Of a stretch of 64,000 nucleotides of DNA, positions 1-64,000 are shown in pieces. Both the position numbers and the translations under genes were made by a program. The stretch is taken from IMG/VR virus record IMGVR_UViG_3300020442_000005, positions 1 to 64,000 of that record; one strand, 5' to 3'. Numbering within the stretch: position 1 is the stretch's first letter; each line of letters opens with the position of its first letter. The notes under the pieces were generated by a model, which was not told where the DNA came from, ran no database searches, and saw only the letters and a program-made list of their open reading frames with translations.

Positions 1-540
1 GATCTTACCGTAGTTAATGATGCCGCGACAGCCTTAAATGAGTATGAGGACATGAGATATAGTTCCGTATTGCCCAGGATACCAACCGTCGTAGTTTCTG
101 ATTCGTATAACACGAGAAATCCACGCAAAGAAACATATAAAGACGGAACTGAGATGATACACATTGTTCGCAAACTGCCAAATGTTGTTGCATATATTCA
201 GACTACAAAAGGCAGAGAGGTCAAATCGCGTGATGAGTGGAACAAATTAATGCAGGGAAGACAACCAACTGGCGAGCTGACTTCTACAGACATCCCGCTG
301 AAATCGACAAAACTTTCACGATATGGCGCGCCAATTGCAAAGGTAATTAGAAAAGCACAGCAAGAAACTCGTACATATGATGAAATTGCGGTATACGCAG
401 ATATTAAACCGGCCATAAATAAGTTTTCCGGCAAGGCACGAAAGTGGGGCGGCGAAGTTCGTTACACTTTCTTTATAATCGTACCAAAAGAAACTTATGT
501 GCCAAGATCTAAGTTGAAAACTAAGAGAAAGTCGAAATGA
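1..540 (+). CDS. Hypothetical protein, 5'-truncated (frame is open from base 1: DLTVVNDAATALNEYEDMRY...)
   Basis: Frame 1 has no stop from 1 to 540; its stop overlaps the next ATG (ATGA). Confidence 0.7.
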   Translation, partial: DLTVVNDAATALNEYEDMRYSSVLPRIPTVVVSDSYNTRNPRKETYKDGTEMIHIVRKLPNVVAYIQTTKGREVKSRDEWNKLMQGRQPTGELTSTDIPLKSTKLSRYGAPIAKVIRKAQQETRTYDEIAVYADIKPAINKFSGKARKWGGEVRYTFFIIVPKETYVPRSKLKTKRKSK

Positions 541-1232
541 AAGTTACAAGAAGACAAATCAGAGAAGCAATAAGACGTGTGATAACAGAAAGCAAAATTA
601 CTCCAGAACCGCCATACATTACGCACGGTAATCCTGGATATCAAGAAGCGTCGTCCAAATGGAACATATGGTTTTTTGAAAACACTCGTGATTGGGCATG
701 GACAAACATGCCCGAACAAAAGGGGTGGAATACTGAAAATCTCATGTATGATTTTAGAACTTCCGATACTGGTGGTGCTGAAATAAAATACGGTATTGGT
801 TTTGGATATCGATGGAGCAAATATAGGAATAATACCCTGCGGTTAATTGTTATTCCGGAACCCGGCTATGGTCAGCCAGAAGGTATATATATGCGATTTG
901 AAATTGGGCTAGGTGGTATGAGGGATATGGATGCTCGATCAATGGCCGAGATGTATTTCCCGTTTAAGAAATACAAGCCGGCAAGGGCAAGGGATAAAGG
1001 TATGTCGGCTCCGGAGATTATAGAAGAGCTATCTTTTTACCATGACGAAATTGTAGAATGCATGCGTATCCTTGTACCTTTGGGTAGTAAAACCGTAAAA
1101 AGTCTGCCGGCTTCAAAATTTTACGATATAGTTTGGCCAAAGTTAGAAAAATATGCAGCGCCAGGTATGGACGAGCATATAAGATTAAGAGAAGAACGTA
1201 TATCACTACGAAACAAACGAATGGGATTATAA
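537..1232 (+). CDS. Hypothetical protein with MKVTRRQIREAIRRVITES leader
   Basis: ORF track; the leader matches the family at 9389-11533. Confidence 0.85.
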   Translation: MKVTRRQIREAIRRVITESKITPEPPYITHGNPGYQEASSKWNIWFFENTRDWAWTNMPEQKGWNTENLMYDFRTSDTGGAEIKYGIGFGYRWSKYRNNTLRLIVIPEPGYGQPEGIYMRFEIGLGGMRDMDARSMAEMYFPFKKYKPARARDKGMSAPEIIEELSFYHDEIVECMRILVPLGSKTVKSLPASKFYDIVWPKLEKYAAPGMDEHIRLREERISLRNKRMGL

Positions 1233-1309
1233 AGATTATTAATTAATTTTTGTAAAAGCTTGGTCACAACATAAATTTCTTTCATACTTAAATTAGGGAG
1301 AGTTTATGT

Positions 1310-2872
1310 ATGTTGTTTTTATTATCACTACTGGTGGGCTGCAGTGATATCAGTCTGGGTAAGATAGAGCAAAGAGAAGCTGAGATCCTTGTTCATCCTA
1401 CTCACATAGATTTTGGTAACCTAGTTTCTGGATTCGAATCAGACCAGAAGTCATTCACGGTAATAAATACAGGCGATGATGATTTAATAATCACGTCGCC
1501 ATTTTTATTATCTGGTGAGGACAAATTCGCTATCGACGATTCAGGAGAAGAGGATATAGTTGTAGCAGCTGGAGAGCTTGTAGAATTCCATGTTACATAT
1601 ACTCCAGAAACGTTTGAGCATAACTCTGGAATGATTGAGTTTCTATCGTCCGATGAAGACGAACCAGAGATACAGGTATCACTTGAAGGTTTCGGAGACG
1701 CTCCAGTCATGACTGTGGATCCAGTCGACTTTGACTATGGCGATATATCGATAGGGTGCGATAACGAGGAAAGAATAACGATAACAAATGATGGTAATCT
1801 ACCGCTTACCATTGATAGCGTAGTTCAAATGGTTACTCAGCCGGCAGACATTGTATTGGAGTTTGGATCATTACCAGATCTGCCATGGCATTTAGATCCA
1901 GGTCTCAGTGTTGATTTCTTAGTTTCATATATACCCAACGACGTCGGGCAAGATGATTCTATAATTACAATTGCCGGCAATGATCCATACACCCCGGAGA
2001 TCGAGGCAATTCAATATGGCTCTGGTGACGTTGAACAATATTATTCTCAACGTCATATTCAGCAAGAGATACAGGTTCTAGATATTCTATGGATCATCGA
2101 TGATAGCGGATCGATGAATCGGGTTCAGTCTAATCTTTCTGGCAACATGCAAATGTTTATGAATGTTTTTGTTCAGTCACAGGCAGATTATAGAATGTCT
2201 GTTATAACAACATCAGATCCAATGATATATCAGATCGTTGATGCCACAACCCCTAACGCGACTCTGACTATGCAACAGATGGTTTCGGTTGGAGTACATG
2301 GCTCTGGTGTTGAAATGGGTCTAGAGATGGCTTACCAAGCTTTAAACGATGTAACAAGTGCTGGTCCTGGTGGTAGCTTTTTTCGAAACAATGCAGACTT
2401 AGTTTTGATATTTGTTTCAGATGAACCTGATCATAGTCCTGAACCAGTTTCATATTATACGTCGTTCTTTTCTGGATTGAAGCCTTCCGGTATGTTTTTT
2501 CCATATGCGGTTATTGGCGATATGCCTGGTGGATGCTTAATGCCAACCATGTTTGGAAACTACAATGTCCAAGCCGGTGAAGGATACTGGGATGTAGTTG
2601 ACTACTTTGGAAGCCAATGGTTTTCTCTGTGCGCAACCGACTGGGGAAACCAGTTACAGAATCTTGCAAACAACATTACCGGTCAATGGTCATATGAGCT
2701 ACATGAAAGTGATCCAATAGAAAACACAATCGAAGTGTATGTTAATGGTCAGATAGAAACTGGGTGGGTTTATAACCCTGCTAGAAACACTGTTGAGTTT
2801 ACAGAGGGTAACATACCCGAACCTGGTGACACAATTGAAATTAACTACGCTTTATGGGGGTGCTATGAATGA
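1310..2872 (+). CDS. Lipoprotein with two Ig-like (choice-of-anchor D type) repeats and a vWA domain
   Basis: Lipobox LLVGC at residue 11; repeats HPTHIDFG / DPVDFDYG..ITNDGNLPL; MIDAS-like DDSGS; later FVSDEPD; GGAGAG RBS. Confidence 0.8.
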   Translation: MLFLLSLLVGCSDISLGKIEQREAEILVHPTHIDFGNLVSGFESDQKSFTVINTGDDDLIITSPFLLSGEDKFAIDDSGEEDIVVAAGELVEFHVTYTPETFEHNSGMIEFLSSDEDEPEIQVSLEGFGDAPVMTVDPVDFDYGDISIGCDNEERITITNDGNLPLTIDSVVQMVTQPADIVLEFGSLPDLPWHLDPGLSVDFLVSYIPNDVGQDDSIITIAGNDPYTPEIEAIQYGSGDVEQYYSQRHIQQEIQVLDILWIIDDSGSMNRVQSNLSGNMQMFMNVFVQSQADYRMSVITTSDPMIYQIVDATTPNATLTMQQMVSVGVHGSGVEMGLEMAYQALNDVTSAGPGGSFFRNNADLVLIFVSDEPDHSPEPVSYYTSFFSGLKPSGMFFPYAVIGDMPGGCLMPTMFGNYNVQAGEGYWDVVDYFGSQWFSLCATDWGNQLQNLANNITGQWSYELHESDPIENTIEVYVNGQIETGWVYNPARNTVEFTEGNIPEPGDTIEINYALWGCYE

Positions 2873-3387
2873 CTTTAAAAAATTGTATGCTTATTTTGGG
2901 TGTAGGAATACTTGGCTTTGCGTTAGGTATCTCCGGCAAATACATATACGAAAGTTCCTCCGTGCACGCGTACCAGTGGAAAACACCTCCGATAATAATT
3001 AATTGCTACGGTGAAGACTTTAGCCAAACTGCAATGATAAGAGCAATACACTATTGGACCGTAAGAGGATATCCAATTGGATTTTACGAACACAATCCGC
3101 CACCCTCCGTTTGTGAAAACGATTGGCTTTATGGAATGATTATTATACGTAAGGCTCCACTTCTCAAGCTGGCACCAGAGACTCTTGCTTCAACGAGAAG
3201 ATATACTGCTTTAAACGAGATGCGTGGTGCCGTTATAGAGTATCGCCGCGGGTCTTACAACCTTGACCTTTTAAACGAGCACGAACTTGGACACGCCTTG
3301 GGTATGACCCACGTTGAAAGGCCTGGTCATATCATGCATCCTATTTACGACCAGATGGGTGAACTGTTCGATCTCAAAAAGAAATAG
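2869..3387 (+). CDS. Matrixin-family (M10-like) zinc metalloprotease, N-terminal membrane anchor/signal
   Basis: HELGHALGMTH (HExxHxxGxxH) plus Met-turn HIMHP; hydrophobic N-terminus. Confidence 0.85.
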   Translation: MTLKNCMLILGVGILGFALGISGKYIYESSSVHAYQWKTPPIIINCYGEDFSQTAMIRAIHYWTVRGYPIGFYEHNPPPSVCENDWLYGMIIIRKAPLLKLAPETLASTRRYTALNEMRGAVIEYRRGSYNLDLLNEHELGHALGMTHVERPGHIMHPIYDQMGELFDLKKK

Positions 3388-3389
3388 CC

Positions 3390-3608
3390 ATGCTTCTTAT
3401 GACTGGTGATGTTTTTTTACTGAGAGAAAAATACAGATCAAATGGATCGAACGGAATGGGCATTGTAATCATGATTGAAAGCCATGAAGGTCCTAATTTT
3501 ATCTGTTATGACTACATCGTTATGTTAGATAACGGAAATCTTATGAGAATAACTGAAAGCTGTGTTGAGGAAATTTATACCAACATTAATCAGCAAACAT
3601 TTGAATGA
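3390..3608 (+). CDS. Small hypothetical protein
   Basis: ORF directly follows matrixin; GD(V)F start typical of small phage beta-barrel proteins. Confidence 0.6.
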   Translation: MLLMTGDVFLLREKYRSNGSNGMGIVIMIESHEGPNFICYDYIVMLDNGNLMRITESCVEEIYTNINQQTFE

Positions 3609-3945
3609 TTAGGATGAGAAACGCAAGAGTTACACAACTCATAGTTTTTACTGTAAACATCGATTCATTCATATAGTACCATGTCATAATCGGAAAGGTG
3701 ATGTAGGAAAACACTGCTGCAGTGAATCTCACACTCCACAGTTCTCCAGTGGCTTCAAAACAAAATTTCGTTCCATACCAAAACGCAAGACCGGCCGGGA
3801 TCCCAAACAACACAGTTGCAAGGATAGGTTTGTTTTGCCAATAATCCCAAACAAACTGAGAGTTCCCGGCAAACCACCCAAAAATGTGACCAATAATAAA
3901 AAGTAAACAACCGTAAACCATTCTTATATCGTTAAATAGAAGCAT
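3586..3945 (-). CDS. 4-TM small membrane protein (SMR/DMT-like size and topology)
   Basis: Four hydrophobic segments in 119 aa. Confidence 0.7.
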   Translation of the reverse strand: MLLFNDIRMVYGCLLFIIGHIFGWFAGNSQFVWDYWQNKPILATVLFGIPAGLAFWYGTKFCFEATGELWSVRFTAAVFSYITFPIMTWYYMNESMFTVKTMSCVTLAFLILIIQMFAD

Positions 3946-3962
3946 AATCCTATCCTAAGTTT

Positions 3963-5360
3963 TTAAGTATCTTTCGGGTCCTCGTACCATTCTTCAATAA
4001 ATGACTCCCCTGTAAGCTCTTCAAGTTTGCGAATCATTTTCTCCATATTGATTCTTACAACTTTTCCAGTCCTAGTGTTCCTAGAAAAGTAATGCCACTC
4101 ACCTTCAGGATTGTGAGGTGATATTTGGGTCACGTTCTGTTGAGAATCACTAACAAATATCTCTGCGTGGCCGTTCACAAGCTTGGAGTATATTTGTGCA
4201 TGGTTGACAGTCAACGAAGGATCAGTTGTACCCTGGCAATTTAAGTGAAGATAATTAGAAATTGCAGCATCACCGGTAACATCCAGCTTGAAGTTCGGAG
4301 AAGTATTTCCTATTCCTATGTTACCATCAACCGTCAGGTTTGTGCTGTTTACGAGTTGTAAAGAGTCGTGTCTGAGTCGGGCTGTAATACCACTCGAGCC
4401 ATTCTTCATATTAGCAAACTCTATAATACCCTGTTCAGAACCGTCGGCGACAGAACCAATTTTCCCAGTTATCTTTGCGTAAGTCACATTTTGGTCAGCG
4501 TCGTTTTCACCTTGAAACTTAAGTTGGCCAAGATAGTCAGCGTTTGCTGGGGAAGAACTGTTTCTTTTTAGTTTGATGACAGGAGAAGCGCTACTTGAGT
4601 CTTCTGTTGTTTCTAAAAACAGCAGATCATCGGTCGTAGTGTTGTTCACGTGCAGTTGTGCGCTGTTAACTTTAACCTCATTCGGCCCTGAGCTCATTTT
4701 TTCTACTGTAAATAGATTAACCCCGCCAGCATCTAAATCGATTCTGTCATCCGTGAAATTAATTAACGTGTCGGTGTCACCGGTGTGCCTGATGTGTTGG
4801 TCAACGTATACGTTCCCTCCAAAAACAGCCGGTCCTGGAGATGTAAAAGCATCATTTGCATGGAGACTGCCTGATATGTATACAGAGCCACCAAACACTG
4901 CTTTGGCGTCAGTGGATCCAGATACGAAAAACACGACATCCGAAGGAAGAGCCTCAGCAGCTGCGGCAGTGTCGCTTTGACCATGTTCAAACTTTGCCTT
5001 ACCATCATCGTATATACGAAAGGGAAATTTTTGCGGATCACTACCAACGTTTGTTCTAGTTTTTAGGAAAAAATCTTGACTTCGTCCGGGAGATAGATAA
5101 ATGTTTTCTGCCTGGTCAAAAGCAAAAGATGCATACCAAGAGCTAGGATCGTCATCGTTTATAAATCTTAGAAAAGCGGTGTCCGGTTCTTTTTTAAATA
5201 TTGTAAGCCCGCCACCGCCCTCGGCATCGATGAACTGTGATCCTGTTACCACAAGTGCGTAATCTGAAGAATAACCATTACCATGGGCTGTGTTCCCGGT
5301 TACAATTGCGCCTTCACTAAACTTCATAGTGGCAGTGCCCATATTCTTTATTCTAGCCAT
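3963..5360 (-). CDS. Virion fibre-like beta-rich protein
   Basis: G/S/T/D-rich; shares FFVSGS..AVFGGSVYISGSL and HTGDTDTLINFTDDRI modules with 43876-49833; GIGNTSPNFKLDVTG fibre-type repeat. Confidence 0.7.
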   Translation of the reverse strand: MARIKNMGTATMKFSEGAIVTGNTAHGNGYSSDYALVVTGSQFIDAEGGGGLTIFKKEPDTAFLRFINDDDPSSWYASFAFDQAENIYLSPGRSQDFFLKTRTNVGSDPQKFPFRIYDDGKAKFEHGQSDTAAAAEALPSDVVFFVSGSTDAKAVFGGSVYISGSLHANDAFTSPGPAVFGGNVYVDQHIRHTGDTDTLINFTDDRIDLDAGGVNLFTVEKMSSGPNEVKVNSAQLHVNNTTTDDLLFLETTEDSSSASPVIKLKRNSSSPANADYLGQLKFQGENDADQNVTYAKITGKIGSVADGSEQGIIEFANMKNGSSGITARLRHDSLQLVNSTNLTVDGNIGIGNTSPNFKLDVTGDAAISNYLHLNCQGTTDPSLTVNHAQIYSKLVNGHAEIFVSDSQQNVTQISPHNPEGEWHYFSRNTRTGKVVRINMEKMIRKLEELTGESFIEEWYEDPKDT

Positions 5361-5480
5361 AAAATTGTACCTCCAAGTTCACCTACAACTTTTTACCCAA
5401 TTATATTTTTCTATTTATCATTAATTATGTATATTAGCGTGATAATTATATACATTCGTTCATATTTGTGGAGTTACTTT

Positions 5481-8108
5481 ATGTCTATACCAGACAGTAA
5501 AAAATTAAGAAAATATATAACGCAATTATTGAAAGAGCATATGCTACTCGAAGCCGCCGGTTCTATGGGTTTGGCAGCTGTACTTGCACGTGCCTTAGCC
5601 GACAAAATACTTGACGACGTCGATCGAATTGGCTTTGTATACATAGTTCAAAAACATAATGCACAATCGCGATGCAATATACCACTACTAGACGTCGTTG
5701 AAGATTTGGTGAAAAAAGACCAAGTTATAGCATTGAAAGTGCGTCCAAAGAAAAAGGAGTATAGCGTTATTGCTACTAGCTTCTCCAAGCGCATGTTGCC
5801 GAATGAGTTAGGCGCAGATAACGCAATTTTCGTGCAAAGCATAAGAAATCATGCATATCAGGATTACCCGGGCGATGCTATTGTATTGGGCAACGCTTAT
5901 TTTAACGATGTTAAAATCCCGGGATCGGGCGCGCATGGTTTAAGAAAGGAAGATTTAGACAAATTTGAAGCTATAGGGAATGATTTCCTTTCGAAGTACG
6001 TTAAATCCGCAGAGAATGAAAAGAAGATTCTCGAAGTGTTCGAATCCGTGGGCGCAGTTGGTTACTTTGCAGCTGCATTTATGGTATTTATAACCCAGGC
6101 CGAATCTGATGGCTCTCGTGGCCACGTATCCAGCTTATCGGCCACAAGCATGGGTGGAAAGCTAGTTATTGGTACCAATGCAATGACAGTTACAGCTGAG
6201 ACAACTGGCATATGGAATATGGGTATGTCATTTTTTTCGAATGATCAAATAGAACACATTAAAAAATCCATGGACTTACCTATCGGTCTTAACGTACCTA
6301 TAACAGTATCTCCAAAGCAGAGTTTTAATAATTTATCTAAACAAATGGTCGCATTTGACGAAAAGTTTCGTAGGATTATCGCTAGCAACACGACCTATAT
6401 ACACGAGTTGCAACACTTGATTCAACATGCCGGCTACCATACGCCATCTTCACAGTTAGATCCAGGCGCCGACGTCGACATAACCTCACCAACGCACCCG
6501 CTACATCCCTATAATGGTGACCCTCCAAACACTGCCGCAAGAGAAGCTGGTCTTGCGAAATCAAAAAGACCACCAGCCCAGCATATAAAGATTGTGTCTC
6601 AGATGCTAAAAGAACTGAACATAATAAAAGGTGAAGAAATAAAGATTTCCGGAATCAACAGCCCAGCATTCGAACTGGATGACGCAGCATTTTCATCCAC
6701 TACTATCGGGCTGTCGACAAGCATCTTTGTTAAAGAAAATGTATATCTAGAAGTGAACGTCGCCGATCACTTAAGTGATGTAGTTTTAAAACACATGTCG
6801 GATACGTATTTATCGGCACTTCCGTCAAAAAACATGTTTCCCGAGGAAAGAGAGGCTCAAATAAAAAGGTATGGTTCTGCAGCCGGGAAAAAATCGGTTG
6901 CAAGAAAATATCGTTTATTTCTAGCCGATATTCTTGCAGATATTGGAATATACACTTATCAAAAGTACATTTTTGATCGTACGGATCAAATAAAGGCTGA
7001 TATGGGGATTGGACCAAGAGATAAAACTATACCCGACGCATTAAAAGTCGCCTCTGAAAGGTTTCCGGACAGAACAGAAAAGGCGATCGAGCGTTTAAAT
7101 AAGTCTTTGTTAAATAAAGGCGGTAAACTATCAAAAGATTTAATCGAAAAAATGCGACCTGTATTTCCAACCATGGTTTTTTATTCGCGTAAATTGGGCG
7201 TTTTTATAGGTAAAGGTAAATACGGCCCACCCGGATGGATTAAGCAGCACCTATATATTGAATTCTTAGAAAATTATGATATAGACGAAGATCTATTGAA
7301 TGAGTTGAAAAAAGGGTCTGAAGACAGATATTATCTAAGTAAAAACCAAAAAGACCTAGGTCTCAGGTTATTAAAAGAGTTGGATTTAGTTTTGGTGATT
7401 GCACAGTCAGGTGCCGATACAGCTTTCATGGGTGAAGATGAAAGGCTTGAAGCAGAGGCCGGCCGGTCAGGCCGAGTAAGCCGAGGATATGCTTATTCAG
7501 GCTCACAATGGTATCAAAGGGCTAATGGATACACATGGCGAAGATTACAGACAGAATATGACGCTGAGTTTGTGACACAAACAGCTGGTTTTTTGTATGG
7601 CATCTATATACTAGGCACAGAGGACGATGCAACCGCAAATCGTATTTTAGCTCCAACGTATCTTATGGATTATTTTAGGCGATCTCCAAAGATTCAGCCT
7701 ATGATCGAGTTTTTGTTTGCATTGCTTGGAGAAGATATTACAAAGGTAATATCTGGTATAAAAAACTTTTCCAAGAAATCTAGACACAATTTCCAAGGAT
7801 TTATCGATCGCGATTTAGCAAAACAAAAGTCTGATCAGTACCGACGTTTGGCGATTGACATGATAGATAAGATTCAAAATATATCAGACGAAGAATTGAA
7901 TGACTTGCGAATAGATATAGCAAACAATAGCGTGGAAATGATATACGGTTCTAGAACAAAAAAAGCTACTCCAAAGCAAATCAATGATTTAACACCTGTA
8001 ATTAATGAATTTCTTGCAAGTGGAGGCTCGGTCGACCGCTTAACTCATTTACATGTAGAGACTGTAAAGGCTATAATAGGATTCGTTGGTAAAAAACTAT
8101 TGGAGTAA
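5481..8108 (+). CDS. Large hypothetical protein with HExxH motif (875 aa; start reassigned from 5283)
   Basis: GGAG RBS before ATG 5481; upstream extension is low-complexity intergenic DNA; YIHELQH at 6396-6416. Confidence 0.75.
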   Translation: MSIPDSKKLRKYITQLLKEHMLLEAAGSMGLAAVLARALADKILDDVDRIGFVYIVQKHNAQSRCNIPLLDVVEDLVKKDQVIALKVRPKKKEYSVIATSFSKRMLPNELGADNAIFVQSIRNHAYQDYPGDAIVLGNAYFNDVKIPGSGAHGLRKEDLDKFEAIGNDFLSKYVKSAENEKKILEVFESVGAVGYFAAAFMVFITQAESDGSRGHVSSLSATSMGGKLVIGTNAMTVTAETTGIWNMGMSFFSNDQIEHIKKSMDLPIGLNVPITVSPKQSFNNLSKQMVAFDEKFRRIIASNTTYIHELQHLIQHAGYHTPSSQLDPGADVDITSPTHPLHPYNGDPPNTAAREAGLAKSKRPPAQHIKIVSQMLKELNIIKGEEIKISGINSPAFELDDAAFSSTTIGLSTSIFVKENVYLEVNVADHLSDVVLKHMSDTYLSALPSKNMFPEEREAQIKRYGSAAGKKSVARKYRLFLADILADIGIYTYQKYIFDRTDQIKADMGIGPRDKTIPDALKVASERFPDRTEKAIERLNKSLLNKGGKLSKDLIEKMRPVFPTMVFYSRKLGVFIGKGKYGPPGWIKQHLYIEFLENYDIDEDLLNELKKGSEDRYYLSKNQKDLGLRLLKELDLVLVIAQSGADTAFMGEDERLEAEAGRSGRVSRGYAYSGSQWYQRANGYTWRRLQTEYDAEFVTQTAGFLYGIYILGTEDDATANRILAPTYLMDYFRRSPKIQPMIEFLFALLGEDITKVISGIKNFSKKSRHNFQGFIDRDLAKQKSDQYRRLAIDMIDKIQNISDEELNDLRIDIANNSVEMIYGSRTKKATPKQINDLTPVINEFLASGGSVDRLTHLHVETVKAIIGFVGKKLLE

Positions 8109-8110
8109 AC

Positions 8111-8374
8111 GTGGCGGATAAAAAAGATAAATGGGAAGATAATGTTGGTGGTTTTTCAATTGTAGCTGGAAAGAAAGTTTCTTTTTATGTTGATAAAGAG
8201 TGTATTTTGTGTTCAGTCTGCGAAGAGGTAGCGCCTTCCAATTTTAGAATGAACGATGACGACAGCCACGATATATGCTTTAAGCAGCCAGAAAACGAAC
8301 AGGAACTAGAAGAGTGTTATGAAGCGCTTGACAGTTGCCCGGTAGAGGCAATTGGTGACGATGACATCGAATAA
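8111..8374 (+). CDS. Single-cluster [4Fe-4S] ferredoxin
   Basis: CILCSVC (CxxCxxC) ... CPVEAI; GTG start with GGAG RBS. Confidence 0.9.
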   Translation: MADKKDKWEDNVGGFSIVAGKKVSFYVDKECILCSVCEEVAPSNFRMNDDDSHDICFKQPENEQELEECYEALDSCPVEAIGDDDIE

Positions 8375-8388
8375 AATGGCATAAATAT

Positions 8389-8417
8389 TTGTAAAGATAT
8401 ACATAGTTCTGTATTAT
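8389..8417 (+). promoter_or_regulatory. Sigma70-like promoter TTGTAA-N17-TATTAT
   Basis: Exact 17-nt spacing upstream of tk; same geometry recurs at 7 other sites. Confidence 0.7.
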
Positions 8418-8437
8418 TTATTTGCAAAGGAGCAAAA

Positions 8438-8995
8438 ATGAAACATGAATTTAGAATGTATGTCGGACCAATGTTCGGCGGCAAAACAACACGTATGTTA
8501 TCTCAACTTGAGCGATATGCATATATGGGTGAAGATGCGTTGATATTCAAGCCTAGGGTCGACGAAAGATACGAAACAGATTGGGTCTGTTCACATACTG
8601 GAGTTAAACGCCAAGCGCAGAGAGTTGAAACCGGTGCAGATATTCGTAAATGGGTTGCAACATATGTCGGCCGCACACCATCCGTGATTGCAATAGACGA
8701 AGCGTTCATGATACCAGGCGTAGGATTTGCTGCCATAACCTTGTTCAGAGAAGGTCATACGGTTCTTGTTTCTTCCTTGCAGTTGTCTTCCGATGGCACT
8801 CCATACGAGGAAGTGCAACGGATGTTTCCATACGCGACCTATGTTGCCGTATGCCCTGCTGTCGATCCAATTTCAAAGCAAGACGCTTACTATACCGAAA
8901 AATATGGTGGTAGGAAAGATCATGCAATCGAAGTTGGTGGCGCAGAAATGTATAGACCACGTGACTGGGAGGGTTTCTTTGGTAGTGATCGATGA
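8438..8995 (+). CDS. tdk: Thymidine kinase (type II)
   Basis: GPMFGGKTT Walker A, IAIDEA Walker B, lasso IEVGGAEMYRP. Confidence 0.92.
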   Translation: MKHEFRMYVGPMFGGKTTRMLSQLERYAYMGEDALIFKPRVDERYETDWVCSHTGVKRQAQRVETGADIRKWVATYVGRTPSVIAIDEAFMIPGVGFAAITLFREGHTVLVSSLQLSSDGTPYEEVQRMFPYATYVAVCPAVDPISKQDAYYTEKYGGRKDHAIEVGGAEMYRPRDWEGFFGSDR

Positions 8996-9007
8996 ATAAG
9001 TGAATAA

Positions 9008-9366
9008 GGGGCCGTAATGGCTTCGACGGGGTAGAATCAAGAGGAGTGTGCATGCAGGTAAGATACGACCTTAACAGTTCAAAACAAATAGTTGCAAACA
9101 ATAACGACAACTTCGAAGTAGCTTTAGCTGCATAATCGACGCCGGTGTCTCTTCCGGTGTGAAACAAGAGGCTTAGCCAGTTAGTCGAGGCAAACATATC
9201 AAGACTACAATGGTTATCCTGGTAACAGGTGGAATCTCCAGCCAGAGGGAGATTGGTGGAAAATTATTTGGCTAGTTTGTTAATTAACAACATAATTAAC
9301 TATGCATGTGAATGACACAAATTAAGACTGCTGCGGACGCGGGTTCGACTCCCGCCGGCTCCACCA
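9008..9366 (+). ncRNA. ssrA: tmRNA, tag reading frame ANNNDNFEVALAA* at 9094-9135
   Basis: 5' GGGGCCG pairs with 3' CGGCTCC-ACCA with a G3:U pair; T-arm GCGGGTTCGACTCCCGC; AAATAGTT before resume codon GCA; ALAA C-terminus. Confidence 0.96.
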
Positions 9367-9388
9367 CTTACTTACTATTGAGCATAAA

Positions 9389-9661
9389 ATGAAAATTACG
9401 AGAAGCCAACTAAGAAGAATCATTAGAGAATCGTACAAATACAAAGATCCATACCCATCTCGCCGGAGACAGCAAAAGAAGCAGAATTGGGTAATTGTGT
9501 GTGATTGGACACAACATTCTGATCCTTCAAAGCATAAGTATGGCGAAGCTGTATATGCTGAATATTTTGGCACTAAGAGAGATGCTGAACGTAAGGCTTT
9601 GCAATACGCAAGGGAAGAACATGCACCAATGTATGTTGAACCAGGTTTTGAAGAGGGCTAA
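9389..9661 (+). CDS. Leader-family protein (MKITRSQLRRIIRES)
   Basis: ORF track, shared leader. Confidence 0.85.
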   Translation: MKITRSQLRRIIRESYKYKDPYPSRRRQQKKQNWVIVCDWTQHSDPSKHKYGEAVYAEYFGTKRDAERKALQYAREEHAPMYVEPGFEEG

Positions 9662-9662
9662 G

Positions 9663-9962
9663 ATGAAACTAACAAAACGCCAACTTCAATTAATTGTTAG
9701 AGAATCTCTTGTAGAAGCTTACGAAAAAACTGAGTATATTCAAGCAGGTCTTGGTGAAAGGTACAGAATGAAAGAAAGTATGGATATGGATCCCTCGTTC
9801 TATGCTGATGTATCGGAACGTTATGATGGAGACATAGCCTATGAACGCGTCATGGCAGTAATTGAGGTTTTAGCAGCATATCCCGCCGCACATTCATATT
9901 TAGATATAGAGGACGTTGCGAGCGAAATCATCGACTCACTAGAAGAAAAAGGTTTAATTTAA
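9663..9962 (+). CDS. Leader-family protein (MKLTKRQLQLIVRES; start reassigned from 9495)
   Basis: ATG 2 nt after the previous stop; leader begins here. Confidence 0.85.
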   Translation: MKLTKRQLQLIVRESLVEAYEKTEYIQAGLGERYRMKESMDMDPSFYADVSERYDGDIAYERVMAVIEVLAAYPAAHSYLDIEDVASEIIDSLEEKGLI

Positions 9963-9991
9963 CCATAAACATAAAGTCATAGAGGAAAACA

Positions 9992-10249
9992 ATGAAAATC
10001 ACAAGAAGACAATTGAAAAAAATCATTAAAGAAGAGAAAGCAAAACTTATACAAGAGGCACAGTACGGAGGCGGACAGTACGGTTTACGTAGTGATGACA
10101 GAGCCGGACAGCAAAAAGCAATTGAGATCGCATTAGCTCATTTGCAAATGCTTGATGACGCATTGTATGAAGCCGGCATTGAAGTTGGAATGGGTCAACT
10201 TAGAGGTATAGTGATGGATGCATTGAATCACCCAACATCCGGATATTAA
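9992..10249 (+). CDS. Leader-family protein (MKITRRQLKKIIKEE)
   Basis: GAGG RBS, shared leader. Confidence 0.85.
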   Translation: MKITRRQLKKIIKEEKAKLIQEAQYGGGQYGLRSDDRAGQQKAIEIALAHLQMLDDALYEAGIEVGMGQLRGIVMDALNHPTSGY

Positions 10250-10557
10250 TGATGAAAATCACAAAAAGACAACTTCGAAGAATTATTAAGGAAGAAAAAT
10301 CAAAGATTATGTCGGAGGCTTTTGGAAGTCCATCCGGCAAAGATTTTGGCTTATATGATCAGATTCAAGAAAAACTTGAATATGAACTATTGATTAATAT
10401 TCAAAGTCAAATATTAAATACTCTTCCTCCTGCAATTCGTCGTACCATTGATTTAGGAACAGAAGCAGAGATGATGGGCTTTGATGATTTAATGGAACAA
10501 GTCCGAGAATGGTTTGAGAATTATGTATCGGCGATGACAGATCTGGATCGGAGATAA
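10249..10557 (+). CDS. Leader-family protein (MMKITKRQLRRIIKEE)
   Basis: TAATG coupling, shared leader. Confidence 0.85.
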   Translation: MMKITKRQLRRIIKEEKSKIMSEAFGSPSGKDFGLYDQIQEKLEYELLINIQSQILNTLPPAIRRTIDLGTEAEMMGFDDLMEQVREWFENYVSAMTDLDRR

Positions 10558-10560
10558 ACA

Positions 10561-10980
10561 ATGAAATTAACAAAAAGACAACTTCGAAGAATTATTCGTG
10601 AAGAAAAGAAAAGATTGATCAAAGAAAGCTCTATGGAGTTGTCATATCAATACGCAGAGCAATTGCTGCAAGATGCCGCCCGTGAATTAGCCGATAATTT
10701 TAGCGAGGGTCAATTAGGCAATGGTGCGCATGACGCCAAAATGAACGGCGAAAATGCGCTCTATGAATTACTGACTCTAGCTGCAATGAGAACAAGAGGG
10801 TTAATAGAACATAAGAAAAAAGCAAATTTGCTCAACGAGTATATTGATCGCGATTATCTCTTAGATCGTCTCATGGAGGTACTCATTGAAGAAGGCGCAG
10901 TTAAACCGGGGCCGGGTGCGCGTGATGATGCTTTACAATACTTAGGTTTCTTAGTCAAGGTATATGACAGAGGCAGATAA
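10561..10980 (+). CDS. Leader-family protein (MKLTKRQLRRIIREE)
   Basis: GGAG RBS, shared leader. Confidence 0.85.
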   Translation: MKLTKRQLRRIIREEKKRLIKESSMELSYQYAEQLLQDAARELADNFSEGQLGNGAHDAKMNGENALYELLTLAAMRTRGLIEHKKKANLLNEYIDRDYLLDRLMEVLIEEGAVKPGPGARDDALQYLGFLVKVYDRGR

Positions 10981-10981
10981 A

Positions 10982-11533
10982 GTGAAGATAACTAGAAAAC
11001 AACTAAGACTAATTTTAGAGACAGCTGCTAAGCAAAAAGATAAAGAGGCTGTGTTTTCAATTATATACACTTCGGCATATGTCCAAGAATATATGGAAGA
11101 TCTTTATAATGCCATATGGTCCTCTTTTGAAAATCGCGGCGAACAAGATGATTATAAGATTGTTAATGTACTTGAAGATCTAACTAGCATGCTTACAAGA
11201 CCGGTCATGGACTTGGGATCTGAATACAGCCTATACACAAAAGAATTGGATGCTGCTGATGATGAGGGAATAGAATTCGAAGCCGGCAATGCCGAAAAGT
11301 TCGATTTCGAGGAAAGTGTTTATCTGGGAATAGAGAATATTAATCGCTTTATTAACGAACAGACTCCGATGGGAATGAGCGCGCTTGAAGCATTAAGGCA
11401 TGTTAAAGATCGTAAGATCAATATCGGATTGATTAAAAGAACTACAGATTTTTTACTTTCTCTAATGGATGATGATAGAGTCTTATCTGTTCTTGACCAA
11501 ATCGATTATGAGTATCAGAGGATGAAGATGTGA
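10982..11533 (+). CDS. Leader-family acidic protein (GTG start: MKITRKQLRLILET)
   Basis: GTG 2 nt after the previous stop, GAGG 8 nt upstream; the ORF track start 10964 is in the same frame. Confidence 0.8.
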   Translation: MKITRKQLRLILETAAKQKDKEAVFSIIYTSAYVQEYMEDLYNAIWSSFENRGEQDDYKIVNVLEDLTSMLTRPVMDLGSEYSLYTKELDAADDEGIEFEAGNAEKFDFEESVYLGIENINRFINEQTPMGMSALEALRHVKDRKINIGLIKRTTDFLLSLMDDDRVLSVLDQIDYEYQRMKM

Positions 11534-12450
11534 TCACTAACGGTAACGTACTTTATATATTTGATTTCGATGATACTTTAGCAATGACTAATAGCGCAGT
11601 TCGCGTTATTAGCGCGTCAGGCCAGGTAAAAAGACTTGATAGCAGAGAGTTTGCTAAATATCGATATCAAGCAGGTGATCAACTAGACTTTTCAGAGTTT
11701 ACTCGAGCTGAAGGAACATTGATCGATAACACAGTACAAGAGATGCAAGAAGCAATTTCCCGGTACGGGATAGAAAATGTCTTTATTGTAACAGCCCGGG
11801 CTGAAGATGAGCCTGTGTTTAACTTTTTAGACTCTTTTGGGCTGGTTGTGCCTCAGGTGATCGCAACAGAAGGTTCAGCCGGAAAAGCACCATGGCTAAC
11901 AAAAACCCTTCTTTTGGGAAATTACGACAAAGTGATCGTTTATGAAGACTGTCGTAAAAACATAAAAATGCTCAGAGATGTTGTAGAAGCCTACAACGAA
12001 GAATTAAATAGAGAAGTACTGTACAGTGCAGTATGCATTTTACCGGATGGTAGACAACAAATGATTGAATCAAGAATTAGAAGGTTTGTAAGAAAAATTA
12101 TTCTAACAGAAGGAGTTAGAAATACAACTCAAGGCGCAAATGCGATTATAAACGTCATGTTGGATAATCCAGACTATAGTATTCGGAATGCTGCAGCTGA
12201 CGTATTTTGGAACTTTGAACAGCTTGGAAACCGCCGAGCTGCTCGATTTCATAGGGCTTCTATGGATAGGGTCGGCGAACAGATACAAAAACGGCTAGCG
12301 AAGACTGGAGCTGATCCACATAATCAACCAGAAGGGTTTGTGTATACGCCAGAAGAAAAAGCGCTAGTCGATCTATACCATAGCCGGGTTCCTACGAATC
12401 AACACGGTGAGTACGGCATTAAACTGGCTGATTGGAGAAAATTTAGATGA
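11530..12450 (+). CDS. HAD-superfamily phosphatase-like protein with C-terminal extra domain
   Basis: FDFDDTL (DxD motif I), IVTAR motif II, GK..W, YEDC..N motif IV. Confidence 0.8.
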   Translation: MITNGNVLYIFDFDDTLAMTNSAVRVISASGQVKRLDSREFAKYRYQAGDQLDFSEFTRAEGTLIDNTVQEMQEAISRYGIENVFIVTARAEDEPVFNFLDSFGLVVPQVIATEGSAGKAPWLTKTLLLGNYDKVIVYEDCRKNIKMLRDVVEAYNEELNREVLYSAVCILPDGRQQMIESRIRRFVRKIILTEGVRNTTQGANAIINVMLDNPDYSIRNAAADVFWNFEQLGNRRAARFHRASMDRVGEQIQKRLAKTGADPHNQPEGFVYTPEEKALVDLYHSRVPTNQHGEYGIKLADWRKFR

Positions 12451-13457
12451 GAGCAAAAAAAGGCGAATGGTTTAGTTTGTCTTGGGATATAAATGATAAG
12501 TATGATCCAATAGCTTGGGAACAGTTTAAAAATTGCCCTAGATTTCTTTATGCCGAAGAAAATAGTAATCAGGTTGAAGGAAAAATAATTAATGAGTTTG
12601 ATAGACTTAGGCTTACTAGTATTTTTCTTACTTCAATGTTTCTTAAAAACGAAGACGGTCTTAAAGTACCCACTCATTACAGAGTAGGAATATTTATGCC
12701 TGGAGACAACACAGCCTATGATAAGTGGATAAAGGAATACCACAGATTGAATCACGAGGTAACAGAGCAAATCCGTGCTAAGGAAATGTTACAACAAAAA
12801 AGTATATACCTAGAGCATGCTGCTAGAATCATCAGGCATGATATGCATTCAGGAATAAATACCTACATTCCTCGAGGTTTAAAATCACTGCTAGATAAAC
12901 TGCCGGAAGAGGTAATCAAAGAGCACCGTCTAGAGCTAAGCATTAAATTATTGGAAGAGGGCTTGAATCACGCTCAAAAAGTATACCAAGGAGTGTACGC
13001 ATTTACGAATCTAGTAAAAGACAAGTCTCAGATAGAGAAACAAAAACATAACATCAAAGACATCCTGGTTGAACATTTTAGTTCGAACGCTTACGGTCAT
13101 CTAATTGACATACAGGACATGGGTGATTTCTATGTTAATAAATCACTTTTTTGTACAGCTATTGAAAATTTTGCAAAGAACGGTTTAGCATACAACGATT
13201 CAGGTCCAGACAGAAAGGTTAGAATTTACAGCAGATATGTAGATGAAATAACAATTGCTGATAACGGCCGCGGATTAAGTCAACAGGAATACGATTATCA
13301 AACAATGCCTTTCTTGAGAGAAGAAACAAACAATGTGAATCAAATAACTGGATTGGGCATAAATATAGCTAACGCCATCCTAGTAGAACATGGCTTTAAA
13401 GTGTCAGTCGATGAACTTGAACACGGCACTGCAATTCGAATCACGATGAAAAATTAG
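12447..13457 (+). CDS. Soluble sensor histidine kinase
   Basis: RHDMHSG H-box, ENFAKNG N-box, DNGRG G1, GLGINI G2. Confidence 0.88.
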   Translation: MRAKKGEWFSLSWDINDKYDPIAWEQFKNCPRFLYAEENSNQVEGKIINEFDRLRLTSIFLTSMFLKNEDGLKVPTHYRVGIFMPGDNTAYDKWIKEYHRLNHEVTEQIRAKEMLQQKSIYLEHAARIIRHDMHSGINTYIPRGLKSLLDKLPEEVIKEHRLELSIKLLEEGLNHAQKVYQGVYAFTNLVKDKSQIEKQKHNIKDILVEHFSSNAYGHLIDIQDMGDFYVNKSLFCTAIENFAKNGLAYNDSGPDRKVRIYSRYVDEITIADNGRGLSQQEYDYQTMPFLREETNNVNQITGLGINIANAILVEHGFKVSVDELEHGTAIRITMKN

Positions 13458-13466
13458 GCCAAAAAA

Positions 13467-14744
13467 ATGTTAACAAAAAGATCCAAAGCGTGTTTAACCA
13501 TTTCGCTGTCCGTGATGGCAGGATTTTTTATTGAGCAAACTCTGGTTATTTCTGGTTTTGTTTTGCCATCATACTTCTCTGCTCTTTTTGGATACGCATG
13601 CACTATTTTGTTTACTGTGTCTTTTATATGTTTTGCAATCGATTTTTTATATACAGTAAAATCAAAAAAGCAAATTTATGATGACAAGTTAGCAGCGATC
13701 CATACGTCTAACATGGTTGCAATATATGATAACGAGGGCTTGATAATTTCAGCAAACCAAAATTTTTGTGATACTACCGGTTACAGCAACTCTGAGCTCG
13801 TTGGTTCAACCCACTGCATGGTTATGCCAAGAGAATTGATTAGATCAGAAGAGTACAGATCATTTTGGGAACAATTGAACCGGGGCATTTTCCTTAGAGG
13901 TAAATATAGACGACGAAAAAAATGTGGCAACGACTATTGGTGTTATGCAACATACAGCCCCATTCGCAACGGATCTGGAAAAGTTTATCAAATAATCGAA
14001 ATATCGTCGGACGTCACAGAAGAATATTTAGCCCAACAAGAACTTGCTCACAAAAACATATACCTAGAACACGCAGCCAAAATTTTAAGACACGACATGC
14101 ATTCCGGTATAAACACGTATATCCCGCGCGGAATTCGTAGTCTAGAAAGACGAATTAATCAAGATGTCATCGATGAGTTACATATTGAGTCACCTTTAAA
14201 ACTTATAAAGGAAGGCCTTCTACATGCACAGAGGGTTTACAGAGGGGTTTATGAATTCACAAACCTGGTAAAAAAAGATGCAGAAATGCAAAGATCAAAA
14301 TATGATCTTAAATCAATCTTGGAAGAATACATATCTAAAACAGCGTACGCTGACCAAGTTATTATTGAAGAGTTGATTAATCTTGAGGTTAATGAGGCGT
14401 TATTCTGTACTGCAATAGATAACTTGATCAGAAATGGATTAAAATACAACGATTCAGTGTCAAAACTTGTAAGAGTAAAAATGCACGACCAGTCTCATAT
14501 TGCGGTAGAAGACAACGGCCGCGGATTATCTCAGAAAGAATTCGAAGAGTTTTGCAAGCCTTACCAACGCAAAAAAGGTCAAAAGGAACCGGGTTCTGGC
14601 CTGGGATTAAATATATCAGTCGCAATATTTAATGAGCATGGCTTTAGAATGTCGATTGATGAATTGCAACAGGGAACAAGGATTCTTATTCAACTAAACG
14701 AAGATTATCTAGATGATTGCACATTGATAAGAAATTTAAAATAA
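13467..14744 (+). CDS. Membrane PAS/PAC sensor histidine kinase
   Basis: 2 TM; PAS ANQNFCDTTGYSNSELVG..H..FW..L..G; PAC YW..ATYSPI..SDVTE; HDMHSG, DNLIRNG, EDNGRG, GSGLGL. Confidence 0.93.
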   Translation: MLTKRSKACLTISLSVMAGFFIEQTLVISGFVLPSYFSALFGYACTILFTVSFICFAIDFLYTVKSKKQIYDDKLAAIHTSNMVAIYDNEGLIISANQNFCDTTGYSNSELVGSTHCMVMPRELIRSEEYRSFWEQLNRGIFLRGKYRRRKKCGNDYWCYATYSPIRNGSGKVYQIIEISSDVTEEYLAQQELAHKNIYLEHAAKILRHDMHSGINTYIPRGIRSLERRINQDVIDELHIESPLKLIKEGLLHAQRVYRGVYEFTNLVKKDAEMQRSKYDLKSILEEYISKTAYADQVIIEELINLEVNEALFCTAIDNLIRNGLKYNDSVSKLVRVKMHDQSHIAVEDNGRGLSQKEFEEFCKPYQRKKGQKEPGSGLGLNISVAIFNEHGFRMSIDELQQGTRILIQLNEDYLDDCTLIRNLK

Positions 14745-14785
14745 TTTCATATATTTATATTCGTGGATCTTTGTTGGAGTTTGTA

Positions 14786-15217
14786 ATGATAAAGTCGATA
14801 CTTTTAGTTGATGATGAAAATTTATTTCATCTTGTTTTTGAAGATGCTTGTAGCCTGCTTGATATAACCTTGGATCTGCGCAGCATTACATCATCAGATG
14901 CTGCAGCAAAACTTTTTGCCGAGTGGCAAAACGACCCAAAAGGCAAACCAGAATGTGTTTTCGTTGATTTAAATATCATAGGATCATCATTTGATGGTAT
15001 TGAACTTATTAAAAAAATTAACTATGAATATGGCAATGGCGTTGTTGTTGGAATCATATCATCTTCTGCTGACCAAGCCGAGATAGAAAAATCAAAACTG
15101 GCAGGATCCCAATTTTGGATTATTAAATCAGATGATATCGAACCCAGATTAGAACTTTTTAAGAACGATTATGCTGGATATAAAAACCGCACTAACGAGT
15201 TCAAAGTATATCGATGA
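14786..15217 (+). CDS. Single-domain response regulator (CheY/Rcp-like; start reassigned from 14717)
   Basis: ILLVDDE acidic pocket, VFVDLN phosphoacceptor, DGIELIKKI, ISSS, IIKS; GGAG RBS. Confidence 0.92.
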   Translation: MIKSILLVDDENLFHLVFEDACSLLDITLDLRSITSSDAAAKLFAEWQNDPKGKPECVFVDLNIIGSSFDGIELIKKINYEYGNGVVVGIISSSADQAEIEKSKLAGSQFWIIKSDDIEPRLELFKNDYAGYKNRTNEFKVYR

Positions 15218-15810
15218 AACTTACAAAAGAAATAGAGGATTCTTTTATTGCTTTATTAGAGGATCGTGGTGTACAACTAGAAGGAAACATTTTAAAGCTA
15301 ATAAAGACTGATAATCCAGAATTTAAAAAATACATCGACAACGCCAAAGAAGCCGATGCTAAAGCAAGAAGAGATAGACTTGCAATAACTAAACAAGTTC
15401 AATCTCAAATGCAAGATCTAGAACTAAAAAAAACTCAGTTAGAAGAAAAAGCAGTCGAAAACGAAGACCTTTTAAAAAATTTAGAAGAAGCGCTTGAAGC
15501 TGCTGAGGGTGCAAAAAAGGCTGCAATAGACGATCTAGATCTACTACAAAAGAAAACTCAGTTTGAACTAATAGGAAACATTGTAAACGTTGCCCTTTGG
15601 GTCATCATGGCAGTAGGCGTTACAACGACTGTTCTTTACGTTGTGGCACTTTTTCTAAATGGAAATGGTCCGGACACAACTCTGATTGGCAATACATGGT
15701 CAAATTTGCTTGGTATATTATTGACAAATTCTTTTTCTATAATTGGCACAATTATGGGCGTCAAATATGCAAGTGAAACGACTCCAAAAAAACCGGGTGA
15801 ATCTGTGTAA
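15214..15810 (+). CDS. Coiled-coil protein with two C-terminal TM helices
   Basis: Heptad-rich AKEADAKARR..LEEALEAAEG; two hydrophobic helices; ATGA-coupled to the receiver gene. Confidence 0.8.
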   Translation: MKLTKEIEDSFIALLEDRGVQLEGNILKLIKTDNPEFKKYIDNAKEADAKARRDRLAITKQVQSQMQDLELKKTQLEEKAVENEDLLKNLEEALEAAEGAKKAAIDDLDLLQKKTQFELIGNIVNVALWVIMAVGVTTTVLYVVALFLNGNGPDTTLIGNTWSNLLGILLTNSFSIIGTIMGVKYASETTPKKPGESV

Positions 15811-15884
15811 AACTGTTCGGTATAGATTAAATTAGATATAAAAGTTTATATCATATAATTAGTTAAGATAACGAGGAGATAATT

Positions 15885-17957
15885 ATGGGTGGTGCCGGCG
15901 GCCATATGGCGCATTTACACGAAAATACTTGGTTAACTTTTGGTGAGATTAAGTCGTTCTTAACCCAAGTTGCATCTGCAGAGTTATCGCCAATAGAAAA
16001 GGTTGATGGCCAAAACATACATTTTCGATGGACTCCAGAGGGAGTAATGTGCGCTAGAAATGCGGGGCATTTGAAGAAAGGTGGTATTGCAGAAGCAGAA
16101 TACAGAGCAATGTGGTCTGGCCATCCGGCTGAAGATGCGTTTATCAAGGGTTTTGAAAAAATTAAGTCGGCCGTTGAAAATCTGTCGGAAGAGGCAAAAG
16201 AAGCATTCAAGTCTCTACAGCCGAATTCGTATCGGTTCTGCAACTGTGAAATCATGTATCCGGAAAACGAAAACCTAATTCTGTATGACGGAAATTACAT
16301 AGTGCTCCACAATTTAAAAGAAATTACAGTCATTGGTGGTAAACCTGTACAGACTGATATATATCTCACTGGCAACCCTGAGTTCGATGTAATCGTTGAG
16401 TCGCTAGAAGATACAATAAAAACAGAAGACGCTGAAGAGTGGCAACTGTTTGGACCAAAGTTCGTTCAGTTAAACCGTCTTTCAGATGGCACTGTACTCC
16501 AAGAAACCATAGCCGGAATAAATGGTCTTGGATACGCCGACGAAGAAAAAATATTTAGATTGGTTGAGGACAAGTTTAATGGCGAGTATGGTGTTGGGTT
16601 ACCCCAAGAGAAGTCATCGCTTCTGCTTGAAAGAATAAGACTTATTTCTGAGGGTGCAAAAACCAAAGATTTGCCAGCCGTTAATACAATAAAACAGGGC
16701 TTGAATGCGGATCAAAAATCTTTGGTAACAGAGATAGGCAGTGTCGCCAAAGCAAAAAAGTTCATTGGAGAGGCAACAGTTCCGTTAGCCCGGGCTATAA
16801 GTGATTTTGCCATTGAGGTTCTACGAGGCTTAGAATCCTTTTTTGTAACGGATACCACTGCCGAGGTAGAAAGACTCCGGAGTGTATTGGGTGATTCAAT
16901 CGAGGATTTGCAAAACTATACCGGTGATGATTCTGCAAAATACGGTGAAATGCTTGAACGTCAGCTAGAAAAGTTGGGTGATATTGAAAACATTGCATCG
17001 TCACTTGAGGGAATAATTTTCGAGTATCCACCAGGCTCAAAGAATCTAGTTAAACTAACTGGCTCTTTTGCCATGGCAAATCAGATTATTGGACGAGCCA
17101 AAAGATTGCCAAATCCTCAGATAAGATTAAAAGGACAGCCAGCAGTCGCCGACGAAGCTGTTGACATATCAGAGAGCATATATTCGCTCGAGGAGCTTGA
17201 GATGTTATATGAAGCAATAAATGGGCAATCATTTGATTCAGTTGCAGTTATTCCAGGCGCTTTCAAACCTCCTCACATCGGCCATGCAGGAATGGTTGAT
17301 TACTACTTGACGTTGGCTGATAAGGTTGTTGTATATATTTCGGATCCGCAAAAACCTGCGTCACAGAGATCCATTGCAGGATCTAGAATTACTGCACAAA
17401 TGTCTAGGGATATGTGGCGTATATTATTGGACGGTAAGCCAAATGTTGAAGTTCTTATTAGCCCACAGCCAAGTCCAGTATCCATTGCGTATGATTCAAT
17501 CATGCCGGCAAACCCGGCAAAAAATTATGCAGGAACGCCATATCAGCCTGGTACAACAGTATATCTAGGCTCGTCGCAAAAGGGAGATGACGCAAAAAGA
17601 TTTTCATATGCGTTAGCCAGTGCCAGCCCTGACTTAATAGTTCCAGATCCGGTAGCCAATGCAGCCCCGGCCATTGAGCATGAACCAGCTTATCTAGCTG
17701 CTTTAATGAGCTCAAAGTATAGTACGACCATGCCATCAGTCTCAAACCCATCAAAAGACCCTGCCGACTTTCACGCATCAGATTTCAGATATATTCTCGA
17801 ACAGGCCGTAACAGATCCAGAAGCAAGAGAACTAGCTGCATACTTTGTCGGCGGCCGTCAAAAACTATTGGCGTTCATGGACGTTCTAGGTCTGATGCCC
17901 ATTATGGAGTCTCAATCAAAAAAATACTCACTATTAGCTCAAATGTACGGTGAATGA
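15885..17957 (+). CDS. Fusion of a ligase-like (KxDG) domain and an HxGH nucleotidyltransferase domain
   Basis: IEKVDGQN near the N-terminus; PGAFKPPHIGH in the C-terminal third. Confidence 0.7.
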   Translation: MGGAGGHMAHLHENTWLTFGEIKSFLTQVASAELSPIEKVDGQNIHFRWTPEGVMCARNAGHLKKGGIAEAEYRAMWSGHPAEDAFIKGFEKIKSAVENLSEEAKEAFKSLQPNSYRFCNCEIMYPENENLILYDGNYIVLHNLKEITVIGGKPVQTDIYLTGNPEFDVIVESLEDTIKTEDAEEWQLFGPKFVQLNRLSDGTVLQETIAGINGLGYADEEKIFRLVEDKFNGEYGVGLPQEKSSLLLERIRLISEGAKTKDLPAVNTIKQGLNADQKSLVTEIGSVAKAKKFIGEATVPLARAISDFAIEVLRGLESFFVTDTTAEVERLRSVLGDSIEDLQNYTGDDSAKYGEMLERQLEKLGDIENIASSLEGIIFEYPPGSKNLVKLTGSFAMANQIIGRAKRLPNPQIRLKGQPAVADEAVDISESIYSLEELEMLYEAINGQSFDSVAVIPGAFKPPHIGHAGMVDYYLTLADKVVVYISDPQKPASQRSIAGSRITAQMSRDMWRILLDGKPNVEVLISPQPSPVSIAYDSIMPANPAKNYAGTPYQPGTTVYLGSSQKGDDAKRFSYALASASPDLIVPDPVANAAPAIEHEPAYLAALMSSKYSTTMPSVSNPSKDPADFHASDFRYILEQAVTDPEARELAAYFVGGRQKLLAFMDVLGLMPIMESQSKKYSLLAQMYGE

Positions 17958-18106
17958 TGGAAACTATTGATTATCAAAAAATGCATGTTCTCATAAAAGA
18001 AGTTTCAAAATATATCAAAAGAGAAGATAGCTACCGAGCCGGCAAAGCACTTGATGCATTATCGAAACATGTCAAAAAATGTCAGGCTAAAAAAAATAAA
18101 AATTAA
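17954..18106 (+). CDS. 50-aa basic hypothetical protein (below the ORF-track cutoff)
   Basis: ATGA overlap with the previous stop; MMETIDYQKMHVLIKE...KNKN*. Confidence 0.5.
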   Translation: MMETIDYQKMHVLIKEVSKYIKREDSYRAGKALDALSKHVKKCQAKKNKN

Positions 18107-18107
18107 T

Positions 18108-18136
18108 TTGTAAAAATTGAACGTGCTTTATATTAT
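18108..18136 (+). promoter_or_regulatory. Promoter TTGTAA-N17-TATTAT
   Basis: Same hexamers as 8389-8417; upstream of hsp20. Confidence 0.7.
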
Positions 18137-18198
18137 TAAATTGTTCGATCAAAAACGAGCGTTACAGTTTAACTTAGCAAAGACAGGAGATATAAAGC

Positions 18199-18654
18199 AT
18201 GTCTAATCTTATTAAAAAAACTTATTTCGGATCTACATATCCAAATACTATTTACTCTGATTTTGATTCTATTTTTACGCCTTTCATGAGGCAGTTTACA
18301 CGTAATGACAATAAATTCTACCAAACAGTTCCCCGCGCGAATGTTTACTATCGTGACAACGAAGGTTATTCTGTAGAGATGGCAGTACCTGGATTTGCTC
18401 GAGAAGACTTCAATCTCGACATTGAAAATGGTACGCTCACCGTTTCACTAAATGGAAAAGTGGAAGATACCGAGTCTGAAAACGATAGCATCAGACAGAG
18501 AGAGTGGTCGTATTCAACATTTAAACGTTCATTCTCGCTGCCAGATAATACTAATCTAGATGGTATTACTGCACGATATGATGCTGGTATTCTATATATC
18601 CAAGTACCAGTTGAAGACAATCAAAACCGTCGAACAAGAATCACTGTCGATTAA
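18199..18654 (+). CDS. Small heat-shock protein Hsp20/alpha-crystallin
   Basis: EMAVPGF.REDFNLDIENGTLTV, FKRSFSLPD, ARYDAGILYI; AGGAG RBS. Confidence 0.95.
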   Translation: MSNLIKKTYFGSTYPNTIYSDFDSIFTPFMRQFTRNDNKFYQTVPRANVYYRDNEGYSVEMAVPGFAREDFNLDIENGTLTVSLNGKVEDTESENDSIRQREWSYSTFKRSFSLPDNTNLDGITARYDAGILYIQVPVEDNQNRRTRITVD

Positions 18655-18685
18655 TCTGTATACACTTGACATGTGTTCGACATCT

Positions 18686-18712
18686 AAATGCCCGGTTTTC
18701 CGGGCATTTTTT
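18686..18712 (+). terminator. Rho-independent terminator
   Basis: AAATGCCCGG-TTTT-CCGGGCATTT followed by a T run. Confidence 0.9.
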
Positions 18713-18753
18713 GTTTTTGCATATAATTATATTTATAGAACAGAGAGGTACAT

Positions 18754-19431
18754 ATGTTGTTGCTTTTAGCATGTTTAGCTTTTGCAGAAGAACCAGAAGC
18801 CATCGAAACTGTAGCTGATGCAGAAATAGAAGTGGTTGCAAGTAAAGATATAGAAGTATTTGTTGCGCCAATAAAGATAAATAACCTGAGCACAGGCCAG
18901 ACTATTGAGGCGGTTATCGATGAAGATTCTGCTTTTGCATATACCGGTTCATATGCTCCGAGAAACGTAAAGACCGTCAATGACCGCGGAATATATGAAC
19001 CACTTTCGCTCGCCGGTGTTGAAATGATGGTATATAACGAAAGAACGATAGGCTATCATTGGCCTGACTGTAATTACCGTAGAGATCCTTTAAAGTGCAC
19101 AATCGCTAATTCTCAGTATTTTATGGAAACAATAATTACCATTGATGACAATCAATTAGTTGTAAGATCGACCTTGTATGATTCATATGCACAAGTTGTA
19201 TCAACATCAACGCAAACCGATAACAAGATTGTCCGCTGGATTAAGCAACAAGAAACAACTGTCGTTGTAAATCAGCAGAATGGCGGCTTGCTCGGAGGCG
19301 GTGGTACTACCACTACGATTCATCAGCCGAAAGAAGAATTGCCGCTTAAATGGGAAATACCTCATATGCTAACTGATAAAATGATAAGAGATACTGTTGT
19401 GGGTCTTTGGACTGGACTTAGATTGAAATAG
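18754..19431 (+). CDS. Exported hypothetical protein (signal peptide)
   Basis: MLLLLACLAFA-EE signal; GAGG RBS. Confidence 0.75.
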   Translation: MLLLLACLAFAEEPEAIETVADAEIEVVASKDIEVFVAPIKINNLSTGQTIEAVIDEDSAFAYTGSYAPRNVKTVNDRGIYEPLSLAGVEMMVYNERTIGYHWPDCNYRRDPLKCTIANSQYFMETIITIDDNQLVVRSTLYDSYAQVVSTSTQTDNKIVRWIKQQETTVVVNQQNGGLLGGGGTTTTIHQPKEELPLKWEIPHMLTDKMIRDTVVGLWTGLRLK

Positions 19432-19481
19432 ATTTTATTGATTTGTATGCATATTTATAATGTAATGACGGAGAAATAACT

Positions 19482-20507
19482 ATGGTATCATACAGCTTGG
19501 TTTCAAATACTGGCTCTCAGTTAGGATTGATTGATCAACAAACTATTTTAGAACAAAAGCTAGCTGATTTTTGGGATTCACCGTATGAAATACACCAGTT
19601 AAACGAATATTGTGAGCTGGTTTGCGAAGGTGATTTGCTACTTGAGTTTAGTCTCAAAGATTTTGTTATGGAACATCTGGTCAACGTTCTGCAGGCCTCA
19701 ATTGGCGCAGCGCTAGAGGCTGGAATAACCATTGGGACCGCTGGAGTGGGAACTGGTGGTGGTGTTGTTGCTGAAACTTTAAACGATCTTATATTCTTTG
19801 GATACTCTGTTGGTGACTTTGTAGTATCTGCCAAGGGTATATTTTCGGACTTGATGGAACTCAAGGAATTGTTGATTGAAATATTTAGTACCTCTATCGA
19901 AGATGAGCCGCAAGACATATACGACGCGGTACAGGAAGCAATTTCAGGTGCTGGTGATTTAATCAACCGTTTAGGTTTTGATTTTGATGAAATGATGGAA
20001 AAAATAACAAATGCATTTCAGTCACTTACAAAAAAAATCGCTAAGCCAGCCGGAGATATGATTGCGATTTTTAGCCCTGTACCAGGCACTGATGCCGCCG
20101 TACAAACGTTTATGAGTGAATTTGCGGATGATGCATTTAAGCTGTTTATAGAAAAATACGATTTAATTCCTGATTGGCTTAAAGAACTTTTACATGATCC
20201 AGATAGTTTACTCAATTTCGTCGAAGAAGGAATTGACGCCACTGTTAATTTTCTTGATGATATGATGAATACATCTGCAGAAGAAGCAGAGTCTCTGCTC
20301 GGTGCGATCGCATCCATAGGCCAAGATATTACAAATCCAGTTCTTGCAGTTCTTAAAAGAACGGGTCATGTCGAAAAGCTAATTAAATTTCTGAAAGGAG
20401 CTGCACTTGATGCCGCCGAATTTGCAGTTGAAACTATAGAAAAAATATATCCAATTATGATGGCTGGATTATCCGCATTGACTGTTATAACCACTGAAGA
20501 TTACTAA
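19482..20507 (+). CDS. Acidic helical hypothetical protein with Gly-rich hydrophobic segment
   Basis: ORF track; IGAALEAGITIGTAGVGTGGGVVA. Confidence 0.75.
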   Translation: MVSYSLVSNTGSQLGLIDQQTILEQKLADFWDSPYEIHQLNEYCELVCEGDLLLEFSLKDFVMEHLVNVLQASIGAALEAGITIGTAGVGTGGGVVAETLNDLIFFGYSVGDFVVSAKGIFSDLMELKELLIEIFSTSIEDEPQDIYDAVQEAISGAGDLINRLGFDFDEMMEKITNAFQSLTKKIAKPAGDMIAIFSPVPGTDAAVQTFMSEFADDAFKLFIEKYDLIPDWLKELLHDPDSLLNFVEEGIDATVNFLDDMMNTSAEEAESLLGAIASIGQDITNPVLAVLKRTGHVEKLIKFLKGAALDAAEFAVETIEKIYPIMMAGLSALTVITTEDY

Positions 20508-20818
20508 TGTCTAAACTACGTGAAGAGATTGGTCGCAATTATAGTACGATTGACCTGGATTTTAACAAGCCATACAGCATGATGGACAACACCGACGTTG
20601 ACGTCAACATGTTTGCAATGGACAACGGTAAATGGTCAGCTGAAGTAAAATGCATAAGTAACCCAAAGCTATCAACGCACATGAGAATCTTTAATGACGA
20701 AGCATCTGCGAATCATTGGGCAAGAATGCAAGTCGATCGCATAACAAGAAAGACCATGAATGAAAGTAAAATACGATTAATGGTAAGAACTGTTCTAAAA
20801 GAGCATTTTAGCCTGTAA
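20507..20818 (+). CDS. Hypothetical protein; C-terminal leader-like motif NESKIRLMVRTVLKE
   Basis: TAATG coupling. Confidence 0.75.
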   Translation: MSKLREEIGRNYSTIDLDFNKPYSMMDNTDVDVNMFAMDNGKWSAEVKCISNPKLSTHMRIFNDEASANHWARMQVDRITRKTMNESKIRLMVRTVLKEHFSL

Positions 20819-20841
20819 AGTTTAAGCACGGCCATTATAAT
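20813..20841 (+). promoter_or_regulatory. Promoter CTGTAA-N17-TATAAT
   Basis: Perfect -10 box, 17-nt spacer. Confidence 0.7.
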
Positions 20842-20868
20842 GAAATGTACTTTTATAATGGAGGAAAT

Positions 20869-21462
20869 ATGTCACTAAATGGCGTAAGTGCGGAATATAC
20901 TGTTAAGAAACTTTACGAGGTGTCGACCGGGTCTTCGGAGGATTCAAAAACGTTTGAATCAATGTGGGGATATTCTTTGTCTTATTTAGGCAAAGTGGAA
21001 ACAGGCAGAGTGCGAATTAGAATTACCAAAATGTCGGCTAGCGATTTCTTAGCTGCGTTTGGCAAAAATCCGGATGCCGATGAATACGCATCATCCGATC
21101 TTTCTGGTTACTCTATTTCTGGCTATTTAGAGAAGTGGCAGAAAGATAGAGGATGGGTTATGTGTTTGGACTGGCTTGGAGAACCTGAGGCATCTAATCT
21201 TACAATTGAGCAGGAGCTGCTCGACATGTTTAAGGCGTTCGTCACTGGCATGCCTAGTAAGATACTCATGAGCGATCCAGATGATTCGCCGGGATTTTCA
21301 AAGCCAAGATATAAGTCGACAATCGATTTTTCAAAATACATAAAACCTAATGAATACGATAAAGAAGAATTTCCAGAAGATGATGCACCAAAAGCAGCTG
21401 CCAAAAAGCCGAAGCCGAAGCCGAAAAACGATTCTGATGATGACGATATAGACTGGATTTAA
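20869..21462 (+). CDS. Hypothetical protein (start reassigned from 20845)
   Basis: GGAGG RBS before ATG 20869; acidic/basic tail. Confidence 0.75.
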   Translation: MSLNGVSAEYTVKKLYEVSTGSSEDSKTFESMWGYSLSYLGKVETGRVRIRITKMSASDFLAAFGKNPDADEYASSDLSGYSISGYLEKWQKDRGWVMCLDWLGEPEASNLTIEQELLDMFKAFVTGMPSKILMSDPDDSPGFSKPRYKSTIDFSKYIKPNEYDKEEFPEDDAPKAAAKKPKPKPKNDSDDDDIDWI

Positions 21463-21473
21463 TTTGAAATTTT

Positions 21474-21502
21474 GTGTATAACCTTTACGAGCAGGCTAAA
21501 TT
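21474..21502 (+). promoter_or_regulatory. Promoter GTGTAT-N17-TAAATT followed by ATATATGTAA
   Basis: Shares TAAATTATATATGTAA with the site at 22050. Confidence 0.6.
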
Positions 21503-21543
21503 ATATATGTAACAATCAAGTTATAGCAAAAAATGGAGTTACC

Positions 21544-22035
21544 ATGGCAAGAAGAAAACGTTTGGCCGGCATTTCTAGAAGTGAAATACGTGAAGCCATC
21601 AAAAACATCAAGCAAGAAGAGTCGGCTGAAGAATGTGTATCTGACACTAATTCAGCTGACATTCGTCCAAGTCAAGAATGGCGATCTGAGAAGATTCGTG
21701 CTAGAAAAGAAAAAATGCATCAAATGAGACAGGCTAGCCGTGAATTAGATTCTATCGTCAGATCAGAGTCAGTTGATGAGGTAACTCACATCGTCAGACA
21801 AAACTTCATCAGTGAAGGTGACATGGTCACATGGCGAAGTCGACCACAGATCATAAGAGAAGGTGAAGACCATGCCGGTGAAAAGTTTGGACTTGTGCTA
21901 GAAACAGAGGATTATGTCCATGAACGTTATCCATCTGGTACTCCAAAACGTATCACTAAATGTCATAAAGTCACAGTTCTCGTTGGTTCAACTGTTGAAG
22001 TTTGGCCGGCTAAAGCTGTAAATGTTTGTGAATAA
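21544..22035 (+). CDS. Hypothetical protein (start reassigned: MARRKR...)
   Basis: GGAG RBS; C-terminal SH3/KOW-like ISEGDMVTW. Confidence 0.7.
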   Translation: MARRKRLAGISRSEIREAIKNIKQEESAEECVSDTNSADIRPSQEWRSEKIRARKEKMHQMRQASRELDSIVRSESVDEVTHIVRQNFISEGDMVTWRSRPQIIREGEDHAGEKFGLVLETEDYVHERYPSGTPKRITKCHKVTVLVGSTVEVWPAKAVNVCE

Positions 22036-22049
22036 AATATCTAAAAACC

Positions 22050-22078
22050 GTGTAACCTGTATAACAACAAGATAAATT
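22050..22078 (+). promoter_or_regulatory. Promoter GTGTAA-N17-TAAATT followed by ATATATGTAA
   Basis: 16-nt identity with the preceding promoter's -10 region. Confidence 0.6.
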
Positions 22079-22122
22079 ATATATGTAAGAAGAAATCTTA
22101 CAGCTAACCTCTAGGAGACAAT

Positions 22123-23223
22123 ATGTCAGCAAAAAACCCGATCACTATTGCAACTTTCAATGTAGTTGCTCCAAATCTTCCGGCCTCTATTGCAGTTCTG
22201 ATGCGAGGACCAACTGGTGTTGGTAAATCACATCTAGCAAAACAGATCGCCGATCACCATGGCCTCCCGTTCATCGATGTCCGCGGTTCTACAATGTCTG
22301 AAGGTGACGTTGGCGGCTATCCCGACATCGAGTCAATGAAAGAGTCTGGTATCATGACGTTCTGTATGCCATCTTGGTTTGTCCGCGCTTGCAACGAACC
22401 AGTTGTTCTTATGCTTGACGAGTTGAATCGCTCTCTTCCAGGTGTTCAACAAGCATTCTTCCAGATTGTTCTTGACCGCGAGCTCGGTAACGATAAGAAT
22501 GGTAAGCCATACCGTTTGCATCCAGATACTCGAGTTATTGCTGCCATCAACTTCGGTTCTGAATACGACGTCAACGAAATGGACCCCGCTCTTCTTCGTC
22601 GATTTTGGGTAGCTGACATCGAGCCATCTACTGAAGACTGGCTGTCTTGGGCCGGTAACAATGACATCGACCCAGTGATGATGGACTTTATTCGCCAAAA
22701 TCCTGCTCATCTCCGTGTTGATCCTTCAACTGTTGAGCCTGGTACAGTCTGTCCAAACCCTGCATCTTGGGACCGTCTCAATCAAGCATTGACTCACATG
22801 AATATGAGTCCAACATCGGTTGCCGGCGCGCCGCGGCCTGATGGGATATATGCATTGTCTATGGGTATGGTTGGTACAGAAGCCGCTATTGCATTTTGCG
22901 CTTTCATGGAAAACTATGCTCGCCAAATCTCTGCAGAAGATGTTCTAGATGGTAAGGTTACAAAAGAAGTCATCAAAGATGCTCAAGTGTCAATGATGAA
23001 CAGTGTCATTGCGAAAGTATCAGAACACTCAAAAACAAATCAGTGGACTAAAAAGCAGGCTCGTAACGTTGCTGACTTCATGGAAGCATTGCCTGGTGAA
23101 ATGATGGTTGACCAGTGGAACAAAATCACTGAATCTCAGAACATCGCAAACATTCAGGTTATGCACAAACTCATCGGTCAAAAAATCGTTGAAGCTGTTA
23201 AGAAAAGCCGACAACTCAACTAA
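22123..23223 (+). CDS. MoxR-like AAA+ ATPase
   Basis: GPTGVGKS Walker A, LMLDELNR Walker B, DPALLRRF arginine finger. Confidence 0.9.
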   Translation: MSAKNPITIATFNVVAPNLPASIAVLMRGPTGVGKSHLAKQIADHHGLPFIDVRGSTMSEGDVGGYPDIESMKESGIMTFCMPSWFVRACNEPVVLMLDELNRSLPGVQQAFFQIVLDRELGNDKNGKPYRLHPDTRVIAAINFGSEYDVNEMDPALLRRFWVADIEPSTEDWLSWAGNNDIDPVMMDFIRQNPAHLRVDPSTVEPGTVCPNPASWDRLNQALTHMNMSPTSVAGAPRPDGIYALSMGMVGTEAAIAFCAFMENYARQISAEDVLDGKVTKEVIKDAQVSMMNSVIAKVSEHSKTNQWTKKQARNVADFMEALPGEMMVDQWNKITESQNIANIQVMHKLIGQKIVEAVKKSRQLN

Positions 23224-23228
23224 GTTGG

Positions 23229-23260
23229 ATGGGGGAGGCTAGTCCTCCCCCATTGTGTTT
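23229..23260 (+). terminator. Hairpin terminator
   Basis: ATGGGGGAGG-CTAGT-CCTCCCCCAT then TGTGTTT. Confidence 0.75.
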
Positions 23261-23274
23261 ATTGGAGAATACAT

Positions 23275-23547
23275 ATGGACAGAATATACAAAGGTGATTT
23301 AGTCATGGTGAAATCAACGCAGCAATTTGGTATTGTTGTTGAGATCGTCCGACGATCACCTCAAAACCCTGATTGGGATTTGATTTGTGTTCATTATGAC
23401 GGAAGTATTGACGAGGTGAGTCCTCGTACACTTACAAAAAATGTAAATAAATTCGTAAAATCTGTGAAAGACGTAGAAAAAGTGGATAAATTAAGTATGT
23501 ACCTAGCAAAAAGGAGTGAATATGTCAAAGAAAGAAACCGGAAATGA
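23275..23547 (+). CDS. Small KOW/SH3-like hypothetical protein
   Basis: YKGDLVMV..FGIVVEI; GGAG RBS. Confidence 0.65.
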   Translation: MDRIYKGDLVMVKSTQQFGIVVEIVRRSPQNPDWDLICVHYDGSIDEVSPRTLTKNVNKFVKSVKDVEKVDKLSMYLAKRSEYVKERNRK

Positions 23548-24931
23548 GGCATTAGTCTCGCGAGAAGTTTCTGCTGAAGAAGTCAGCAATTTCAAACTTG
23601 ATGAGTATATTATTCGTCTTATGTGGAAAGAGCCATTCTTTGCAGAGATTTTTAGAATTATGAAGAAAAAATCCACGGATCGCATTCCAACAGCCGGCGT
23701 GTTTATTCAAGACGGCGAAATGCATCTTTGGTACAATCCAAAGTTCATGGCCGGCCTAACAAATGCTCAGATTATTGGTTTGCTTAAGCACGAGTGTTAT
23801 CACTTAATCTATCAGCATACAACAAAGAGGCGACACAAGCCGCACATCATCTGGAATTATGCAACTGATCTTGCAATCAACTCATTGATTGATGAAAACG
23901 AGCTGCCTGAAGGCGGACTTATTCCAGGTAAAGCATTCTCTGCACTCACTCCTGAACAAAAGCAACAAATGGGTCCAAAGGCCGCTGAGCGTTACGAAAT
24001 GATTTCGGCCAAGATTGCAAGTTTTCCAAAGTTTGAATATTCTGAATGGTACTTTGCGCAGCTAATGGATGACGAAGACGTCAAACAAGCGATCGAATCT
24101 TCCGAGGCTATGGGCGGCAAATCACTTAGTGAGGCTCTAGCCGATGGCGACGTTATGATCGATGAAGACGGTAATCTGATCGATGCTGACGGCAACCCGG
24201 TAACAGTTGTCCCAGGTGCCGGTGCTGAAGGTTCTATGGATTCGCATGAAGGCTGGGATGAGCTAACTGACGAGCAGCGTGACGCTGTAAAGGCAACCGT
24301 TCAAAAGGCAATCGAAGACGGCGTCAACAAATGCAACCAATCTAATAAGTGGGGTTCTGTTAGTACAGAGATGCAGCAAGAGTTGAGAAAAATGATTTCA
24401 AAAGAAATCCCATGGCAGTCAGTGCTCAAACAGTTCTGCGGTATGACAAGAAGAGCTGACAGAACATCTTCAGTGCGCCGACTGAATCGTAAGTATCCTG
24501 CTATTCATCCAGGTACTCGTCGAAACTACAGGGCATCGATCGCTGTTTATCTGGATCAATCAGGTTCTGTTTCTGACAGCGACTTAGAAATGTTGTCCGG
24601 TGAGCTGGAAAGCCTTGCAAGCCGAGTTGAGTTTACGTTATTCAACTTTGACACTAGTGTTGATGAGGCATCTGAGAGAACTATCAAGCAGCGTTCGGCT
24701 GTCAGCCTGAACAGAACAAGATGCGGTGGAACTGATTTTCAATGCGTACAAAACCATGCCAACAAAAATGCAAAAAGATTTGATGGCTATCTGGTTCTAA
24801 CTGATGGTTTTGCCCCCGCCACGACCGGCCACAACAAACTGAAAAGAGGTTGGGTGATTGTACCGAACGGCGAGTTACAGTTTGCAAAACCTGGACGTGA
24901 CTTTGAAATCAAAATGCAAGGCAACCAATAA
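23522..24931 (+). CDS. DUF2201-type metallopeptidase-like plus vWA protein
   Basis: HECYH (HExxH), N.A.DLAIN, acidic linker, LDQSGS MIDAS, GGTDF, LTDG; AAGGAG RBS. Confidence 0.88.
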   Translation: MSKKETGNEALVSREVSAEEVSNFKLDEYIIRLMWKEPFFAEIFRIMKKKSTDRIPTAGVFIQDGEMHLWYNPKFMAGLTNAQIIGLLKHECYHLIYQHTTKRRHKPHIIWNYATDLAINSLIDENELPEGGLIPGKAFSALTPEQKQQMGPKAAERYEMISAKIASFPKFEYSEWYFAQLMDDEDVKQAIESSEAMGGKSLSEALADGDVMIDEDGNLIDADGNPVTVVPGAGAEGSMDSHEGWDELTDEQRDAVKATVQKAIEDGVNKCNQSNKWGSVSTEMQQELRKMISKEIPWQSVLKQFCGMTRRADRTSSVRRLNRKYPAIHPGTRRNYRASIAVYLDQSGSVSDSDLEMLSGELESLASRVEFTLFNFDTSVDEASERTIKQRSAVSLNRTRCGGTDFQCVQNHANKNAKRFDGYLVLTDGFAPATTGHNKLKRGWVIVPNGELQFAKPGRDFEIKMQGNQ

Positions 24932-24941
24932 CAGTTGCCTT
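24918..24941. terminator. Hairpin at a convergent gene junction
   Basis: AAGGCAAC-N8-GTTGCCTT. Confidence 0.5.
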
Positions 24942-24946
24942 TTAGA

Positions 24947-25684
24947 TCAATCCTTTTGAATGCAGTATTTTTCACAAGTTGAACTTAGAAAAAGAAAGGT
25001 TTTGATCTTTTCAACACCAGGTCCAAGTACCAAATGAGCAAAATCCTCTGTGACGGATGAAATCACTCCAACGATTTCTCCGTCACTGTTTATTACAGAG
25101 CTTCCAGAGCTACCGCCAGTTACAGCTAGACTAAACATTGAAAACCCAGCTTTGTCTGTTCCAGAATAAAAGCCGGTGAAATGATGTAAATTTTCCGGCA
25201 TGTATAAACCCATTGGATAACCAGAGTACTGTACGTAGTCTCCAGATTCAAGCCTTTCGTTGCTGACAGAAATGGCTTTCGCCTGTGTATATATCCTGAG
25301 AAGACAAAGATCGGATTCAAAGTCTACGGCAATTAAATCTGCATCGTGTTCGTTACCATCAAAGTCAAATAGCTGATAGACATATTGAGTATCAGGTAAA
25401 TTAAAATAGTAGTCAATACAAACATGGCCGGCCGTTAAGACATCGGAGTAGTTTTTATTTGAAGACACAGCTGTGCCAGTACCAGATGATTGAGAAAGCA
25501 GCAGCGGCTCATTGTTTTCTACCATAAAGTCGGATCGATAAATAAAAAAGACGCTGTCTTTCACGTTTTTGAAAGAAGCGCCGTAGTTAAGATCGACTTT
25601 ATGTTTTGCATATCCACAACATGAAACCGAAAAAACGATTATCATAAGCAGCAGTATTTTTTTTATTGTTTCATTTACATTCAT
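24947..25684 (-). CDS. Trypsin-like (S1) serine protease, probable lipoprotein
   Basis: LTAGHV (His), DLCLL (Asp), GGSSGS (Ser); hydrophobic N-terminus ending FSVSC; GGAGAG RBS before ATG 25684. Confidence 0.88.
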   Translation of the reverse strand: MNVNETIKKILLLMIIVFSVSCCGYAKHKVDLNYGASFKNVKDSVFFIYRSDFMVENNEPLLLSQSSGTGTAVSSNKNYSDVLTAGHVCIDYYFNLPDTQYVYQLFDFDGNEHDADLIAVDFESDLCLLRIYTQAKAISVSNERLESGDYVQYSGYPMGLYMPENLHHFTGFYSGTDKAGFSMFSLAVTGGSSGSSVINSDGEIVGVISSVTEDFAHLVLGPGVEKIKTFLFLSSTCEKYCIQKD

Positions 25685-25713
25685 AATGTCTCTCCCCAAA
25701 GAAATATGAAAAC

Positions 25714-25742
25714 TTGTACACCCGTATAAAATTAAGTATGAT
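25714..25742 (+). promoter_or_regulatory. Promoter TTGTAC-N17-TATGAT
   Basis: Fits the recurrent class. Confidence 0.65.
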
Positions 25743-25762
25743 ATTTAAAACTGAGGATACCA

Positions 25763-26560
25763 ATGAAAAAAATTGTTTTGTTTGACATGGATGGCACTTT
25801 AACTCCTGCAAGAAAGAAAATGACAATCGAAATGTGCCGTAAACTTGATGAGCTGCAAAGACATGGATTTGAAATAGGTATTGTTACGGGTAGTGACATG
25901 GAATATCTTAAAGAACAGTGCGATTTAATGCTTGGTCTCGGACCGGTCAACGCGTCACGAGTTCACTATCTGCCATGTAATGGTACAAAATACTATAAAA
26001 TGTATAACAACAAATTTCAAGCAGTATACGAAAGAGACATGTGGCAGGAAATAGGTGATCAACAGTTTAAAAAGTTAAACTCTCTTTTGTGTAGTTTGCA
26101 AAACTCTATTGCGACTTTTTACGATATCTCTTTAGCTGGTAACTATATAGTGTATCGAGGATCAATGATAAACTGGTGTCCAATAGGACGATCGGCAACT
26201 GCCGCAAACCGAGCACAATGGTGTTTTAAAGATCGAAAACAGGAAATTAGAAAGCAGTGGTTAAGAATCACACGCCAAGCCTTGAATAACCACGATCTAG
26301 AGAACGTCGTTGTTAAGCTTGGTGGAGAAACTAGCTTCGATATATACCCAGAAGGATGGGACAAGACATACGCTTTCAGGAACTTTAATGATGAGGACAC
26401 TATTTATTTCGTGGGTGATCGTTGTCAGCCGTATGTCGGTAACGATTACGAGGCGTATATACACGCGAAAAATCGTGGCAATGGTAACGGTTATTCAACT
26501 ACTGGACCTGAAGAAACTATTCGAATAATTGACGAAATTATCTTTAATGAAACAAAATAA
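25763..26560 (+). CDS. Eukaryote-type HAD-IIB phosphomannomutase-like protein
   Basis: FDMDGTLTPAR, VTGSD, RGSMINWCPIGR, GGETSFDIYPEGWDKTY, GD..GNDYE. Confidence 0.88.
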   Translation: MKKIVLFDMDGTLTPARKKMTIEMCRKLDELQRHGFEIGIVTGSDMEYLKEQCDLMLGLGPVNASRVHYLPCNGTKYYKMYNNKFQAVYERDMWQEIGDQQFKKLNSLLCSLQNSIATFYDISLAGNYIVYRGSMINWCPIGRSATAANRAQWCFKDRKQEIRKQWLRITRQALNNHDLENVVVKLGGETSFDIYPEGWDKTYAFRNFNDEDTIYFVGDRCQPYVGNDYEAYIHAKNRGNGNGYSTTGPEETIRIIDEIIFNETK

Positions 26561-26792
26561 ACTACCGAAAGGCGACCTACTAGGAATTGTCGATGGCGAT
26601 CTTGTTGAGATTCATGAATCTTTTGAGTCAATGGCCAAATGTAAATATGCGTTAGTTGTAAGGGCTTATTGGACAAATCCAGCACCATCAACTCATTTAA
26701 AAAGAACCATGCTCGAAGTAATGAAAGAGGATGGTACAATTTCAAAAATACCATTATCATTTATAAAAACAGTGTATAGAAAAGATGATTAG
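26547..26792 (+). CDS. Small hypothetical protein
   Basis: ATG 26547 (MKQNKLPKGD) in the ORF-track frame. Confidence 0.6.
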   Translation: MKQNKLPKGDLLGIVDGDLVEIHESFESMAKCKYALVVRAYWTNPAPSTHLKRTMLEVMKEDGTISKIPLSFIKTVYRKDD

Positions 26793-27222
26793 TGCATACA
26801 ACGAAAATATAGAAAAATATAAAAACAATCCATTGTTCGCGCATTGTATTGAGATTACAGTACCACCTGGCTACGTTGAATTGTTTGATGAACTAGTTGA
26901 GTGGATTGAGAATTACAACATACAAAACAAAACGTTTATCGGGTTTTCTCAAATCAAACTAAAATTCGGTTTATTAACAATCTATGTCGAGCATTATGTC
27001 AATCGGATCCATGAGTGGCAAGAGGATCAAAAGGCTTTAGGTTGGCCAGATTACTACAAGATTAAAGCTGTACAGGACCACATAGCCAACGTCTGTGAAA
27101 AGTCTAGATTGTTGTGCAAAGTTTGTGGAAAACAAAAAACAGAATTAGTTGTCGATTCAAAAGTTAAACTAATTTGCTTTGAGCACATGAAAAATGAAGA
27201 TAAATGGTGGGACGCAAAATGA
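26785..27222 (+). CDS. Hypothetical protein (QIKxKFG.L family-like, C-terminal CxxC)
   Basis: FSQIKLKFGLLTIY; CKVCG..ICFEH. Confidence 0.65.
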   Translation: MISAYNENIEKYKNNPLFAHCIEITVPPGYVELFDELVEWIENYNIQNKTFIGFSQIKLKFGLLTIYVEHYVNRIHEWQEDQKALGWPDYYKIKAVQDHIANVCEKSRLLCKVCGKQKTELVVDSKVKLICFEHMKNEDKWWDAK

Positions 27223-27527
27223 CTTGGCATCCGTTACGGTATAGATACCAAATGAGAAATGAATATGAAATAGGTGATTTAGTTCTTGTTACACCAGATC
27301 TGACGTTATATACATACATCGTAACAGAATCTGGCTGTGTAGAGCAACAATATATATTTTTAGATGAGGACGATATCGCATTTGGTATAATATATGACAT
27401 TTGTTATGATGATAAGATTCCATATTGTCAAATCAAGTTTCTTGTAGGCAATGAGATATTTTATCTTGACTGCCACGAAACTTTTACACCAGGCTTAAAA
27501 ATTATAAACGAGGAGAAACAATGTTAA
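27219..27527 (+). CDS. Hypothetical protein
   Basis: ATGA coupling; YEIGDLVLV. Confidence 0.6.
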   Translation: MTWHPLRYRYQMRNEYEIGDLVLVTPDLTLYTYIVTESGCVEQQYIFLDEDDIAFGIIYDICYDDKIPYCQIKFLVGNEIFYLDCHETFTPGLKIINEEKQC

Positions 27528-28120
27528 CTGCAATGGGCGACGTTATGCGCCGGGCATATGAGAAAGGTTGGATAACTACGAGAGATGGAAACATATCTGT
27601 TCGTCGATCAGGTAAAAGCACGCTTTATATCACTCCCTCAGGCTGGAGAAAAACCATCATCCATCCAGAACATATCATAAAAATTAAGATGAAGGGCAGC
27701 GAGCTTTTAGTACCAAACGGAGCACTTCCGTCTGGAGAATTAGAAATGCATCATAAGCTGCAGCTTCTCAACAGAAACAAAACACAAGCCATAGTTCACC
27801 TGCATCCCACAAACATTATTGCGGCATGTTTTGCTGGCTGGGACATGCAAGCACTATCAGCTGAGTTTCCTGAGGTTTCTAGATACACTAGGGTTGGTCC
27901 TACAGTACCTGTACTACCGGTAACTTCGCCTGAGCTAGCAAATGCTACATTTCATGCAATGACCGGCTTTAAAAACGAGAACATAGAGTTTGATATTGTA
28001 GCCCAAGCAAATCATGGAGTATGCGCAATTGCACAGAATCCGTGGGACGCTTATGAGCACATTGAAAGGTTAGAACACATATGCGAGATAGCATTAAAAT
28101 CAGGCGTAAGGCCATATTAG
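27521..28120 (+). CDS. Class II aldolase/adducin-family protein
   Basis: DGNIS, ITPSG, SGELEMH, VHLHP, NHGV Zn ligands. Confidence 0.9.
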   Translation: MLTAMGDVMRRAYEKGWITTRDGNISVRRSGKSTLYITPSGWRKTIIHPEHIIKIKMKGSELLVPNGALPSGELEMHHKLQLLNRNKTQAIVHLHPTNIIAACFAGWDMQALSAEFPEVSRYTRVGPTVPVLPVTSPELANATFHAMTGFKNENIEFDIVAQANHGVCAIAQNPWDAYEHIERLEHICEIALKSGVRPY

Positions 28121-28143
28121 GCAATAGTTATATTTGGTGACAT

Positions 28144-28527
28144 ATGAGATACAGTGATAAGGTACAAGAGCATTTTAACAACCCAAAAAACGTTGGGTCA
28201 CTTGACAGGAACGATCCATCTGTTGGTACAGCCGTAGTGGGCGCACCGGCATGCGGTGATGTTATGCAGCTGCAGCTAAAAATCAATGATGAAGGAATTA
28301 TAGAGGATGCAAAGTTCAAGACGTTCGGTTGTGGATCAGCTATCGCATCATCATCATTGGTGACGACACTTGTAAAAGGAAAATCTCTAGAGCATGCCTC
28401 TCAAATAAAAAATGTAGATATTGCAGCGGATCTGGAATTGCCACCACAGAAAATTCACTGTTCCGTCCTTGCAGAAGATGCGATTAAGGAAGCGATCAGA
28501 AACTATAGAGAAAAAATGAACAAATAG
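28144..28527 (+). CDS. iscU: Fe-S cluster scaffold IscU
   Basis: YSDKV.EHFNNPKNVG, APACGDVM, FKTFGCGSAIASSS, KIHCSVLAEDAI. Confidence 0.97.
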   Translation: MRYSDKVQEHFNNPKNVGSLDRNDPSVGTAVVGAPACGDVMQLQLKINDEGIIEDAKFKTFGCGSAIASSSLVTTLVKGKSLEHASQIKNVDIAADLELPPQKIHCSVLAEDAIKEAIRNYREKMNK

Positions 28528-28536
28528 AAACCGTGA

Positions 28537-28565
28537 ATGTAAAACCTGTTAGTCATGTATATAAT
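28537..28565 (+). promoter_or_regulatory. Promoter ATGTAA-N17-TATAAT
   Basis: Perfect -10 box, 17-nt spacer, upstream of the helicase. Confidence 0.7.
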
Positions 28566-28589
28566 GTACATGTACAAACAGGAGCAAAT

Positions 28590-30194
28590 ATGACCAAATC
28601 ATGGAAAACATACTTTCCCTATAATCAACCACGACCAGAGCAAATTAGAGCAATAGATTTTTCGCTTGACGCATTTGACAATGATAAAAGATTCGTTATT
28701 GTTGAGGCTGGTACCGGTGTTGGAAAAAGCGCAATTGGATTTACAGTTGCGCAAGCAGTACTTCAGGCAGCCAACCCACACGACGCTGTATTTAGTCCCA
28801 GTGCATATTATTTGACAACTCAGAAAATCCTACAAGAACAATACATGAGAGATTTTAAGTCGAAGGGAATGCTATCGCTTAAGTCTTCAAGCAATTATAG
28901 GTGTCAGTATTATAAAAGCAAGTCATGCAGCGAAGCTAGACGAGAGTTATCAGCGAGCAAAGATCCAAACTTTCGAAAGTCTTGTACCGGCGGCTGCCAC
29001 TATGTGGTTGATAAAAATAAGTTTATTGCAGGTGAGCATGGAGTTACTAACTTTCCATATTTTCTAACAGAAATAAACCTTGCAGGAAACTTGCCACCAA
29101 GAAAAATTATGGTAATCGATGAGTGTCACAATATAGAGCTAGAAATGTCAAAGTTTGTCGAGGTTTCAGTTACTGAATACTTTGCAAAAAAGATGCTGAA
29201 ATTAAAACCGAACAATCTTCGCACGCAATTTCAAGTTTATAGTTGGATAAAGTCGACTTACATGCCAAAATTGACTGCAGTTCGTAGCCAAATGGCAAGA
29301 ACACTTGAAAACACTGGCCTAAAAAACAGACTAGACGAATTTGTGGCCTTGCAAAAAAAGTGGGCTGCCATTGATGGCCATTGGTCGAAATTAGACAGAT
29401 TTATCCAGCTTTACGATAAGGATAATTGGGTCATGAACATTGTTGATAATCCAAATGGTAAAAAGTTTGAGTTTAAACCGATTGACATTGCGCCTTTTAC
29501 AAACGATCTATTGTTTAGAAGAGCTGATAAAATATTTCTGATGTCGGCGACAATTATGAATAAGTCGGCATTCTGCAAAGTTCTAGGTATCGACGAAAAG
29601 GAGGCTGCTTTTATACACATTCCAAGCCCTTTCGATATCGAAAAGCGTCCAATTCACGCATTCCCGATTGCAAAAATGGGTGCAAAAGATATTGATGCTA
29701 ATCTGCCTAAAATGGCTGAAGCTGTTAAATCAATACTTGAGCAGCACAAAGACGAGAAAGGAATCATACATTGTCATTCATATAAAATAGCACGGTATTT
29801 AAAAGACAATATAAGGTCAAAGCGTCTATTAAGTCATGATTCAACAGATCGTGACAAGGTTTTGGCATACCACCAAGCAGATACTAGACCAACGGTGTTG
29901 TTGTCTCCATCCATGACAGAGGGTGTCGATCTCAAGGGAGATGCTAGTAGATTTCAAATCATATGCAAGATACCATATCCATACTTAGGTGATAAACTAG
30001 TGAAGAAGAGAATGAATAAATGGAAATGGTGGTATCCTTTACAGACAGCAAAAGTAATTGTACAATCTGTAGGACGGTCAGTGCGTAACGAAGAAGATCA
30101 TGCCATCACGTATATTCTTGATGCAGGGTGGGATTATTTCTTTACAAAAAACAAGGATGTGTTCCCAGAAGATTTTAGAAAAGCGTTGAGGTAA
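28590..30194 (+). CDS. DinG/XPD-family SF2 helicase with 4-Cys Fe-S domain (start reassigned from 28533)
   Basis: PRPEQ Q-motif, AGTGVGKS, IDECH, MSAT, EGVDL, QSVGRSVR; C-x7-C-x18-C-x3-C. Confidence 0.9.
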   Translation: MTKSWKTYFPYNQPRPEQIRAIDFSLDAFDNDKRFVIVEAGTGVGKSAIGFTVAQAVLQAANPHDAVFSPSAYYLTTQKILQEQYMRDFKSKGMLSLKSSSNYRCQYYKSKSCSEARRELSASKDPNFRKSCTGGCHYVVDKNKFIAGEHGVTNFPYFLTEINLAGNLPPRKIMVIDECHNIELEMSKFVEVSVTEYFAKKMLKLKPNNLRTQFQVYSWIKSTYMPKLTAVRSQMARTLENTGLKNRLDEFVALQKKWAAIDGHWSKLDRFIQLYDKDNWVMNIVDNPNGKKFEFKPIDIAPFTNDLLFRRADKIFLMSATIMNKSAFCKVLGIDEKEAAFIHIPSPFDIEKRPIHAFPIAKMGAKDIDANLPKMAEAVKSILEQHKDEKGIIHCHSYKIARYLKDNIRSKRLLSHDSTDRDKVLAYHQADTRPTVLLSPSMTEGVDLKGDASRFQIICKIPYPYLGDKLVKKRMNKWKWWYPLQTAKVIVQSVGRSVRNEEDHAITYILDAGWDYFFTKNKDVFPEDFRKALR

Positions 30195-30196
30195 TC

Positions 30197-31357
30197 ATGA
30201 AAAAAAGTCAAGAATTAGACAAAAAACTGTTAAAAATTCTTCAAAATGAATCAAACAGACAGCACGAAATGCATAACTTTATAGCATCAGAGAATTTTTC
30301 ATCTGATCAAGTTCGCCGCTTCGTTGGTTCGAAGTTTACGAACAAGTATGCTGAAGGGTATCCTGGAAGACGGTATTATAACGGCTGCGAAAACTATGAT
30401 GAGCTAGAAAAGTATGCAAATGGATTGCTTAAAAATTTATACGGATGCAAATTTGCAAATGTACAGCCTCACTCCGGGGCCAATGCAAACTTGGCAATAT
30501 ACAAAGCGTTTTTGAAACCGGGCGACAGAACGCTTGGAATGGACTTAACCGCTGGTGGACATTTATCCCATGGATCTGGAGCAAATTTATCTGGCCAGTG
30601 GTTTGATGCACACTTCTATAACGTTGGAAACCTAGGTTGGCTAGACTATGATATCATAAGAAAAACAGCGAAAGAAGTTCAGCCAAGATTAATTGTTGCC
30701 GGCGCATCAGCATATCCCCGACAGATCGATTGGCTAGCTTTTCGACACATTGCTGATGAAGTCGGCGCATACCTTTTGGTTGATATGGCACACTACAGTG
30801 GTCTCATAGCCGGCAACGTTTATCCTAATCCAGTGCCGTATGCTGATTTTGTAACATCGACAACACATAAGACTCTACGTGGGGCACGTGGTGGAATGAT
30901 ACTGTGGAATAATCCAGACTATCGAAGAAAAATAAACTCAGCTGTTTTTCCTGGCACTCAGGGCGGTCCTCTTATGAATCAAATAGCTGGGAAAGCGCAA
31001 GCATTTTTTGAGGCATCCCAACCGGCATTTAAAGAATATGCTCAGACGGTCATCGATAACGCCAAAGTCATGGTACATACTTTTCATTCGAATGGAATTC
31101 AAATGTCGACAAACGGTACGGACTCTCACATAATCCTAATCCATACGGGAGATAAAACCGGAAAGGATGTTGCCAATGAACTTGAGCAAAAGCATGGTAT
31201 AGTGTGTAACAAAAACACTGTTCCAAATGATCCAAGGTCGGTTATAGAGACGTCTGGCATTCGAATTGGAACTGCCGCAATGACAACTCGAAAGGGTGCT
31301 GACTACGATTATTTCAAAAACATTGCAACAATAATCTCAAAAGTCATAAAGGAGTAA
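30197..31357 (+). CDS. glyA: Serine hydroxymethyltransferase
   Basis: IASEN, YAEGYPGRRYY, QPHSG, GGHLSHG, DMAH, TTHKTLRG, FPGTQGGP. Confidence 0.97.
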   Translation: MKKSQELDKKLLKILQNESNRQHEMHNFIASENFSSDQVRRFVGSKFTNKYAEGYPGRRYYNGCENYDELEKYANGLLKNLYGCKFANVQPHSGANANLAIYKAFLKPGDRTLGMDLTAGGHLSHGSGANLSGQWFDAHFYNVGNLGWLDYDIIRKTAKEVQPRLIVAGASAYPRQIDWLAFRHIADEVGAYLLVDMAHYSGLIAGNVYPNPVPYADFVTSTTHKTLRGARGGMILWNNPDYRRKINSAVFPGTQGGPLMNQIAGKAQAFFEASQPAFKEYAQTVIDNAKVMVHTFHSNGIQMSTNGTDSHIILIHTGDKTGKDVANELEQKHGIVCNKNTVPNDPRSVIETSGIRIGTAAMTTRKGADYDYFKNIATIISKVIKE

Positions 31358-31360
31358 ACG

Positions 31361-31891
31361 ATGGCTATAGTTTCAAACATAAGTACACTAAGGACATATC
31401 TTAGCGAAAACAGTAACCAAAGACCGATATATATGACCTCCGGAGGATTTGATCCAATGCACGTTGGCCATGTCCGATGCATCGCCGGAACGTATGCCTT
31501 GGCTTCTAATAAAGACATCCACCCTTGGCAGATGAAAGGATTAGTTGTGGTTGTTGTTAATGCCGATTCGTTCCTTATTAGAAAAAAAGGCTATGCTTTT
31601 ATGCCTCTTGAAGAAAGAATGGAAATAATCGATGCCATCGAGGGAGTCGACTTTGTCGTGCCTTGGGAAACAGACGGTGACCAAACTGTTTGTGGTGCGA
31701 TCGAAATTCTAAAGCCCACATTTTTTACAAAGGGAGGAGATAGATTTGACGCGTCGACGATACCCGAGTGGAGTATATGCGAAAAAGTGGGTTGCGAGAT
31801 CATTACTGGCGTTGGTAAAGGCGGAAAAATACAGAGTAGCTCAGAGCTGATTGAAAGAGCAAACAAGTTTCTTGGTACCAACAATGAATAA
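31361..31891 (+). CDS. Cytidylyltransferase-like protein (TagD/RfaE-C type)
   Basis: SGGFDPMHVGH, ERMEII, KGGDR, SSS. Confidence 0.88.
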   Translation: MAIVSNISTLRTYLSENSNQRPIYMTSGGFDPMHVGHVRCIAGTYALASNKDIHPWQMKGLVVVVVNADSFLIRKKGYAFMPLEERMEIIDAIEGVDFVVPWETDGDQTVCGAIEILKPTFFTKGGDRFDASTIPEWSICEKVGCEIITGVGKGGKIQSSSELIERANKFLGTNNE

Positions 31892-32480
31892 ATCAATTGA
31901 TTATTTCGAGCATTATGATAAACATTTAATTATATTTGATTTTGATGAAACGTTGTGCCACAATCCGAGCGCAAAAGTATATATTGAAAATAATCGAACA
32001 GGTCAGACTATAGAAATGTCTCCAACCGAATATTCGAAATGGAGATCAACTGGCGAGTATGAAAAAAATAAGTCTGATTGGGAAATGAATTTTGAAGAAT
32101 TTCAAAAGTATCCAAAAAACGGCAAACCAATCACGAGTACTGTCGAAAAATTAAAGCATTACGCCTCACGTGATCATTACGTGGTTGCTTTAGTTACGGG
32201 AAGAGACAATCTTATTGGGCCAAAAAAGTGGATGAGTGATTTTTACATTCCTATAAATAAAATAACAATGCACTGTTCCGGCAGCCCTGATAAGCGAAAC
32301 TGTTTTCGTTCACTTATTAATACTTTTGAACCAATGCACGTTACAATATATGAAGATTCAGTAGAATACATAGAACAATGCCAGGAAATATGTGCATTTT
32401 TTGAAATACCATTTTCGGGTGTGTTAGTTAAAGACGGAGTCATAAATATTAATTGGAGAAAAAATGACACGAAAAGTTGA
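31884..32480 (+). CDS. HAD-like phosphatase, paralogue of 11530-12450
   Basis: FDFDETL, VTGR, YEDS; start ATG 31884. Confidence 0.78.
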   Translation: MNKSIDYFEHYDKHLIIFDFDETLCHNPSAKVYIENNRTGQTIEMSPTEYSKWRSTGEYEKNKSDWEMNFEEFQKYPKNGKPITSTVEKLKHYASRDHYVVALVTGRDNLIGPKKWMSDFYIPINKITMHCSGSPDKRNCFRSLINTFEPMHVTIYEDSVEYIEQCQEICAFFEIPFSGVLVKDGVININWRKNDTKS

Positions 32481-32817
32481 AAAACCATGGGGCCATGAAG
32501 TTATTTGGGCGGAAACAAAAGATTATGTTGGAAAAATACTACATATAAACTCTGGCCATCGATTGAGCCTACAATATCACGAAACGAAAGAAGAAACTAT
32601 ATACGTTTTATCTGGACAGCTAGCGCTATGGACATCTGAAGATGATAATAGCTACATCGTTCTGGGCGAGGGTGCATCGTATCACGTTAAACCAGGGCAA
32701 ATACACAGATTCGGCTCTCTTGAGAAAGAAAGTTTAGGTAAGCCAACAGTATTGATCGAGGTTAGTACACCACATTTGCAAGACGTTAAAAGATTAGCTG
32801 ACGATTACAAGAGGTAA
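32464..32817 (+). CDS. Cupin (mannose-6-phosphate isomerase type II C-terminal-like)
   Basis: VEKPWG, LSLQYH..KEET, HRF, EVSTP. Confidence 0.85.
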   Translation: MTRKVEKPWGHEVIWAETKDYVGKILHINSGHRLSLQYHETKEETIYVLSGQLALWTSEDDNSYIVLGEGASYHVKPGQIHRFGSLEKESLGKPTVLIEVSTPHLQDVKRLADDYKR

Positions 32818-32819
32818 AA

Positions 32820-33017
32820 ATGTATCACAAAGAGGAGTTGTTTAAAAAAATACTAGCTTGGAAACTAGTTTCTATTATGTCAACAACTTTTATAACTTGG
32901 ATTCACATCGGATCAATAATTAAGTCAGCATACTTTGCATTGGTATTGCATACATGCCTAACTATTTTGTTTTATTTGTTTTCATTTATTTGGGATAAGA
33001 AAAAGGAAGACCCATAA
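32820..33017 (+). CDS. Small 2-TM membrane protein
   Basis: Two hydrophobic segments. Confidence 0.6.
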   Translation: MYHKEELFKKILAWKLVSIMSTTFITWIHIGSIIKSAYFALVLHTCLTILFYLFSFIWDKKKEDP

Positions 33018-33053
33018 TTATCTACAGCGTTTATTAATCAACAGAGAGCAACT

Positions 33054-33830
33054 ATGAGATTGAATGAAAGAAGATTAAGAAGGGTTATTAGAGGCCTAGT
33101 TTTAGAATTTGTGTCACAAATCCCACAGCCGCCGCCGGCATTAGAAAAGCTGCCTGGATATGCAAAAAATAAAGAGATGAATATCTTCAATGATTTGCAT
33201 GACCTTGCTAACAGCGCATTGCGAGACGAAGTTTTCAAACCAATTGATGATTCATATAGAAAGGGCCTCGATCAACCAAACGCAGATATCCAAGAGCCGG
33301 ACCACCTAAGAGATCCAGCTAGAAACGACTACTCGGAGTTTCTAGTTTGGGACATTGATGATGATCCACATCCAGACGTAATCCGCGGAATGAAACCAAA
33401 GGCTGGATACATGAAGTTATCTTTAAGCGCAACGGATCTAAGTCGAGAAGCAGGTTTATACTCTAAGGCTGATACGGTCGCGCGACTCAAGGACGGCCGG
33501 CATTTTGCAGAAATGAGTGGTCCCGCAGCTGGTGTTGCAATGACCGCTGGTGTAAAAGCTATTTTAGATCCAGAAAAAGTTCAAGAGTTACTCGGAAGTA
33601 GAAAAAAGATTCAATGGTTTGGAGTACATCCACACGATCAAGGTCATCCGGATTTTCAGGATAAAAACTCACGCCTCGAGGCAGAAGGCGCAAGAAGAAA
33701 ATCATCGGCAGATTACAAACCAGAAGATGAGACGGTACGGACGCCTGGCATGTATGATGGATGGTATGTACGAATGCTCGGCATGCCACCAAAGCCACAT
33801 GCTAAAATGATTTTCGGTGAAATAAACTAA
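33054..33830 (+). CDS. Hypothetical protein with leader variant MRLNERRLRRVIRGLVLE
   Basis: ORF track; leader-like N-terminus. Confidence 0.78.
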   Translation: MRLNERRLRRVIRGLVLEFVSQIPQPPPALEKLPGYAKNKEMNIFNDLHDLANSALRDEVFKPIDDSYRKGLDQPNADIQEPDHLRDPARNDYSEFLVWDIDDDPHPDVIRGMKPKAGYMKLSLSATDLSREAGLYSKADTVARLKDGRHFAEMSGPAAGVAMTAGVKAILDPEKVQELLGSRKKIQWFGVHPHDQGHPDFQDKNSRLEAEGARRKSSADYKPEDETVRTPGMYDGWYVRMLGMPPKPHAKMIFGEIN

Positions 33831-33834
33831 TAAT

Positions 33835-34236
33835 ATGGCCGGTGCAGGTTTTATCATATACTCTACCAGAGACAAAACAATAAAGTTTCTTGGATTAGTT
33901 GGGCCGCGTGAAATGCAGGTTAATCATGACGGAATATTCGACATTCCTAAAGGCACAATAGACCCGGGTGAAGATACCCTTGCTGCAGCCTTGAGGGAAT
34001 TAAAAGAGGAAACAGGCATAATACTTCCAAAAAAGAATTACCCTTATACTAGCTACGAAGGTCTGACAATCTATTTGGCACACAGCGAGAAACAGGCAAG
34101 AATACAGCCTAACCCAGAAACTGGCATTGTAGAGCATCAGATGGCTTTATATGTAGCGCCAGACCTATTAGAAAACCAAGCCTATGATTATCTGAGGCCG
34201 GCTATCGCGTGGGCAAGAGATTACTTATCAAATTAA
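33835..34236 (+). CDS. NUDIX hydrolase
   Basis: PKGTIDPGEDTLAAALRELKEETG Nudix box. Confidence 0.92.
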   Translation: MAGAGFIIYSTRDKTIKFLGLVGPREMQVNHDGIFDIPKGTIDPGEDTLAAALRELKEETGIILPKKNYPYTSYEGLTIYLAHSEKQARIQPNPETGIVEHQMALYVAPDLLENQAYDYLRPAIAWARDYLSN

Positions 34237-34293
34237 TTTTATATATTTACCCATTGCGATATATAATTATGAGTATATATTAATGGAGTAAAA

Positions 34294-35454
34294 ATGTCAA
34301 GTGTATTTTCGCATCACAAAACAGTTGCAGATCGATCTGCGTCTGATAGGCGGCGTCATAAGAAAAAAATAGAAGAAGCCATTAAGGATGGTATACACGA
34401 CATTGTCGCAGAAGAGTCTATTATAGGACAGGATGGGAAGAAAAAAATAAAAATTCCTGTTCGCGGTATTAAGGAATATAAGTTTGTATATGGTTCGAAC
34501 AATTCCGGAACAGGTGCCGGTGGCGAACATGACGTCAAAAAAGGCCAAGTTTTAAAGAAAGGACAGAAAAAACAGCAGCAAGGCCAAGGTGACAAACCTG
34601 GAAATCAGCCCGGGCAGGAATATTATGACGTTGAAGTCACACTAGAGGAATTGGCAGATTACCTGTTTGCTGATCTAGAGTTGCCAGAGCTAGAGAAAAA
34701 ATCATTAAAACAAATCGTTGCTGAAAAGTGGAAGCGTAAAGGATACAGACCGCAGGGCATAAGACCTAGACTTTCGAAAAAAGAAACAGCAAAGCAGCGC
34801 ATACGAAGAAAGAAAGCGGCAGAGCGCGCGTCTAGCATAGACCCAGATGAGCCGTTTTCATTTATCGAATCTGATCTGAGATACAAGCACATTACAAAAA
34901 CCGAGAAGAATATCTCAAACGCTGTAATATTTTTTATTATGGATGTATCCGGATCCATGTCAAAGGACAAGAAATATTTGGCAAGGAGTTTCTTCTTCTT
35001 GCTATATCATTTTATAAGATCGAAGTATGAAAAAACGGATCTAGTCTTTATAGCACATGATACTAGACCCTATGAGGTAGATGAGGACAAGTTTTTCAAC
35101 AGAGGTACTGGCGGTGGTACTATGGTATCTCCTACCTTGGAATATGTTTTAGAGGCAATCAATAAAAGATATGATCCATCAGCATGGAACATATATGCTT
35201 TCCATTGTTCAGACGGAGATAATTGGTCGTCCGATAACGACAAAACCTTAGAGCTGACGCTAAAAATAGCAGACATATGTCAATTGTACGGCTATTGCGA
35301 AATTGATCCGATGGAAACGGTTGCTTGGCTCAAATCCGACAACTCTCTAGGAGCGCTCTATGACAAAATACATTCAGTCAAATCAGCATTCATCAATTCA
35401 AAAAAAGACGTCTGGCCGGCCTTCAAAGAGTTTTTTGGAAAAACATCCAGTTAA
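34294..35454 (+). CDS. yeaH: YeaH/YhbH (DUF444) vWA protein
   Basis: DRRRH..KI, MDVSGSM, FIAHDT, GGGT.VS, YAFHCSDGDNW. Confidence 0.93.
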   Translation: MSSVFSHHKTVADRSASDRRRHKKKIEEAIKDGIHDIVAEESIIGQDGKKKIKIPVRGIKEYKFVYGSNNSGTGAGGEHDVKKGQVLKKGQKKQQQGQGDKPGNQPGQEYYDVEVTLEELADYLFADLELPELEKKSLKQIVAEKWKRKGYRPQGIRPRLSKKETAKQRIRRKKAAERASSIDPDEPFSFIESDLRYKHITKTEKNISNAVIFFIMDVSGSMSKDKKYLARSFFFLLYHFIRSKYEKTDLVFIAHDTRPYEVDEDKFFNRGTGGGTMVSPTLEYVLEAINKRYDPSAWNIYAFHCSDGDNWSSDNDKTLELTLKIADICQLYGYCEIDPMETVAWLKSDNSLGALYDKIHSVKSAFINSKKDVWPAFKEFFGKTSS

Positions 35455-35704
35455 AGAATCGACATTAGTAAGATTTGGATGGTATTACAGAAACAAACCC
35501 ATTCCGGATGATGAGACAAAAATAATTGGAGTGGTTTTAGATTCTCCAGAATGGAGATATTTTAGATACGAGAAGTTAAGTTTTTCAAAAGGAAAATGGT
35601 GTATTATTGAAAAAGAAGAGAACACATTAGTTGTTTGCGTTTATACACTGCATGGTGAGTTTGTATACTATCCATTATATAATTTGATAAAGGTTGAGGA
35701 ATGA
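35360..35704 (+). CDS. Small hypothetical protein inserted between yeaH and spoVR (true start uncertain)
   Basis: Fills the 35455-35708 gap; aromatic-rich. Confidence 0.55.
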   Translation: MTKYIQSNQHSSIQKKTSGRPSKSFLEKHPVKESTLVRFGWYYRNKPIPDDETKIIGVVLDSPEWRYFRYEKLSFSKGKWCIIEKEENTLVVCVYTLHGEFVYYPLYNLIKVEE

Positions 35705-35708
35705 AAAA

Positions 35709-36992
35709 ATGAGCGATTGGAATCTACGTGATCTTGAAAAATGGGATGAAGAGATTTGTAAAATAGCAAAGGACCATGGTTTAGATTGGTATCCAATAAC
35801 GTATGAAACATGCGATTATTATGAAATGATTGGCAACATGTCATACCACGGCATGCCGACACATTATGGCCACTGGTCATTTGGTAAATCTTTTGAGATA
35901 CAACATTCACAGTACCAGCATGGTGTGACTGGATTGCCTTATGAGTTGATTATAAATTCTGATCCTTGCATTTCTTACTTAATGCGTGAGAATCCACTAT
36001 ATTTACAGATATTGATTATGGCTCACTGCGTTGGCCACAGTGATTTTTTCAAAAAAAATCGAATGTTTGGATTTACCCGAGCTGATACAGTTGTACCGAG
36101 AATGAGAAACGCAAAAAAGAGAATTCAAAAATATGTCGAAGATCCATGGATCGGTATTGAAAAAGTCGAAAAAGTGATAGATGCCTGCCAAGCTCTTTCA
36201 TATCAGGTACCTAGGCACCCCAAAGACGTTGTTTCTCTTAAGGAAGAGTACGAAGCTGATAAAATAGTAAACAAAAAAGCAGAACTAGAAAAGCCACCAT
36301 ACAAAGAGTATGATATATTAGGGTTCGTGCTAGATTTTGCAACAGACTTGCCAGAGTGGAAAAGGGATATCATATCAATTGTTCGTGATGAAGCTTATTA
36401 TTTTATGCCGCAAATAAGAACAAAAGTTATGAATGAAGGTTGGGCATGTTTCTGGCATTACAAAATCGTACATGAACTGAATTTACCGCAAAAGTATCAC
36501 ATTCCTTTTTTAAAATCTCATAATCAAGTTGTAAGACCACACGTTGGAAGAATCAACCCTTATCATTTGGGCTTTCATTTGTTTAACAAAATAGAAGAAA
36601 GACACGGCCTGAAGGAATGTTTTATTGCCCGTGAAGTCCATAATGATGAGTCTTTTATAAGACAATATCTGACACAAGAAGATTGCGAAGAACTTAATCT
36701 ATTTTCATATTCTAAAAACGATATTAATGATTTAGTTGTCGACGAAGTATCAGACTATGATGGTTGGAAAACGGTTAAAAACAATTTAATAAACCAGATT
36801 GGTTCGAACTCAATTCCGGTAATTTATGTAGAATCGATCGAAAAAGACAATACACTAATACTACACCATGAACACGACGGACGTGACCTACAGATTCAGT
36901 ATGCTGAACATGTTTTAGAACATTGTAAACATCTGTGGCAATCTGATGTAAGATTAATAACAATGCTTGACGAAGCACCATACGAAATTTAA
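35709..36992 (+). CDS. spoVR: SpoVR/YcgB family protein
   Basis: GMP.HY.HWSFGK, LPYELIINSDP, AH..GHSDFF, TKVMNEGWA, NPY.LG. Confidence 0.95.
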   Translation: MSDWNLRDLEKWDEEICKIAKDHGLDWYPITYETCDYYEMIGNMSYHGMPTHYGHWSFGKSFEIQHSQYQHGVTGLPYELIINSDPCISYLMRENPLYLQILIMAHCVGHSDFFKKNRMFGFTRADTVVPRMRNAKKRIQKYVEDPWIGIEKVEKVIDACQALSYQVPRHPKDVVSLKEEYEADKIVNKKAELEKPPYKEYDILGFVLDFATDLPEWKRDIISIVRDEAYYFMPQIRTKVMNEGWACFWHYKIVHELNLPQKYHIPFLKSHNQVVRPHVGRINPYHLGFHLFNKIEERHGLKECFIAREVHNDESFIRQYLTQEDCEELNLFSYSKNDINDLVVDEVSDYDGWKTVKNNLINQIGSNSIPVIYVESIEKDNTLILHHEHDGRDLQIQYAEHVLEHCKHLWQSDVRLITMLDEAPYEI

Positions 36993-37003
36993 GGGAGCAA
37001 ATA

Positions 37004-38929
37004 ATGTCGTCTAATTTTTTAGATATTATTAAAAAACAAAGAAAAAAATCAAAGGACAAGAAGTTCGAGGGAACGTTTCTGGAATATCTAGAGCTAGTTC
37101 GTGAAAACCCAGACATCGCAAAGCATGCGCATAAAAGATTGTATGATGCTATAAGAAGCCAGGGAGTACGAGAAATTTCAGATGAAGATCCACGTAAACG
37201 AAAAATTTTCGATAACGAGGCTGTTAGAGTATATGAATACTTCGACAAAGAATTCTTTGGAATGGAATCGGTCATTGAAAAGATTATGCGTTTTCTTAAA
37301 GGAGCTTCCTTACGCGGTGAAGAGTCACGACAAGTGCTTTTGCTGATGGGACCGGTTGGAGCGGGTAAGTCTGCTTTGACAGAACATATCAAGTCAGCGC
37401 TGGATGGTTTATCTTACTACCATCTAAAAAATGATCCGCAGCGAGGAGAACCACTACAATTGTTGCCAAGGTCTCTTCGAAAGCAGTTTGAAGATCTGTT
37501 GAGTGTAAAGATCGATGGAGACATATCTCCTGTTGCAAGATGGAATCTCCTAAATGAATATAGTGGCAAATACGAGAACTTCGATGTAGTCCAGTCGACT
37601 TTTTCTCAAAGAGGGCGCCGCGGCATTGCCTCTGTTCCACCTATGGATGCAAATTCTCAAGACGTCTCTGTGTTAATTGGAAGTGAAGACATATCTAAAC
37701 TTGATAAGTTCTCTGAGGACGATCCTCGTGTGCTTAATCTAACCGGTGCCTTTAACGTTGGGAATCGGGGACTAGTTGAACTGATTGAGGTATTCAAGAA
37801 TGAGATCGAGTTTTTACACACTATTATTACGGCAACGCAGGAAAAACGCGTTCCTGCTCCGGGTAAGCATGATATGGTCTTCTTTGATGGTGTTATCCTG
37901 GCTCACTGTAATGAAAGCGAATGGAATCGATTTAAGTCAGAGCATACCAACGAGGCAATCCTGGATCGTGTTGTTAAGATCAACGTCCCATACGTGTTAG
38001 AGCTTGACCAAGAAGTAAAAATTTACGAAAAAATACTTTCAAAGTCAGACTTCAAAGCGCATATAGCTCCGCATACTATCAAAGTGGCTGCAATGTTTTC
38101 CGTCATGTCGCGACTTAAGTCAACCGGAAAATGTGACTTGCTAACAAAGATGAAAATCTACAACGGCGAAGACGTGATTGAAAAGGGTAGAGTAAAGAAA
38201 ATTGATATAATGGATCTGAAAGAGGAAGTCCGAGACGAAGGGATGACCGGCATCTCTACAAGATTTATATCAAAGGCAATTGACCACGCGTTAACTGATC
38301 ATTCTAAGCAATGTGTTACTCCTATCGGCGTGATGAAATCGCTCACTAAAATGGTAAAAGAGCAGATAGTTGATAATGACTTCCGTGAGCACTGCCTTGA
38401 AATCATTCAGAAGATTGTCAGAGAAGAATATCTTCGCATCCTAGAAACAGAGATTGCAAAGGCATTTATCACTGCGTATGAGGAACAAGCTCAGTCACTT
38501 TTTGACACTTATCTTGACAATGCAGAAGCCTATACGACTAAGAGAAAAATAAGAGATGATGTTACGGGCGAAGAAAGAAACGTCGATGAAAAGTTTATGA
38601 AATCAATTGAAGAAGTAATCGGCATCACTGGATCTTCTCGTCAAGGATTTAGATCTGATGTGACAGCTTACATGTTTGCAAAAATCAGGCACGGCGAAAA
38701 AGTCGATTATACTTCATATGAGCCGTTGAAAGAAGCAATCGAAGCATACCTTATAAACTCGGTAAAAGATATGGCTAGAATTGTTACTAAATCAAAATCA
38801 CGTGATGACGACCAAAAGAAAAAGTATAGCGATATGGTAGAAACACTTATTGAAGAATACGGATACAACGAACATAGTGCCGAAGAGATTCTACGTTATG
38901 CATCTAATAATCTTTGGAGAGATTCCTAA
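37004..38929 (+). CDS. prkA: PrkA/YeaG AAA+ ATPase (serine kinase family)
   Basis: FFGME.VIEKI, GPVGAGKS, G.FNVGNRG, EAILDR, GISTRF. Confidence 0.95.
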   Translation: MSSNFLDIIKKQRKKSKDKKFEGTFLEYLELVRENPDIAKHAHKRLYDAIRSQGVREISDEDPRKRKIFDNEAVRVYEYFDKEFFGMESVIEKIMRFLKGASLRGEESRQVLLLMGPVGAGKSALTEHIKSALDGLSYYHLKNDPQRGEPLQLLPRSLRKQFEDLLSVKIDGDISPVARWNLLNEYSGKYENFDVVQSTFSQRGRRGIASVPPMDANSQDVSVLIGSEDISKLDKFSEDDPRVLNLTGAFNVGNRGLVELIEVFKNEIEFLHTIITATQEKRVPAPGKHDMVFFDGVILAHCNESEWNRFKSEHTNEAILDRVVKINVPYVLELDQEVKIYEKILSKSDFKAHIAPHTIKVAAMFSVMSRLKSTGKCDLLTKMKIYNGEDVIEKGRVKKIDIMDLKEEVRDEGMTGISTRFISKAIDHALTDHSKQCVTPIGVMKSLTKMVKEQIVDNDFREHCLEIIQKIVREEYLRILETEIAKAFITAYEEQAQSLFDTYLDNAEAYTTKRKIRDDVTGEERNVDEKFMKSIEEVIGITGSSRQGFRSDVTAYMFAKIRHGEKVDYTSYEPLKEAIEAYLINSVKDMARIVTKSKSRDDDQKKKYSDMVETLIEEYGYNEHSAEEILRYASNNLWRDS

Positions 38930-39111
38930 TGACTAAAATTACGATAGGCATGCCTGAGTTTTTACTTGCATATAGTTTTTGTATGTACAACGTCTCATGG
39001 GGATTGTCCGTTTTAACGCTTACAATTGCGGTAATCAGCAGATTAGCAAGCACACTGGTGGATTATGGTGACAAAAAACAAGATGGTTTGGTCAGCGACC
39101 AAATCAAATGA
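38929..39111 (+). CDS. Small membrane protein
   Basis: TAATG coupling; hydrophobic core. Confidence 0.55.
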   Translation: MTKITIGMPEFLLAYSFCMYNVSWGLSVLTLTIAVISRLASTLVDYGDKKQDGLVSDQIK

Positions 39112-40297
39112 TTTCGAAAACATAGTTCATGATATAAAAAAGCTTTCCACTTCTGGAATATACTCATCACAAAACGTGTTTTTCAAGAACGATGTTTTTA
39201 ATTACATACGTTCCCTAGAGTCCGATTCAAGTCTGGACTATGCAAAAAGAAACATCATTCTTGATACACTGCTTTGCGCAAGAAAATACTCACCCGGAAC
39301 AGAAGTATTGTTGGCTGATATGATTGTATCAGCCGACTCTTATAACAACGAAAGAGTGTGTCGAATAAGTTCCGGCGAAGCTGCCAGTCTTACAAAGTCA
39401 AAGATTCAAAATCGGGAAGCCCAGCGTATATTTCAATCGATAGTTGATTTAATGGGTACTACTGGGCGTATTCATATCACTGAAGAACCCATCGCGTCAA
39501 CAGAGATTAAGCTCAGTGAAGGATGCGAAATAAACATTACGATAGACCATAGATTTGCGGCTCAGTCAAATGTAAAAAATATAAAATTTGATTTTGTTAA
39601 AGTATGCATTATTGAAGGCGCACCAGCTTCAGTTTCTGAAATAAATAAACTTCTTACTCACTGTCATGAAAACAACACGGTGCTTCTTCTGTTAGCAAGA
39701 TCTTTTCCAGAAGAAGTAATCAACACCTTATCAGTTAATTGGAACAGCAAAAAACTGAGGGTTATGCCCTACGTATATGGTGACAGCGTTTACAATATTA
39801 ATTCACACGCAGATCTCGCTGCGGTGTCCGGTGCCATTCCTGTATCGCAAATGTTTGGTGATTCACTGTCTTCAGATTTAACAGAAAAATTTGGTTCACT
39901 GTTGCAGTTTGTTAACCACGGAAAAAAAGTAACAGCCAGACCGACCTGTGATCCAAAAAGATTAATCAATGACTTAAAAACAAAATTGAGTAAGGTCGAC
40001 TGGTCAAATCATGACAGTGTTGAAATTATAACCAGAAGAATATCGGCATTATCAGACAAAACTTTGTATGTGAAAATTGCAAAATCACAAGAATCCTGGC
40101 GAATAAAAAATGAAGTAGATATTGCAATTGCTCAGTACAACAGCTATTGTAGGAAGACAATTGTCGTAAAAAGAAACGGAAAATTAGAAAAATTACCTTA
40201 TGACATTTACAAAAAAGCAACCGAACTGCAGAATACTTTTAGAACGCTGACAGAAAAAATAGGTGGCTTTATTGTTTACTGTGATAAAAAACATTGA
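39065..40297 (+). CDS. Divergent, shortened GroEL-like chaperonin
   Basis: IVDLMGTTGRIHITE..EIKLSEG ~ GroEL AMDKVGKEGVITVED..ELDVVEG; apical LLLLARSFPEEVINTLSVN; DLAAVSGA. Confidence 0.75.
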   Translation: MVTKNKMVWSATKSNDFENIVHDIKKLSTSGIYSSQNVFFKNDVFNYIRSLESDSSLDYAKRNIILDTLLCARKYSPGTEVLLADMIVSADSYNNERVCRISSGEAASLTKSKIQNREAQRIFQSIVDLMGTTGRIHITEEPIASTEIKLSEGCEINITIDHRFAAQSNVKNIKFDFVKVCIIEGAPASVSEINKLLTHCHENNTVLLLLARSFPEEVINTLSVNWNSKKLRVMPYVYGDSVYNINSHADLAAVSGAIPVSQMFGDSLSSDLTEKFGSLLQFVNHGKKVTARPTCDPKRLINDLKTKLSKVDWSNHDSVEIITRRISALSDKTLYVKIAKSQESWRIKNEVDIAIAQYNSYCRKTIVVKRNGKLEKLPYDIYKKATELQNTFRTLTEKIGGFIVYCDKKH

Positions 40298-40339
40298 ATA
40301 ATAACTTATGAGCAATAATTATAACAAGGAGTATAAAAA

Positions 40340-40567
40340 ATGCCAAAAACAAAAGAACAGACAGCAAAAGAAAACGCTGTAAAAACATATCGTGAAGTAT
40401 CTGCAGTTTTTAAAACCAATCTTATTCAAGATGTAAATACAGCATTTACGCAGGGTACGGTAAACATTGAGGACAATGAAAAAGACAGATTTCTAAGTTT
40501 GTTGAGTAATCTTATTGATGTACATCAAGCCAATGGCCACGAGCAATTTACACGACTCAACAAATAG
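40340..40567 (+). CDS. Hypothetical protein
   Basis: AAGGAG RBS. Confidence 0.7.
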   Translation: MPKTKEQTAKENAVKTYREVSAVFKTNLIQDVNTAFTQGTVNIEDNEKDRFLSLLSNLIDVHQANGHEQFTRLNK

Positions 40568-40575
40568 ATAATACA

Positions 40576-41034
40576 GTGGAAGGGTACAAGCATCTTATAG
40601 AATGTCATTGCGTTTTACCGCAATACAGAAGCGCAAAAAATCCGCCATGGCATAAATTTGTTGTATTCAGTACAATTGATGATGGTGATACTGTAGTACC
40701 AAAGCATGCAAAATGCAACAACTGTGGTGTAGTTCACAACGTGTTCGATATAGGTAAATCTGAAATACTTCCAGGCCAAGAAACAGGGGCAGTTATGGAT
40801 ATTGATGATGTGAAAATAATGATGCCGGATTCTCTAAATAGAATGTTGTCAACATACAACTGCGATATCGCTACGTGGGAAAATGTGCTTTTTGTTTTAC
40901 AGCATAATAAGTTCCCAAGTAGTATAGTTTTAGATAGGAACGAAGAGAATGGTGTAATTTCCGGAAAAATACTGGATATGAAAGATTACGCAGTGTACTC
41001 TATAAGGCCATATTCTGGCAAGGTTGAGACATGA
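40576..41034 (+). CDS. Hypothetical protein with possible Zn ligands
   Basis: CHC ... CNNC..H; GTG start. Confidence 0.7.
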   Translation: MEGYKHLIECHCVLPQYRSAKNPPWHKFVVFSTIDDGDTVVPKHAKCNNCGVVHNVFDIGKSEILPGQETGAVMDIDDVKIMMPDSLNRMLSTYNCDIATWENVLFVLQHNKFPSSIVLDRNEENGVISGKILDMKDYAVYSIRPYSGKVET

Positions 41035-41273
41035 AAAGATTAAATAAAAATGACGAATTAGAGATTGAAGACAGATCAAAAGCTAGAGAAATTATACAGG
41101 TAATTTTGGATTATGGAATCAACCAGAACCAAATTTATCACATGATTTATTTATTGGCTTTAGAGCTGGAAAAAGTTGACGACATGAAAGATATTACAAA
41201 GTTGGTAACAAAGTTAACAAACACAACAAACAACAAAACAACTGGTCTTATAACAACAGGAGATGAACCATGA
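41031..41273 (+). CDS. Hypothetical helical protein
   Basis: ATGA coupling on both sides. Confidence 0.7.
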   Translation: MKRLNKNDELEIEDRSKAREIIQVILDYGINQNQIYHMIYLLALELEKVDDMKDITKLVTKLTNTTNNKTTGLITTGDEP

Positions 41274-41467
41274 GTAATCCAGTAATTGAAAAATGGCAAG
41301 AGCTAAAAGTTCTTATGGAATCTATCGATTTAGATGTACATAAAAACGCAAACGGAAATGCATCCGCCGGCGTGCGTGCACGCAAAGGCCTAAGATTGCT
41401 TAAAACGCAAGCTGCAGATTTAGTTAAGCTTACTGTCGAATTAGACAAGGCAAAAAAAACTAAGTAA
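41270..41467 (+). CDS. Histone H1-like Hc1-family small protein
   Basis: GNASAGVRARK motif, basic, 65 aa. Confidence 0.75.
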   Translation: MSNPVIEKWQELKVLMESIDLDVHKNANGNASAGVRARKGLRLLKTQAADLVKLTVELDKAKKTK

Positions 41468-41519
41468 GACTAAGTTTTTAGTCTTTGCAAATAAATGGAG
41501 ATCTTTGATCTCCATTTTT
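41466..41519. terminator. Tandem hairpins / bidirectional terminator between convergent genes
   Basis: AAGACTAA-GTTT-TTAGTCTT and AAATGGAGATC-TTT-GATCTCCATTT. Confidence 0.85.
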
Positions 41520-41544
41520 AGTTTTTACAGCATAATTATTAATA

Positions 41545-41799
41545 CTAACAATCGATCTTGAATACGTACTCTCGTATTTTTTTAAGAGCAGATTTTTCAA
41601 TTTGGCAAATGCGCATTCTAGTTAAACCACATAAATCACCTATCTGCTGCAAAGTCCTAGGACCTTCTCGAGACGCAATGATCGTACAATTATTAAACTG
41701 TTTACATGCCATCCACTGTCGACAAGACTTGTTTTGGCATGATTTATTATTATTCAAATGCTCTTTGAAGCATGTTTTGTTATTTAAGACTTTATCCAT
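41545..41799 (-). CDS. Stand-alone sigma70 region-4 HTH protein with Cys-rich N-terminus
   Basis: RTLQQIGDLCGLTRMRICQIEKSALKKIR matches sigma r4 TLEE.G..F.VTRERIRQIE.KALRKLR; GGAGG RBS. Confidence 0.85.
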   Translation of the reverse strand: MDKVLNNKTCFKEHLNNNKSCQNKSCRQWMACKQFNNCTIIASREGPRTLQQIGDLCGLTRMRICQIEKSALKKIREYVFKIDC

Positions 41800-41822
41800 T
41801 CAAACCTCCGGATACAATATTA

Positions 41823-41851
41823 ATTGTAACCAGGAAAAACAATTTGTACGA
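41823..41851 (-). promoter_or_regulatory. Promoter TCGTAC-N17-TACAAT (minus strand)
   Basis: 17-nt spacer, upstream of the sigma-r4 gene. Confidence 0.55.
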
Positions 41852-41859
41852 GGAAAAAA

Positions 41860-43218
41860 ATGAGTAGAAAAATATTCGTTGTTGATACATCAGTTATGCT
41901 TTATGATAAGCTAGCAATTCATCAGTTTAATGGTAACGACATTGTACTACCACTTTGCATTCTGGAAGAACTCGATAAGTTCAAAGAAAAAAGTGGACTC
42001 CTTGGAGAATCCGCGCGATATGTAAATAGATACTTAGATGCACTCAGAGACTCTGAAAAAGATTCTGCGGCATGGAGCATCTCCCCAGAAAACGACATTA
42101 GATATAAATTTGTTACAAAATCATTAAAGTCTTTTATTCCGGAAGGTCTAGACACAAGCTACACAGACAATCAAATAATCGCATGCGCAAAATACTTAAA
42201 AGAAATGCATCCAAACAAGGTCGTCTTAGTTATCACTAAAGACATAAATCTTCGTGTAAAATGTGATGCTGTGGGTGTCGTTGCTGAAGATTATTTTAAA
42301 GACCACATTGAATCCGACGTAAAATCGTTGCGTGGCTATAGAGAGATAGAGGTAGATTCGACTGTTATCGATGAGTTTTACTCAGAGGGAAGTGTGAAGA
42401 TTGACTGTGAAGCCGATCAAAAAATAGAGGAAAATTGTTTTGTGATTGCAAAATCCAACTCTGGATCAGGTCAATCTTTTTTGGGAATCAACAAAGGTTC
42501 TAGTATTAAAAAACTAAACTATGAAATGAACGGCTTTATAAGTGTAGAGCCAAGAAATTCAGAGCAACGTTTTGCAATAGAGGCCTTACTTGATCCAAGC
42601 ATTTCACTTGTAACATTAACTGGCTTGGCAGGTTCCGGAAAGACTTTTTTGGCACTTATGGCTGGATTATACAAGTTACAAAACAGCAATCGCGGCGTAG
42701 GTGGTATCAAAATACCAGAAGAATTTGCTAACTTTTCAGACAATTATGACAGATTAGTAATTACTCGGACGTTGCAGCCTGTTGGTCGTGATTTAGGATA
42801 TTTACCTGGTAGCATGGAAGACAAAATGCAGCCATGGCTAATGCCCATACTAGATAACGTACGTCATGCATTTAAGGATATATCATATTTTAAAATGATG
42901 ATAGACAATGGCGAAATTGAAGTTGCTCCTATTCCATATATCAGAGGTCGTACTTTCACAAATTCTCTAGTATTGGTTGACGAAGCACAAAACGCAACAA
43001 TACATGAGCTCAAAACTATTATTACGCGTATAGGATCGGGATCAAAAATAGTATTACTAGGGGACATCGATCAAATCGATACGCCATATATTGACAGACA
43101 GTCTTCGGGTTTGAGCATAGTTATAGACAAGTTTCGTAATTCAAAATTGGCTGCTCACGTCAATCTGTCAAAAGGTCAAAGATCTGATTTGGCATCTGCC
43201 GCGGGTATGATTCTGTAA
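41860..43218 (+). CDS. phoH: PIN-PhoH ATPase (PhoH2/YlaK-like)
   Basis: VVDTSV, TKDINLRVK, GLAGSGKT, IRGRTF, DEAQN, GDIDQID. Confidence 0.93.
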   Translation: MSRKIFVVDTSVMLYDKLAIHQFNGNDIVLPLCILEELDKFKEKSGLLGESARYVNRYLDALRDSEKDSAAWSISPENDIRYKFVTKSLKSFIPEGLDTSYTDNQIIACAKYLKEMHPNKVVLVITKDINLRVKCDAVGVVAEDYFKDHIESDVKSLRGYREIEVDSTVIDEFYSEGSVKIDCEADQKIEENCFVIAKSNSGSGQSFLGINKGSSIKKLNYEMNGFISVEPRNSEQRFAIEALLDPSISLVTLTGLAGSGKTFLALMAGLYKLQNSNRGVGGIKIPEEFANFSDNYDRLVITRTLQPVGRDLGYLPGSMEDKMQPWLMPILDNVRHAFKDISYFKMMIDNGEIEVAPIPYIRGRTFTNSLVLVDEAQNATIHELKTIITRIGSGSKIVLLGDIDQIDTPYIDRQSSGLSIVIDKFRNSKLAAHVNLSKGQRSDLASAAGMIL

Positions 43219-43230
43219 AGGAGAAATAAA

Positions 43231-43569
43231 ATGGCTGGTACCGCTTTTAAAAGTGTTGATAAACAAAGGTTTAAAAAAATATATCCAGCACATCGATTCA
43301 AGCCTGTGCTTGTAAAACAAACAAACAAGGGATTAACTTTTGAATCTACGTCATTGCAATTTACTGAAGCTTCTGGTACTACCAGTCAAACATACACGTT
43401 TACGCAACAGTATGCCCAGCTGCCTAATGTAACTCATGGAATTAGATCAACCAATGGTGATATGGTACTAGTAAAAATAACATCACTTACCACATCATCA
43501 GTAACAATTGAGATATCTGCAGCTTTCGATGGAGCCATAGATTTACAAATTGTGGAGATTGAGCCATGA
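43231..43569 (+). CDS. Small beta-rich probable virion protein
   Basis: T/S-rich; AAGGAG RBS; precedes the fibre gene. Confidence 0.6.
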   Translation: MAGTAFKSVDKQRFKKIYPAHRFKPVLVKQTNKGLTFESTSLQFTEASGTTSQTYTFTQQYAQLPNVTHGIRSTNGDMVLVKITSLTTSSVTIEISAAFDGAIDLQIVEIEP

Positions 43570-43859
43570 CAATTGGCAATATACAGGGATATCTAGAAAC
43601 CGGGTTTGTTGATTTCACAGGCGAGACAATACAGACGGTTACGTTGCAGACTGCATCAAACGCAGGCAGAATAAACATAATGGTGTATGAAAACCAGCCT
43701 TTAGGCGCTTCGGCTAATACTGAGACAGATATACCTACCAGAAATCTTGGTAATATACAGATATCAGCACATCTTGTTACCAACTCAACAAATCAGTTTA
43801 ATATATCAACTAGCGCAGAATTTTATGGAAGAGTTATTTGGTTCGTAATGGCTGAATAA
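43566..43859 (+). CDS. Small beta-rich probable virion protein
   Basis: ATGA coupling; similar composition to 43231-43569. Confidence 0.6.
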   Translation: MTIGNIQGYLETGFVDFTGETIQTVTLQTASNAGRINIMVYENQPLGASANTETDIPTRNLGNIQISAHLVTNSTNQFNISTSAEFYGRVIWFVMAE

Positions 43860-43875
43860 CGAAAGGAGTTTTTTA

Positions 43876-46800
43876 ATGTCAAAAGATTTTAGAATCAAAC
43901 AATTGCGTACGACTCAGGTCATAGTATCGGGATCCGCTGTAGGAACTACCCCGAGTTTGCTAATTTATTCAGCATCGGCTGCAACCAATCTAGATGGAGG
44001 CGTTCATGCAGATTTGCTGACGTCAGTAGGAAAAGATGTCTGGATGTTTGTATCTGGTGCAAAAAACGACTCAGATCAGGCCCAAACGCTACACAGTGAC
44101 AAGATTTTATTCGGCGGTGACGTTGTTATATCGGGTACTCTATACGCTGAAAAACAAGTTTTAGAAGTTGATTATTCTCAAAAATCCGATCTTTTTCTAT
44201 CTGGCGCAATCGTATTCGGAGACCAAGGTGCCGCCGGCCAAGATGCTGGACAGGCAAGATTGCTAGAGTCGGTTGGTAACAATTCAGGTTCGTTGTTTAT
44301 ATCGACTGGATCTTTATATTTAGGCCTTAAATCATCCGGAAATTACGCAGAAACAGAGTTAACTCCTAAGGTTTATGTGGCCGCTAACGGTTTGGGAGAG
44401 CAAGTCGCGACTGCGACAAATACGTCTTTTAATCTAGATATTAACAATCTCACCGGATCTCTTACGCAGGCAACTATAGCTTCTGGTGATTTATTCGCAG
44501 TAGCAGATATTAATGCCGTAAATAACGAATCTAAAAAAATTACACTTGCAAACGTTGCACTTAAGCTTGCCGGCACCGGTTTAGAAGCGACGGATGGAGT
44601 GGTCGCAGTAGACCTGAACGATTCTGGCGCTGGAACGATCAATCTAACAAATGATAGTATTGTATTTATTGATGCAGATGATTCGAACGCAACGAAAAAA
44701 CAGACAATAAGTGCGGTTGCGACAGCCCAGGCCGGAGACGGAATACAGGCCACAAACGGTGTTTTTGCTGTTGACGTTTCTGATTTTGCTGGTGACGGAT
44801 TGTCCGATGACGGTTCAGAAAATTTAAAAGTCGATCTCAACTCGCTAGCCACATCCGCAGCAATTAACCAAGCAGATTCAATTGCGTTCATTGACTCAGA
44901 CAATGTAACTAAAAAGGGCACAATCGATTCTCTTGTAACGGCAATTGCAGGATCTGGATTATCAAACACATCAAGTCAGCTAGCTTTAACAAGTAACGAA
45001 GTGACTGTCACGGCTGGTGACGGACTAAAAGGAGGAGGTGGCGTCAGCCTCGGAGGTTCCGTAACAATAAACGTTGAACCCAATGATTTTGCTGGTACTG
45101 GCCTAGAAGATGACGGATCGGACAATTTGCGAATAGCCGCTTCAGCAGCGGGTGACGGTCTAAGCGGTGGAGGTGGATCTGCTCTTGCTGTCTCTACGGG
45201 AACTGGCCTTAAAATCGTTGGTGATAACGTCGCGACCGACGATAGTGTAGTTGCACATCTGACTGGATCAGTTTTTACAGGTGTTGTTCAGTTTGACAAT
45301 ACCGTAAATGTCGCAGCTGATATTGCACATGCTGGTGGCGATACAGACACAAAAATTACATTTAATACCGATAGAGTGACTGTAACTGCAGGAAATGTAA
45401 ATGCGATTGACGTTATTGAGGACGGTTCGAATTCAGAAGTGGTTATCAACGAAACTGGTGATGCTACAATGGATTTTAGGGTCGAAACAGACAATCTGCA
45501 AAAGGCAATCTACACTAATGCCGAAATGGATTATGTGACCATAGGGGATGACGTCGGCGTAAAACAGGACATGCATCTGTTTGTTTCGGGTACCATCGGA
45601 GGTGTCGGTACCGAAGGTGTCGCTGTATTCGGAGGCGACGTTGTAGTAAGCGGTTCATTACTTGATGGTAGTCATAATCCAATAAAATTGTTGTCCTACA
45701 ATGAAAACGGTACATTCACAACTCCTCCAAATGCCACCGGGACAAATGCCGTTGCGATAGGTAATAACGCTGTTGCTAGTGGAAACAACTCTATAGCAAT
45801 GGGTACAAGCACGACAAACCAAACAGACGCTACAGGGATTCACTCACTAGCGATTGGAGGTGACGATGCAACAGCTTCCGGCCAGTATGCTTCCGCGATT
45901 GGTGGTTATCAAAATACATCCAGTGGAAATTATTCCGTCACTATGGGTCGCGGGAACACAGCTTCGGAATCTGATGCAATTGCAATTGGTAAGTCACTAA
46001 CCGTTAATACCGCTGACACTATAGCTATTGGAAACAGTTCAGACAATGCATCCATACAACTAAAGGGCAACGTTGCTGTCGAGGGAACATCAACTTTGGA
46101 AGGAGACGTAACCCTTGGTAATACTGCTGATTTAATTATTCCTACGTTTATAAAACACAAATCAGATCTTAATACTTATATTCAGTATAACACTGACCGT
46201 ATAAGACTGGTTACTAATGGTGCAACAGATGTCGACATTACGACAAATCAGATTTTACTCACCCCTGGAGCTGACGGTACACCAACAGAATCAGCAGGTT
46301 TGGACGTCGCATTTTATGTCTCTGGTTCTGTCGCCACTCAAGGTACCACAGTCCGGGCAACATCACTCTTCGGTGGCGATGTGCACGTCTCTGGTTCTTT
46401 ATCTGGGCCTGACTCCTTTACTTTTGGAAACGATAACACAAGGATATTTAGAGACGGCAATAATCTAAAATTTGATGATGGCAACAACACAGTAAAAACA
46501 TTATCAGAACTAGCAACCGTTCCGGGCGAAGGTGCATTTATAAATGGCGTACACGGTGGTTCAAATAACTCTAAAGCCGCAACCTCAGCATCGTTTGCGA
46601 TTGCTGGAACTCAGGGTGCTAGCTTCTATACTGAAAACATCGGATCTGATGTTTTGTTATATGTTTCTGGTGGTTTAAGATCTGATACTGCTGCATACGG
46701 AAAGACCGCGGCCGTGTTTGGCGGAGCAGTTGTGTTCTCAGGTTCAGCAACATATCTTGGTGAAACTAGTTTTAACGTTATAGAAGCAACGACTGCAATA

Positions 46801-49800
46801 AAAACACCGTCGATACAAGATGCATCTGGAAACGAATCGATTAGAATTAATTCACAAAAAGTTGCGGTGGGTAATGCTATCAATGCAAATCCAAGTGCTA
46901 TATTTGAAGCTCCCCTAGCTGATAATACTCAGGCTGCAGCAACAAACGAAATTAGTAACTTTAACATCTTCCTAAACAACAGATCAGTACAAACAAATGC
47001 CTTTGCCGGAATAGGTTTCGATGTGTCGACAGAAGTCGACGCTGATTCTATTGGCGCTGCAATTAGAGCCGAAAGAGACACGTCGGCTAGTACCACGGCC
47101 GCAAATCACGCTACAAACTTGACATTTGCTACAAACCCAAATACCGGGGATGATGCTCTTACTGAAAGAATGCGTATTACTCATGATGGAAAGGTTGGTA
47201 TCGGTGTTGATCCAGGTTACGCTCTAGATGTTTTTGGTGACGTACGTATCCGTGGTAATGATTTAAGAGATAATAGTGGTGCAGTGTTTATCAGTGCAGA
47301 CGGCAGCGCAAACACAACCGTTTCGTTGGATCTTACTGTCGCCGGCGGTAATATTTTTGGACCACCCACCGGTGACTTAAACATTAAATCCGACGGAAAT
47401 CTTACTTTTGTCCTAGATAACGATAACAATGAAACGTCCCAAAGACTATTGGTTCAAAACACATCAAGCGACATATTTGAAGTAACTGAAGCGGGAGATG
47501 TTGTTGTTGGTAACGACTTATTCGTTTATGGCAACGATATAAAGGATTCCGGGGATCACACTGTGATCACATTCAACGGCCTAGGAGAGACGTCAATAGG
47601 TAACCTCACCATCACCGGTTCGAACTTGGTTGTTGGTCCAGATGCTGATGGCGCCGATCGATCTATTGTGTTTGGTCATTCTACACTAAAATCAATCATG
47701 GGTATTGACGACGATCAAGATGTGTTTGCCATTAATACTGATGCAACGTTCGAATCTGTAAATGATTTTGAGATAGACGCATCAGGTAACGTTACAATAG
47801 GTAATGGCGATCTTCAAATCGGCGGCGATGATATTAAGGATTCAGGTGGAAATATAGCAATATCCTTCGACGGATCTGGTGCCATAGACAACAACGCTTC
47901 TTTCAGCGGAATTGTTGAGTTTACACGTTCAGGGCCAGGTTCCAATCCTGCCTCTATTAAGTTGGCAAAAGGTATAGGTAGTACAGACGAAGCAACCACT
48001 TTAATAGCTGTAAATGGCGACTCTGGAAGAAATATTGAACTACTTCCCGCAGGCATTAACTTCTTGAAGTGTAAAAACCCATCTTCTAGTCAGAAAGAAA
48101 TTGTTATCAACGATGACAGCAGCGACATTGACTTCAGGGTTGAATCTAACGCCGAAACACACATGTTTTTTGTTGATGGCGGCACGGATAGAGTAGGTAT
48201 TGGTATAGACGGTCCAACGACTACGCTTGAGATTAAGGGAGCAAACGCTGACGAGACTGCAGTTCAGATTAAAGATTCTCAAAGCTCAGATACAATTATA
48301 AAACTACATCACGAAAACGGTGAAGACGACGGTGTACTCGATCTATACGTTAACGGGACTGCAAACACAAGATTGCATGGAAACGGTACATTGAGTGTTG
48401 CTTCTGGAAATCTAACGCTAGAAACTACTGGAACTGATTCTGATATTATTTTCAAAGTCGATGATAATACTACTGAGTTTACGGCGTTAACAATCGATGG
48501 ATCAGACCTCGGAAGTTTATTACATACTCCGTTGGATGGCGGCTCTTTGCAGGTAAACGACACCGGTACTGACGGTTTCTCCGAGGTTAATGGAAACGGT
48601 GGATTGAATCTATATAGATATTCAGACAGTGCTTCTTCGACAGCGACTGTTAATTTTTATAAGGCTCGTGGCAATGAATCATCACAATCAGCATTAAGCA
48701 CAGATGACACAATTGGATCGCTTACCTTCTTTGGTTACGATACCGCTGCATCTGCAGCTGCGCGTATACAAGTGAAAGCCGCGGATGCTCATGGATCTCT
48801 CGGTGATACAACAGACTCCCCAGGAAAGATATTATTCCAAACAGTTCCAAATGGTAGTAGCACACTAACAGACGCTCTATTAATTGGTTCTGACCAGTCA
48901 TCAACTATTTACGGTGATATATTTTTGCCACAGACAAGTACTATCGACACTACCGGTAACCTAACTATCGAAGCATCCGGAGACATCAAGTTTACGCATG
49001 ACGGTACTCAATTCATGCAGATTGAAGATTTCACCGGTGACGTTGCGATTGGATCACACGATCCGACCGTTAGGCTTGACGTTGAAGATACTACAACAGG
49101 CTACGTAGTTGAGTTTAATAACGGAAGTACATCTTCCGGATGCGATATGTTGCTGATGAAATTTACCGGTGTAGTGAATCCTGGAGGTACTATAATAAGA
49201 GCTATCGGCTCAGCCTCTGGCCAGGTATACGCAGTCAACGGCGACGGCGACGGTACCAGTACAGTGTCTACGACGTTTACCGGATTCCATGATACTGCAA
49301 CACTTTCCTCTGATGATCTAATACCTGGAATGATTGTTGAGTCGACTGGAATTCCTTGGGTTAAGGATCCGACAAATAACTACCATAATATGCTGCCATA
49401 TACTAGAATATGCGCATCAAACGGATCATCAACTGTTTTTGGTGTAACTGCAAAGGACAATGCGCTCGATATATATGACGAGAATGATGATAAAATACCT
49501 AATCCAAATTTGGGCGGACTAAGACCAGGATGCTTCCCAGCGCTTTCGACAAACAATCCAATGGCATCTAATCATGAACATCTGTCTGTTATGTCACTGG
49601 GCGAAGGTGCAATCTGGGTAACAAACATAGCTGGAAATATAACAAATGGGGATTTGATTGAATCGTCTGAGATCGCTGGTTACGGAAGATTGCAGCCTGA
49701 TGACATTATGAGATCTAAAACAGTTGCAAAGTGTACAGAAGCAATTGACTGGGATTCGGTCTCCGCAGTTATCGAACATAATGGCCAAACTTACAAAAAG

Positions 49801-49833
49801 TATTTGACATCCTGCACTTTCCATTGCGGTTAA
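43876..49833 (+). CDS. 1985-aa tail-fibre/adhesin-like protein with YadA-head-like repeats
   Basis: A.G.NAVAIG repeats (~45730-46040), repeated VSG..FGGD.V.SG.L modules, C-terminal GEGAIWV..GDLIESS..GYG..Q..TVAK..FHCG domain. Confidence 0.8.
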   Translation: MSKDFRIKQLRTTQVIVSGSAVGTTPSLLIYSASAATNLDGGVHADLLTSVGKDVWMFVSGAKNDSDQAQTLHSDKILFGGDVVISGTLYAEKQVLEVDYSQKSDLFLSGAIVFGDQGAAGQDAGQARLLESVGNNSGSLFISTGSLYLGLKSSGNYAETELTPKVYVAANGLGEQVATATNTSFNLDINNLTGSLTQATIASGDLFAVADINAVNNESKKITLANVALKLAGTGLEATDGVVAVDLNDSGAGTINLTNDSIVFIDADDSNATKKQTISAVATAQAGDGIQATNGVFAVDVSDFAGDGLSDDGSENLKVDLNSLATSAAINQADSIAFIDSDNVTKKGTIDSLVTAIAGSGLSNTSSQLALTSNEVTVTAGDGLKGGGGVSLGGSVTINVEPNDFAGTGLEDDGSDNLRIAASAAGDGLSGGGGSALAVSTGTGLKIVGDNVATDDSVVAHLTGSVFTGVVQFDNTVNVAADIAHAGGDTDTKITFNTDRVTVTAGNVNAIDVIEDGSNSEVVINETGDATMDFRVETDNLQKAIYTNAEMDYVTIGDDVGVKQDMHLFVSGTIGGVGTEGVAVFGGDVVVSGSLLDGSHNPIKLLSYNENGTFTTPPNATGTNAVAIGNNAVASGNNSIAMGTSTTNQTDATGIHSLAIGGDDATASGQYASAIGGYQNTSSGNYSVTMGRGNTASESDAIAIGKSLTVNTADTIAIGNSSDNASIQLKGNVAVEGTSTLEGDVTLGNTADLIIPTFIKHKSDLNTYIQYNTDRIRLVTNGATDVDITTNQILLTPGADGTPTESAGLDVAFYVSGSVATQGTTVRATSLFGGDVHVSGSLSGPDSFTFGNDNTRIFRDGNNLKFDDGNNTVKTLSELATVPGEGAFINGVHGGSNNSKAATSASFAIAGTQGASFYTENIGSDVLLYVSGGLRSDTAAYGKTAAVFGGAVVFSGSATYLGETSFNVIEATTAIKTPSIQDASGNESIRINSQKVAVGNAINANPSAIFEAPLADNTQAAATNEISNFNIFLNNRSVQTNAFAGIGFDVSTEVDADSIGAAIRAERDTSASTTAANHATNLTFATNPNTGDDALTERMRITHDGKVGIGVDPGYALDVFGDVRIRGNDLRDNSGAVFISADGSANTTVSLDLTVAGGNIFGPPTGDLNIKSDGNLTFVLDNDNNETSQRLLVQNTSSDIFEVTEAGDVVVGNDLFVYGNDIKDSGDHTVITFNGLGETSIGNLTITGSNLVVGPDADGADRSIVFGHSTLKSIMGIDDDQDVFAINTDATFESVNDFEIDASGNVTIGNGDLQIGGDDIKDSGGNIAISFDGSGAIDNNASFSGIVEFTRSGPGSNPASIKLAKGIGSTDEATTLIAVNGDSGRNIELLPAGINFLKCKNPSSSQKEIVINDDSSDIDFRVESNAETHMFFVDGGTDRVGIGIDGPTTTLEIKGANADETAVQIKDSQSSDTIIKLHHENGEDDGVLDLYVNGTANTRLHGNGTLSVASGNLTLETTGTDSDIIFKVDDNTTEFTALTIDGSDLGSLLHTPLDGGSLQVNDTGTDGFSEVNGNGGLNLYRYSDSASSTATVNFYKARGNESSQSALSTDDTIGSLTFFGYDTAASAAARIQVKAADAHGSLGDTTDSPGKILFQTVPNGSSTLTDALLIGSDQSSTIYGDIFLPQTSTIDTTGNLTIEASGDIKFTHDGTQFMQIEDFTGDVAIGSHDPTVRLDVEDTTTGYVVEFNNGSTSSGCDMLLMKFTGVVNPGGTIIRAIGSASGQVYAVNGDGDGTSTVSTTFTGFHDTATLSSDDLIPGMIVESTGIPWVKDPTNNYHNMLPYTRICASNGSSTVFGVTAKDNALDIYDENDDKIPNPNLGGLRPGCFPALSTNNPMASNHEHLSVMSLGEGAIWVTNIAGNITNGDLIESSEIAGYGRLQPDDIMRSKTVAKCTEAIDWDSVSAVIEHNGQTYKKYLTSCTFHCG

Positions 49834-49912
49834 TTAAATTTTATACATCCCTGTTTTATTGATACAATATGGTATGAATTACTTGTTACAGTAAAACAGG
49901 AGTATAAATAAC

Positions 49913-51841
49913 ATGTTCAATACAAGCGTTTTCGAAGAAAAGCAAAAAGAAATCATAGTGCCGGCAGATTGCAACGTAGTGTTTGTGTCTGACGCTTTTG
50001 CAGAGGATTACGTTGGAGGCGCAGAACTCACAACTAAAGCAATCATAGACTCAGCTCCAGAGCACGTTAAGGTTTTTAAAATCCACTCATCTAACGTTAC
50101 AGAAAAAACAATTGAGACAGGCTATCAAAAATATTGGATTTTCGGTAATTATGCTGGACTGAATCCTAACCTTATTCCAGCTTTTGTAAGAAATTGCAAA
50201 TATTCCATTATAGAATATGATTACAAATTTTGCAAATACCGATCGATAGAGAAGCATAAAAACGAAACTGGAAGTGAATGTGATTGCAACGACTCTCCTC
50301 ATGGGAAAATAGTATCAGCATTTAAGCACGGCGCCAAAACAGTATACTGGATGTCAGAAAAGCAATTTAGGCGATACGAAGAAAGATTCCCATTCTTGGG
50401 TGACCCCGCCGAAGGTTCTAGACAGATTATTTTATCTTCTGTTTTTTCAGACCATACATTTGCTGCGCTAGCAGAATTAAGAAGAAAAGCTAGTAACAAT
50501 GGTAAGTACATAGTTTTAGGATCTGACTCTTGGATTAAAGGTAAAGAGGCTTCAATAGAGTACTGTAAAAATAATAATTTAGATTATGAAGTGCTATGGA
50601 ACATACCATATGCCGAGTTTTTGCAAAAGCTTTCAGAATCTGCCGGCTTAGTCTATATGCCTCTCGGTGGAGATACATGTCCCAGAATGGTCCTAGAAGC
50701 TCAGTTAATGGGTAAACAAACAATCGTTAACGAAAACGTACAACATGCATCAGAGTTTCCTTTTACGGGCGGAACAGATGAGGAAATATGGGACTACATG
50801 ACGGGAAGATCTCAACATTTCTGGGTCAACACTATTGATGACATGGATCTGTTCCCTCGTATCTCTGGCTATACAACTACATACAATTGCGAATCGCAGG
50901 GCTATCCATTCGTAAAGTCAATTAAGTCAATGTTACCGTTTTGTGCTGAGATTGTAGTGATGGACGGCGGATCCGATGATGGTACTTGGGAAACATTGCT
51001 TAAACTGGCGGAAGAGAACAAAAAAATCAATGTTTACCAGCATGTTGTTGACTGGAATAAACCAAGATCTGCAGTTGAAGACGGACTTCAAAAAGCAAGG
51101 GCTCGAGCACAGTGTACCCAAAAGTACTGCTGGCAACAGGATGTTGATGAAATCGTACATGAAGATCATTATGCCATGATTTTGAAATTAGCACCACAGT
51201 TTCCGGCATTTGTCGATTTAATATCTTTGCCGGTTGTCGAATATTGGGGAGACAAAGGTAAAGTCCGAATGGATGTTAACCCATGGAAGTGGCGTTTTTC
51301 ACGAAATAAGCCAAATATTACACATGGTATACCTAAGCATCTAAGACGACAAGACGATAATGGTGAACTTTACGCAGAGCAAGGAACGGATGGGTGCGAC
51401 TACATCGACGCTAATACGTATGAGCCTATTCAACATGCATCTTTTTACACGCCTGAGATGCATCAATTACGCTTAAGCGCATTTGATGGTGACTTAGAAG
51501 CCAAGAAAAATTACGAAGCTTTGTTTAATAACATGGTTAAAAAAGTCCCAGGTGTGTTTCATTATTCCTGGTTTGATCTAGAACGAAAGATAAAGACATA
51601 TAGAGGTTTTTGGCAAAGACACTGGGAAAGTCTATACAATGTCAAGCGTGAAGATACGGCAGAAAACAACATGTTTTTTGATAAACCGTGGAATGAAGTA
51701 ACTGATGAAGATATATCAAATCTAGCTACAAAAATGGAAAAAGAAATGGGCGGATGGATTTTTCATAAAAAAATCGATTTTAATTCTCCTACACCCCATC
51801 TTAATTTAGACGTGGCACATCCAGAGATAATGAATGACTGA
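49913..51841 (+). CDS. Bifunctional glycosyltransferase (GT-B-like N-half plus GT2 C-half)
   Basis: PRMVLEAQLMG; TTTYN..VMDGGSDDGT..QDVDE. Confidence 0.8.
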   Translation: MFNTSVFEEKQKEIIVPADCNVVFVSDAFAEDYVGGAELTTKAIIDSAPEHVKVFKIHSSNVTEKTIETGYQKYWIFGNYAGLNPNLIPAFVRNCKYSIIEYDYKFCKYRSIEKHKNETGSECDCNDSPHGKIVSAFKHGAKTVYWMSEKQFRRYEERFPFLGDPAEGSRQIILSSVFSDHTFAALAELRRKASNNGKYIVLGSDSWIKGKEASIEYCKNNNLDYEVLWNIPYAEFLQKLSESAGLVYMPLGGDTCPRMVLEAQLMGKQTIVNENVQHASEFPFTGGTDEEIWDYMTGRSQHFWVNTIDDMDLFPRISGYTTTYNCESQGYPFVKSIKSMLPFCAEIVVMDGGSDDGTWETLLKLAEENKKINVYQHVVDWNKPRSAVEDGLQKARARAQCTQKYCWQQDVDEIVHEDHYAMILKLAPQFPAFVDLISLPVVEYWGDKGKVRMDVNPWKWRFSRNKPNITHGIPKHLRRQDDNGELYAEQGTDGCDYIDANTYEPIQHASFYTPEMHQLRLSAFDGDLEAKKNYEALFNNMVKKVPGVFHYSWFDLERKIKTYRGFWQRHWESLYNVKREDTAENNMFFDKPWNEVTDEDISNLATKMEKEMGGWIFHKKIDFNSPTPHLNLDVAHPEIMND

Positions 51842-52568
51842 TAAACAGCTTAAAGTTTTAGTAACAATATGCAACTATAATCACAGTAAATATTTAGAAC
51901 AATCAATAAAATCTATTCAAGATCAGACATATCAAAACCTTGATATTTGCGTTGTTGATGATGGATCTAAAGACATTGATAAAGTAACAGAGCTAATAAA
52001 CCGGCTTCAAAAAAATGATAAAAGAATTCGATTTATAGATCTCGAGAAAAATTATGGTAAGTGGCATGCGCTCAACGAAGCAATAAGAACGACCGATGCG
52101 CATGTTTGTACTGCCCATGATGCTGACGATGTTTCATTGGTAGATAGAATACATTTGCAGTTGATGACAATGCTCACTTCAAAAACTCAGCACAACTTAT
52201 GTGGGTTTCACCACTGTTGGAATGAAGAGGACGTAAATTCAAGACTTCATGATCGTATCGATGCGTCAAAAGTAAAAATGATTCCACCAGCCGATGTACA
52301 AAAGCTCGTAACTGGTGGTTACAATCACCCTAGTATTAACCATTATTTTACCGGTGATTTTGAGACAGCAGGAGTTTCAGCCATGTTCTACAAACGTATT
52401 TGGGATTATGGGCTAAGATTTAACCCTCCTGGCATGGGATTACGCACTCTTCTTTCTGAGGATTCTGACTTTAATTTTCGTTGTACAGCAGTCACAAACA
52501 CGTCGGTACTTTTAGAAAAGCCGTATCTTTATCGACGAAATACTAGTACAAATCAAGAACTCAGATAA
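51834..52568 (+). CDS. GT2 glycosyltransferase
   Basis: CNYNH..SI..QTY..VVDDGS, HDADD, EDSDF. Confidence 0.92.
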   Translation: MTDKQLKVLVTICNYNHSKYLEQSIKSIQDQTYQNLDICVVDDGSKDIDKVTELINRLQKNDKRIRFIDLEKNYGKWHALNEAIRTTDAHVCTAHDADDVSLVDRIHLQLMTMLTSKTQHNLCGFHHCWNEEDVNSRLHDRIDASKVKMIPPADVQKLVTGGYNHPSINHYFTGDFETAGVSAMFYKRIWDYGLRFNPPGMGLRTLLSEDSDFNFRCTAVTNTSVLLEKPYLYRRNTSTNQELR

Positions 52569-52577
52569 TAGGTAGAC

Positions 52578-53480
52578 ATGTTTTACTCTGACAGAGCTAA
52601 TGTTAACAACCAGTATCTGACAAATGTTTTCTGCGTTGCGAAGACTCATGGCCTTAATTTGCCAGTCTATCAAATTAATTTTTGTAACAAAAACAAATAC
52701 AAGGGTTTAGGTGACATAAAATGTGACGCCTTTGTTCTGATGATATGTGGCAACGAAAATCATGAATCAGTCGAACACTATTTATCTGATTCTAGAGTTA
52801 AAATGATAGTAAAAAATTATCCTAGAATGTTAAACATCACAGACGGGAATGAAACCGGTCAAACGTATGAAACGTTTTTAGATCAAAACGGACGTGAAAA
52901 ATTTATTGTTGAAAAAGAAAGTGATAATATTATTACGATACCACTTGGCTATTGTAACGATTTTAATCCAGTTCCAACATTTAATCACCGGGAGCCTGGT
53001 GGTTTTATTGGGCAGTGGACTCAGTTTCGAAATGATAAGATTAAAGCTATTGACAAAGCTTTCGATGACAGTCCGTATGATTGGGTGTTTTATAGGGGGT
53101 TTGGACCATTTGTTCAATCTGACGTCGATAGCGATAATAAAAAAATTAGCTATAGCTTAAAGCCTAAAATATATTCAAATTTTATGTCAAGGATAGAATC
53201 AGCTTTTGTATTTTCTGGCCAAAGCCCAGAGACTTATAGGCTTTTTGAAGCGGCCATGGCCGGATGTATTATAGTTCATGATATACTTCCGGATACCTGG
53301 TATTATAATGATTTACCGTACGTACCATGTGATTTTGACAATTTTAAATCGGTGTACGATTATATAGAAACCCATAAGCATGACTTAAAATCATTAACTG
53401 GGATATGGTGGCAAAATTTTGCTAGCCCGGTTGCGGTAGGAAATAAAATAGCACAATTTGCAAAGAGCGTAGGTGTTTAA
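52578..53480 (+). CDS. Exostosin-like/GT-B glycosyltransferase-like protein
   Basis: SGQSPETYRLFEAAMAGCI. Confidence 0.6.
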   Translation: MFYSDRANVNNQYLTNVFCVAKTHGLNLPVYQINFCNKNKYKGLGDIKCDAFVLMICGNENHESVEHYLSDSRVKMIVKNYPRMLNITDGNETGQTYETFLDQNGREKFIVEKESDNIITIPLGYCNDFNPVPTFNHREPGGFIGQWTQFRNDKIKAIDKAFDDSPYDWVFYRGFGPFVQSDVDSDNKKISYSLKPKIYSNFMSRIESAFVFSGQSPETYRLFEAAMAGCIIVHDILPDTWYYNDLPYVPCDFDNFKSVYDYIETHKHDLKSLTGIWWQNFASPVAVGNKIAQFAKSVGV

Positions 53481-54200
53481 ATGAAAATACTATATAAATA
53501 TCCAACTAGAGATCGACCTCTAAAGTTTTCAAAATGTATTAACGAATATTACAGGTTGATGGATCGCACATCAGATTTTAATTTTATCGTTACAGTCGAT
53601 GAAGACGACAAAAAAATGAACGATGAAAACGTTATTGATTTCATGAATCAGATTCCTAAATGCAAACATGTCTTTGGGAATAGCTCAACGAAAATCGAGG
53701 CAATTAATGCTGATATTCCAAACGACGACTGGGACATACTGGTCTTAATAAGTGATGATATGATCCCGGAAGTCCCCGGCTTCGATGACATTATTAGGCA
53801 GAAAATGATAAAACATTTTCCAGATACGGACGGTGTGCTTTGGTTCTTTGATGGTTGGCGTAGAGACTTAAATACACTTTGCATACTCGGCCGAAAATAC
53901 TATGATCGATTTGGCTACATATATCATCCAGACTATAAGAGCTTTTGGTGTGATGCTGAATTCACAGAAGTAGCAACAGCGTTGGATAAGCAAGTGTTTA
54001 TAGATCAGGTCATCATTAGGCATTTACATCCGGATATAGTAATGCAAGACAAAGAAACGTACGAAAAGTTTGCATCTTTTTTGCCCGAGTACACGTCTCA
54101 AGGCTCATGTGGTCATGACAGTTTATGGCAAAAAAACGGAAAACTAGATTCCGATGATCATAAAACATACATAGAAAGAAAAAACAATGGATTTAAATAA
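53481..54200 (+). CDS. GT-A fold glycosyltransferase
   Basis: PTRDRP, KIEAIN, ISDDMIP (DD), FWCDAEFT. Confidence 0.75.
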   Translation: MKILYKYPTRDRPLKFSKCINEYYRLMDRTSDFNFIVTVDEDDKKMNDENVIDFMNQIPKCKHVFGNSSTKIEAINADIPNDDWDILVLISDDMIPEVPGFDDIIRQKMIKHFPDTDGVLWFFDGWRRDLNTLCILGRKYYDRFGYIYHPDYKSFWCDAEFTEVATALDKQVFIDQVIIRHLHPDIVMQDKETYEKFASFLPEYTSQGSCGHDSLWQKNGKLDSDDHKTYIERKNNGFK

Positions 54201-54889
54201 TGTCATACGTAGATTCACAGAAAAAAATATGTTTCACCCACATTGCAAAAAACGGCGGTAGGTCTGTAAGTAATTATTTGCTCGAGCTGTGTGGCCCTTC
54301 CGACCATTTTATTGATCAACGCCATCGCGGATGGTGGTTCCAAGGTTCAGGCCATTCGACATATCACTTGGCAAAAAACAATTATGATGAAAACAAAACT
54401 TGGTTTGCTTTTGCACATATAAGAAACCCCATAGATAGAGTATATTCGGCATGGAAAGGTTATGAAATGTATGGCCACGTAATTACATTTCCTAGGTTTT
54501 TAGATTACATTGAAAATTTAAAAGAGAATTCTCCACTTTGGAATGAAAAGGAGTGGGCCCACAACCCACATGATATTCGCGATATGCCAGAAATATATGC
54601 AGATCCGGTCGCTGTTAATGCACACATTGCACCTCAGTGTTTTTATTTTGATAAATCAGACAACATAAAGCTTTATTCTTTTAATAATTTGTTTGGTTTT
54701 GTTGATGATTTACCGGATCAAGAATGGAGACGAGCTGCAAAAACAACCACCAAGCCGCATGTCAAGGACCACGATTATGAGAAACCTACTCATGAAGAAA
54801 GTATAGTAGATCAAATAAAAAGAATTTACGCCAAAGATTTCGAGATATACGAGGAGATTGAAACCAATGAAAAAGCTAATATGTTATAG
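54200..54889 (+). CDS. Sulfotransferase family 2 protein
   Basis: FTHIAKNGGRSV (5'-PSB), IRNPIDRVYSAW (3'-PB). Confidence 0.85.
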   Translation: MSYVDSQKKICFTHIAKNGGRSVSNYLLELCGPSDHFIDQRHRGWWFQGSGHSTYHLAKNNYDENKTWFAFAHIRNPIDRVYSAWKGYEMYGHVITFPRFLDYIENLKENSPLWNEKEWAHNPHDIRDMPEIYADPVAVNAHIAPQCFYFDKSDNIKLYSFNNLFGFVDDLPDQEWRRAAKTTTKPHVKDHDYEKPTHEESIVDQIKRIYAKDFEIYEEIETNEKANML

Positions 54890-55541
54890 TCTCTGGGGAA
54901 AGGACCCAAAATACACAATAGGCGCAATCAGAAACGCAGAGCAAATCAAAAAAATATATCCAGGCTGGATTGCTAGGTTTTACTGTGGAACATCAGTACC
55001 AGATGATATAACATCTCAACTTCTCGATTTAGGTACCGAAGTAACCCTTATGCCAGAAGAAGGCAACTGGTCTGGAATGTTTTGGCGTTTTGCTGCTATA
55101 GCTGAGCCTGACGTTGAAGTAATGTTGTCACGCGATACAGACTCCAGGTTAACCAACAGAGAAGCTTTAGCAGTGAATCAATGGTTACAGTCAGACAAAC
55201 TGTTTCATGTCATGAGAGATCATCCTGAACATAATACTGAAATACTAGGCGGTATGTGGGGAGCAAAAAAACCTATACTGCAAGACATGATACAGCTTAT
55301 GAATTCCTATGAGAAAGGCGACTTTTGGCAAGTTGACCAAAACTTTCTAAGACAAGTCATTTGGCCCCGGGTAGCATATACAACCTTTACTCACGATCCG
55401 TTTTTTGCAAAAATTCCATTTCCCAGTCCGAGAAACGGATTAGAATTTGTTGGCCAAGTATGGAACGAAAACGAAGAAACAGTGGTAGAACATCAGCAGC
55501 TCTTAAAAGCCGCAATCGAGAGACAAAACAATGAAGTATAA
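54867..55541 (+). CDS. Putative glycosyltransferase-like protein (SLWG..KY..GA..N family)
   Basis: MFWRF, RDTDSR (DxD), MRDHP.H, ILGGMWG. Confidence 0.65.
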   Translation: MKKLICYSLWGKDPKYTIGAIRNAEQIKKIYPGWIARFYCGTSVPDDITSQLLDLGTEVTLMPEEGNWSGMFWRFAAIAEPDVEVMLSRDTDSRLTNREALAVNQWLQSDKLFHVMRDHPEHNTEILGGMWGAKKPILQDMIQLMNSYEKGDFWQVDQNFLRQVIWPRVAYTTFTHDPFFAKIPFPSPRNGLEFVGQVWNENEETVVEHQQLLKAAIERQNNEV

Positions 55542-56229
55542 ACAGACAAGTCAGTACGGTGAATGTAAAATCTTGCATGCGTTATTTTCAGGCAATCCTG
55601 CGGGGTACTTTATAGACATCGGCGCTGCTGACGGTATTAGATATTCGAATACGCTCAACTTGATCGATAGTGGCTGGAGTGGAATATTAGTTGAACCTTG
55701 CAAGCATTTTTTATCTACGTTAAACAAGAACAACTCAGATAATCCAAACGTGCACGTATTTGCAGGAGCAGTTTCAGACTACAATGGAGAATCAAACTTC
55801 TATGTTTGGAAAGAAAAAGGGGATTCTCAAATTTCCACTATTGAAGATGAACAATATGAAAGCATACGGAATGACGAGTGGTGGAAATCACAGGGTTCAT
55901 TTACTGATCAGTATCTAGTTGATGTTATTAGACCATCAGAATTACTTGAAAAATTTAATTGCCCAAAGAAAATAGAATTTGTTGATATCGATGCTGAGGC
56001 TTCTGAAATGAAAATATTAAATAATTGGCCATGGGATGATTATGCAGTTGAGTTATTTTGCATTGAGTTTTCTATGGGCAAAGATTTTATAACAAAGTTT
56101 ATGAAAGAGAAAAATTATGTTCCGATAGTACAAACCGGTGGAAATTTACTTTTTTGCAAAAAACAGCAGTATTCAGAATTTTTAGCAAGGTTAGAAGCAA
56201 ATTTGGCTGAGATGATGGTGAAATCGTGA
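55531..56229 (+). CDS. FkbM-family methyltransferase
   Basis: FIDIGAADG..SNT, VEP, DIDAE..E. Confidence 0.88.
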   Translation: MKYKQTSQYGECKILHALFSGNPAGYFIDIGAADGIRYSNTLNLIDSGWSGILVEPCKHFLSTLNKNNSDNPNVHVFAGAVSDYNGESNFYVWKEKGDSQISTIEDEQYESIRNDEWWKSQGSFTDQYLVDVIRPSELLEKFNCPKKIEFVDIDAEASEMKILNNWPWDDYAVELFCIEFSMGKDFITKFMKEKNYVPIVQTGGNLLFCKKQQYSEFLARLEANLAEMMVKS

Positions 56230-57086
56230 AAATATTAATCATTCAAGAAAACGGTAGAAACGACGCTAATAGGCACATGCGCGAATGCCATTCGCTGGCA
56301 TATTGGTTCGAACAGCTTGGCGCAGAAACAGCTTGTTGGGGCAAAGGTCATGACACGTTTCATATTCCATTTGAGCAATTTCAAAAGGATTACGATGTTA
56401 TATTTTGTCTTGAAAATTATGATGATGGATGGCTTCCAGATCTATCTAGCATAAAAAAATATAAAGTGTTTTGGTCGATCGACAGTCACATGGAACTGCA
56501 AAATCATTTAAAATTCTGTCAAAAATCTGGAATCAATTTGCATTTAAATGCTCAACTGCCGTATATCGAGCATTTTAAAGATTTTGCCGAGCATCACATG
56601 TGGTGGCCAACCGCTGTCGACACGCGCTGGTTCAAGCCGATGGATCTTTCGAAAGACATCGAAATAGGTTTTGTCGGTTCAATGATCGCCGATCGACCGC
56701 AAATAACAAAATTGTTGCATCAGTGTGTTGGTCTTCAAAGTTTTACAAACGTGCTAGGCCAAGAAATGGTAGATCTTACAAATCGATTTAAGATTGGTTT
56801 TAACAAAACAATATCAAACGACATCAACATGAGAACAGTCGAAACAACAGCATGTAATGTACCGCTAATTACAAACGTTACTCCAGGGTTAGAAAAAATG
56901 TACAATTTCGATAGTGACATTATGATATATAGGTCACTAAAAGAAATGATTGGAGTCTGTCAGTGGTTGACTTCTGATCATGCTGCGAGACAACAAATTG
57001 CTCAAAACGGGTATAAGCGTACATTAAGGGACCATACTTATAAAAATAGATGCCAACAAGTCTATGAGCATATAAAATCGATTTGA
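56226..57086 (+). CDS. CgeB/YkvP-like glycosyltransferase
   Basis: IGFVGS, KIGFN, INMRTVETTAC. Confidence 0.8.
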   Translation: MKILIIQENGRNDANRHMRECHSLAYWFEQLGAETACWGKGHDTFHIPFEQFQKDYDVIFCLENYDDGWLPDLSSIKKYKVFWSIDSHMELQNHLKFCQKSGINLHLNAQLPYIEHFKDFAEHHMWWPTAVDTRWFKPMDLSKDIEIGFVGSMIADRPQITKLLHQCVGLQSFTNVLGQEMVDLTNRFKIGFNKTISNDINMRTVETTACNVPLITNVTPGLEKMYNFDSDIMIYRSLKEMIGVCQWLTSDHAARQQIAQNGYKRTLRDHTYKNRCQQVYEHIKSI

Positions 57087-57095
57087 GAGAGACAC

Positions 57096-58580
57096 ATGAC
57101 AATTTGCCTAATAACTCCACCTTCGCCATTTCTTCTTGATGAACGCGTATTTATGCATTTGGGCATTTTAAAGGTCGCATCATCATTAGAAGCCCGCGGG
57201 CATAAAGTAGATTTTCTGGACCTCTCCGGTATTGACAATTATATAGATGTTATCACTGATTATTGCAAATCAAGGTCCGGTGTTACATTTGGTATCACAG
57301 CCACAACTCCACAAGTGCCCTTTGCTGTTAATGTATCGCGACAAATAAAGCTTTGCATGACAGATTCTAAAGTAATACTTGGCGGCCCGCATGTTACTTT
57401 AATGCATACTGCCGCTAAAAGAGAGGCAAAGAGAGGACTAGACAAGTCTGATCGAGCGTCGGTTGAAATTAGTAATTTAATTAACTTGTTTGATGTACTA
57501 GTTTGCGGTGATGGTGAACTATCTATATTTGAAGCGTTAGAAATTGACAAGGGGATTATCGATGCAGATGATAGAAAATCCAAATATTTTCTGTCAAATC
57601 AAGATTTTTCTGACCTGCCATTACCAGCGCGTCATCTAGTTGACGTTGAGTCATACAAGTATGCAATTGAAGGCAAAAAATCAACTAGTTTAATCGCTCA
57701 ACTTGGCTGTCCTTTCAAGTGCTCGTTTTGCTCTGGGAGAAACTCGCCATTTTTAAGAAAAATTAGACAAAGAAGTTCAGATTCAATAATCGAAGAAATG
57801 AAGCATCTTTATCATAACTACGGATACACCGGTTTTATGTTTTACGATGATGAGTTAAACGTAAACAAGGGTTTAATTGAGCTGCTAAATAAAATAACCG
57901 ATTTACAAATGGATCTCGGAGAAGAATTTCGACTACGTGGGTTTGTCAAAGCCGAACTATTTAAAGAGGAGCAAGCAGCTGCAATGTATAGAGCCGGCTT
58001 CCGATGGTTACTTACGGGATTTGAGTCAGGCGATGAGCGTATCTTAAAAAATATTAAAAAAATGGCAAAGAAAGAAGACAACACACGCGCAGTTGAGATT
58101 GCCAAAAAACATAATTTGAAGGTCAAGGCACTGATGTCAATAGGCCACGCTGGAGAAAGCTATGAAACAATTCAAAACACAAAACAGTGGCTGCTCGACG
58201 TTGAGCCAGAGGAGTTTGATTGCACAATAATTACAACTTATCCAGGGTCACCATATTTTGATGACGCCGTAAAAAGAAAAGACGGAACATACGTATATAC
58301 ATCAGACTTGACTGGTGACAAGCTGTATCAGTCTAGCATTGACTACTTATCAGAACTTGACTATTACAAAGGCGACCCGGACGGAGGATACGTTTCATAC
58401 GTTTGGACTGATCATATAAGTGCAAAAGATTTGGTTACGGCGAGAGATGAATTGGAAAGAGATGTACGTGACCAACTAGGCATAAAGTTTAATCCTGCAA
58501 ATCCAGCTGCAAAGTACGAGCATTCTATGGGTATGGGAAATATTAATATTCCAGAACACATACTAAGGAGATCAAAATGA
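57096..58580 (+). CDS. B12-binding radical SAM protein
   Basis: LG.LKVASSL, ILGGPH, GDGE, GCPFKCSFC, FYDDEL, GFESG. Confidence 0.93.
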   Translation: MTICLITPPSPFLLDERVFMHLGILKVASSLEARGHKVDFLDLSGIDNYIDVITDYCKSRSGVTFGITATTPQVPFAVNVSRQIKLCMTDSKVILGGPHVTLMHTAAKREAKRGLDKSDRASVEISNLINLFDVLVCGDGELSIFEALEIDKGIIDADDRKSKYFLSNQDFSDLPLPARHLVDVESYKYAIEGKKSTSLIAQLGCPFKCSFCSGRNSPFLRKIRQRSSDSIIEEMKHLYHNYGYTGFMFYDDELNVNKGLIELLNKITDLQMDLGEEFRLRGFVKAELFKEEQAAAMYRAGFRWLLTGFESGDERILKNIKKMAKKEDNTRAVEIAKKHNLKVKALMSIGHAGESYETIQNTKQWLLDVEPEEFDCTIITTYPGSPYFDDAVKRKDGTYVYTSDLTGDKLYQSSIDYLSELDYYKGDPDGGYVSYVWTDHISAKDLVTARDELERDVRDQLGIKFNPANPAAKYEHSMGMGNINIPEHILRRSK

Positions 58581-59257
58581 TTGACGTAATCATGCCAGCA
58601 TATCTACCGACCAAAGGTCATCATGACATGCTGTTGCGCGCTATTAAATCTTTAGAAAAACAAACATATAAAGATTTTTCTGTTATCGTCGTTTTGAATG
58701 GATGTTATACAGAATATAACACGATAATAGAATCTGTTGATTCTCCGCTTAGAATTACTTGGCTGACAATAGACGGAAAAGCATCGGGTGCTATTGCTCG
58801 TAATTTTGGCATCAACCACTCAAAAGCTAAGTACATTGCGCAGCTAGATGCCGACGATCAATACCATGAAGACAAGTTAAAAATACAATATGAGTTTTTT
58901 AAAAATAACAGTAGCTACGACTTTGTCGGCACTTTGGCAGCGGACTATTACGGACCGGACGATATTAGAGCTTCAATTTTTGACCCGGGTCAATTTCAAA
59001 CCCATATGCAGATATCTCGAGGATTGCTTTTGCAAAACATAATGTGTCATGGTTCAATCATGTTTAAACGAAGTGCGTTCTTACAGCTTGGTGGATATGT
59101 TGAAAAATATAAGCCAGGCGATGTTTGGCCTGAATATAATCGAAGAATGTGGGAGGATTGGGATTTATGGAAACGAGCTATACAAAACGGCTACAGGTTC
59201 TATAATATCCCAGAAAGACTGTATTATTGGTCGACTAACACTAGCGTCGAGAGGTAA
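58577..59257 (+). CDS. GT2 glycosyltransferase
   Basis: DVIMPAY, ARNFGI, LDADD, EDWDLW. Confidence 0.92.
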   Translation: MIDVIMPAYLPTKGHHDMLLRAIKSLEKQTYKDFSVIVVLNGCYTEYNTIIESVDSPLRITWLTIDGKASGAIARNFGINHSKAKYIAQLDADDQYHEDKLKIQYEFFKNNSSYDFVGTLAADYYGPDDIRASIFDPGQFQTHMQISRGLLLQNIMCHGSIMFKRSAFLQLGGYVEKYKPGDVWPEYNRRMWEDWDLWKRAIQNGYRFYNIPERLYYWSTNTSVER

Positions 59258-59260
59258 ACG

Positions 59261-59935
59261 ATGTATGATGAGCAACGAAGAGCAAATGAATCTTATTTAT
59301 GGAGATTCTTAGGACAGGAATATAGAAGATTTGATTATGGTCAAACAGTCGATAGCAACTATGGAAACGTATATACAGGGCTAATTTCAAAAGATCCAGT
59401 TTTCCTAGATTTAGGCGCTTTCAAAGGTAATTGGTCAAAAGAAATGGTGACTAGATACGGTGGTTGCGCGCATCTGTTTGAGGTGCAGCCTAATCTAGTT
59501 AAAAGACTCAAAGATGACCTAGGCGACGATATGCGATATACAGTGTATGACTATGGATTAGCACCAAAAAACGAACTAATTGATGTTGGATCGTACGATG
59601 ATGGAGAAGGTTTTAGTTTATCGAAACCAAAATCCGTTGGAATCTCAAACAAAGTCGAGCTTAAGTCATTTAAAGATTTTGTGGAACAAAACAACATCAA
59701 AGAAATTGACGTTTGTAAAATAAACATTGAAGGTTCAGAATACGATCTACTCGAAAACATGATTGAAAACAACTTGCATATGCTTTGTAGGAATATACAG
59801 GTTGAATTCCATAGGCAATATCCAGTACCAAACTGGTACAATAGATACAACTCAATCCGGAACAATCTATTGAAGACGCATACGCCAACTTTAGACTATT
59901 ATTTTTCTTGGCAAAATTGGTGTCGAAAAGATTAA
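59261..59935 (+). CDS. FkbM-family methyltransferase
   Basis: LDLGAFKG, FEV, KINIEGSEY, QVEFH. Confidence 0.88.
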   Translation: MYDEQRRANESYLWRFLGQEYRRFDYGQTVDSNYGNVYTGLISKDPVFLDLGAFKGNWSKEMVTRYGGCAHLFEVQPNLVKRLKDDLGDDMRYTVYDYGLAPKNELIDVGSYDDGEGFSLSKPKSVGISNKVELKSFKDFVEQNNIKEIDVCKINIEGSEYDLLENMIENNLHMLCRNIQVEFHRQYPVPNWYNRYNSIRNNLLKTHTPTLDYYFSWQNWCRKD

Positions 59936-59956
59936 TCACGCGTTAGGAGTAAATAA

Positions 59957-61183
59957 ATGAGTACTAGAGACGTAGCATCCCAGATCAAATACGTAGGTGG
60001 CCTGACATTGCCAGAGATGCTTAATACAGCAAACCCAGTCTGGGTTCAGGCAGCTGAAAACACTATCAACCTCATGAACAGAAGACAGTTTTCCGAAAAC
60101 CCTGATCGGAAAAACGTTACTATATGTTATAACAACATGGGTCGTGACATGGGAGATTTAGGCAATCAGCTGTTTCAATTAGCGTTTCTTGTTGGTATGG
60201 CTAAAGTTAACAAAACTTCTTTTAAGATTCCTAATGGAAATTCGCCATACTACAAAGAAAAGGGAGTAAAATTAAATTGTTTTGATATTCCAGAGCATTT
60301 ACTTCACGATATTCCTCTTACGGAAAATACGGTCAACCTGTCAGAAAAATCATTTAACTTAAGAGACGAAACATTATCAATGTTTTATTGTACGGCTCAC
60401 TATCTAGGAATACTTCCAAAAAATTGCAACATTAATATCTTCGGGTTTTTTCAAAACTACATGATAGCTGACTATTTGGATGATGATCTCCGAAAGCTCT
60501 TAACATTTAAAGAAGAGCATGAACAAAGAGCAGAAGATTTTATTAAGGCGCTAAAGTCAAAATACAAAGACCCGGTAGCTTTTGTACATGTGAGACTTGG
60601 TGACCAAAAGGACGACGAGGTCAACCACCCTGTACTAACAAAAGAGTATTACGACATTGCTTTTAAAAAATGTTTGGATTCAAACCCTAATACAAAGTTT
60701 CTTATAATTTCAGATGAGCCAGAAGACTGTAAGAAAATATACCATGGTCCGCAGTTTATTTATCAGAATGATATTTTTGAAAAAGAAATTAGTGACCATA
60801 GAACAGAGCAGGATTTGAAATCGTATTTTTCGGCACCCGTAGATCTATGCATTATGTCAAAAGCAGAAACTTTAATAATGGCAAACAGTACTTTCAGCTG
60901 GTGGGGAGCCTGGCTAGCAAAAGACGCTAAGATATATGCGCCAATCAGATCGAGATGGTTCGGTCAGGCCTTGAATTTTAAACCAATGACTGATTTTTAT
61001 CCCCCAAGATGGGAAGAGATTTGGTTTCCACAAATAGAAAATGCTAAATTTAACAAATCGCAGACATATATGATTCCTATTTTTGGAGATGATCGATCAC
61101 CAGTGAGTTTTGACGAGCTAGGATTATTGAAATCAGAACAAGAAATTGATAACTTTATTATTAAGGCAATGCAATTGCATTAA
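59957..61183 (+). CDS. GT11 alpha-1,2-fucosyltransferase-like protein
   Basis: GDLGNQLFQ, HVRLGD, ISDE, NSTFSWWGAWL. Confidence 0.92.
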   Translation: MSTRDVASQIKYVGGLTLPEMLNTANPVWVQAAENTINLMNRRQFSENPDRKNVTICYNNMGRDMGDLGNQLFQLAFLVGMAKVNKTSFKIPNGNSPYYKEKGVKLNCFDIPEHLLHDIPLTENTVNLSEKSFNLRDETLSMFYCTAHYLGILPKNCNINIFGFFQNYMIADYLDDDLRKLLTFKEEHEQRAEDFIKALKSKYKDPVAFVHVRLGDQKDDEVNHPVLTKEYYDIAFKKCLDSNPNTKFLIISDEPEDCKKIYHGPQFIYQNDIFEKEISDHRTEQDLKSYFSAPVDLCIMSKAETLIMANSTFSWWGAWLAKDAKIYAPIRSRWFGQALNFKPMTDFYPPRWEEIWFPQIENAKFNKSQTYMIPIFGDDRSPVSFDELGLLKSEQEIDNFIIKAMQLH

Positions 61184-61198
61184 ACGTAAGGGTTGAAT

Positions 61199-61864
61199 AT
61201 GAAAAAATTAAATTATAATTCTTCTAGATACAGATTTGCAGAGATAGTTTGCGAGCATTTTAAAGTTACTTCTTTAGAAAATTTACATATTGAAAGGAAA
61301 GACTTACTGCCACAAGAAAAATTAAACTTTGAAAATGAAAGCAAAACAAGATATCATGATCATTTTTACTCAAGGTTACGATCTGGCTGGGATGAAATAA
61401 CAACAGCGTATGAGACTTTTATAAAAAACGAAATAAAACCATTAGTTAGAGACGAGTTTGTATATCAAGCGTTTCCTACTGTGCGTTTTCATATTCCAGG
61501 TGATCAGGCTATACATTATTGGCATTACGATTCCGATGAAGATCATCGACACCCAGAAGGTGAAATTAATTTTCAAGTTGCATTAACCAATATACATGAT
61601 ACACAAGCCATGTGGATAGAATCAGTTCCGGGATTGGGGGATTATTCTCCAATGAATATGTCGTACGGCGAATATTACGTATTTAATGGCAACAAATGCA
61701 CTCATGGAAATAAATGTAATGAGACTAATAAAACAAGAGTAAGTTTTGATTTTAGAATATTGCCTTTAAAAAAGTACGAAAATTATTTAAAATCAAACAC
61801 AAATAAAAGTTCAGCAACAATGGACAGAAAATTTATTGTTGGAAGCTATTATTCAAAATTTTAG
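61199..61864 (+). CDS. 2OG-Fe(II)/StrG-like oxygenase
   Basis: YQ.FPT.RFH.PG, HYD, HGN..N....RVSFDFR. Confidence 0.75.
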   Translation: MKKLNYNSSRYRFAEIVCEHFKVTSLENLHIERKDLLPQEKLNFENESKTRYHDHFYSRLRSGWDEITTAYETFIKNEIKPLVRDEFVYQAFPTVRFHIPGDQAIHYWHYDSDEDHRHPEGEINFQVALTNIHDTQAMWIESVPGLGDYSPMNMSYGEYYVFNGNKCTHGNKCNETNKTRVSFDFRILPLKKYENYLKSNTNKSSATMDRKFIVGSYYSKF

Positions 61865-61874
61865 TGGGGATTAA

Positions 61875-62453
61875 ATGAGTACAGATGAAAAAAAACACTA
61901 TACATACGACTATTGGTTTAAAAACGATTTTCACAAATCATGGCATGAAGGTGGCGAAGAATATTACGTTAACCGATTTTATGAAGACATAGTTTTTAAT
62001 CTAGATATTCCGAATGAAGGATATATAGTTGTTTTAGGCACTTACAAATGCGTTTCTTTCGAAAAGCTGTGTAAAAAGTATGGCGCGGAAAGATGCATAG
62101 GGTATGATTTACATAACCCTACTAATCATCCAAGAGTAATTATAAAAAACGGTTTGGAGTTATCATCTGAAGACAATATCCCAATCGCGTTCTGCCATAA
62201 TGATTTTGGTGGTTTTCAACATACACCAAAGCTGAAAATCCACGGTCAGAAGTGGGCTGCCCAGAATATTATACCGGGAGGCTATTTTTTAGGCAACAGT
62301 AGCCAGAATAGCATAAATTTTGACATTGAAAAGTTAATGTCTGACATTGGTTTTGTTAATACACGATTGGTGGATTTACCACCAGAAAAGTTTAATTTAT
62401 CTAATCTACCAGAGTTTAGACATCATTCTTATATGCTGTCAAGGAGAAAATAA
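61875..62453 (+). CDS. Hypothetical protein (possible degenerate SAM-binding fold)
   Basis: VVLGT..IGYDL; weak support. Confidence 0.55.
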   Translation: MSTDEKKHYTYDYWFKNDFHKSWHEGGEEYYVNRFYEDIVFNLDIPNEGYIVVLGTYKCVSFEKLCKKYGAERCIGYDLHNPTNHPRVIIKNGLELSSEDNIPIAFCHNDFGGFQHTPKLKIHGQKWAAQNIIPGGYFLGNSSQNSINFDIEKLMSDIGFVNTRLVDLPPEKFNLSNLPEFRHHSYMLSRRK

Positions 62454-63116
62454 ATGTGGGCAGAGTTAAATGAAGTGATACCGCTCTTATCAGAACAAGG
62501 ATTTGTAATAAATGACCCATGGGACGTAGTAAAAGCTTTTGAGAAAAAAGTTGCAAACTACGCTGGAGCTAAATACGCAATTGCGCTCGATAATTGTACG
62601 AATGGTTTATTTCTGTGTTTAAAGTATTTAAAACATGAAGGCAAAACAATCGAAATACCTGCGTGTACTTATATTTCAGTTCCCTTTGCAATTATTCATG
62701 CTGGCTGTAAACCAAAGTTTGTAGACAAAGAGTGGTCAGGTAAGTATGAACTAGGAGACACTAACATTATTGATGGCGCCACAAGATTTTCCAAAAACAT
62801 GTATGAACCAGGAACTTTTCACTGTTTGTCTTTTCATTTAAAAAAAGTGTTAAAGTTGGGCAAAGGTGGCATGATTTTAACTGATGATAAAGAAGCCTAT
62901 GATTGGTTTCAGTCCGCATCAAAAATAGGAAGACATGTTGATCGATTATATAAAGACGACTACTTTGACATTGTTGGTTGGAATATGTTTATGCCACCCG
63001 AGCAGGCAGCAAAGGCGATTTTATTGTTTGAAAATCTAGCCGATGAAAATGCTGATGCTGGTGGCTCTAGTACATATCATGATCTTAGAAAACACAAAAT
63101 TTTTAGAGAATACTAA
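62454..63116 (+). CDS. Short DegT/DnrJ/EryC1/StrS aminotransferase-like protein
   Basis: AIALDNCTNGLFL, PACTY.SV, LSFHLKK, GKGGMILTDD. Confidence 0.85.
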   Translation: MWAELNEVIPLLSEQGFVINDPWDVVKAFEKKVANYAGAKYAIALDNCTNGLFLCLKYLKHEGKTIEIPACTYISVPFAIIHAGCKPKFVDKEWSGKYELGDTNIIDGATRFSKNMYEPGTFHCLSFHLKKVLKLGKGGMILTDDKEAYDWFQSASKIGRHVDRLYKDDYFDIVGWNMFMPPEQAAKAILLFENLADENADAGGSSTYHDLRKHKIFREY

Positions 63117-64000
63117 TGCAAAACGTTTACCTCTTTGAAATCAACGACATTCTTGCAAATCAAGCAAAATTGCCATATTCTACTGGCTTGATTTGGTCTT
63201 ATTGTTCAACGATACCTGAAATAGATAATGCTTATACCTTGGGAAATCTTTTCTTTTGGCGTCAAAGCACAGAAGATTATTTGAAACAAATAGAAAATCC
63301 GTCAGTTGTGGGTTTTAGTTGTTTTGTGTGGAATTGGACTAGCAACATCGAGATGGCAAAAGCAATTAAAGATAAATACCCTGATTGCTTAATTGTATTT
63401 GGCGGATGGCAAGTTCCTATGTCTGATCGTATACAAGGGTTTTTTCGAAAGCATCCGTACGTAGATATAGCAGTGCATGGCGAAGGTGAGCTTACATTTG
63501 CTGATATTTTGCTGGAAAACTTAAAAGGATTTCCTGAGTGGGAAAAAATCGAGGGATGTTCTGTTCCATATAGAATGCTACATAACAAAAAATCGATTAA
63601 TAGAATTGTAGATCACGGTTTGGTAACAAAAAAAGAAATATTCGCAAAATCTTACAAACCTCTTGATACGTTCACAACAAAACCAAGAGCAAGAATAAAA
63701 TCAATTGCATCGATGCCGTCTCCTTACTTAGATGGTTTATTTGACAGATTAATTAAGGACTGTAACTATGATTTAGAAGCTACGTTTGAAACGACGAGAG
63801 GGTGTCCGTATGCATGCACATATTGCGAAATAGGAACAAAATATTATCAAAAAATAAAATACCATGGATTAGAAAAAATATATGCTGAGATAGACTGGAT
63901 GTCAGAAAACAAGGTAGTATTTGTTTACAATGCCGACTCTAACTTTGGCATGTTAAAGGATCATCTTCCAATTACAAAATATCTTGTAGACAAAAAAAAG
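63116..64000 (+). CDS. B12-binding radical SAM protein, 3'-truncated by the window (absent from the ORF track)
   Basis: TAATG coupling; open frame MQNVYLFE..LPYSTGLIWSY..FGG..HGEGE..ETTRGCPYACTYC (63803). Confidence 0.9.
   Translation, partial: MQNVYLFEINDILANQAKLPYSTGLIWSYCSTIPEIDNAYTLGNLFFWRQSTEDYLKQIENPSVVGFSCFVWNWTSNIEMAKAIKDKYPDCLIVFGGWQVPMSDRIQGFFRKHPYVDIAVHGEGELTFADILLENLKGFPEWEKIEGCSVPYRMLHNKKSINRIVDHGLVTKKEIFAKSYKPLDTFTTKPRARIKSIASMPSPYLDGLFDRLIKDCNYDLEATFETTRGCPYACTYCEIGTKYYQKIKYHGLEKIYAEIDWMSENKVVFVYNADSNFGMLKDHLPITKYLVDKKK

What the first reader, a model, noticed from the sequence alone, without database searches (positions are those of the whole stretch)
49913..64000. >14 kb glycan synthesis and decoration island directly after the giant fibre gene
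Seen: at least 15 contiguous genes (7-8 GTs including GT2 and GT11, 2 FkbM methyltransferases, a sulfotransferase, an oxygenase, an aminotransferase and 2 B12 radical SAMs), with no flippase, polymerase or chain-length gene in the window. Inference: not a bacterial O-antigen locus but a phage pathway that builds a methylated/sulfated/fucosylated glycan on virion proteins (the Ser/Thr/Asn-rich fibre is adjacent), on DNA, or on the host surface.
Basis: partly seen in the sequence, partly recalled or inferred. Interest (0 to 1): 0.68.

Follow-up and report, generated by a model that had tools for sequence, protein, structure and literature searches.

The report
Phage glycan island: fixed core, swappable cassette
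A large uncultured marine T4-like phage carries a 22.6 kb block of soluble sugar-building enzymes between a giant fibre gene and its baseplate genes; it has a conserved glycosyltransferase core plus a swappable tailoring cassette, and most likely builds a decorated glycan inside the infected cell, possibly to coat the virion.

Summary
The window is bases 1-64000 of a 273 kb IMG/VR virus record with a T4-type major capsid protein. From 49913 to 72494 there are 23 tightly packed same-strand ORFs:
- 8 firm glycosyltransferase proteins (9 domains) plus 2 probable ones;
- 2 FkbM methyltransferases and a sulfotransferase;
- a 2OG oxygenase and a miniature DegT aminotransferase;
- 2 cobalamin radical-SAM enzymes, one of the TokK/CysS/KedN5 class;
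- GMD, an Fcl-like reductase, a GalE-like epimerase, a short NDP-sugar dehydrogenase and a PD-(D/E)XK nuclease.

None has a transmembrane segment. The whole record has no Wzx, Wzy or initiating phosphoglycosyl transferase. Baseplate genes follow the island.

Forty related viral loci and the cultured Flavobacterium phage immuto show the anatomy. A conserved core (fused GT-B+GT2 protein, then nuclease-GT4a-GT4b) flanks a hot spot holding 0.2 to 17.4 kb of variable glycan genes.

So it is a phage pathway, not a bacterial O-antigen locus. The target is unproven. I favour a phage-encoded acceptor, probably virion proteins (about 0.45). Host-surface remodelling comes next (about 0.3). DNA glycosylation is disfavoured, because published nucleoside analysis of immuto DNA shows no glycosylated base. 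I class it as a new variant of a known kind.

The parts
43876..49833 (+). Giant fibre-like protein (1985 aa). It is context and a candidate acceptor, not an enzyme.
   Evidence: YadA_head repeat, 34.9 bits. G/S/T/N/D-rich, K/E-poor composition. A partial homolog (35 % over 256 aa) lies directly upstream of the GT2L homolog in L043.
49913..51841 (+). GT2L: a fused two-domain glycosyltransferase (642 aa) and conserved core gene. Residues ~22-301 form a compact GT-B fold; residues ~322-432 are a GT2 (GT-A) domain.
   Evidence: PF00535, 37.5 bits. The N-terminal domain gave an AF2 model with pLDDT 75; Foldseek matches MshA, GlgM, WaaG, PimB', T4 alpha-glucosyltransferase and Gtf3 at E down to 2e-6. 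Full-length homologs (609-640 aa, 47-52 % identity) occur in 9 related loci, plus a C-terminal fragment cut by the contig end in L042; the N-domain alone (~280 aa) is found after GT4a-GT4b in 5 more distant loci.
51834..52568 (+). GT2 glycosyltransferase (244 aa); cassette gene.
   Evidence: PF00535, 79.3 bits.
52578..53480 (+). Probable GT-B-type glycosyltransferase (300 aa); a lead only.
   Evidence: No Pfam, NCBIfam or PHROG hit. ESM Atlas feature neighbours (0.96-0.97) are viral clusters carrying RXYLT1_C, Glyco_trans_1_2 or Exostosin. No homolog in the 16 rSAM2-anchored loci.
53481..54200 (+). Glycosyltransferase (239 aa); cassette gene.
   Evidence: phrog_14945 'glycosyltransferase', E 1.6e-16.
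54200..54889 (+). Carbohydrate-type sulfotransferase (229 aa).
   Evidence: PF03567 Sulfotransfer_2, 45.4 bits against a cut-off of 22, covering profile positions 5-250 of 252. No tblastn match in 50,697 GenBank phage records. No APS kinase in the record, so PAPS must come from the host.
54858..55541 (+). Probable GT-A-type glycosyltransferase (227 aa); a lead only.
   Evidence: Atlas neighbours at 0.99 are viral clusters, one auto-named 'hexosyltransferase'. The nearest Pfam-bearing clusters are GT8/Nucleotid_trans at 0.92. The sequence has a D-T-D motif.
55531..56229 (+). FkbM-family methyltransferase 1 (232 aa).
   Evidence: PF05050, 47.6 bits. TIGR01444, 56.7 bits against a cut-off of 37.7.
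56226..57086 (+). GT-B-type glycosyltransferase (286 aa).
   Evidence: PF13524 Glyco_trans_1_2, 81.9 bits.
57096..58580 (+). Cobalamin-binding radical SAM enzyme 1 (494 aa); subclass open.
   Evidence: PF04055 82.6 bits plus PF02310 36.9 bits. Best NCBIfam hits are HpnJ, PhpK, BchE and AprD4 at 72-99 bits, all far below their cut-offs. A 72 % identical homolog lies in L017. Only Streptomyces phage SF3 matches among GenBank phages.
58577..59257 (+). GT2 glycosyltransferase (226 aa).
   Evidence: PF00535, 70.3 bits.
59261..59935 (+). FkbM-family methyltransferase 2 (224 aa).
   Evidence: PF05050, 41.4 bits.
59957..61183 (+). GT11-family (alpha-1,2-fucosyltransferase family) glycosyltransferase (408 aa).
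   Evidence: PF01531, 36.1 bits against a cut-off of 23.9. Homologs in L005, L007, L017 and L061.
61193..61864 (+). 2OG-Fe(II) oxygenase of the 'sporadic carbohydrate cluster' type (223 aa). First gene of a conserved trio.
   Evidence: TIGR04324, E 9e-11, 41.8 bits, below the cut-off of 150. Homologs at 40-52 % identity in 8 of the 16 rSAM2-anchored viral loci (a weak ninth, 29 %, in L018) and 40-41 % in two Prochlorococcus single-cell contigs.
61875..62453 (+). Unknown 192 aa ORF.
   Evidence: No hit in Pfam, NCBIfam or PHROGs. One 50 % identical homolog next to the mini-DegT in L041.
62454..63116 (+). Miniature DegT-type PLP enzyme (220 aa against the usual ~370 aa). Second gene of the trio.
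   Evidence: PF01041, 83.2 bits in two stretches. The invariant SFHxKK lysine and the D-x-A motif are kept in 10 homologs of 204-259 aa. AF2 pLDDT 89.4; the fold equals the PLP-binding large domain only. Nearest structures are a sugar transaminase from Archaeoglobus (7b0d), then GDP-perosamine synthase, ArnB and WbpE. Also present in phage immuto at 43 % identity.
63116..64000 (+). Cobalamin-dependent radical SAM C-methyltransferase 2. The full ORF is 670 aa and continues to contig base 65128. Third gene of the trio.
   Evidence: NF033712 KedN5 family, 225 bits. A profile of 11 homologs hits TokK at 425 bits and CysS at 245 bits in the PDB. The invariant C230/C234/C237 give the CxxxCxxC motif. 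Homologs in 16 viral loci (40-67 %) and two Prochlorococcus contigs (64-66 %).

Best explanation
SHOWN. The region is a phage-encoded, entirely soluble (cytoplasmic) glycan-assembly island of 23 ORFs, 49913-72494 on the contig.

It has two layers.
1. A conserved core. This is the fused GT-B+GT2 protein at 49913-51841 together with PD-(D/E)XK nuclease, GT4a and GT4b at 69223-72494. It gives four glycosyltransferase domains, and both GT4 proteins keep the EX7E motif.
2. A variable cassette between the two halves of the core.

In this phage the cassette is 17.4 kb. By annotation it encodes:
- sugar-nucleotide supply: GMD plus an Fcl-like reductase, expected to give GDP-L-fucose; GMD plus a perosamine-synthase-like mini-DegT, expected to give a 4-amino-6-deoxyhexose; and a GalE-like epimerase with a short NDP-sugar dehydrogenase;
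- five to seven further glycosyltransferases, including a GT11;
- tailoring enzymes: two FkbM methyltransferases, a sulfotransferase, a 2OG oxygenase and two cobalamin radical-SAM enzymes, one of the TokK/CysS/KedN5 iterative C-methylase class.

INFERRED. The core enzymes add a short conserved glycan, sugar by sugar, directly onto an acceptor in the cytoplasm of the infected cell. The cassette enzymes then extend and decorate it with fucose or amino-deoxyhexose, O-methyl, sulfate and C-methyl/alkyl groups, giving a strain-specific outer structure. The host must supply GDP-mannose, UDP-sugars, PAPS, SAM and cobalamin.

MY COMMITMENT. The acceptor is phage-encoded, most likely virion surface proteins: the neighbouring fibre, other tail fibres, or the capsid protein's G/S/T-rich insertion. 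The product would then be a variable glycan coat on the particle, built as chloroviruses, mimiviruses and some mycobacteriophages build theirs.
For: Phage origin and extent.

Enzyme identities. GMD passes its equivalog cut-off (454.5 against 415 bits).

All soluble, no lipid-carrier machinery. No initiating transferase, flippase, polymerase or multi-span protein occurs anywhere in 273 kb. That fits sequential cytoplasmic glycosylation. It excludes a self-sufficient Und-P pathway and en-bloc periplasmic transfer.

Core plus hot spot.
- All 24 viral loci anchored on GT4a show GT4a-GT4b followed by the same downstream genes (the 72783-type, 73890-type, gp25, baseplate wedge), where the contig reaches that far (L054 ends earlier). 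The nuclease lies upstream of GT4a in 20 of them.
- GT2L-to-nuclease spacing is 0.2 kb in four loci, 0.8 kb in one, 1.8 kb in three, 5.1 kb in one and 17.4 kb here.
- Six cassette genes in the window have no homolog in the 16 rSAM2-anchored loci.

Clade-signature inheritance across host phyla. In 50,697 GenBank phages, GT4a matches only the phages whose capsid protein is also nearest: Flavobacterium phage immuto, Microcystis phage Mel-JY01, Rhodothermus phage RM378 and one metagenomic megaphage. The only extra is a weak hit to Tetrasphaera phage TJE1. A GT pair that travels with the capsid gene across hosts with unrelated envelopes argues for a phage-encoded acceptor.

Position. The island lies between a fibre gene and the baseplate module, on the same strand, with overlapping genes.

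DNA is an unlikely target. Immuto shares nuclease-GT4a-GT4b-mini-DegT. Its virion DNA gave dA, dC, dT plus fdPreQ1 and no glycosylated nucleoside (bioRxiv 10.1101/2023.04.13.536721).

Precedent. Virion glycosylation by phage GTs is documented in mycobacteriophages (Freeman et al. 2023, as cited in PMC12619734).
Against: - No glycan or acceptor has been observed; the target is inference only.
- No mycobacteriophage-style Ser/Thr-rich C-terminal tail was found on the capsid protein, and no strong S/T tract on any structural protein.
- In the more distant relatives immuto, Mel-JY01 and RM378, the GT4a-GT4b pair sits among replication and lysis genes, and in immuto about 20 kb from the baseplate. 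The structural-module position is therefore lineage-specific synteny, not a clade-wide rule.
- The closest cellular homologs of the oxygenase/mini-DegT/rSAM trio lie in Prochlorococcus single-cell genome contigs, in what looks like cell-surface sugar gene context. That fits the host-surface rival equally well.
- The record is only about 82 % complete, so missing export genes cannot be fully excluded.
- Small soluble GT2 and GT11 enzymes also act on lipid-linked acceptors in bacteria.
Confidence: 0.45

Rival explanations
1. Host-surface remodelling. The phage enzymes act at the inner face of the host membrane on the host's own lipid-linked O-antigen, capsule or EPS intermediates, and the host's exporters carry the altered glycan outward. 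This would change the infected cell's surface: superinfection exclusion, less loss of progeny on debris, or altered grazing. It is the explanation proposed for the 'LPS/cell-wall' clusters of large cyanomyoviruses.
For: - Precedent by hypothesis: P-SSM2 has 24 'LPS' genes (PMC1079782). S-SCSM2R has 22 such genes, including 13 GTs (PMC12801897).
- The oxygenase/mini-DegT/rSAM2 trio and GMD/Fcl-like genes occur at 40-66 % identity in two Prochlorococcus single-cell contigs with mixed-strand, cell-like context.
- GT2, GT11, FkbM and sulfotransferase families are typical of bacterial surface-polysaccharide loci (established knowledge).
Against: - No initiating transferase, flippase, polymerase, ligase or ABC exporter in 273 kb, so it would depend completely on host machinery accepting foreign structures.
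- The core GTs are inherited with the capsid gene across phages of Bacteroidota, Rhodothermota and Cyanobacteriota, whose surface acceptors differ.
- The function has never been shown experimentally for the cyanophage clusters either.
- No integrase was looked for or seen. The lifestyle is presumed lytic from the T4-like gene set (inference).
Confidence: 0.3
2. DNA hypermodification. The glycosyltransferases decorate hydroxymethylated pyrimidines in phage DNA with a complex glycan to evade restriction.
For: - T4-like ancestry.
- The GT-B fold of the core domains also matches T4 alpha-glucosyltransferase among many others.
- GT4b scores on PF20706 'GT4 in conflict systems' at 40.7 bits.
- A PD-(D/E)XK nuclease is linked to the GT4 pair.
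- The genome encodes a divergent thymidylate-synthase-family protein (44 bits) beside dUTPase and dCMP deaminase.
- Phage GTs that put diverse glycans on DNA are known (bioRxiv 10.1101/2023.12.21.572611).
Against: - Immuto, which shares the nuclease-GT4a-GT4b-mini-DegT block, has virion DNA made of unmodified dA, dC and dT plus fdPreQ1.
- GDP-fucose synthesis, GT11, O-methyl and sulfo transfer, and cobalamin radical-SAM alkylation are not known in any DNA modification pathway.
- The TS-like gene lies 115 kb from the island, in an ordinary dTMP-synthesis neighbourhood.
- PF00534 scores higher than PF20706 on the same protein.
Confidence: 0.05
3. Another cytoplasmic product: a glycosylated small molecule or host protein, for example to interfere with host defence or metabolism, or a secreted glycoconjugate unrelated to the virion or envelope.
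For: - TokK/CysS/KedN5-class and AprD4/PhpK-like radical-SAM enzymes are best known from natural-product pathways.
- All enzymes are soluble.
Against: - No polyketide, NRPS, RiPP precursor or aglycone-forming genes lie in or near the island.
- Nine or more GT domains point to an oligo- or polysaccharide rather than a glycoside.
- The core is conserved next to structural genes in 24 loci.
Confidence: 0.12
4. Artefact: a bacterial O-antigen or capsule locus joined to phage DNA by mis-assembly, or a prophage-flanking host region.
For: - Island GC (0.373) is slightly below the genome mean (0.399).
- Many families are typical of bacteria.
Against: - Phage genes flank the island on both sides on the same strand, with overlapping reading frames.
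- The same architecture occurs in 24 independent viral contigs and in cultured phage immuto.
- Near-identical DNA is present in marine metagenomes of at least 8 studies.
- No wzx/wzy/wzz.
Confidence: 0.02

Closest known systems
[quoted passage not shown]
   Same: - Large marine T4-like myoviruses carrying about 22-24 sugar genes (PMC1079782; PMC12801897).
- In S-SCSM2R these include 13 glycosyltransferases, with GT2 and GT11 families among them, and NDP-sugar epimerases.
- The function is untested there too.
   Different: - Different phage lineage: the capsid protein is only about 33 % identical to cyanomyovirus gp23, there is no psbA, and the replicative polymerase is DnaE-type.
- The genes here form one block, with a conserved GT core and a defined hot spot next to fibre and baseplate genes.
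- The block contains cobalamin radical-SAM enzymes, a sulfotransferase, FkbM methyltransferases and a mini-DegT. None of these appears among the S-SCSM2R cell-wall genes quoted in the passages I read.
- The radical-SAM and sulfotransferase genes have essentially no match in GenBank phages.
[quoted passage not shown]
   Same: - True homology: PD-(D/E)XK nuclease, GT4a, GT4b and mini-DegT at 29-43 % identity in the same order.
- These are followed by GT2, aminotransferase, methyltransferase and epimerase genes.
- The capsid protein and baseplate wedge are also homologous.
   Different: - The immuto block is smaller: about 11 kb and roughly 14 genes.
- It lacks the fused GT2L, radical-SAM, sulfotransferase, GT11, GMD and Fcl genes.
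- It is separated from the baseplate by about 20 kb of small genes.
- In RM378 only the GT pair remains, among replication genes.
Virus-encoded virion glycosylation: chlorovirus PBCV-1 capsid glycans, mimivirus fibril glycans, mycobacteriophage Che8-type capsid/tail glycans
   Same: - Works alike, if my reading is right: soluble virus-encoded GTs, virus-encoded sugar-nucleotide synthesis (GMD plus a reductase in chloroviruses) and methyltransferases.
- The glycan is built in the cytoplasm without the host's lipid-carrier pathway.
- Gene content differs from clade to clade. (These points rest on established knowledge; Freeman 2023 is cited.)
   Different: - No sequence-level membership was shown.
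- No glycosylated virion protein has been shown here.
- No Ser/Thr-rich C-terminal acceptor tail was found.
Bacterial flagellin and serine-rich-adhesin glycosylation islands (cytoplasmic O-glycosylation)
   Same: - Islands of soluble GTs, DegT aminotransferases and FkbM-type methyltransferases without wzx/wzy.
- They glycosylate a secreted filament protein before export.
- The GT-B domain of GT2L matches Gtf3/GtfC of serine-rich-repeat glycosylation, among many other GT-B folds.
   Different: - No Maf, GtfA/GtfB-specific or TPR-GT signature was found.
- Both GT4 proteins look catalytically competent rather than forming an active/inactive pair.
TokK / ThnK / CysS / KedN5 cobalamin-dependent radical SAM methylases
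   Same: - N-terminal B12 domain and an invariant CxxxCxxC.
- Profile score of 425 bits to TokK and 245 bits to CysS.
   Different: - Embedded in a sugar pathway of a phage, and of Prochlorococcus islands, instead of an antibiotic cluster.
- Substrate unknown.
- Below the NCBIfam subfamily cut-off (225 against 700 bits).

Membership tests
Wzx/Wzy-dependent O-antigen or capsule locus | Wzx flippase (multi-span, PF01943/PF13440) | tested here: not met
   PF01943 gave no hit in the 273 kb record, while 13 of 14 control genomes gave one. No ORF has more than 3 hydrophobic segments.
Wzx/Wzy-dependent O-antigen or capsule locus | Wzy polymerase / O-antigen ligase domain (PF04932) and a Wzz chain-length regulator | tested here: not met
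   PF04932 gave no hit. No multi-span protein exists. Wzz (PF02706) was not searched by model; no island ORF has the two-TM layout.
Wzx/Wzy- or ABC-dependent surface polysaccharide locus | Initiating polyprenyl-phosphate glycosyl-phosphate transferase (WbaP/PglC type PF02397, or WecA type) | tested here: not met
   PF02397 gave no hit. WecA-type enzymes have about 11 TM segments, and no such ORF exists. Caveat: the record is about 82 % complete.
Glycan ('LPS/CWSM') clusters of large T4-like marine phages | Located in a T4-like myovirus genome | tested here: met
   PF07068 Gp23 at 211.8 bits. gp25-like baseplate wedge. Capsid tblastn hits 2590 T4-like records.
Glycan ('LPS/CWSM') clusters of large T4-like marine phages | Many glycosyltransferases plus NDP-sugar epimerases/dehydratases clustered together | tested here: met
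   9 firm GT domains, GMD, an Fcl-like reductase, a GalE-like epimerase and an NDP-sugar dehydrogenase within 22.6 kb.
Glycan ('LPS/CWSM') clusters of large T4-like marine phages | Member of the cyanomyovirus lineage (Kyanoviridae-type capsid, psbA) | tested here: not met
   The capsid is about 33 % identical to cyanomyoviruses against 44-48 % to immuto and Mel-JY01. No psbA.
Phage virion glycosylation systems (mycobacteriophage type) | GT genes encoded by the phage near structural genes | tested here: met
   The island lies between the fibre gene and the baseplate module here and in the 23 GT4a-anchored related loci that extend into the baseplate module.
Phage virion glycosylation systems (mycobacteriophage type) | Ser/Thr-rich C-terminal extension on capsid or tail tube as acceptor | tested here: not met
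   The capsid C-terminus is ordinary. Only scattered S/T-dense 20-mers occur in fibre-like proteins. The capsid does have a G/S/T/A-rich internal insertion, whose role is unknown.
Phage virion glycosylation systems (mycobacteriophage type) | Glycan demonstrated on virion proteins | not testable with these tools
   Needs purified particles and glycoproteomics.
Phage DNA glycosylation (T4 alpha/beta-GT type and relatives) | Pathway making a hydroxymethyl-pyrimidine acceptor (dNMP hydroxymethylase or TET/JBP) | tested here: inconclusive
   One divergent thymidylate-synthase-family ORF (44-46 bits) sits next to dUTPase and dCMP deaminase. It could be an ordinary ThyA. The island's 2OG oxygenase matches a carbohydrate-cluster family; no TET/JBP family appeared in the Pfam or NCBIfam scans of it.
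Phage DNA glycosylation (T4 alpha/beta-GT type and relatives) | Glycosylated nucleosides in virion DNA | not testable with these tools
   Indirect evidence only: the homologous-core phage immuto shows dA, dC, dT and fdPreQ1.
Class B (cobalamin-dependent) radical SAM methylases, TokK/CysS/KedN5 group | N-terminal B12-binding domain plus a CxxxCxxC radical SAM core | tested here: met
   PF02310 and PF04055. C230, C234 and C237 are invariant in 11 homologs.
Class B (cobalamin-dependent) radical SAM methylases, TokK/CysS/KedN5 group | Specific similarity to characterised members | tested here: met
   A profile of the phage family scores 425.5 bits on TokK (7kdx) over 570 residues and 244.6 bits on CysS. 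NF033712 scores 225 bits, below its cut-off of 700, so this is a related subfamily, not an equivalog.
GDP-mannose 4,6-dehydratase (Gmd) | Score above the equivalog cut-off | tested here: met
   TIGR01472 scores 454.5 bits against a cut-off of 415. The gene lies at contig 68143-69174, outside the window.
DegT/DnrJ/EryC1 sugar aminotransferases | Full two-domain fold-type I architecture (~360-400 aa) with the catalytic lysine | tested here: inconclusive
   The lysine (SFHxKK) and the PLP-ring aspartate region are kept. However, the protein is 220 aa, lacks the C-terminal domain and about 60 residues of the large domain, and aligns to about 235 columns of chains of about 365 residues. The short form is conserved in 13 viral loci, in immuto and in 2 Prochlorococcus contigs, so it is not a pseudogene.

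The most novel reading that the evidence does not exclude
A whole lineage of marine T4-like jumbo phages keeps an invariant four-domain glycosyltransferase core beside its fibre and baseplate genes. Next to it is a recombination hot spot where cassettes of 0 to 17 kb or more of glycan genes are exchanged, some of them shared with Prochlorococcus surface-sugar islands. The product is a strain-specific glycan coat on the virion, a phage 'serotype'. It would be built from fucose- and perosamine-type 6-deoxyhexoses that are O-methylated, sulfated and C-alkylated by cobalamin radical-SAM enzymes, a chemistry not reported for any virus particle.
Probability: 0.3. Interest if true: 0.85.

Novelty: new variant of a known kind. 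Interest (0 to 1): 0.58.

Why it matters
Large sugar-gene clusters in marine phages have been catalogued for twenty years without a tested function. This locus gives the problem a clear anatomy: a core of three glycosyltransferase proteins conserved throughout this lineage, two of which (GT4a-GT4b) travel with the capsid gene across phages of three host phyla, and a hot spot whose content ranges from nothing to 20 genes.

It also points to a cultured, tractable relative. Flavobacterium phage immuto shares the GT4a-GT4b pair of that core, with the linked nuclease and the mini-DegT, so virion, host-surface and DNA targets can be told apart directly in that phage.

If the glycan sits on the particle, it would bring virion glycan coats, known from giant viruses and mycobacteriophages, to abundant marine phages. 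That bears on host recognition, particle stickiness, grazing and antigenic diversity.

Independently of the target, the island adds two cobalamin radical-SAM enzymes, a carbohydrate sulfotransferase and a miniature PLP aminotransferase to the phage enzyme repertoire. It also ties a phage glycan pathway to the host's B12 and PAPS supply.

Tried and rejected
- **T4 late-promoter motif.** TATAAATA occurs 13 times in 273 kb, only 3 of them intergenic. The copy at 49903 overlaps the ribosome-site spacer 10 nt before the ATG. No timing information came from this.
- **Sigma-70 and terminator scans.** On L002 1-16000 (contig 62001-78000) the counts were at shuffle level: 55 against 51.3 +/- 6.9 promoter-like sites, and 9 against 11.9 +/- 4.2 terminator-like sites. 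The operon structure is therefore inferred from gene packing only. One scan call failed on a size limit.
- **Nucleotide search.** Megablast of 10 kb of the island against GenBank phages found no match.
- **Host assignment failed.**
  - There is no psbA.
  - The tmRNA is a standard one-piece type whose tag I could not place.
  - The nearest cultured capsid relatives infect Flavobacterium, Microcystis and Rhodothermus.
  - The closest cellular homologs of the trio are in Prochlorococcus single-cell contigs.
  - These signals conflict, so I leave the host open.
- **Possible infected single cell.** I suspected run X8 (a named organism, 3 million letters). Its three contigs have the same lengths, depths and differences as those of metagenome run X3, so it adds nothing about the host.
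- **RNA evidence.** No RNA run holds the stretch, so there is no expression evidence.
- **'Moraphage' membership (PMC12619734).** That lineage also has four core GT families and Bacteroidota hosts, but is described with PolB. This genome has a DnaE-type polymerase, and I had no moraphage sequences to compare. Left open.
- **Acceptor motif.** A search for Ser/Thr-rich acceptor tails found nothing convincing.
- **GtfA/GtfB-like pair.** I considered an active/inactive GT4 pair and rejected it, because both proteins keep the EX7E motif.
  - Complex prediction: I make no binding claim.
  - The two large protein searches: the family scans and locus searches sufficed.
- **Operator limits.**
  - No alternative genetic code was needed.
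  - Read laying was given exactly 6,000 letters.

Full report
**1. Where the window lies**

- The window is bases 1-64000 of a single 273,025 bp IMG/VR virus record: linear, with CheckV completeness about 82 %.
- I laid the whole record in the Python box and called ORFs. Of the 284 ORFs, 273 are on the + strand, and coding density is 0.93.
- The record encodes a T4-type major capsid protein (PF07068, 211.8 bits, contig 130393-132372).
- By tblastn the nearest capsid relatives are Flavobacterium phage vB_FspM_immuto (43.6 %), Microcystis phage Mel-JY01 (47.7 %), Rhodothermus phage RM378 (42 %) and metagenomic megaphages. Cyanomyoviruses are at about 33 %.
- Near-identical DNA of the island occurs in marine metagenomes of at least eight studies. 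No RNA run holds it.
- So this is a marine, distantly T4-like jumbo phage. The host is undetermined.

**2. The observation**

- From 49913 to the window end there are 16 contiguous + strand ORFs, separated by -32 to +21 nt.
- Model-based annotation gives:
  - three GT2 domains, a Glyco_trans_1_2 protein, a GT11 protein and a PHROG glycosyltransferase;
  - two FkbM methyltransferases and a Sulfotransfer_2 protein;
  - a 2OG oxygenase of the 'sporadic carbohydrate cluster' family;
  - a DegT-family protein;
  - two B12-binding radical SAM proteins.
- Two further ORFs are probable glycosyltransferases by ESM Atlas neighbours only. One 192 aa ORF is unknown.
- The gene upstream, 43876-49833, encodes a 1985 aa fibre-like protein with a YadA-head repeat and fibre-type composition.

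**3. The island is larger than reported**

Contig coordinates continue the window numbering. Past 64000 the annotation is:

| Contig position | Product | Evidence |
|---|---|---|
| 63116-65128 | second radical SAM protein, 670 aa | runs across the window end |
| 65140-66063 | Fcl-like reductase | GDP-L-fucose synthase model, 224 bits |
| 66047-67063 | GalE-like epimerase | |
| 67251-68150 | NDP-sugar dehydrogenase lacking its C-terminal domain | TIGR03026 positions 1-295 of 413 |
| 68143-69174 | GDP-mannose 4,6-dehydratase | 454.5 bits, above the equivalog cut-off of 415 |
| 69223-70092 | PD-(D/E)XK nuclease | |
| 70031-71332 | GT4a | |
| 71274-72494 | GT4b | |

- After the island come small conserved genes. 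One of them, 72783-73523, has a weak hit to a gp55-type late sigma factor (E 0.0025).
- These are followed by a gp25-like wedge protein (76112-76648), a baseplate wedge homolog and several fibre-sized proteins of 1181-1846 aa.
- In total the island has 23 ORFs over 22.6 kb, about 8 % of the record. Its GC is 0.373 against 0.399 genome-wide.

**4. No export or lipid-carrier machinery**

- A hydrophobicity scan finds no ORF in the whole record with more than 2 segments at the strict threshold, or more than 3 at a lax one. No island ORF has a convincing membrane span.
- Six-frame model searches of the record for Wzx (PF01943), Wzy_C (PF04932) and Bac_transf (PF02397) find nothing, while the control genomes respond.
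It is not met.

**5. Extra structure-based annotation**

- *The 642 aa protein (GT2L).*
  - Its N-terminal 300 residues had no family hit.
  - With an alignment of five homologs they fold (pLDDT 75) into a compact GT-B glycosyltransferase. Matches include MshA, GlgM, WaaG, PimB', T4 alpha-glucosyltransferase and Gtf3.
  - The protein is therefore a GT-B + GT2 fusion.
- *GT4a and GT4b.* Both keep the EGFGLxxLE (EX7E) motif.
- *The DegT-like protein.*
  - It is a conserved miniature form of 204-259 aa in 13 viral loci, immuto and two Prochlorococcus contigs. It retains the SFHxKK lysine.
  - Its confident model (pLDDT 89) corresponds to the PLP-binding large domain only.
  - Its nearest solved relatives are sugar aminotransferases. 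GDP-perosamine synthase ranks first by sequence profile. An Archaeoglobus sugar transaminase ranks first by fold, followed by GDP-perosamine synthase, ArnB and WbpE.
- *The 670 aa radical SAM protein.*
  - It belongs with the iterative cobalamin-dependent C-methylases TokK and CysS (profile scores 425 and 245 bits) and with the KedN5 family.
  - Its CxxxCxxC motif is invariant.

**6. Comparative anatomy**

*Loci anchored on the 670 aa radical SAM protein.* This search returned 16 viral loci.
- They share a trio of oxygenase, mini-DegT and radical SAM enzyme, together with Fcl-like/GMD genes and a GT4a-GT4b-(GT-B domain) block.
- Most other genes differ.
- Six of the in-window cassette genes have no homolog in any of the 16.

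*Loci anchored on GT4a.* This search returned 24 closer loci at 49-73 % identity.
- All 24 carry GT4a-GT4b, preceded by the nuclease in 20. The same downstream genes then lead into the baseplate module wherever the contig extends that far.
- The full-length fused GT2L is present in 9 of them, plus a C-terminal fragment cut by the contig end in L042.
- The distance from GT2L to the nuclease is 0.2 kb in four loci, 0.8 kb in one, 1.8 kb in three, 5.1 kb in one and 17.4 kb in this phage.
- Eleven others have cassette genes filling the 4-10 kb recovered upstream of the nuclease or GT4a without reaching GT2L.
- In L043 a fibre homolog lies directly upstream of GT2L. In L051 the PhoH-region genes of the window are kept upstream, but the fibre is replaced.

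The island is therefore a conserved glycosyltransferase core that brackets a hot spot, and that hot spot lies beside a variable fibre gene.

**7. Deeper relatives**

- In 50,697 GenBank phage records, GT4a matches only the phages that also have the nearest capsid proteins, plus a weak hit to Tetrasphaera phage TJE1.
- Immuto has nuclease-GT4a-GT4b followed by GT2, aminotransferase, methyltransferase, mannosyltransferase, mini-DegT (43 % identical), acetyltransferase, epimerase and GT genes.
- Mel-JY01 has a similar small block.
- RM378 has only the GT pair, among replication genes.
- In immuto the block lies about 20 kb from the baseplate.
- So the GT pair is an old, vertically inherited feature of this clade. 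The clade's hosts span Bacteroidota, Rhodothermota and Cyanobacteriota. The placement inside the structural module, however, is specific to the lineage of this phage.

**8. Cellular relatives**

- The only close cellular homologs of the radical SAM enzyme (64-66 % identity) are on long contigs of two Prochlorococcus single-cell genomes.
- There the oxygenase and mini-DegT, together with Fcl-like and (in L027) GMD homologs, lie nearby in mixed-strand, low-GC context with no other phage-like genes.
- This shows gene flow between marine cells' sugar islands and these phages. It does not identify the host.

**9. What it does**

*Shown.* The enzyme families, their solubility, the core-plus-cassette anatomy and the phage context.

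*Inferred from established enzymology.*
- GMD and the Fcl-like reductase supply GDP-L-fucose for the GT11 enzyme.
- GMD and the perosamine-synthase-like mini-DegT could supply a 4-amino-4,6-dideoxyhexose.
- FkbM enzymes O-methylate and the sulfotransferase sulfates the glycan. The record has no APS kinase, so PAPS comes from the host.
- The TokK/CysS-like enzyme methylates an unactivated carbon. CysS and KedN5 extend O-methyl groups, so one attractive possibility is that it acts on a methyl group installed by an FkbM enzyme. That is speculation.

*The acceptor.* It is not visible in sequence. I favour a phage-encoded acceptor, most likely virion proteins, for four reasons:
1. The core GTs are inherited with the capsid gene across hosts whose envelopes are unrelated.
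2. There is no lipid-carrier machinery.
3. In this lineage the core always lies between fibre and baseplate genes.
4. The DNA alternative is contradicted by published HPLC-MS of immuto virion DNA, which shows dA, dC, dT and fdPreQ1 only (bioRxiv 10.1101/2023.04.13.536721).

*Against this reading.*
- No Ser/Thr-rich acceptor tail was found.
- The synteny argument fails in distant relatives.
- The cellular homologs sit in probable surface-sugar islands.

Host-surface remodelling, as proposed but never tested for P-SSM2-type clusters (PMC1079782; PMC12801897), remains a serious rival.

**10. Comparison and novelty**

- Large glycan clusters in big marine myoviruses are known: P-SSM2 with 24 genes, and S-SCSM2R with 22 genes including 13 GTs, described there as possibly the highest number in a marine phage.
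- The 'moraphage' paper notes four core GT families in an aquatic jumbo-phage lineage with Bacteroidota hosts (PMC12619734). That may or may not be the same lineage.
- What is new here:
  - the resolved anatomy of conserved core, hot spot and variable cassette;
  - its homology to a cultured phage;
  - the link to Prochlorococcus islands;
  - enzyme types essentially absent from GenBank phages, namely two cobalamin radical-SAM enzymes and a carbohydrate sulfotransferase;
  - a conserved miniature DegT.
- I class it as a new variant of a known kind, with moderate-to-high interest. The interest comes mainly from the cultured relative, which makes an old open question directly testable: what are phage 'LPS' clusters for?

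**11. Limits**

- The target of the glycan, the timing of expression and the host are all unproven.
- The record is incomplete.
- Two GT assignments rest on language-model neighbours only.

Noticed in passing
window 9008-9366 (+): A phage-encoded one-piece tmRNA (Rfam RF00023, 114.7 bits) with predicted tag peptide ANNNDNFEVALAA. I could not tie the tag to a host group.
   Followed up: partly
window 37004-38929 (+), with 35694-36992 upstream: A PrkA/YeaG-like serine kinase (phrog_22605). It is 30-34 % identical to genes of Thermus phages, Ralstonia jumbo phage RsoM2USA and metagenomic megaphages. The neighbouring ORF hits phrog_35217, of unknown function.
   Followed up: partly
window 41860-43218 (+), 39065-40297 (+), 23516-24931 (+), 30197-31357 (+): PhoH-like protein, a weak GroEL-like hit (E 1.3e-8), an HNH endonuclease and a phrog_9968 methyltransferase. 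The PhoH region is syntenic with related locus L051.
   Followed up: no
window 43231-43569 (+): A small ORF just upstream of the giant fibre has a weak H-type lectin domain hit (E 0.0023, below cut-off) and an S/T-dense stretch. It may be a carbohydrate-binding fibre accessory.
   Followed up: no
window 49834-49912: The 79 nt fibre-to-island spacer contains an 8 nt perfect inverted repeat (CTGTTTTA ... TAAAACAG). It also holds a TATAAATA that overlaps the ribosome-site spacer. Its regulatory meaning is untested.
   Followed up: no
contig 67251-68150 (outside window; L002 5251-6150): An NDP-sugar dehydrogenase lacking the C-terminal UDP-binding domain (299 aa, matching profile positions 1-295 of 413). 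This short form is conserved in other viral loci: 277-313 aa in L012, L013 and L015, and 37-68 % identical in several GT4a-anchored loci. It is therefore probably functional in some other way.
   Followed up: partly
contig 130393-132372 (outside window; L021 322-2301): The T4-type major capsid protein is 659 aa. It has a large G/S/T/A-rich insertion (roughly residues 130-400) that does not align with relatives; tblastn matches come in two pieces covering 55-71 %.
   Followed up: partly
contig 183843-195110 (outside window; L036): Replication and nucleotide block. It holds a DnaE-type Pol III alpha (not PolB or PolA), a divergent thymidylate-synthase-family protein (about 45 bits), DUF6378, dUTPase, an extra NDP-sugar dehydratase-like SDR, a DHH phosphoesterase, dCMP deaminase and an Fe/Mn superoxide dismutase. 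Homologs of the extra SDR occur inside the glycan cassettes of several related loci.
   Followed up: partly
L023 and L027 (Prochlorococcus single-cell genome contigs): The oxygenase / mini-DegT / TokK-like radical SAM trio occurs in two Prochlorococcus SAG contigs at 40-66 % identity to the phage proteins, apparently in sugar-gene islands. This points to phage-cell exchange of glycan-tailoring genes.
   Followed up: partly
L025, L026 (Acutalibacteraceae MAG contigs): Tandem arrays of two to six B12 radical SAM paralogs related to the phage enzymes (25-32 % identity). They look like a natural-product-type cluster and are unrelated to the phage island.
   Followed up: no
runs X8 and X3 on window 57001-58765: A small run labelled with a named organism (X8) holds three contigs identical in length, depth and differences to those of marine metagenome run X3. 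It is probably the same data filed twice or a derived bin, not independent evidence.
   Followed up: yes
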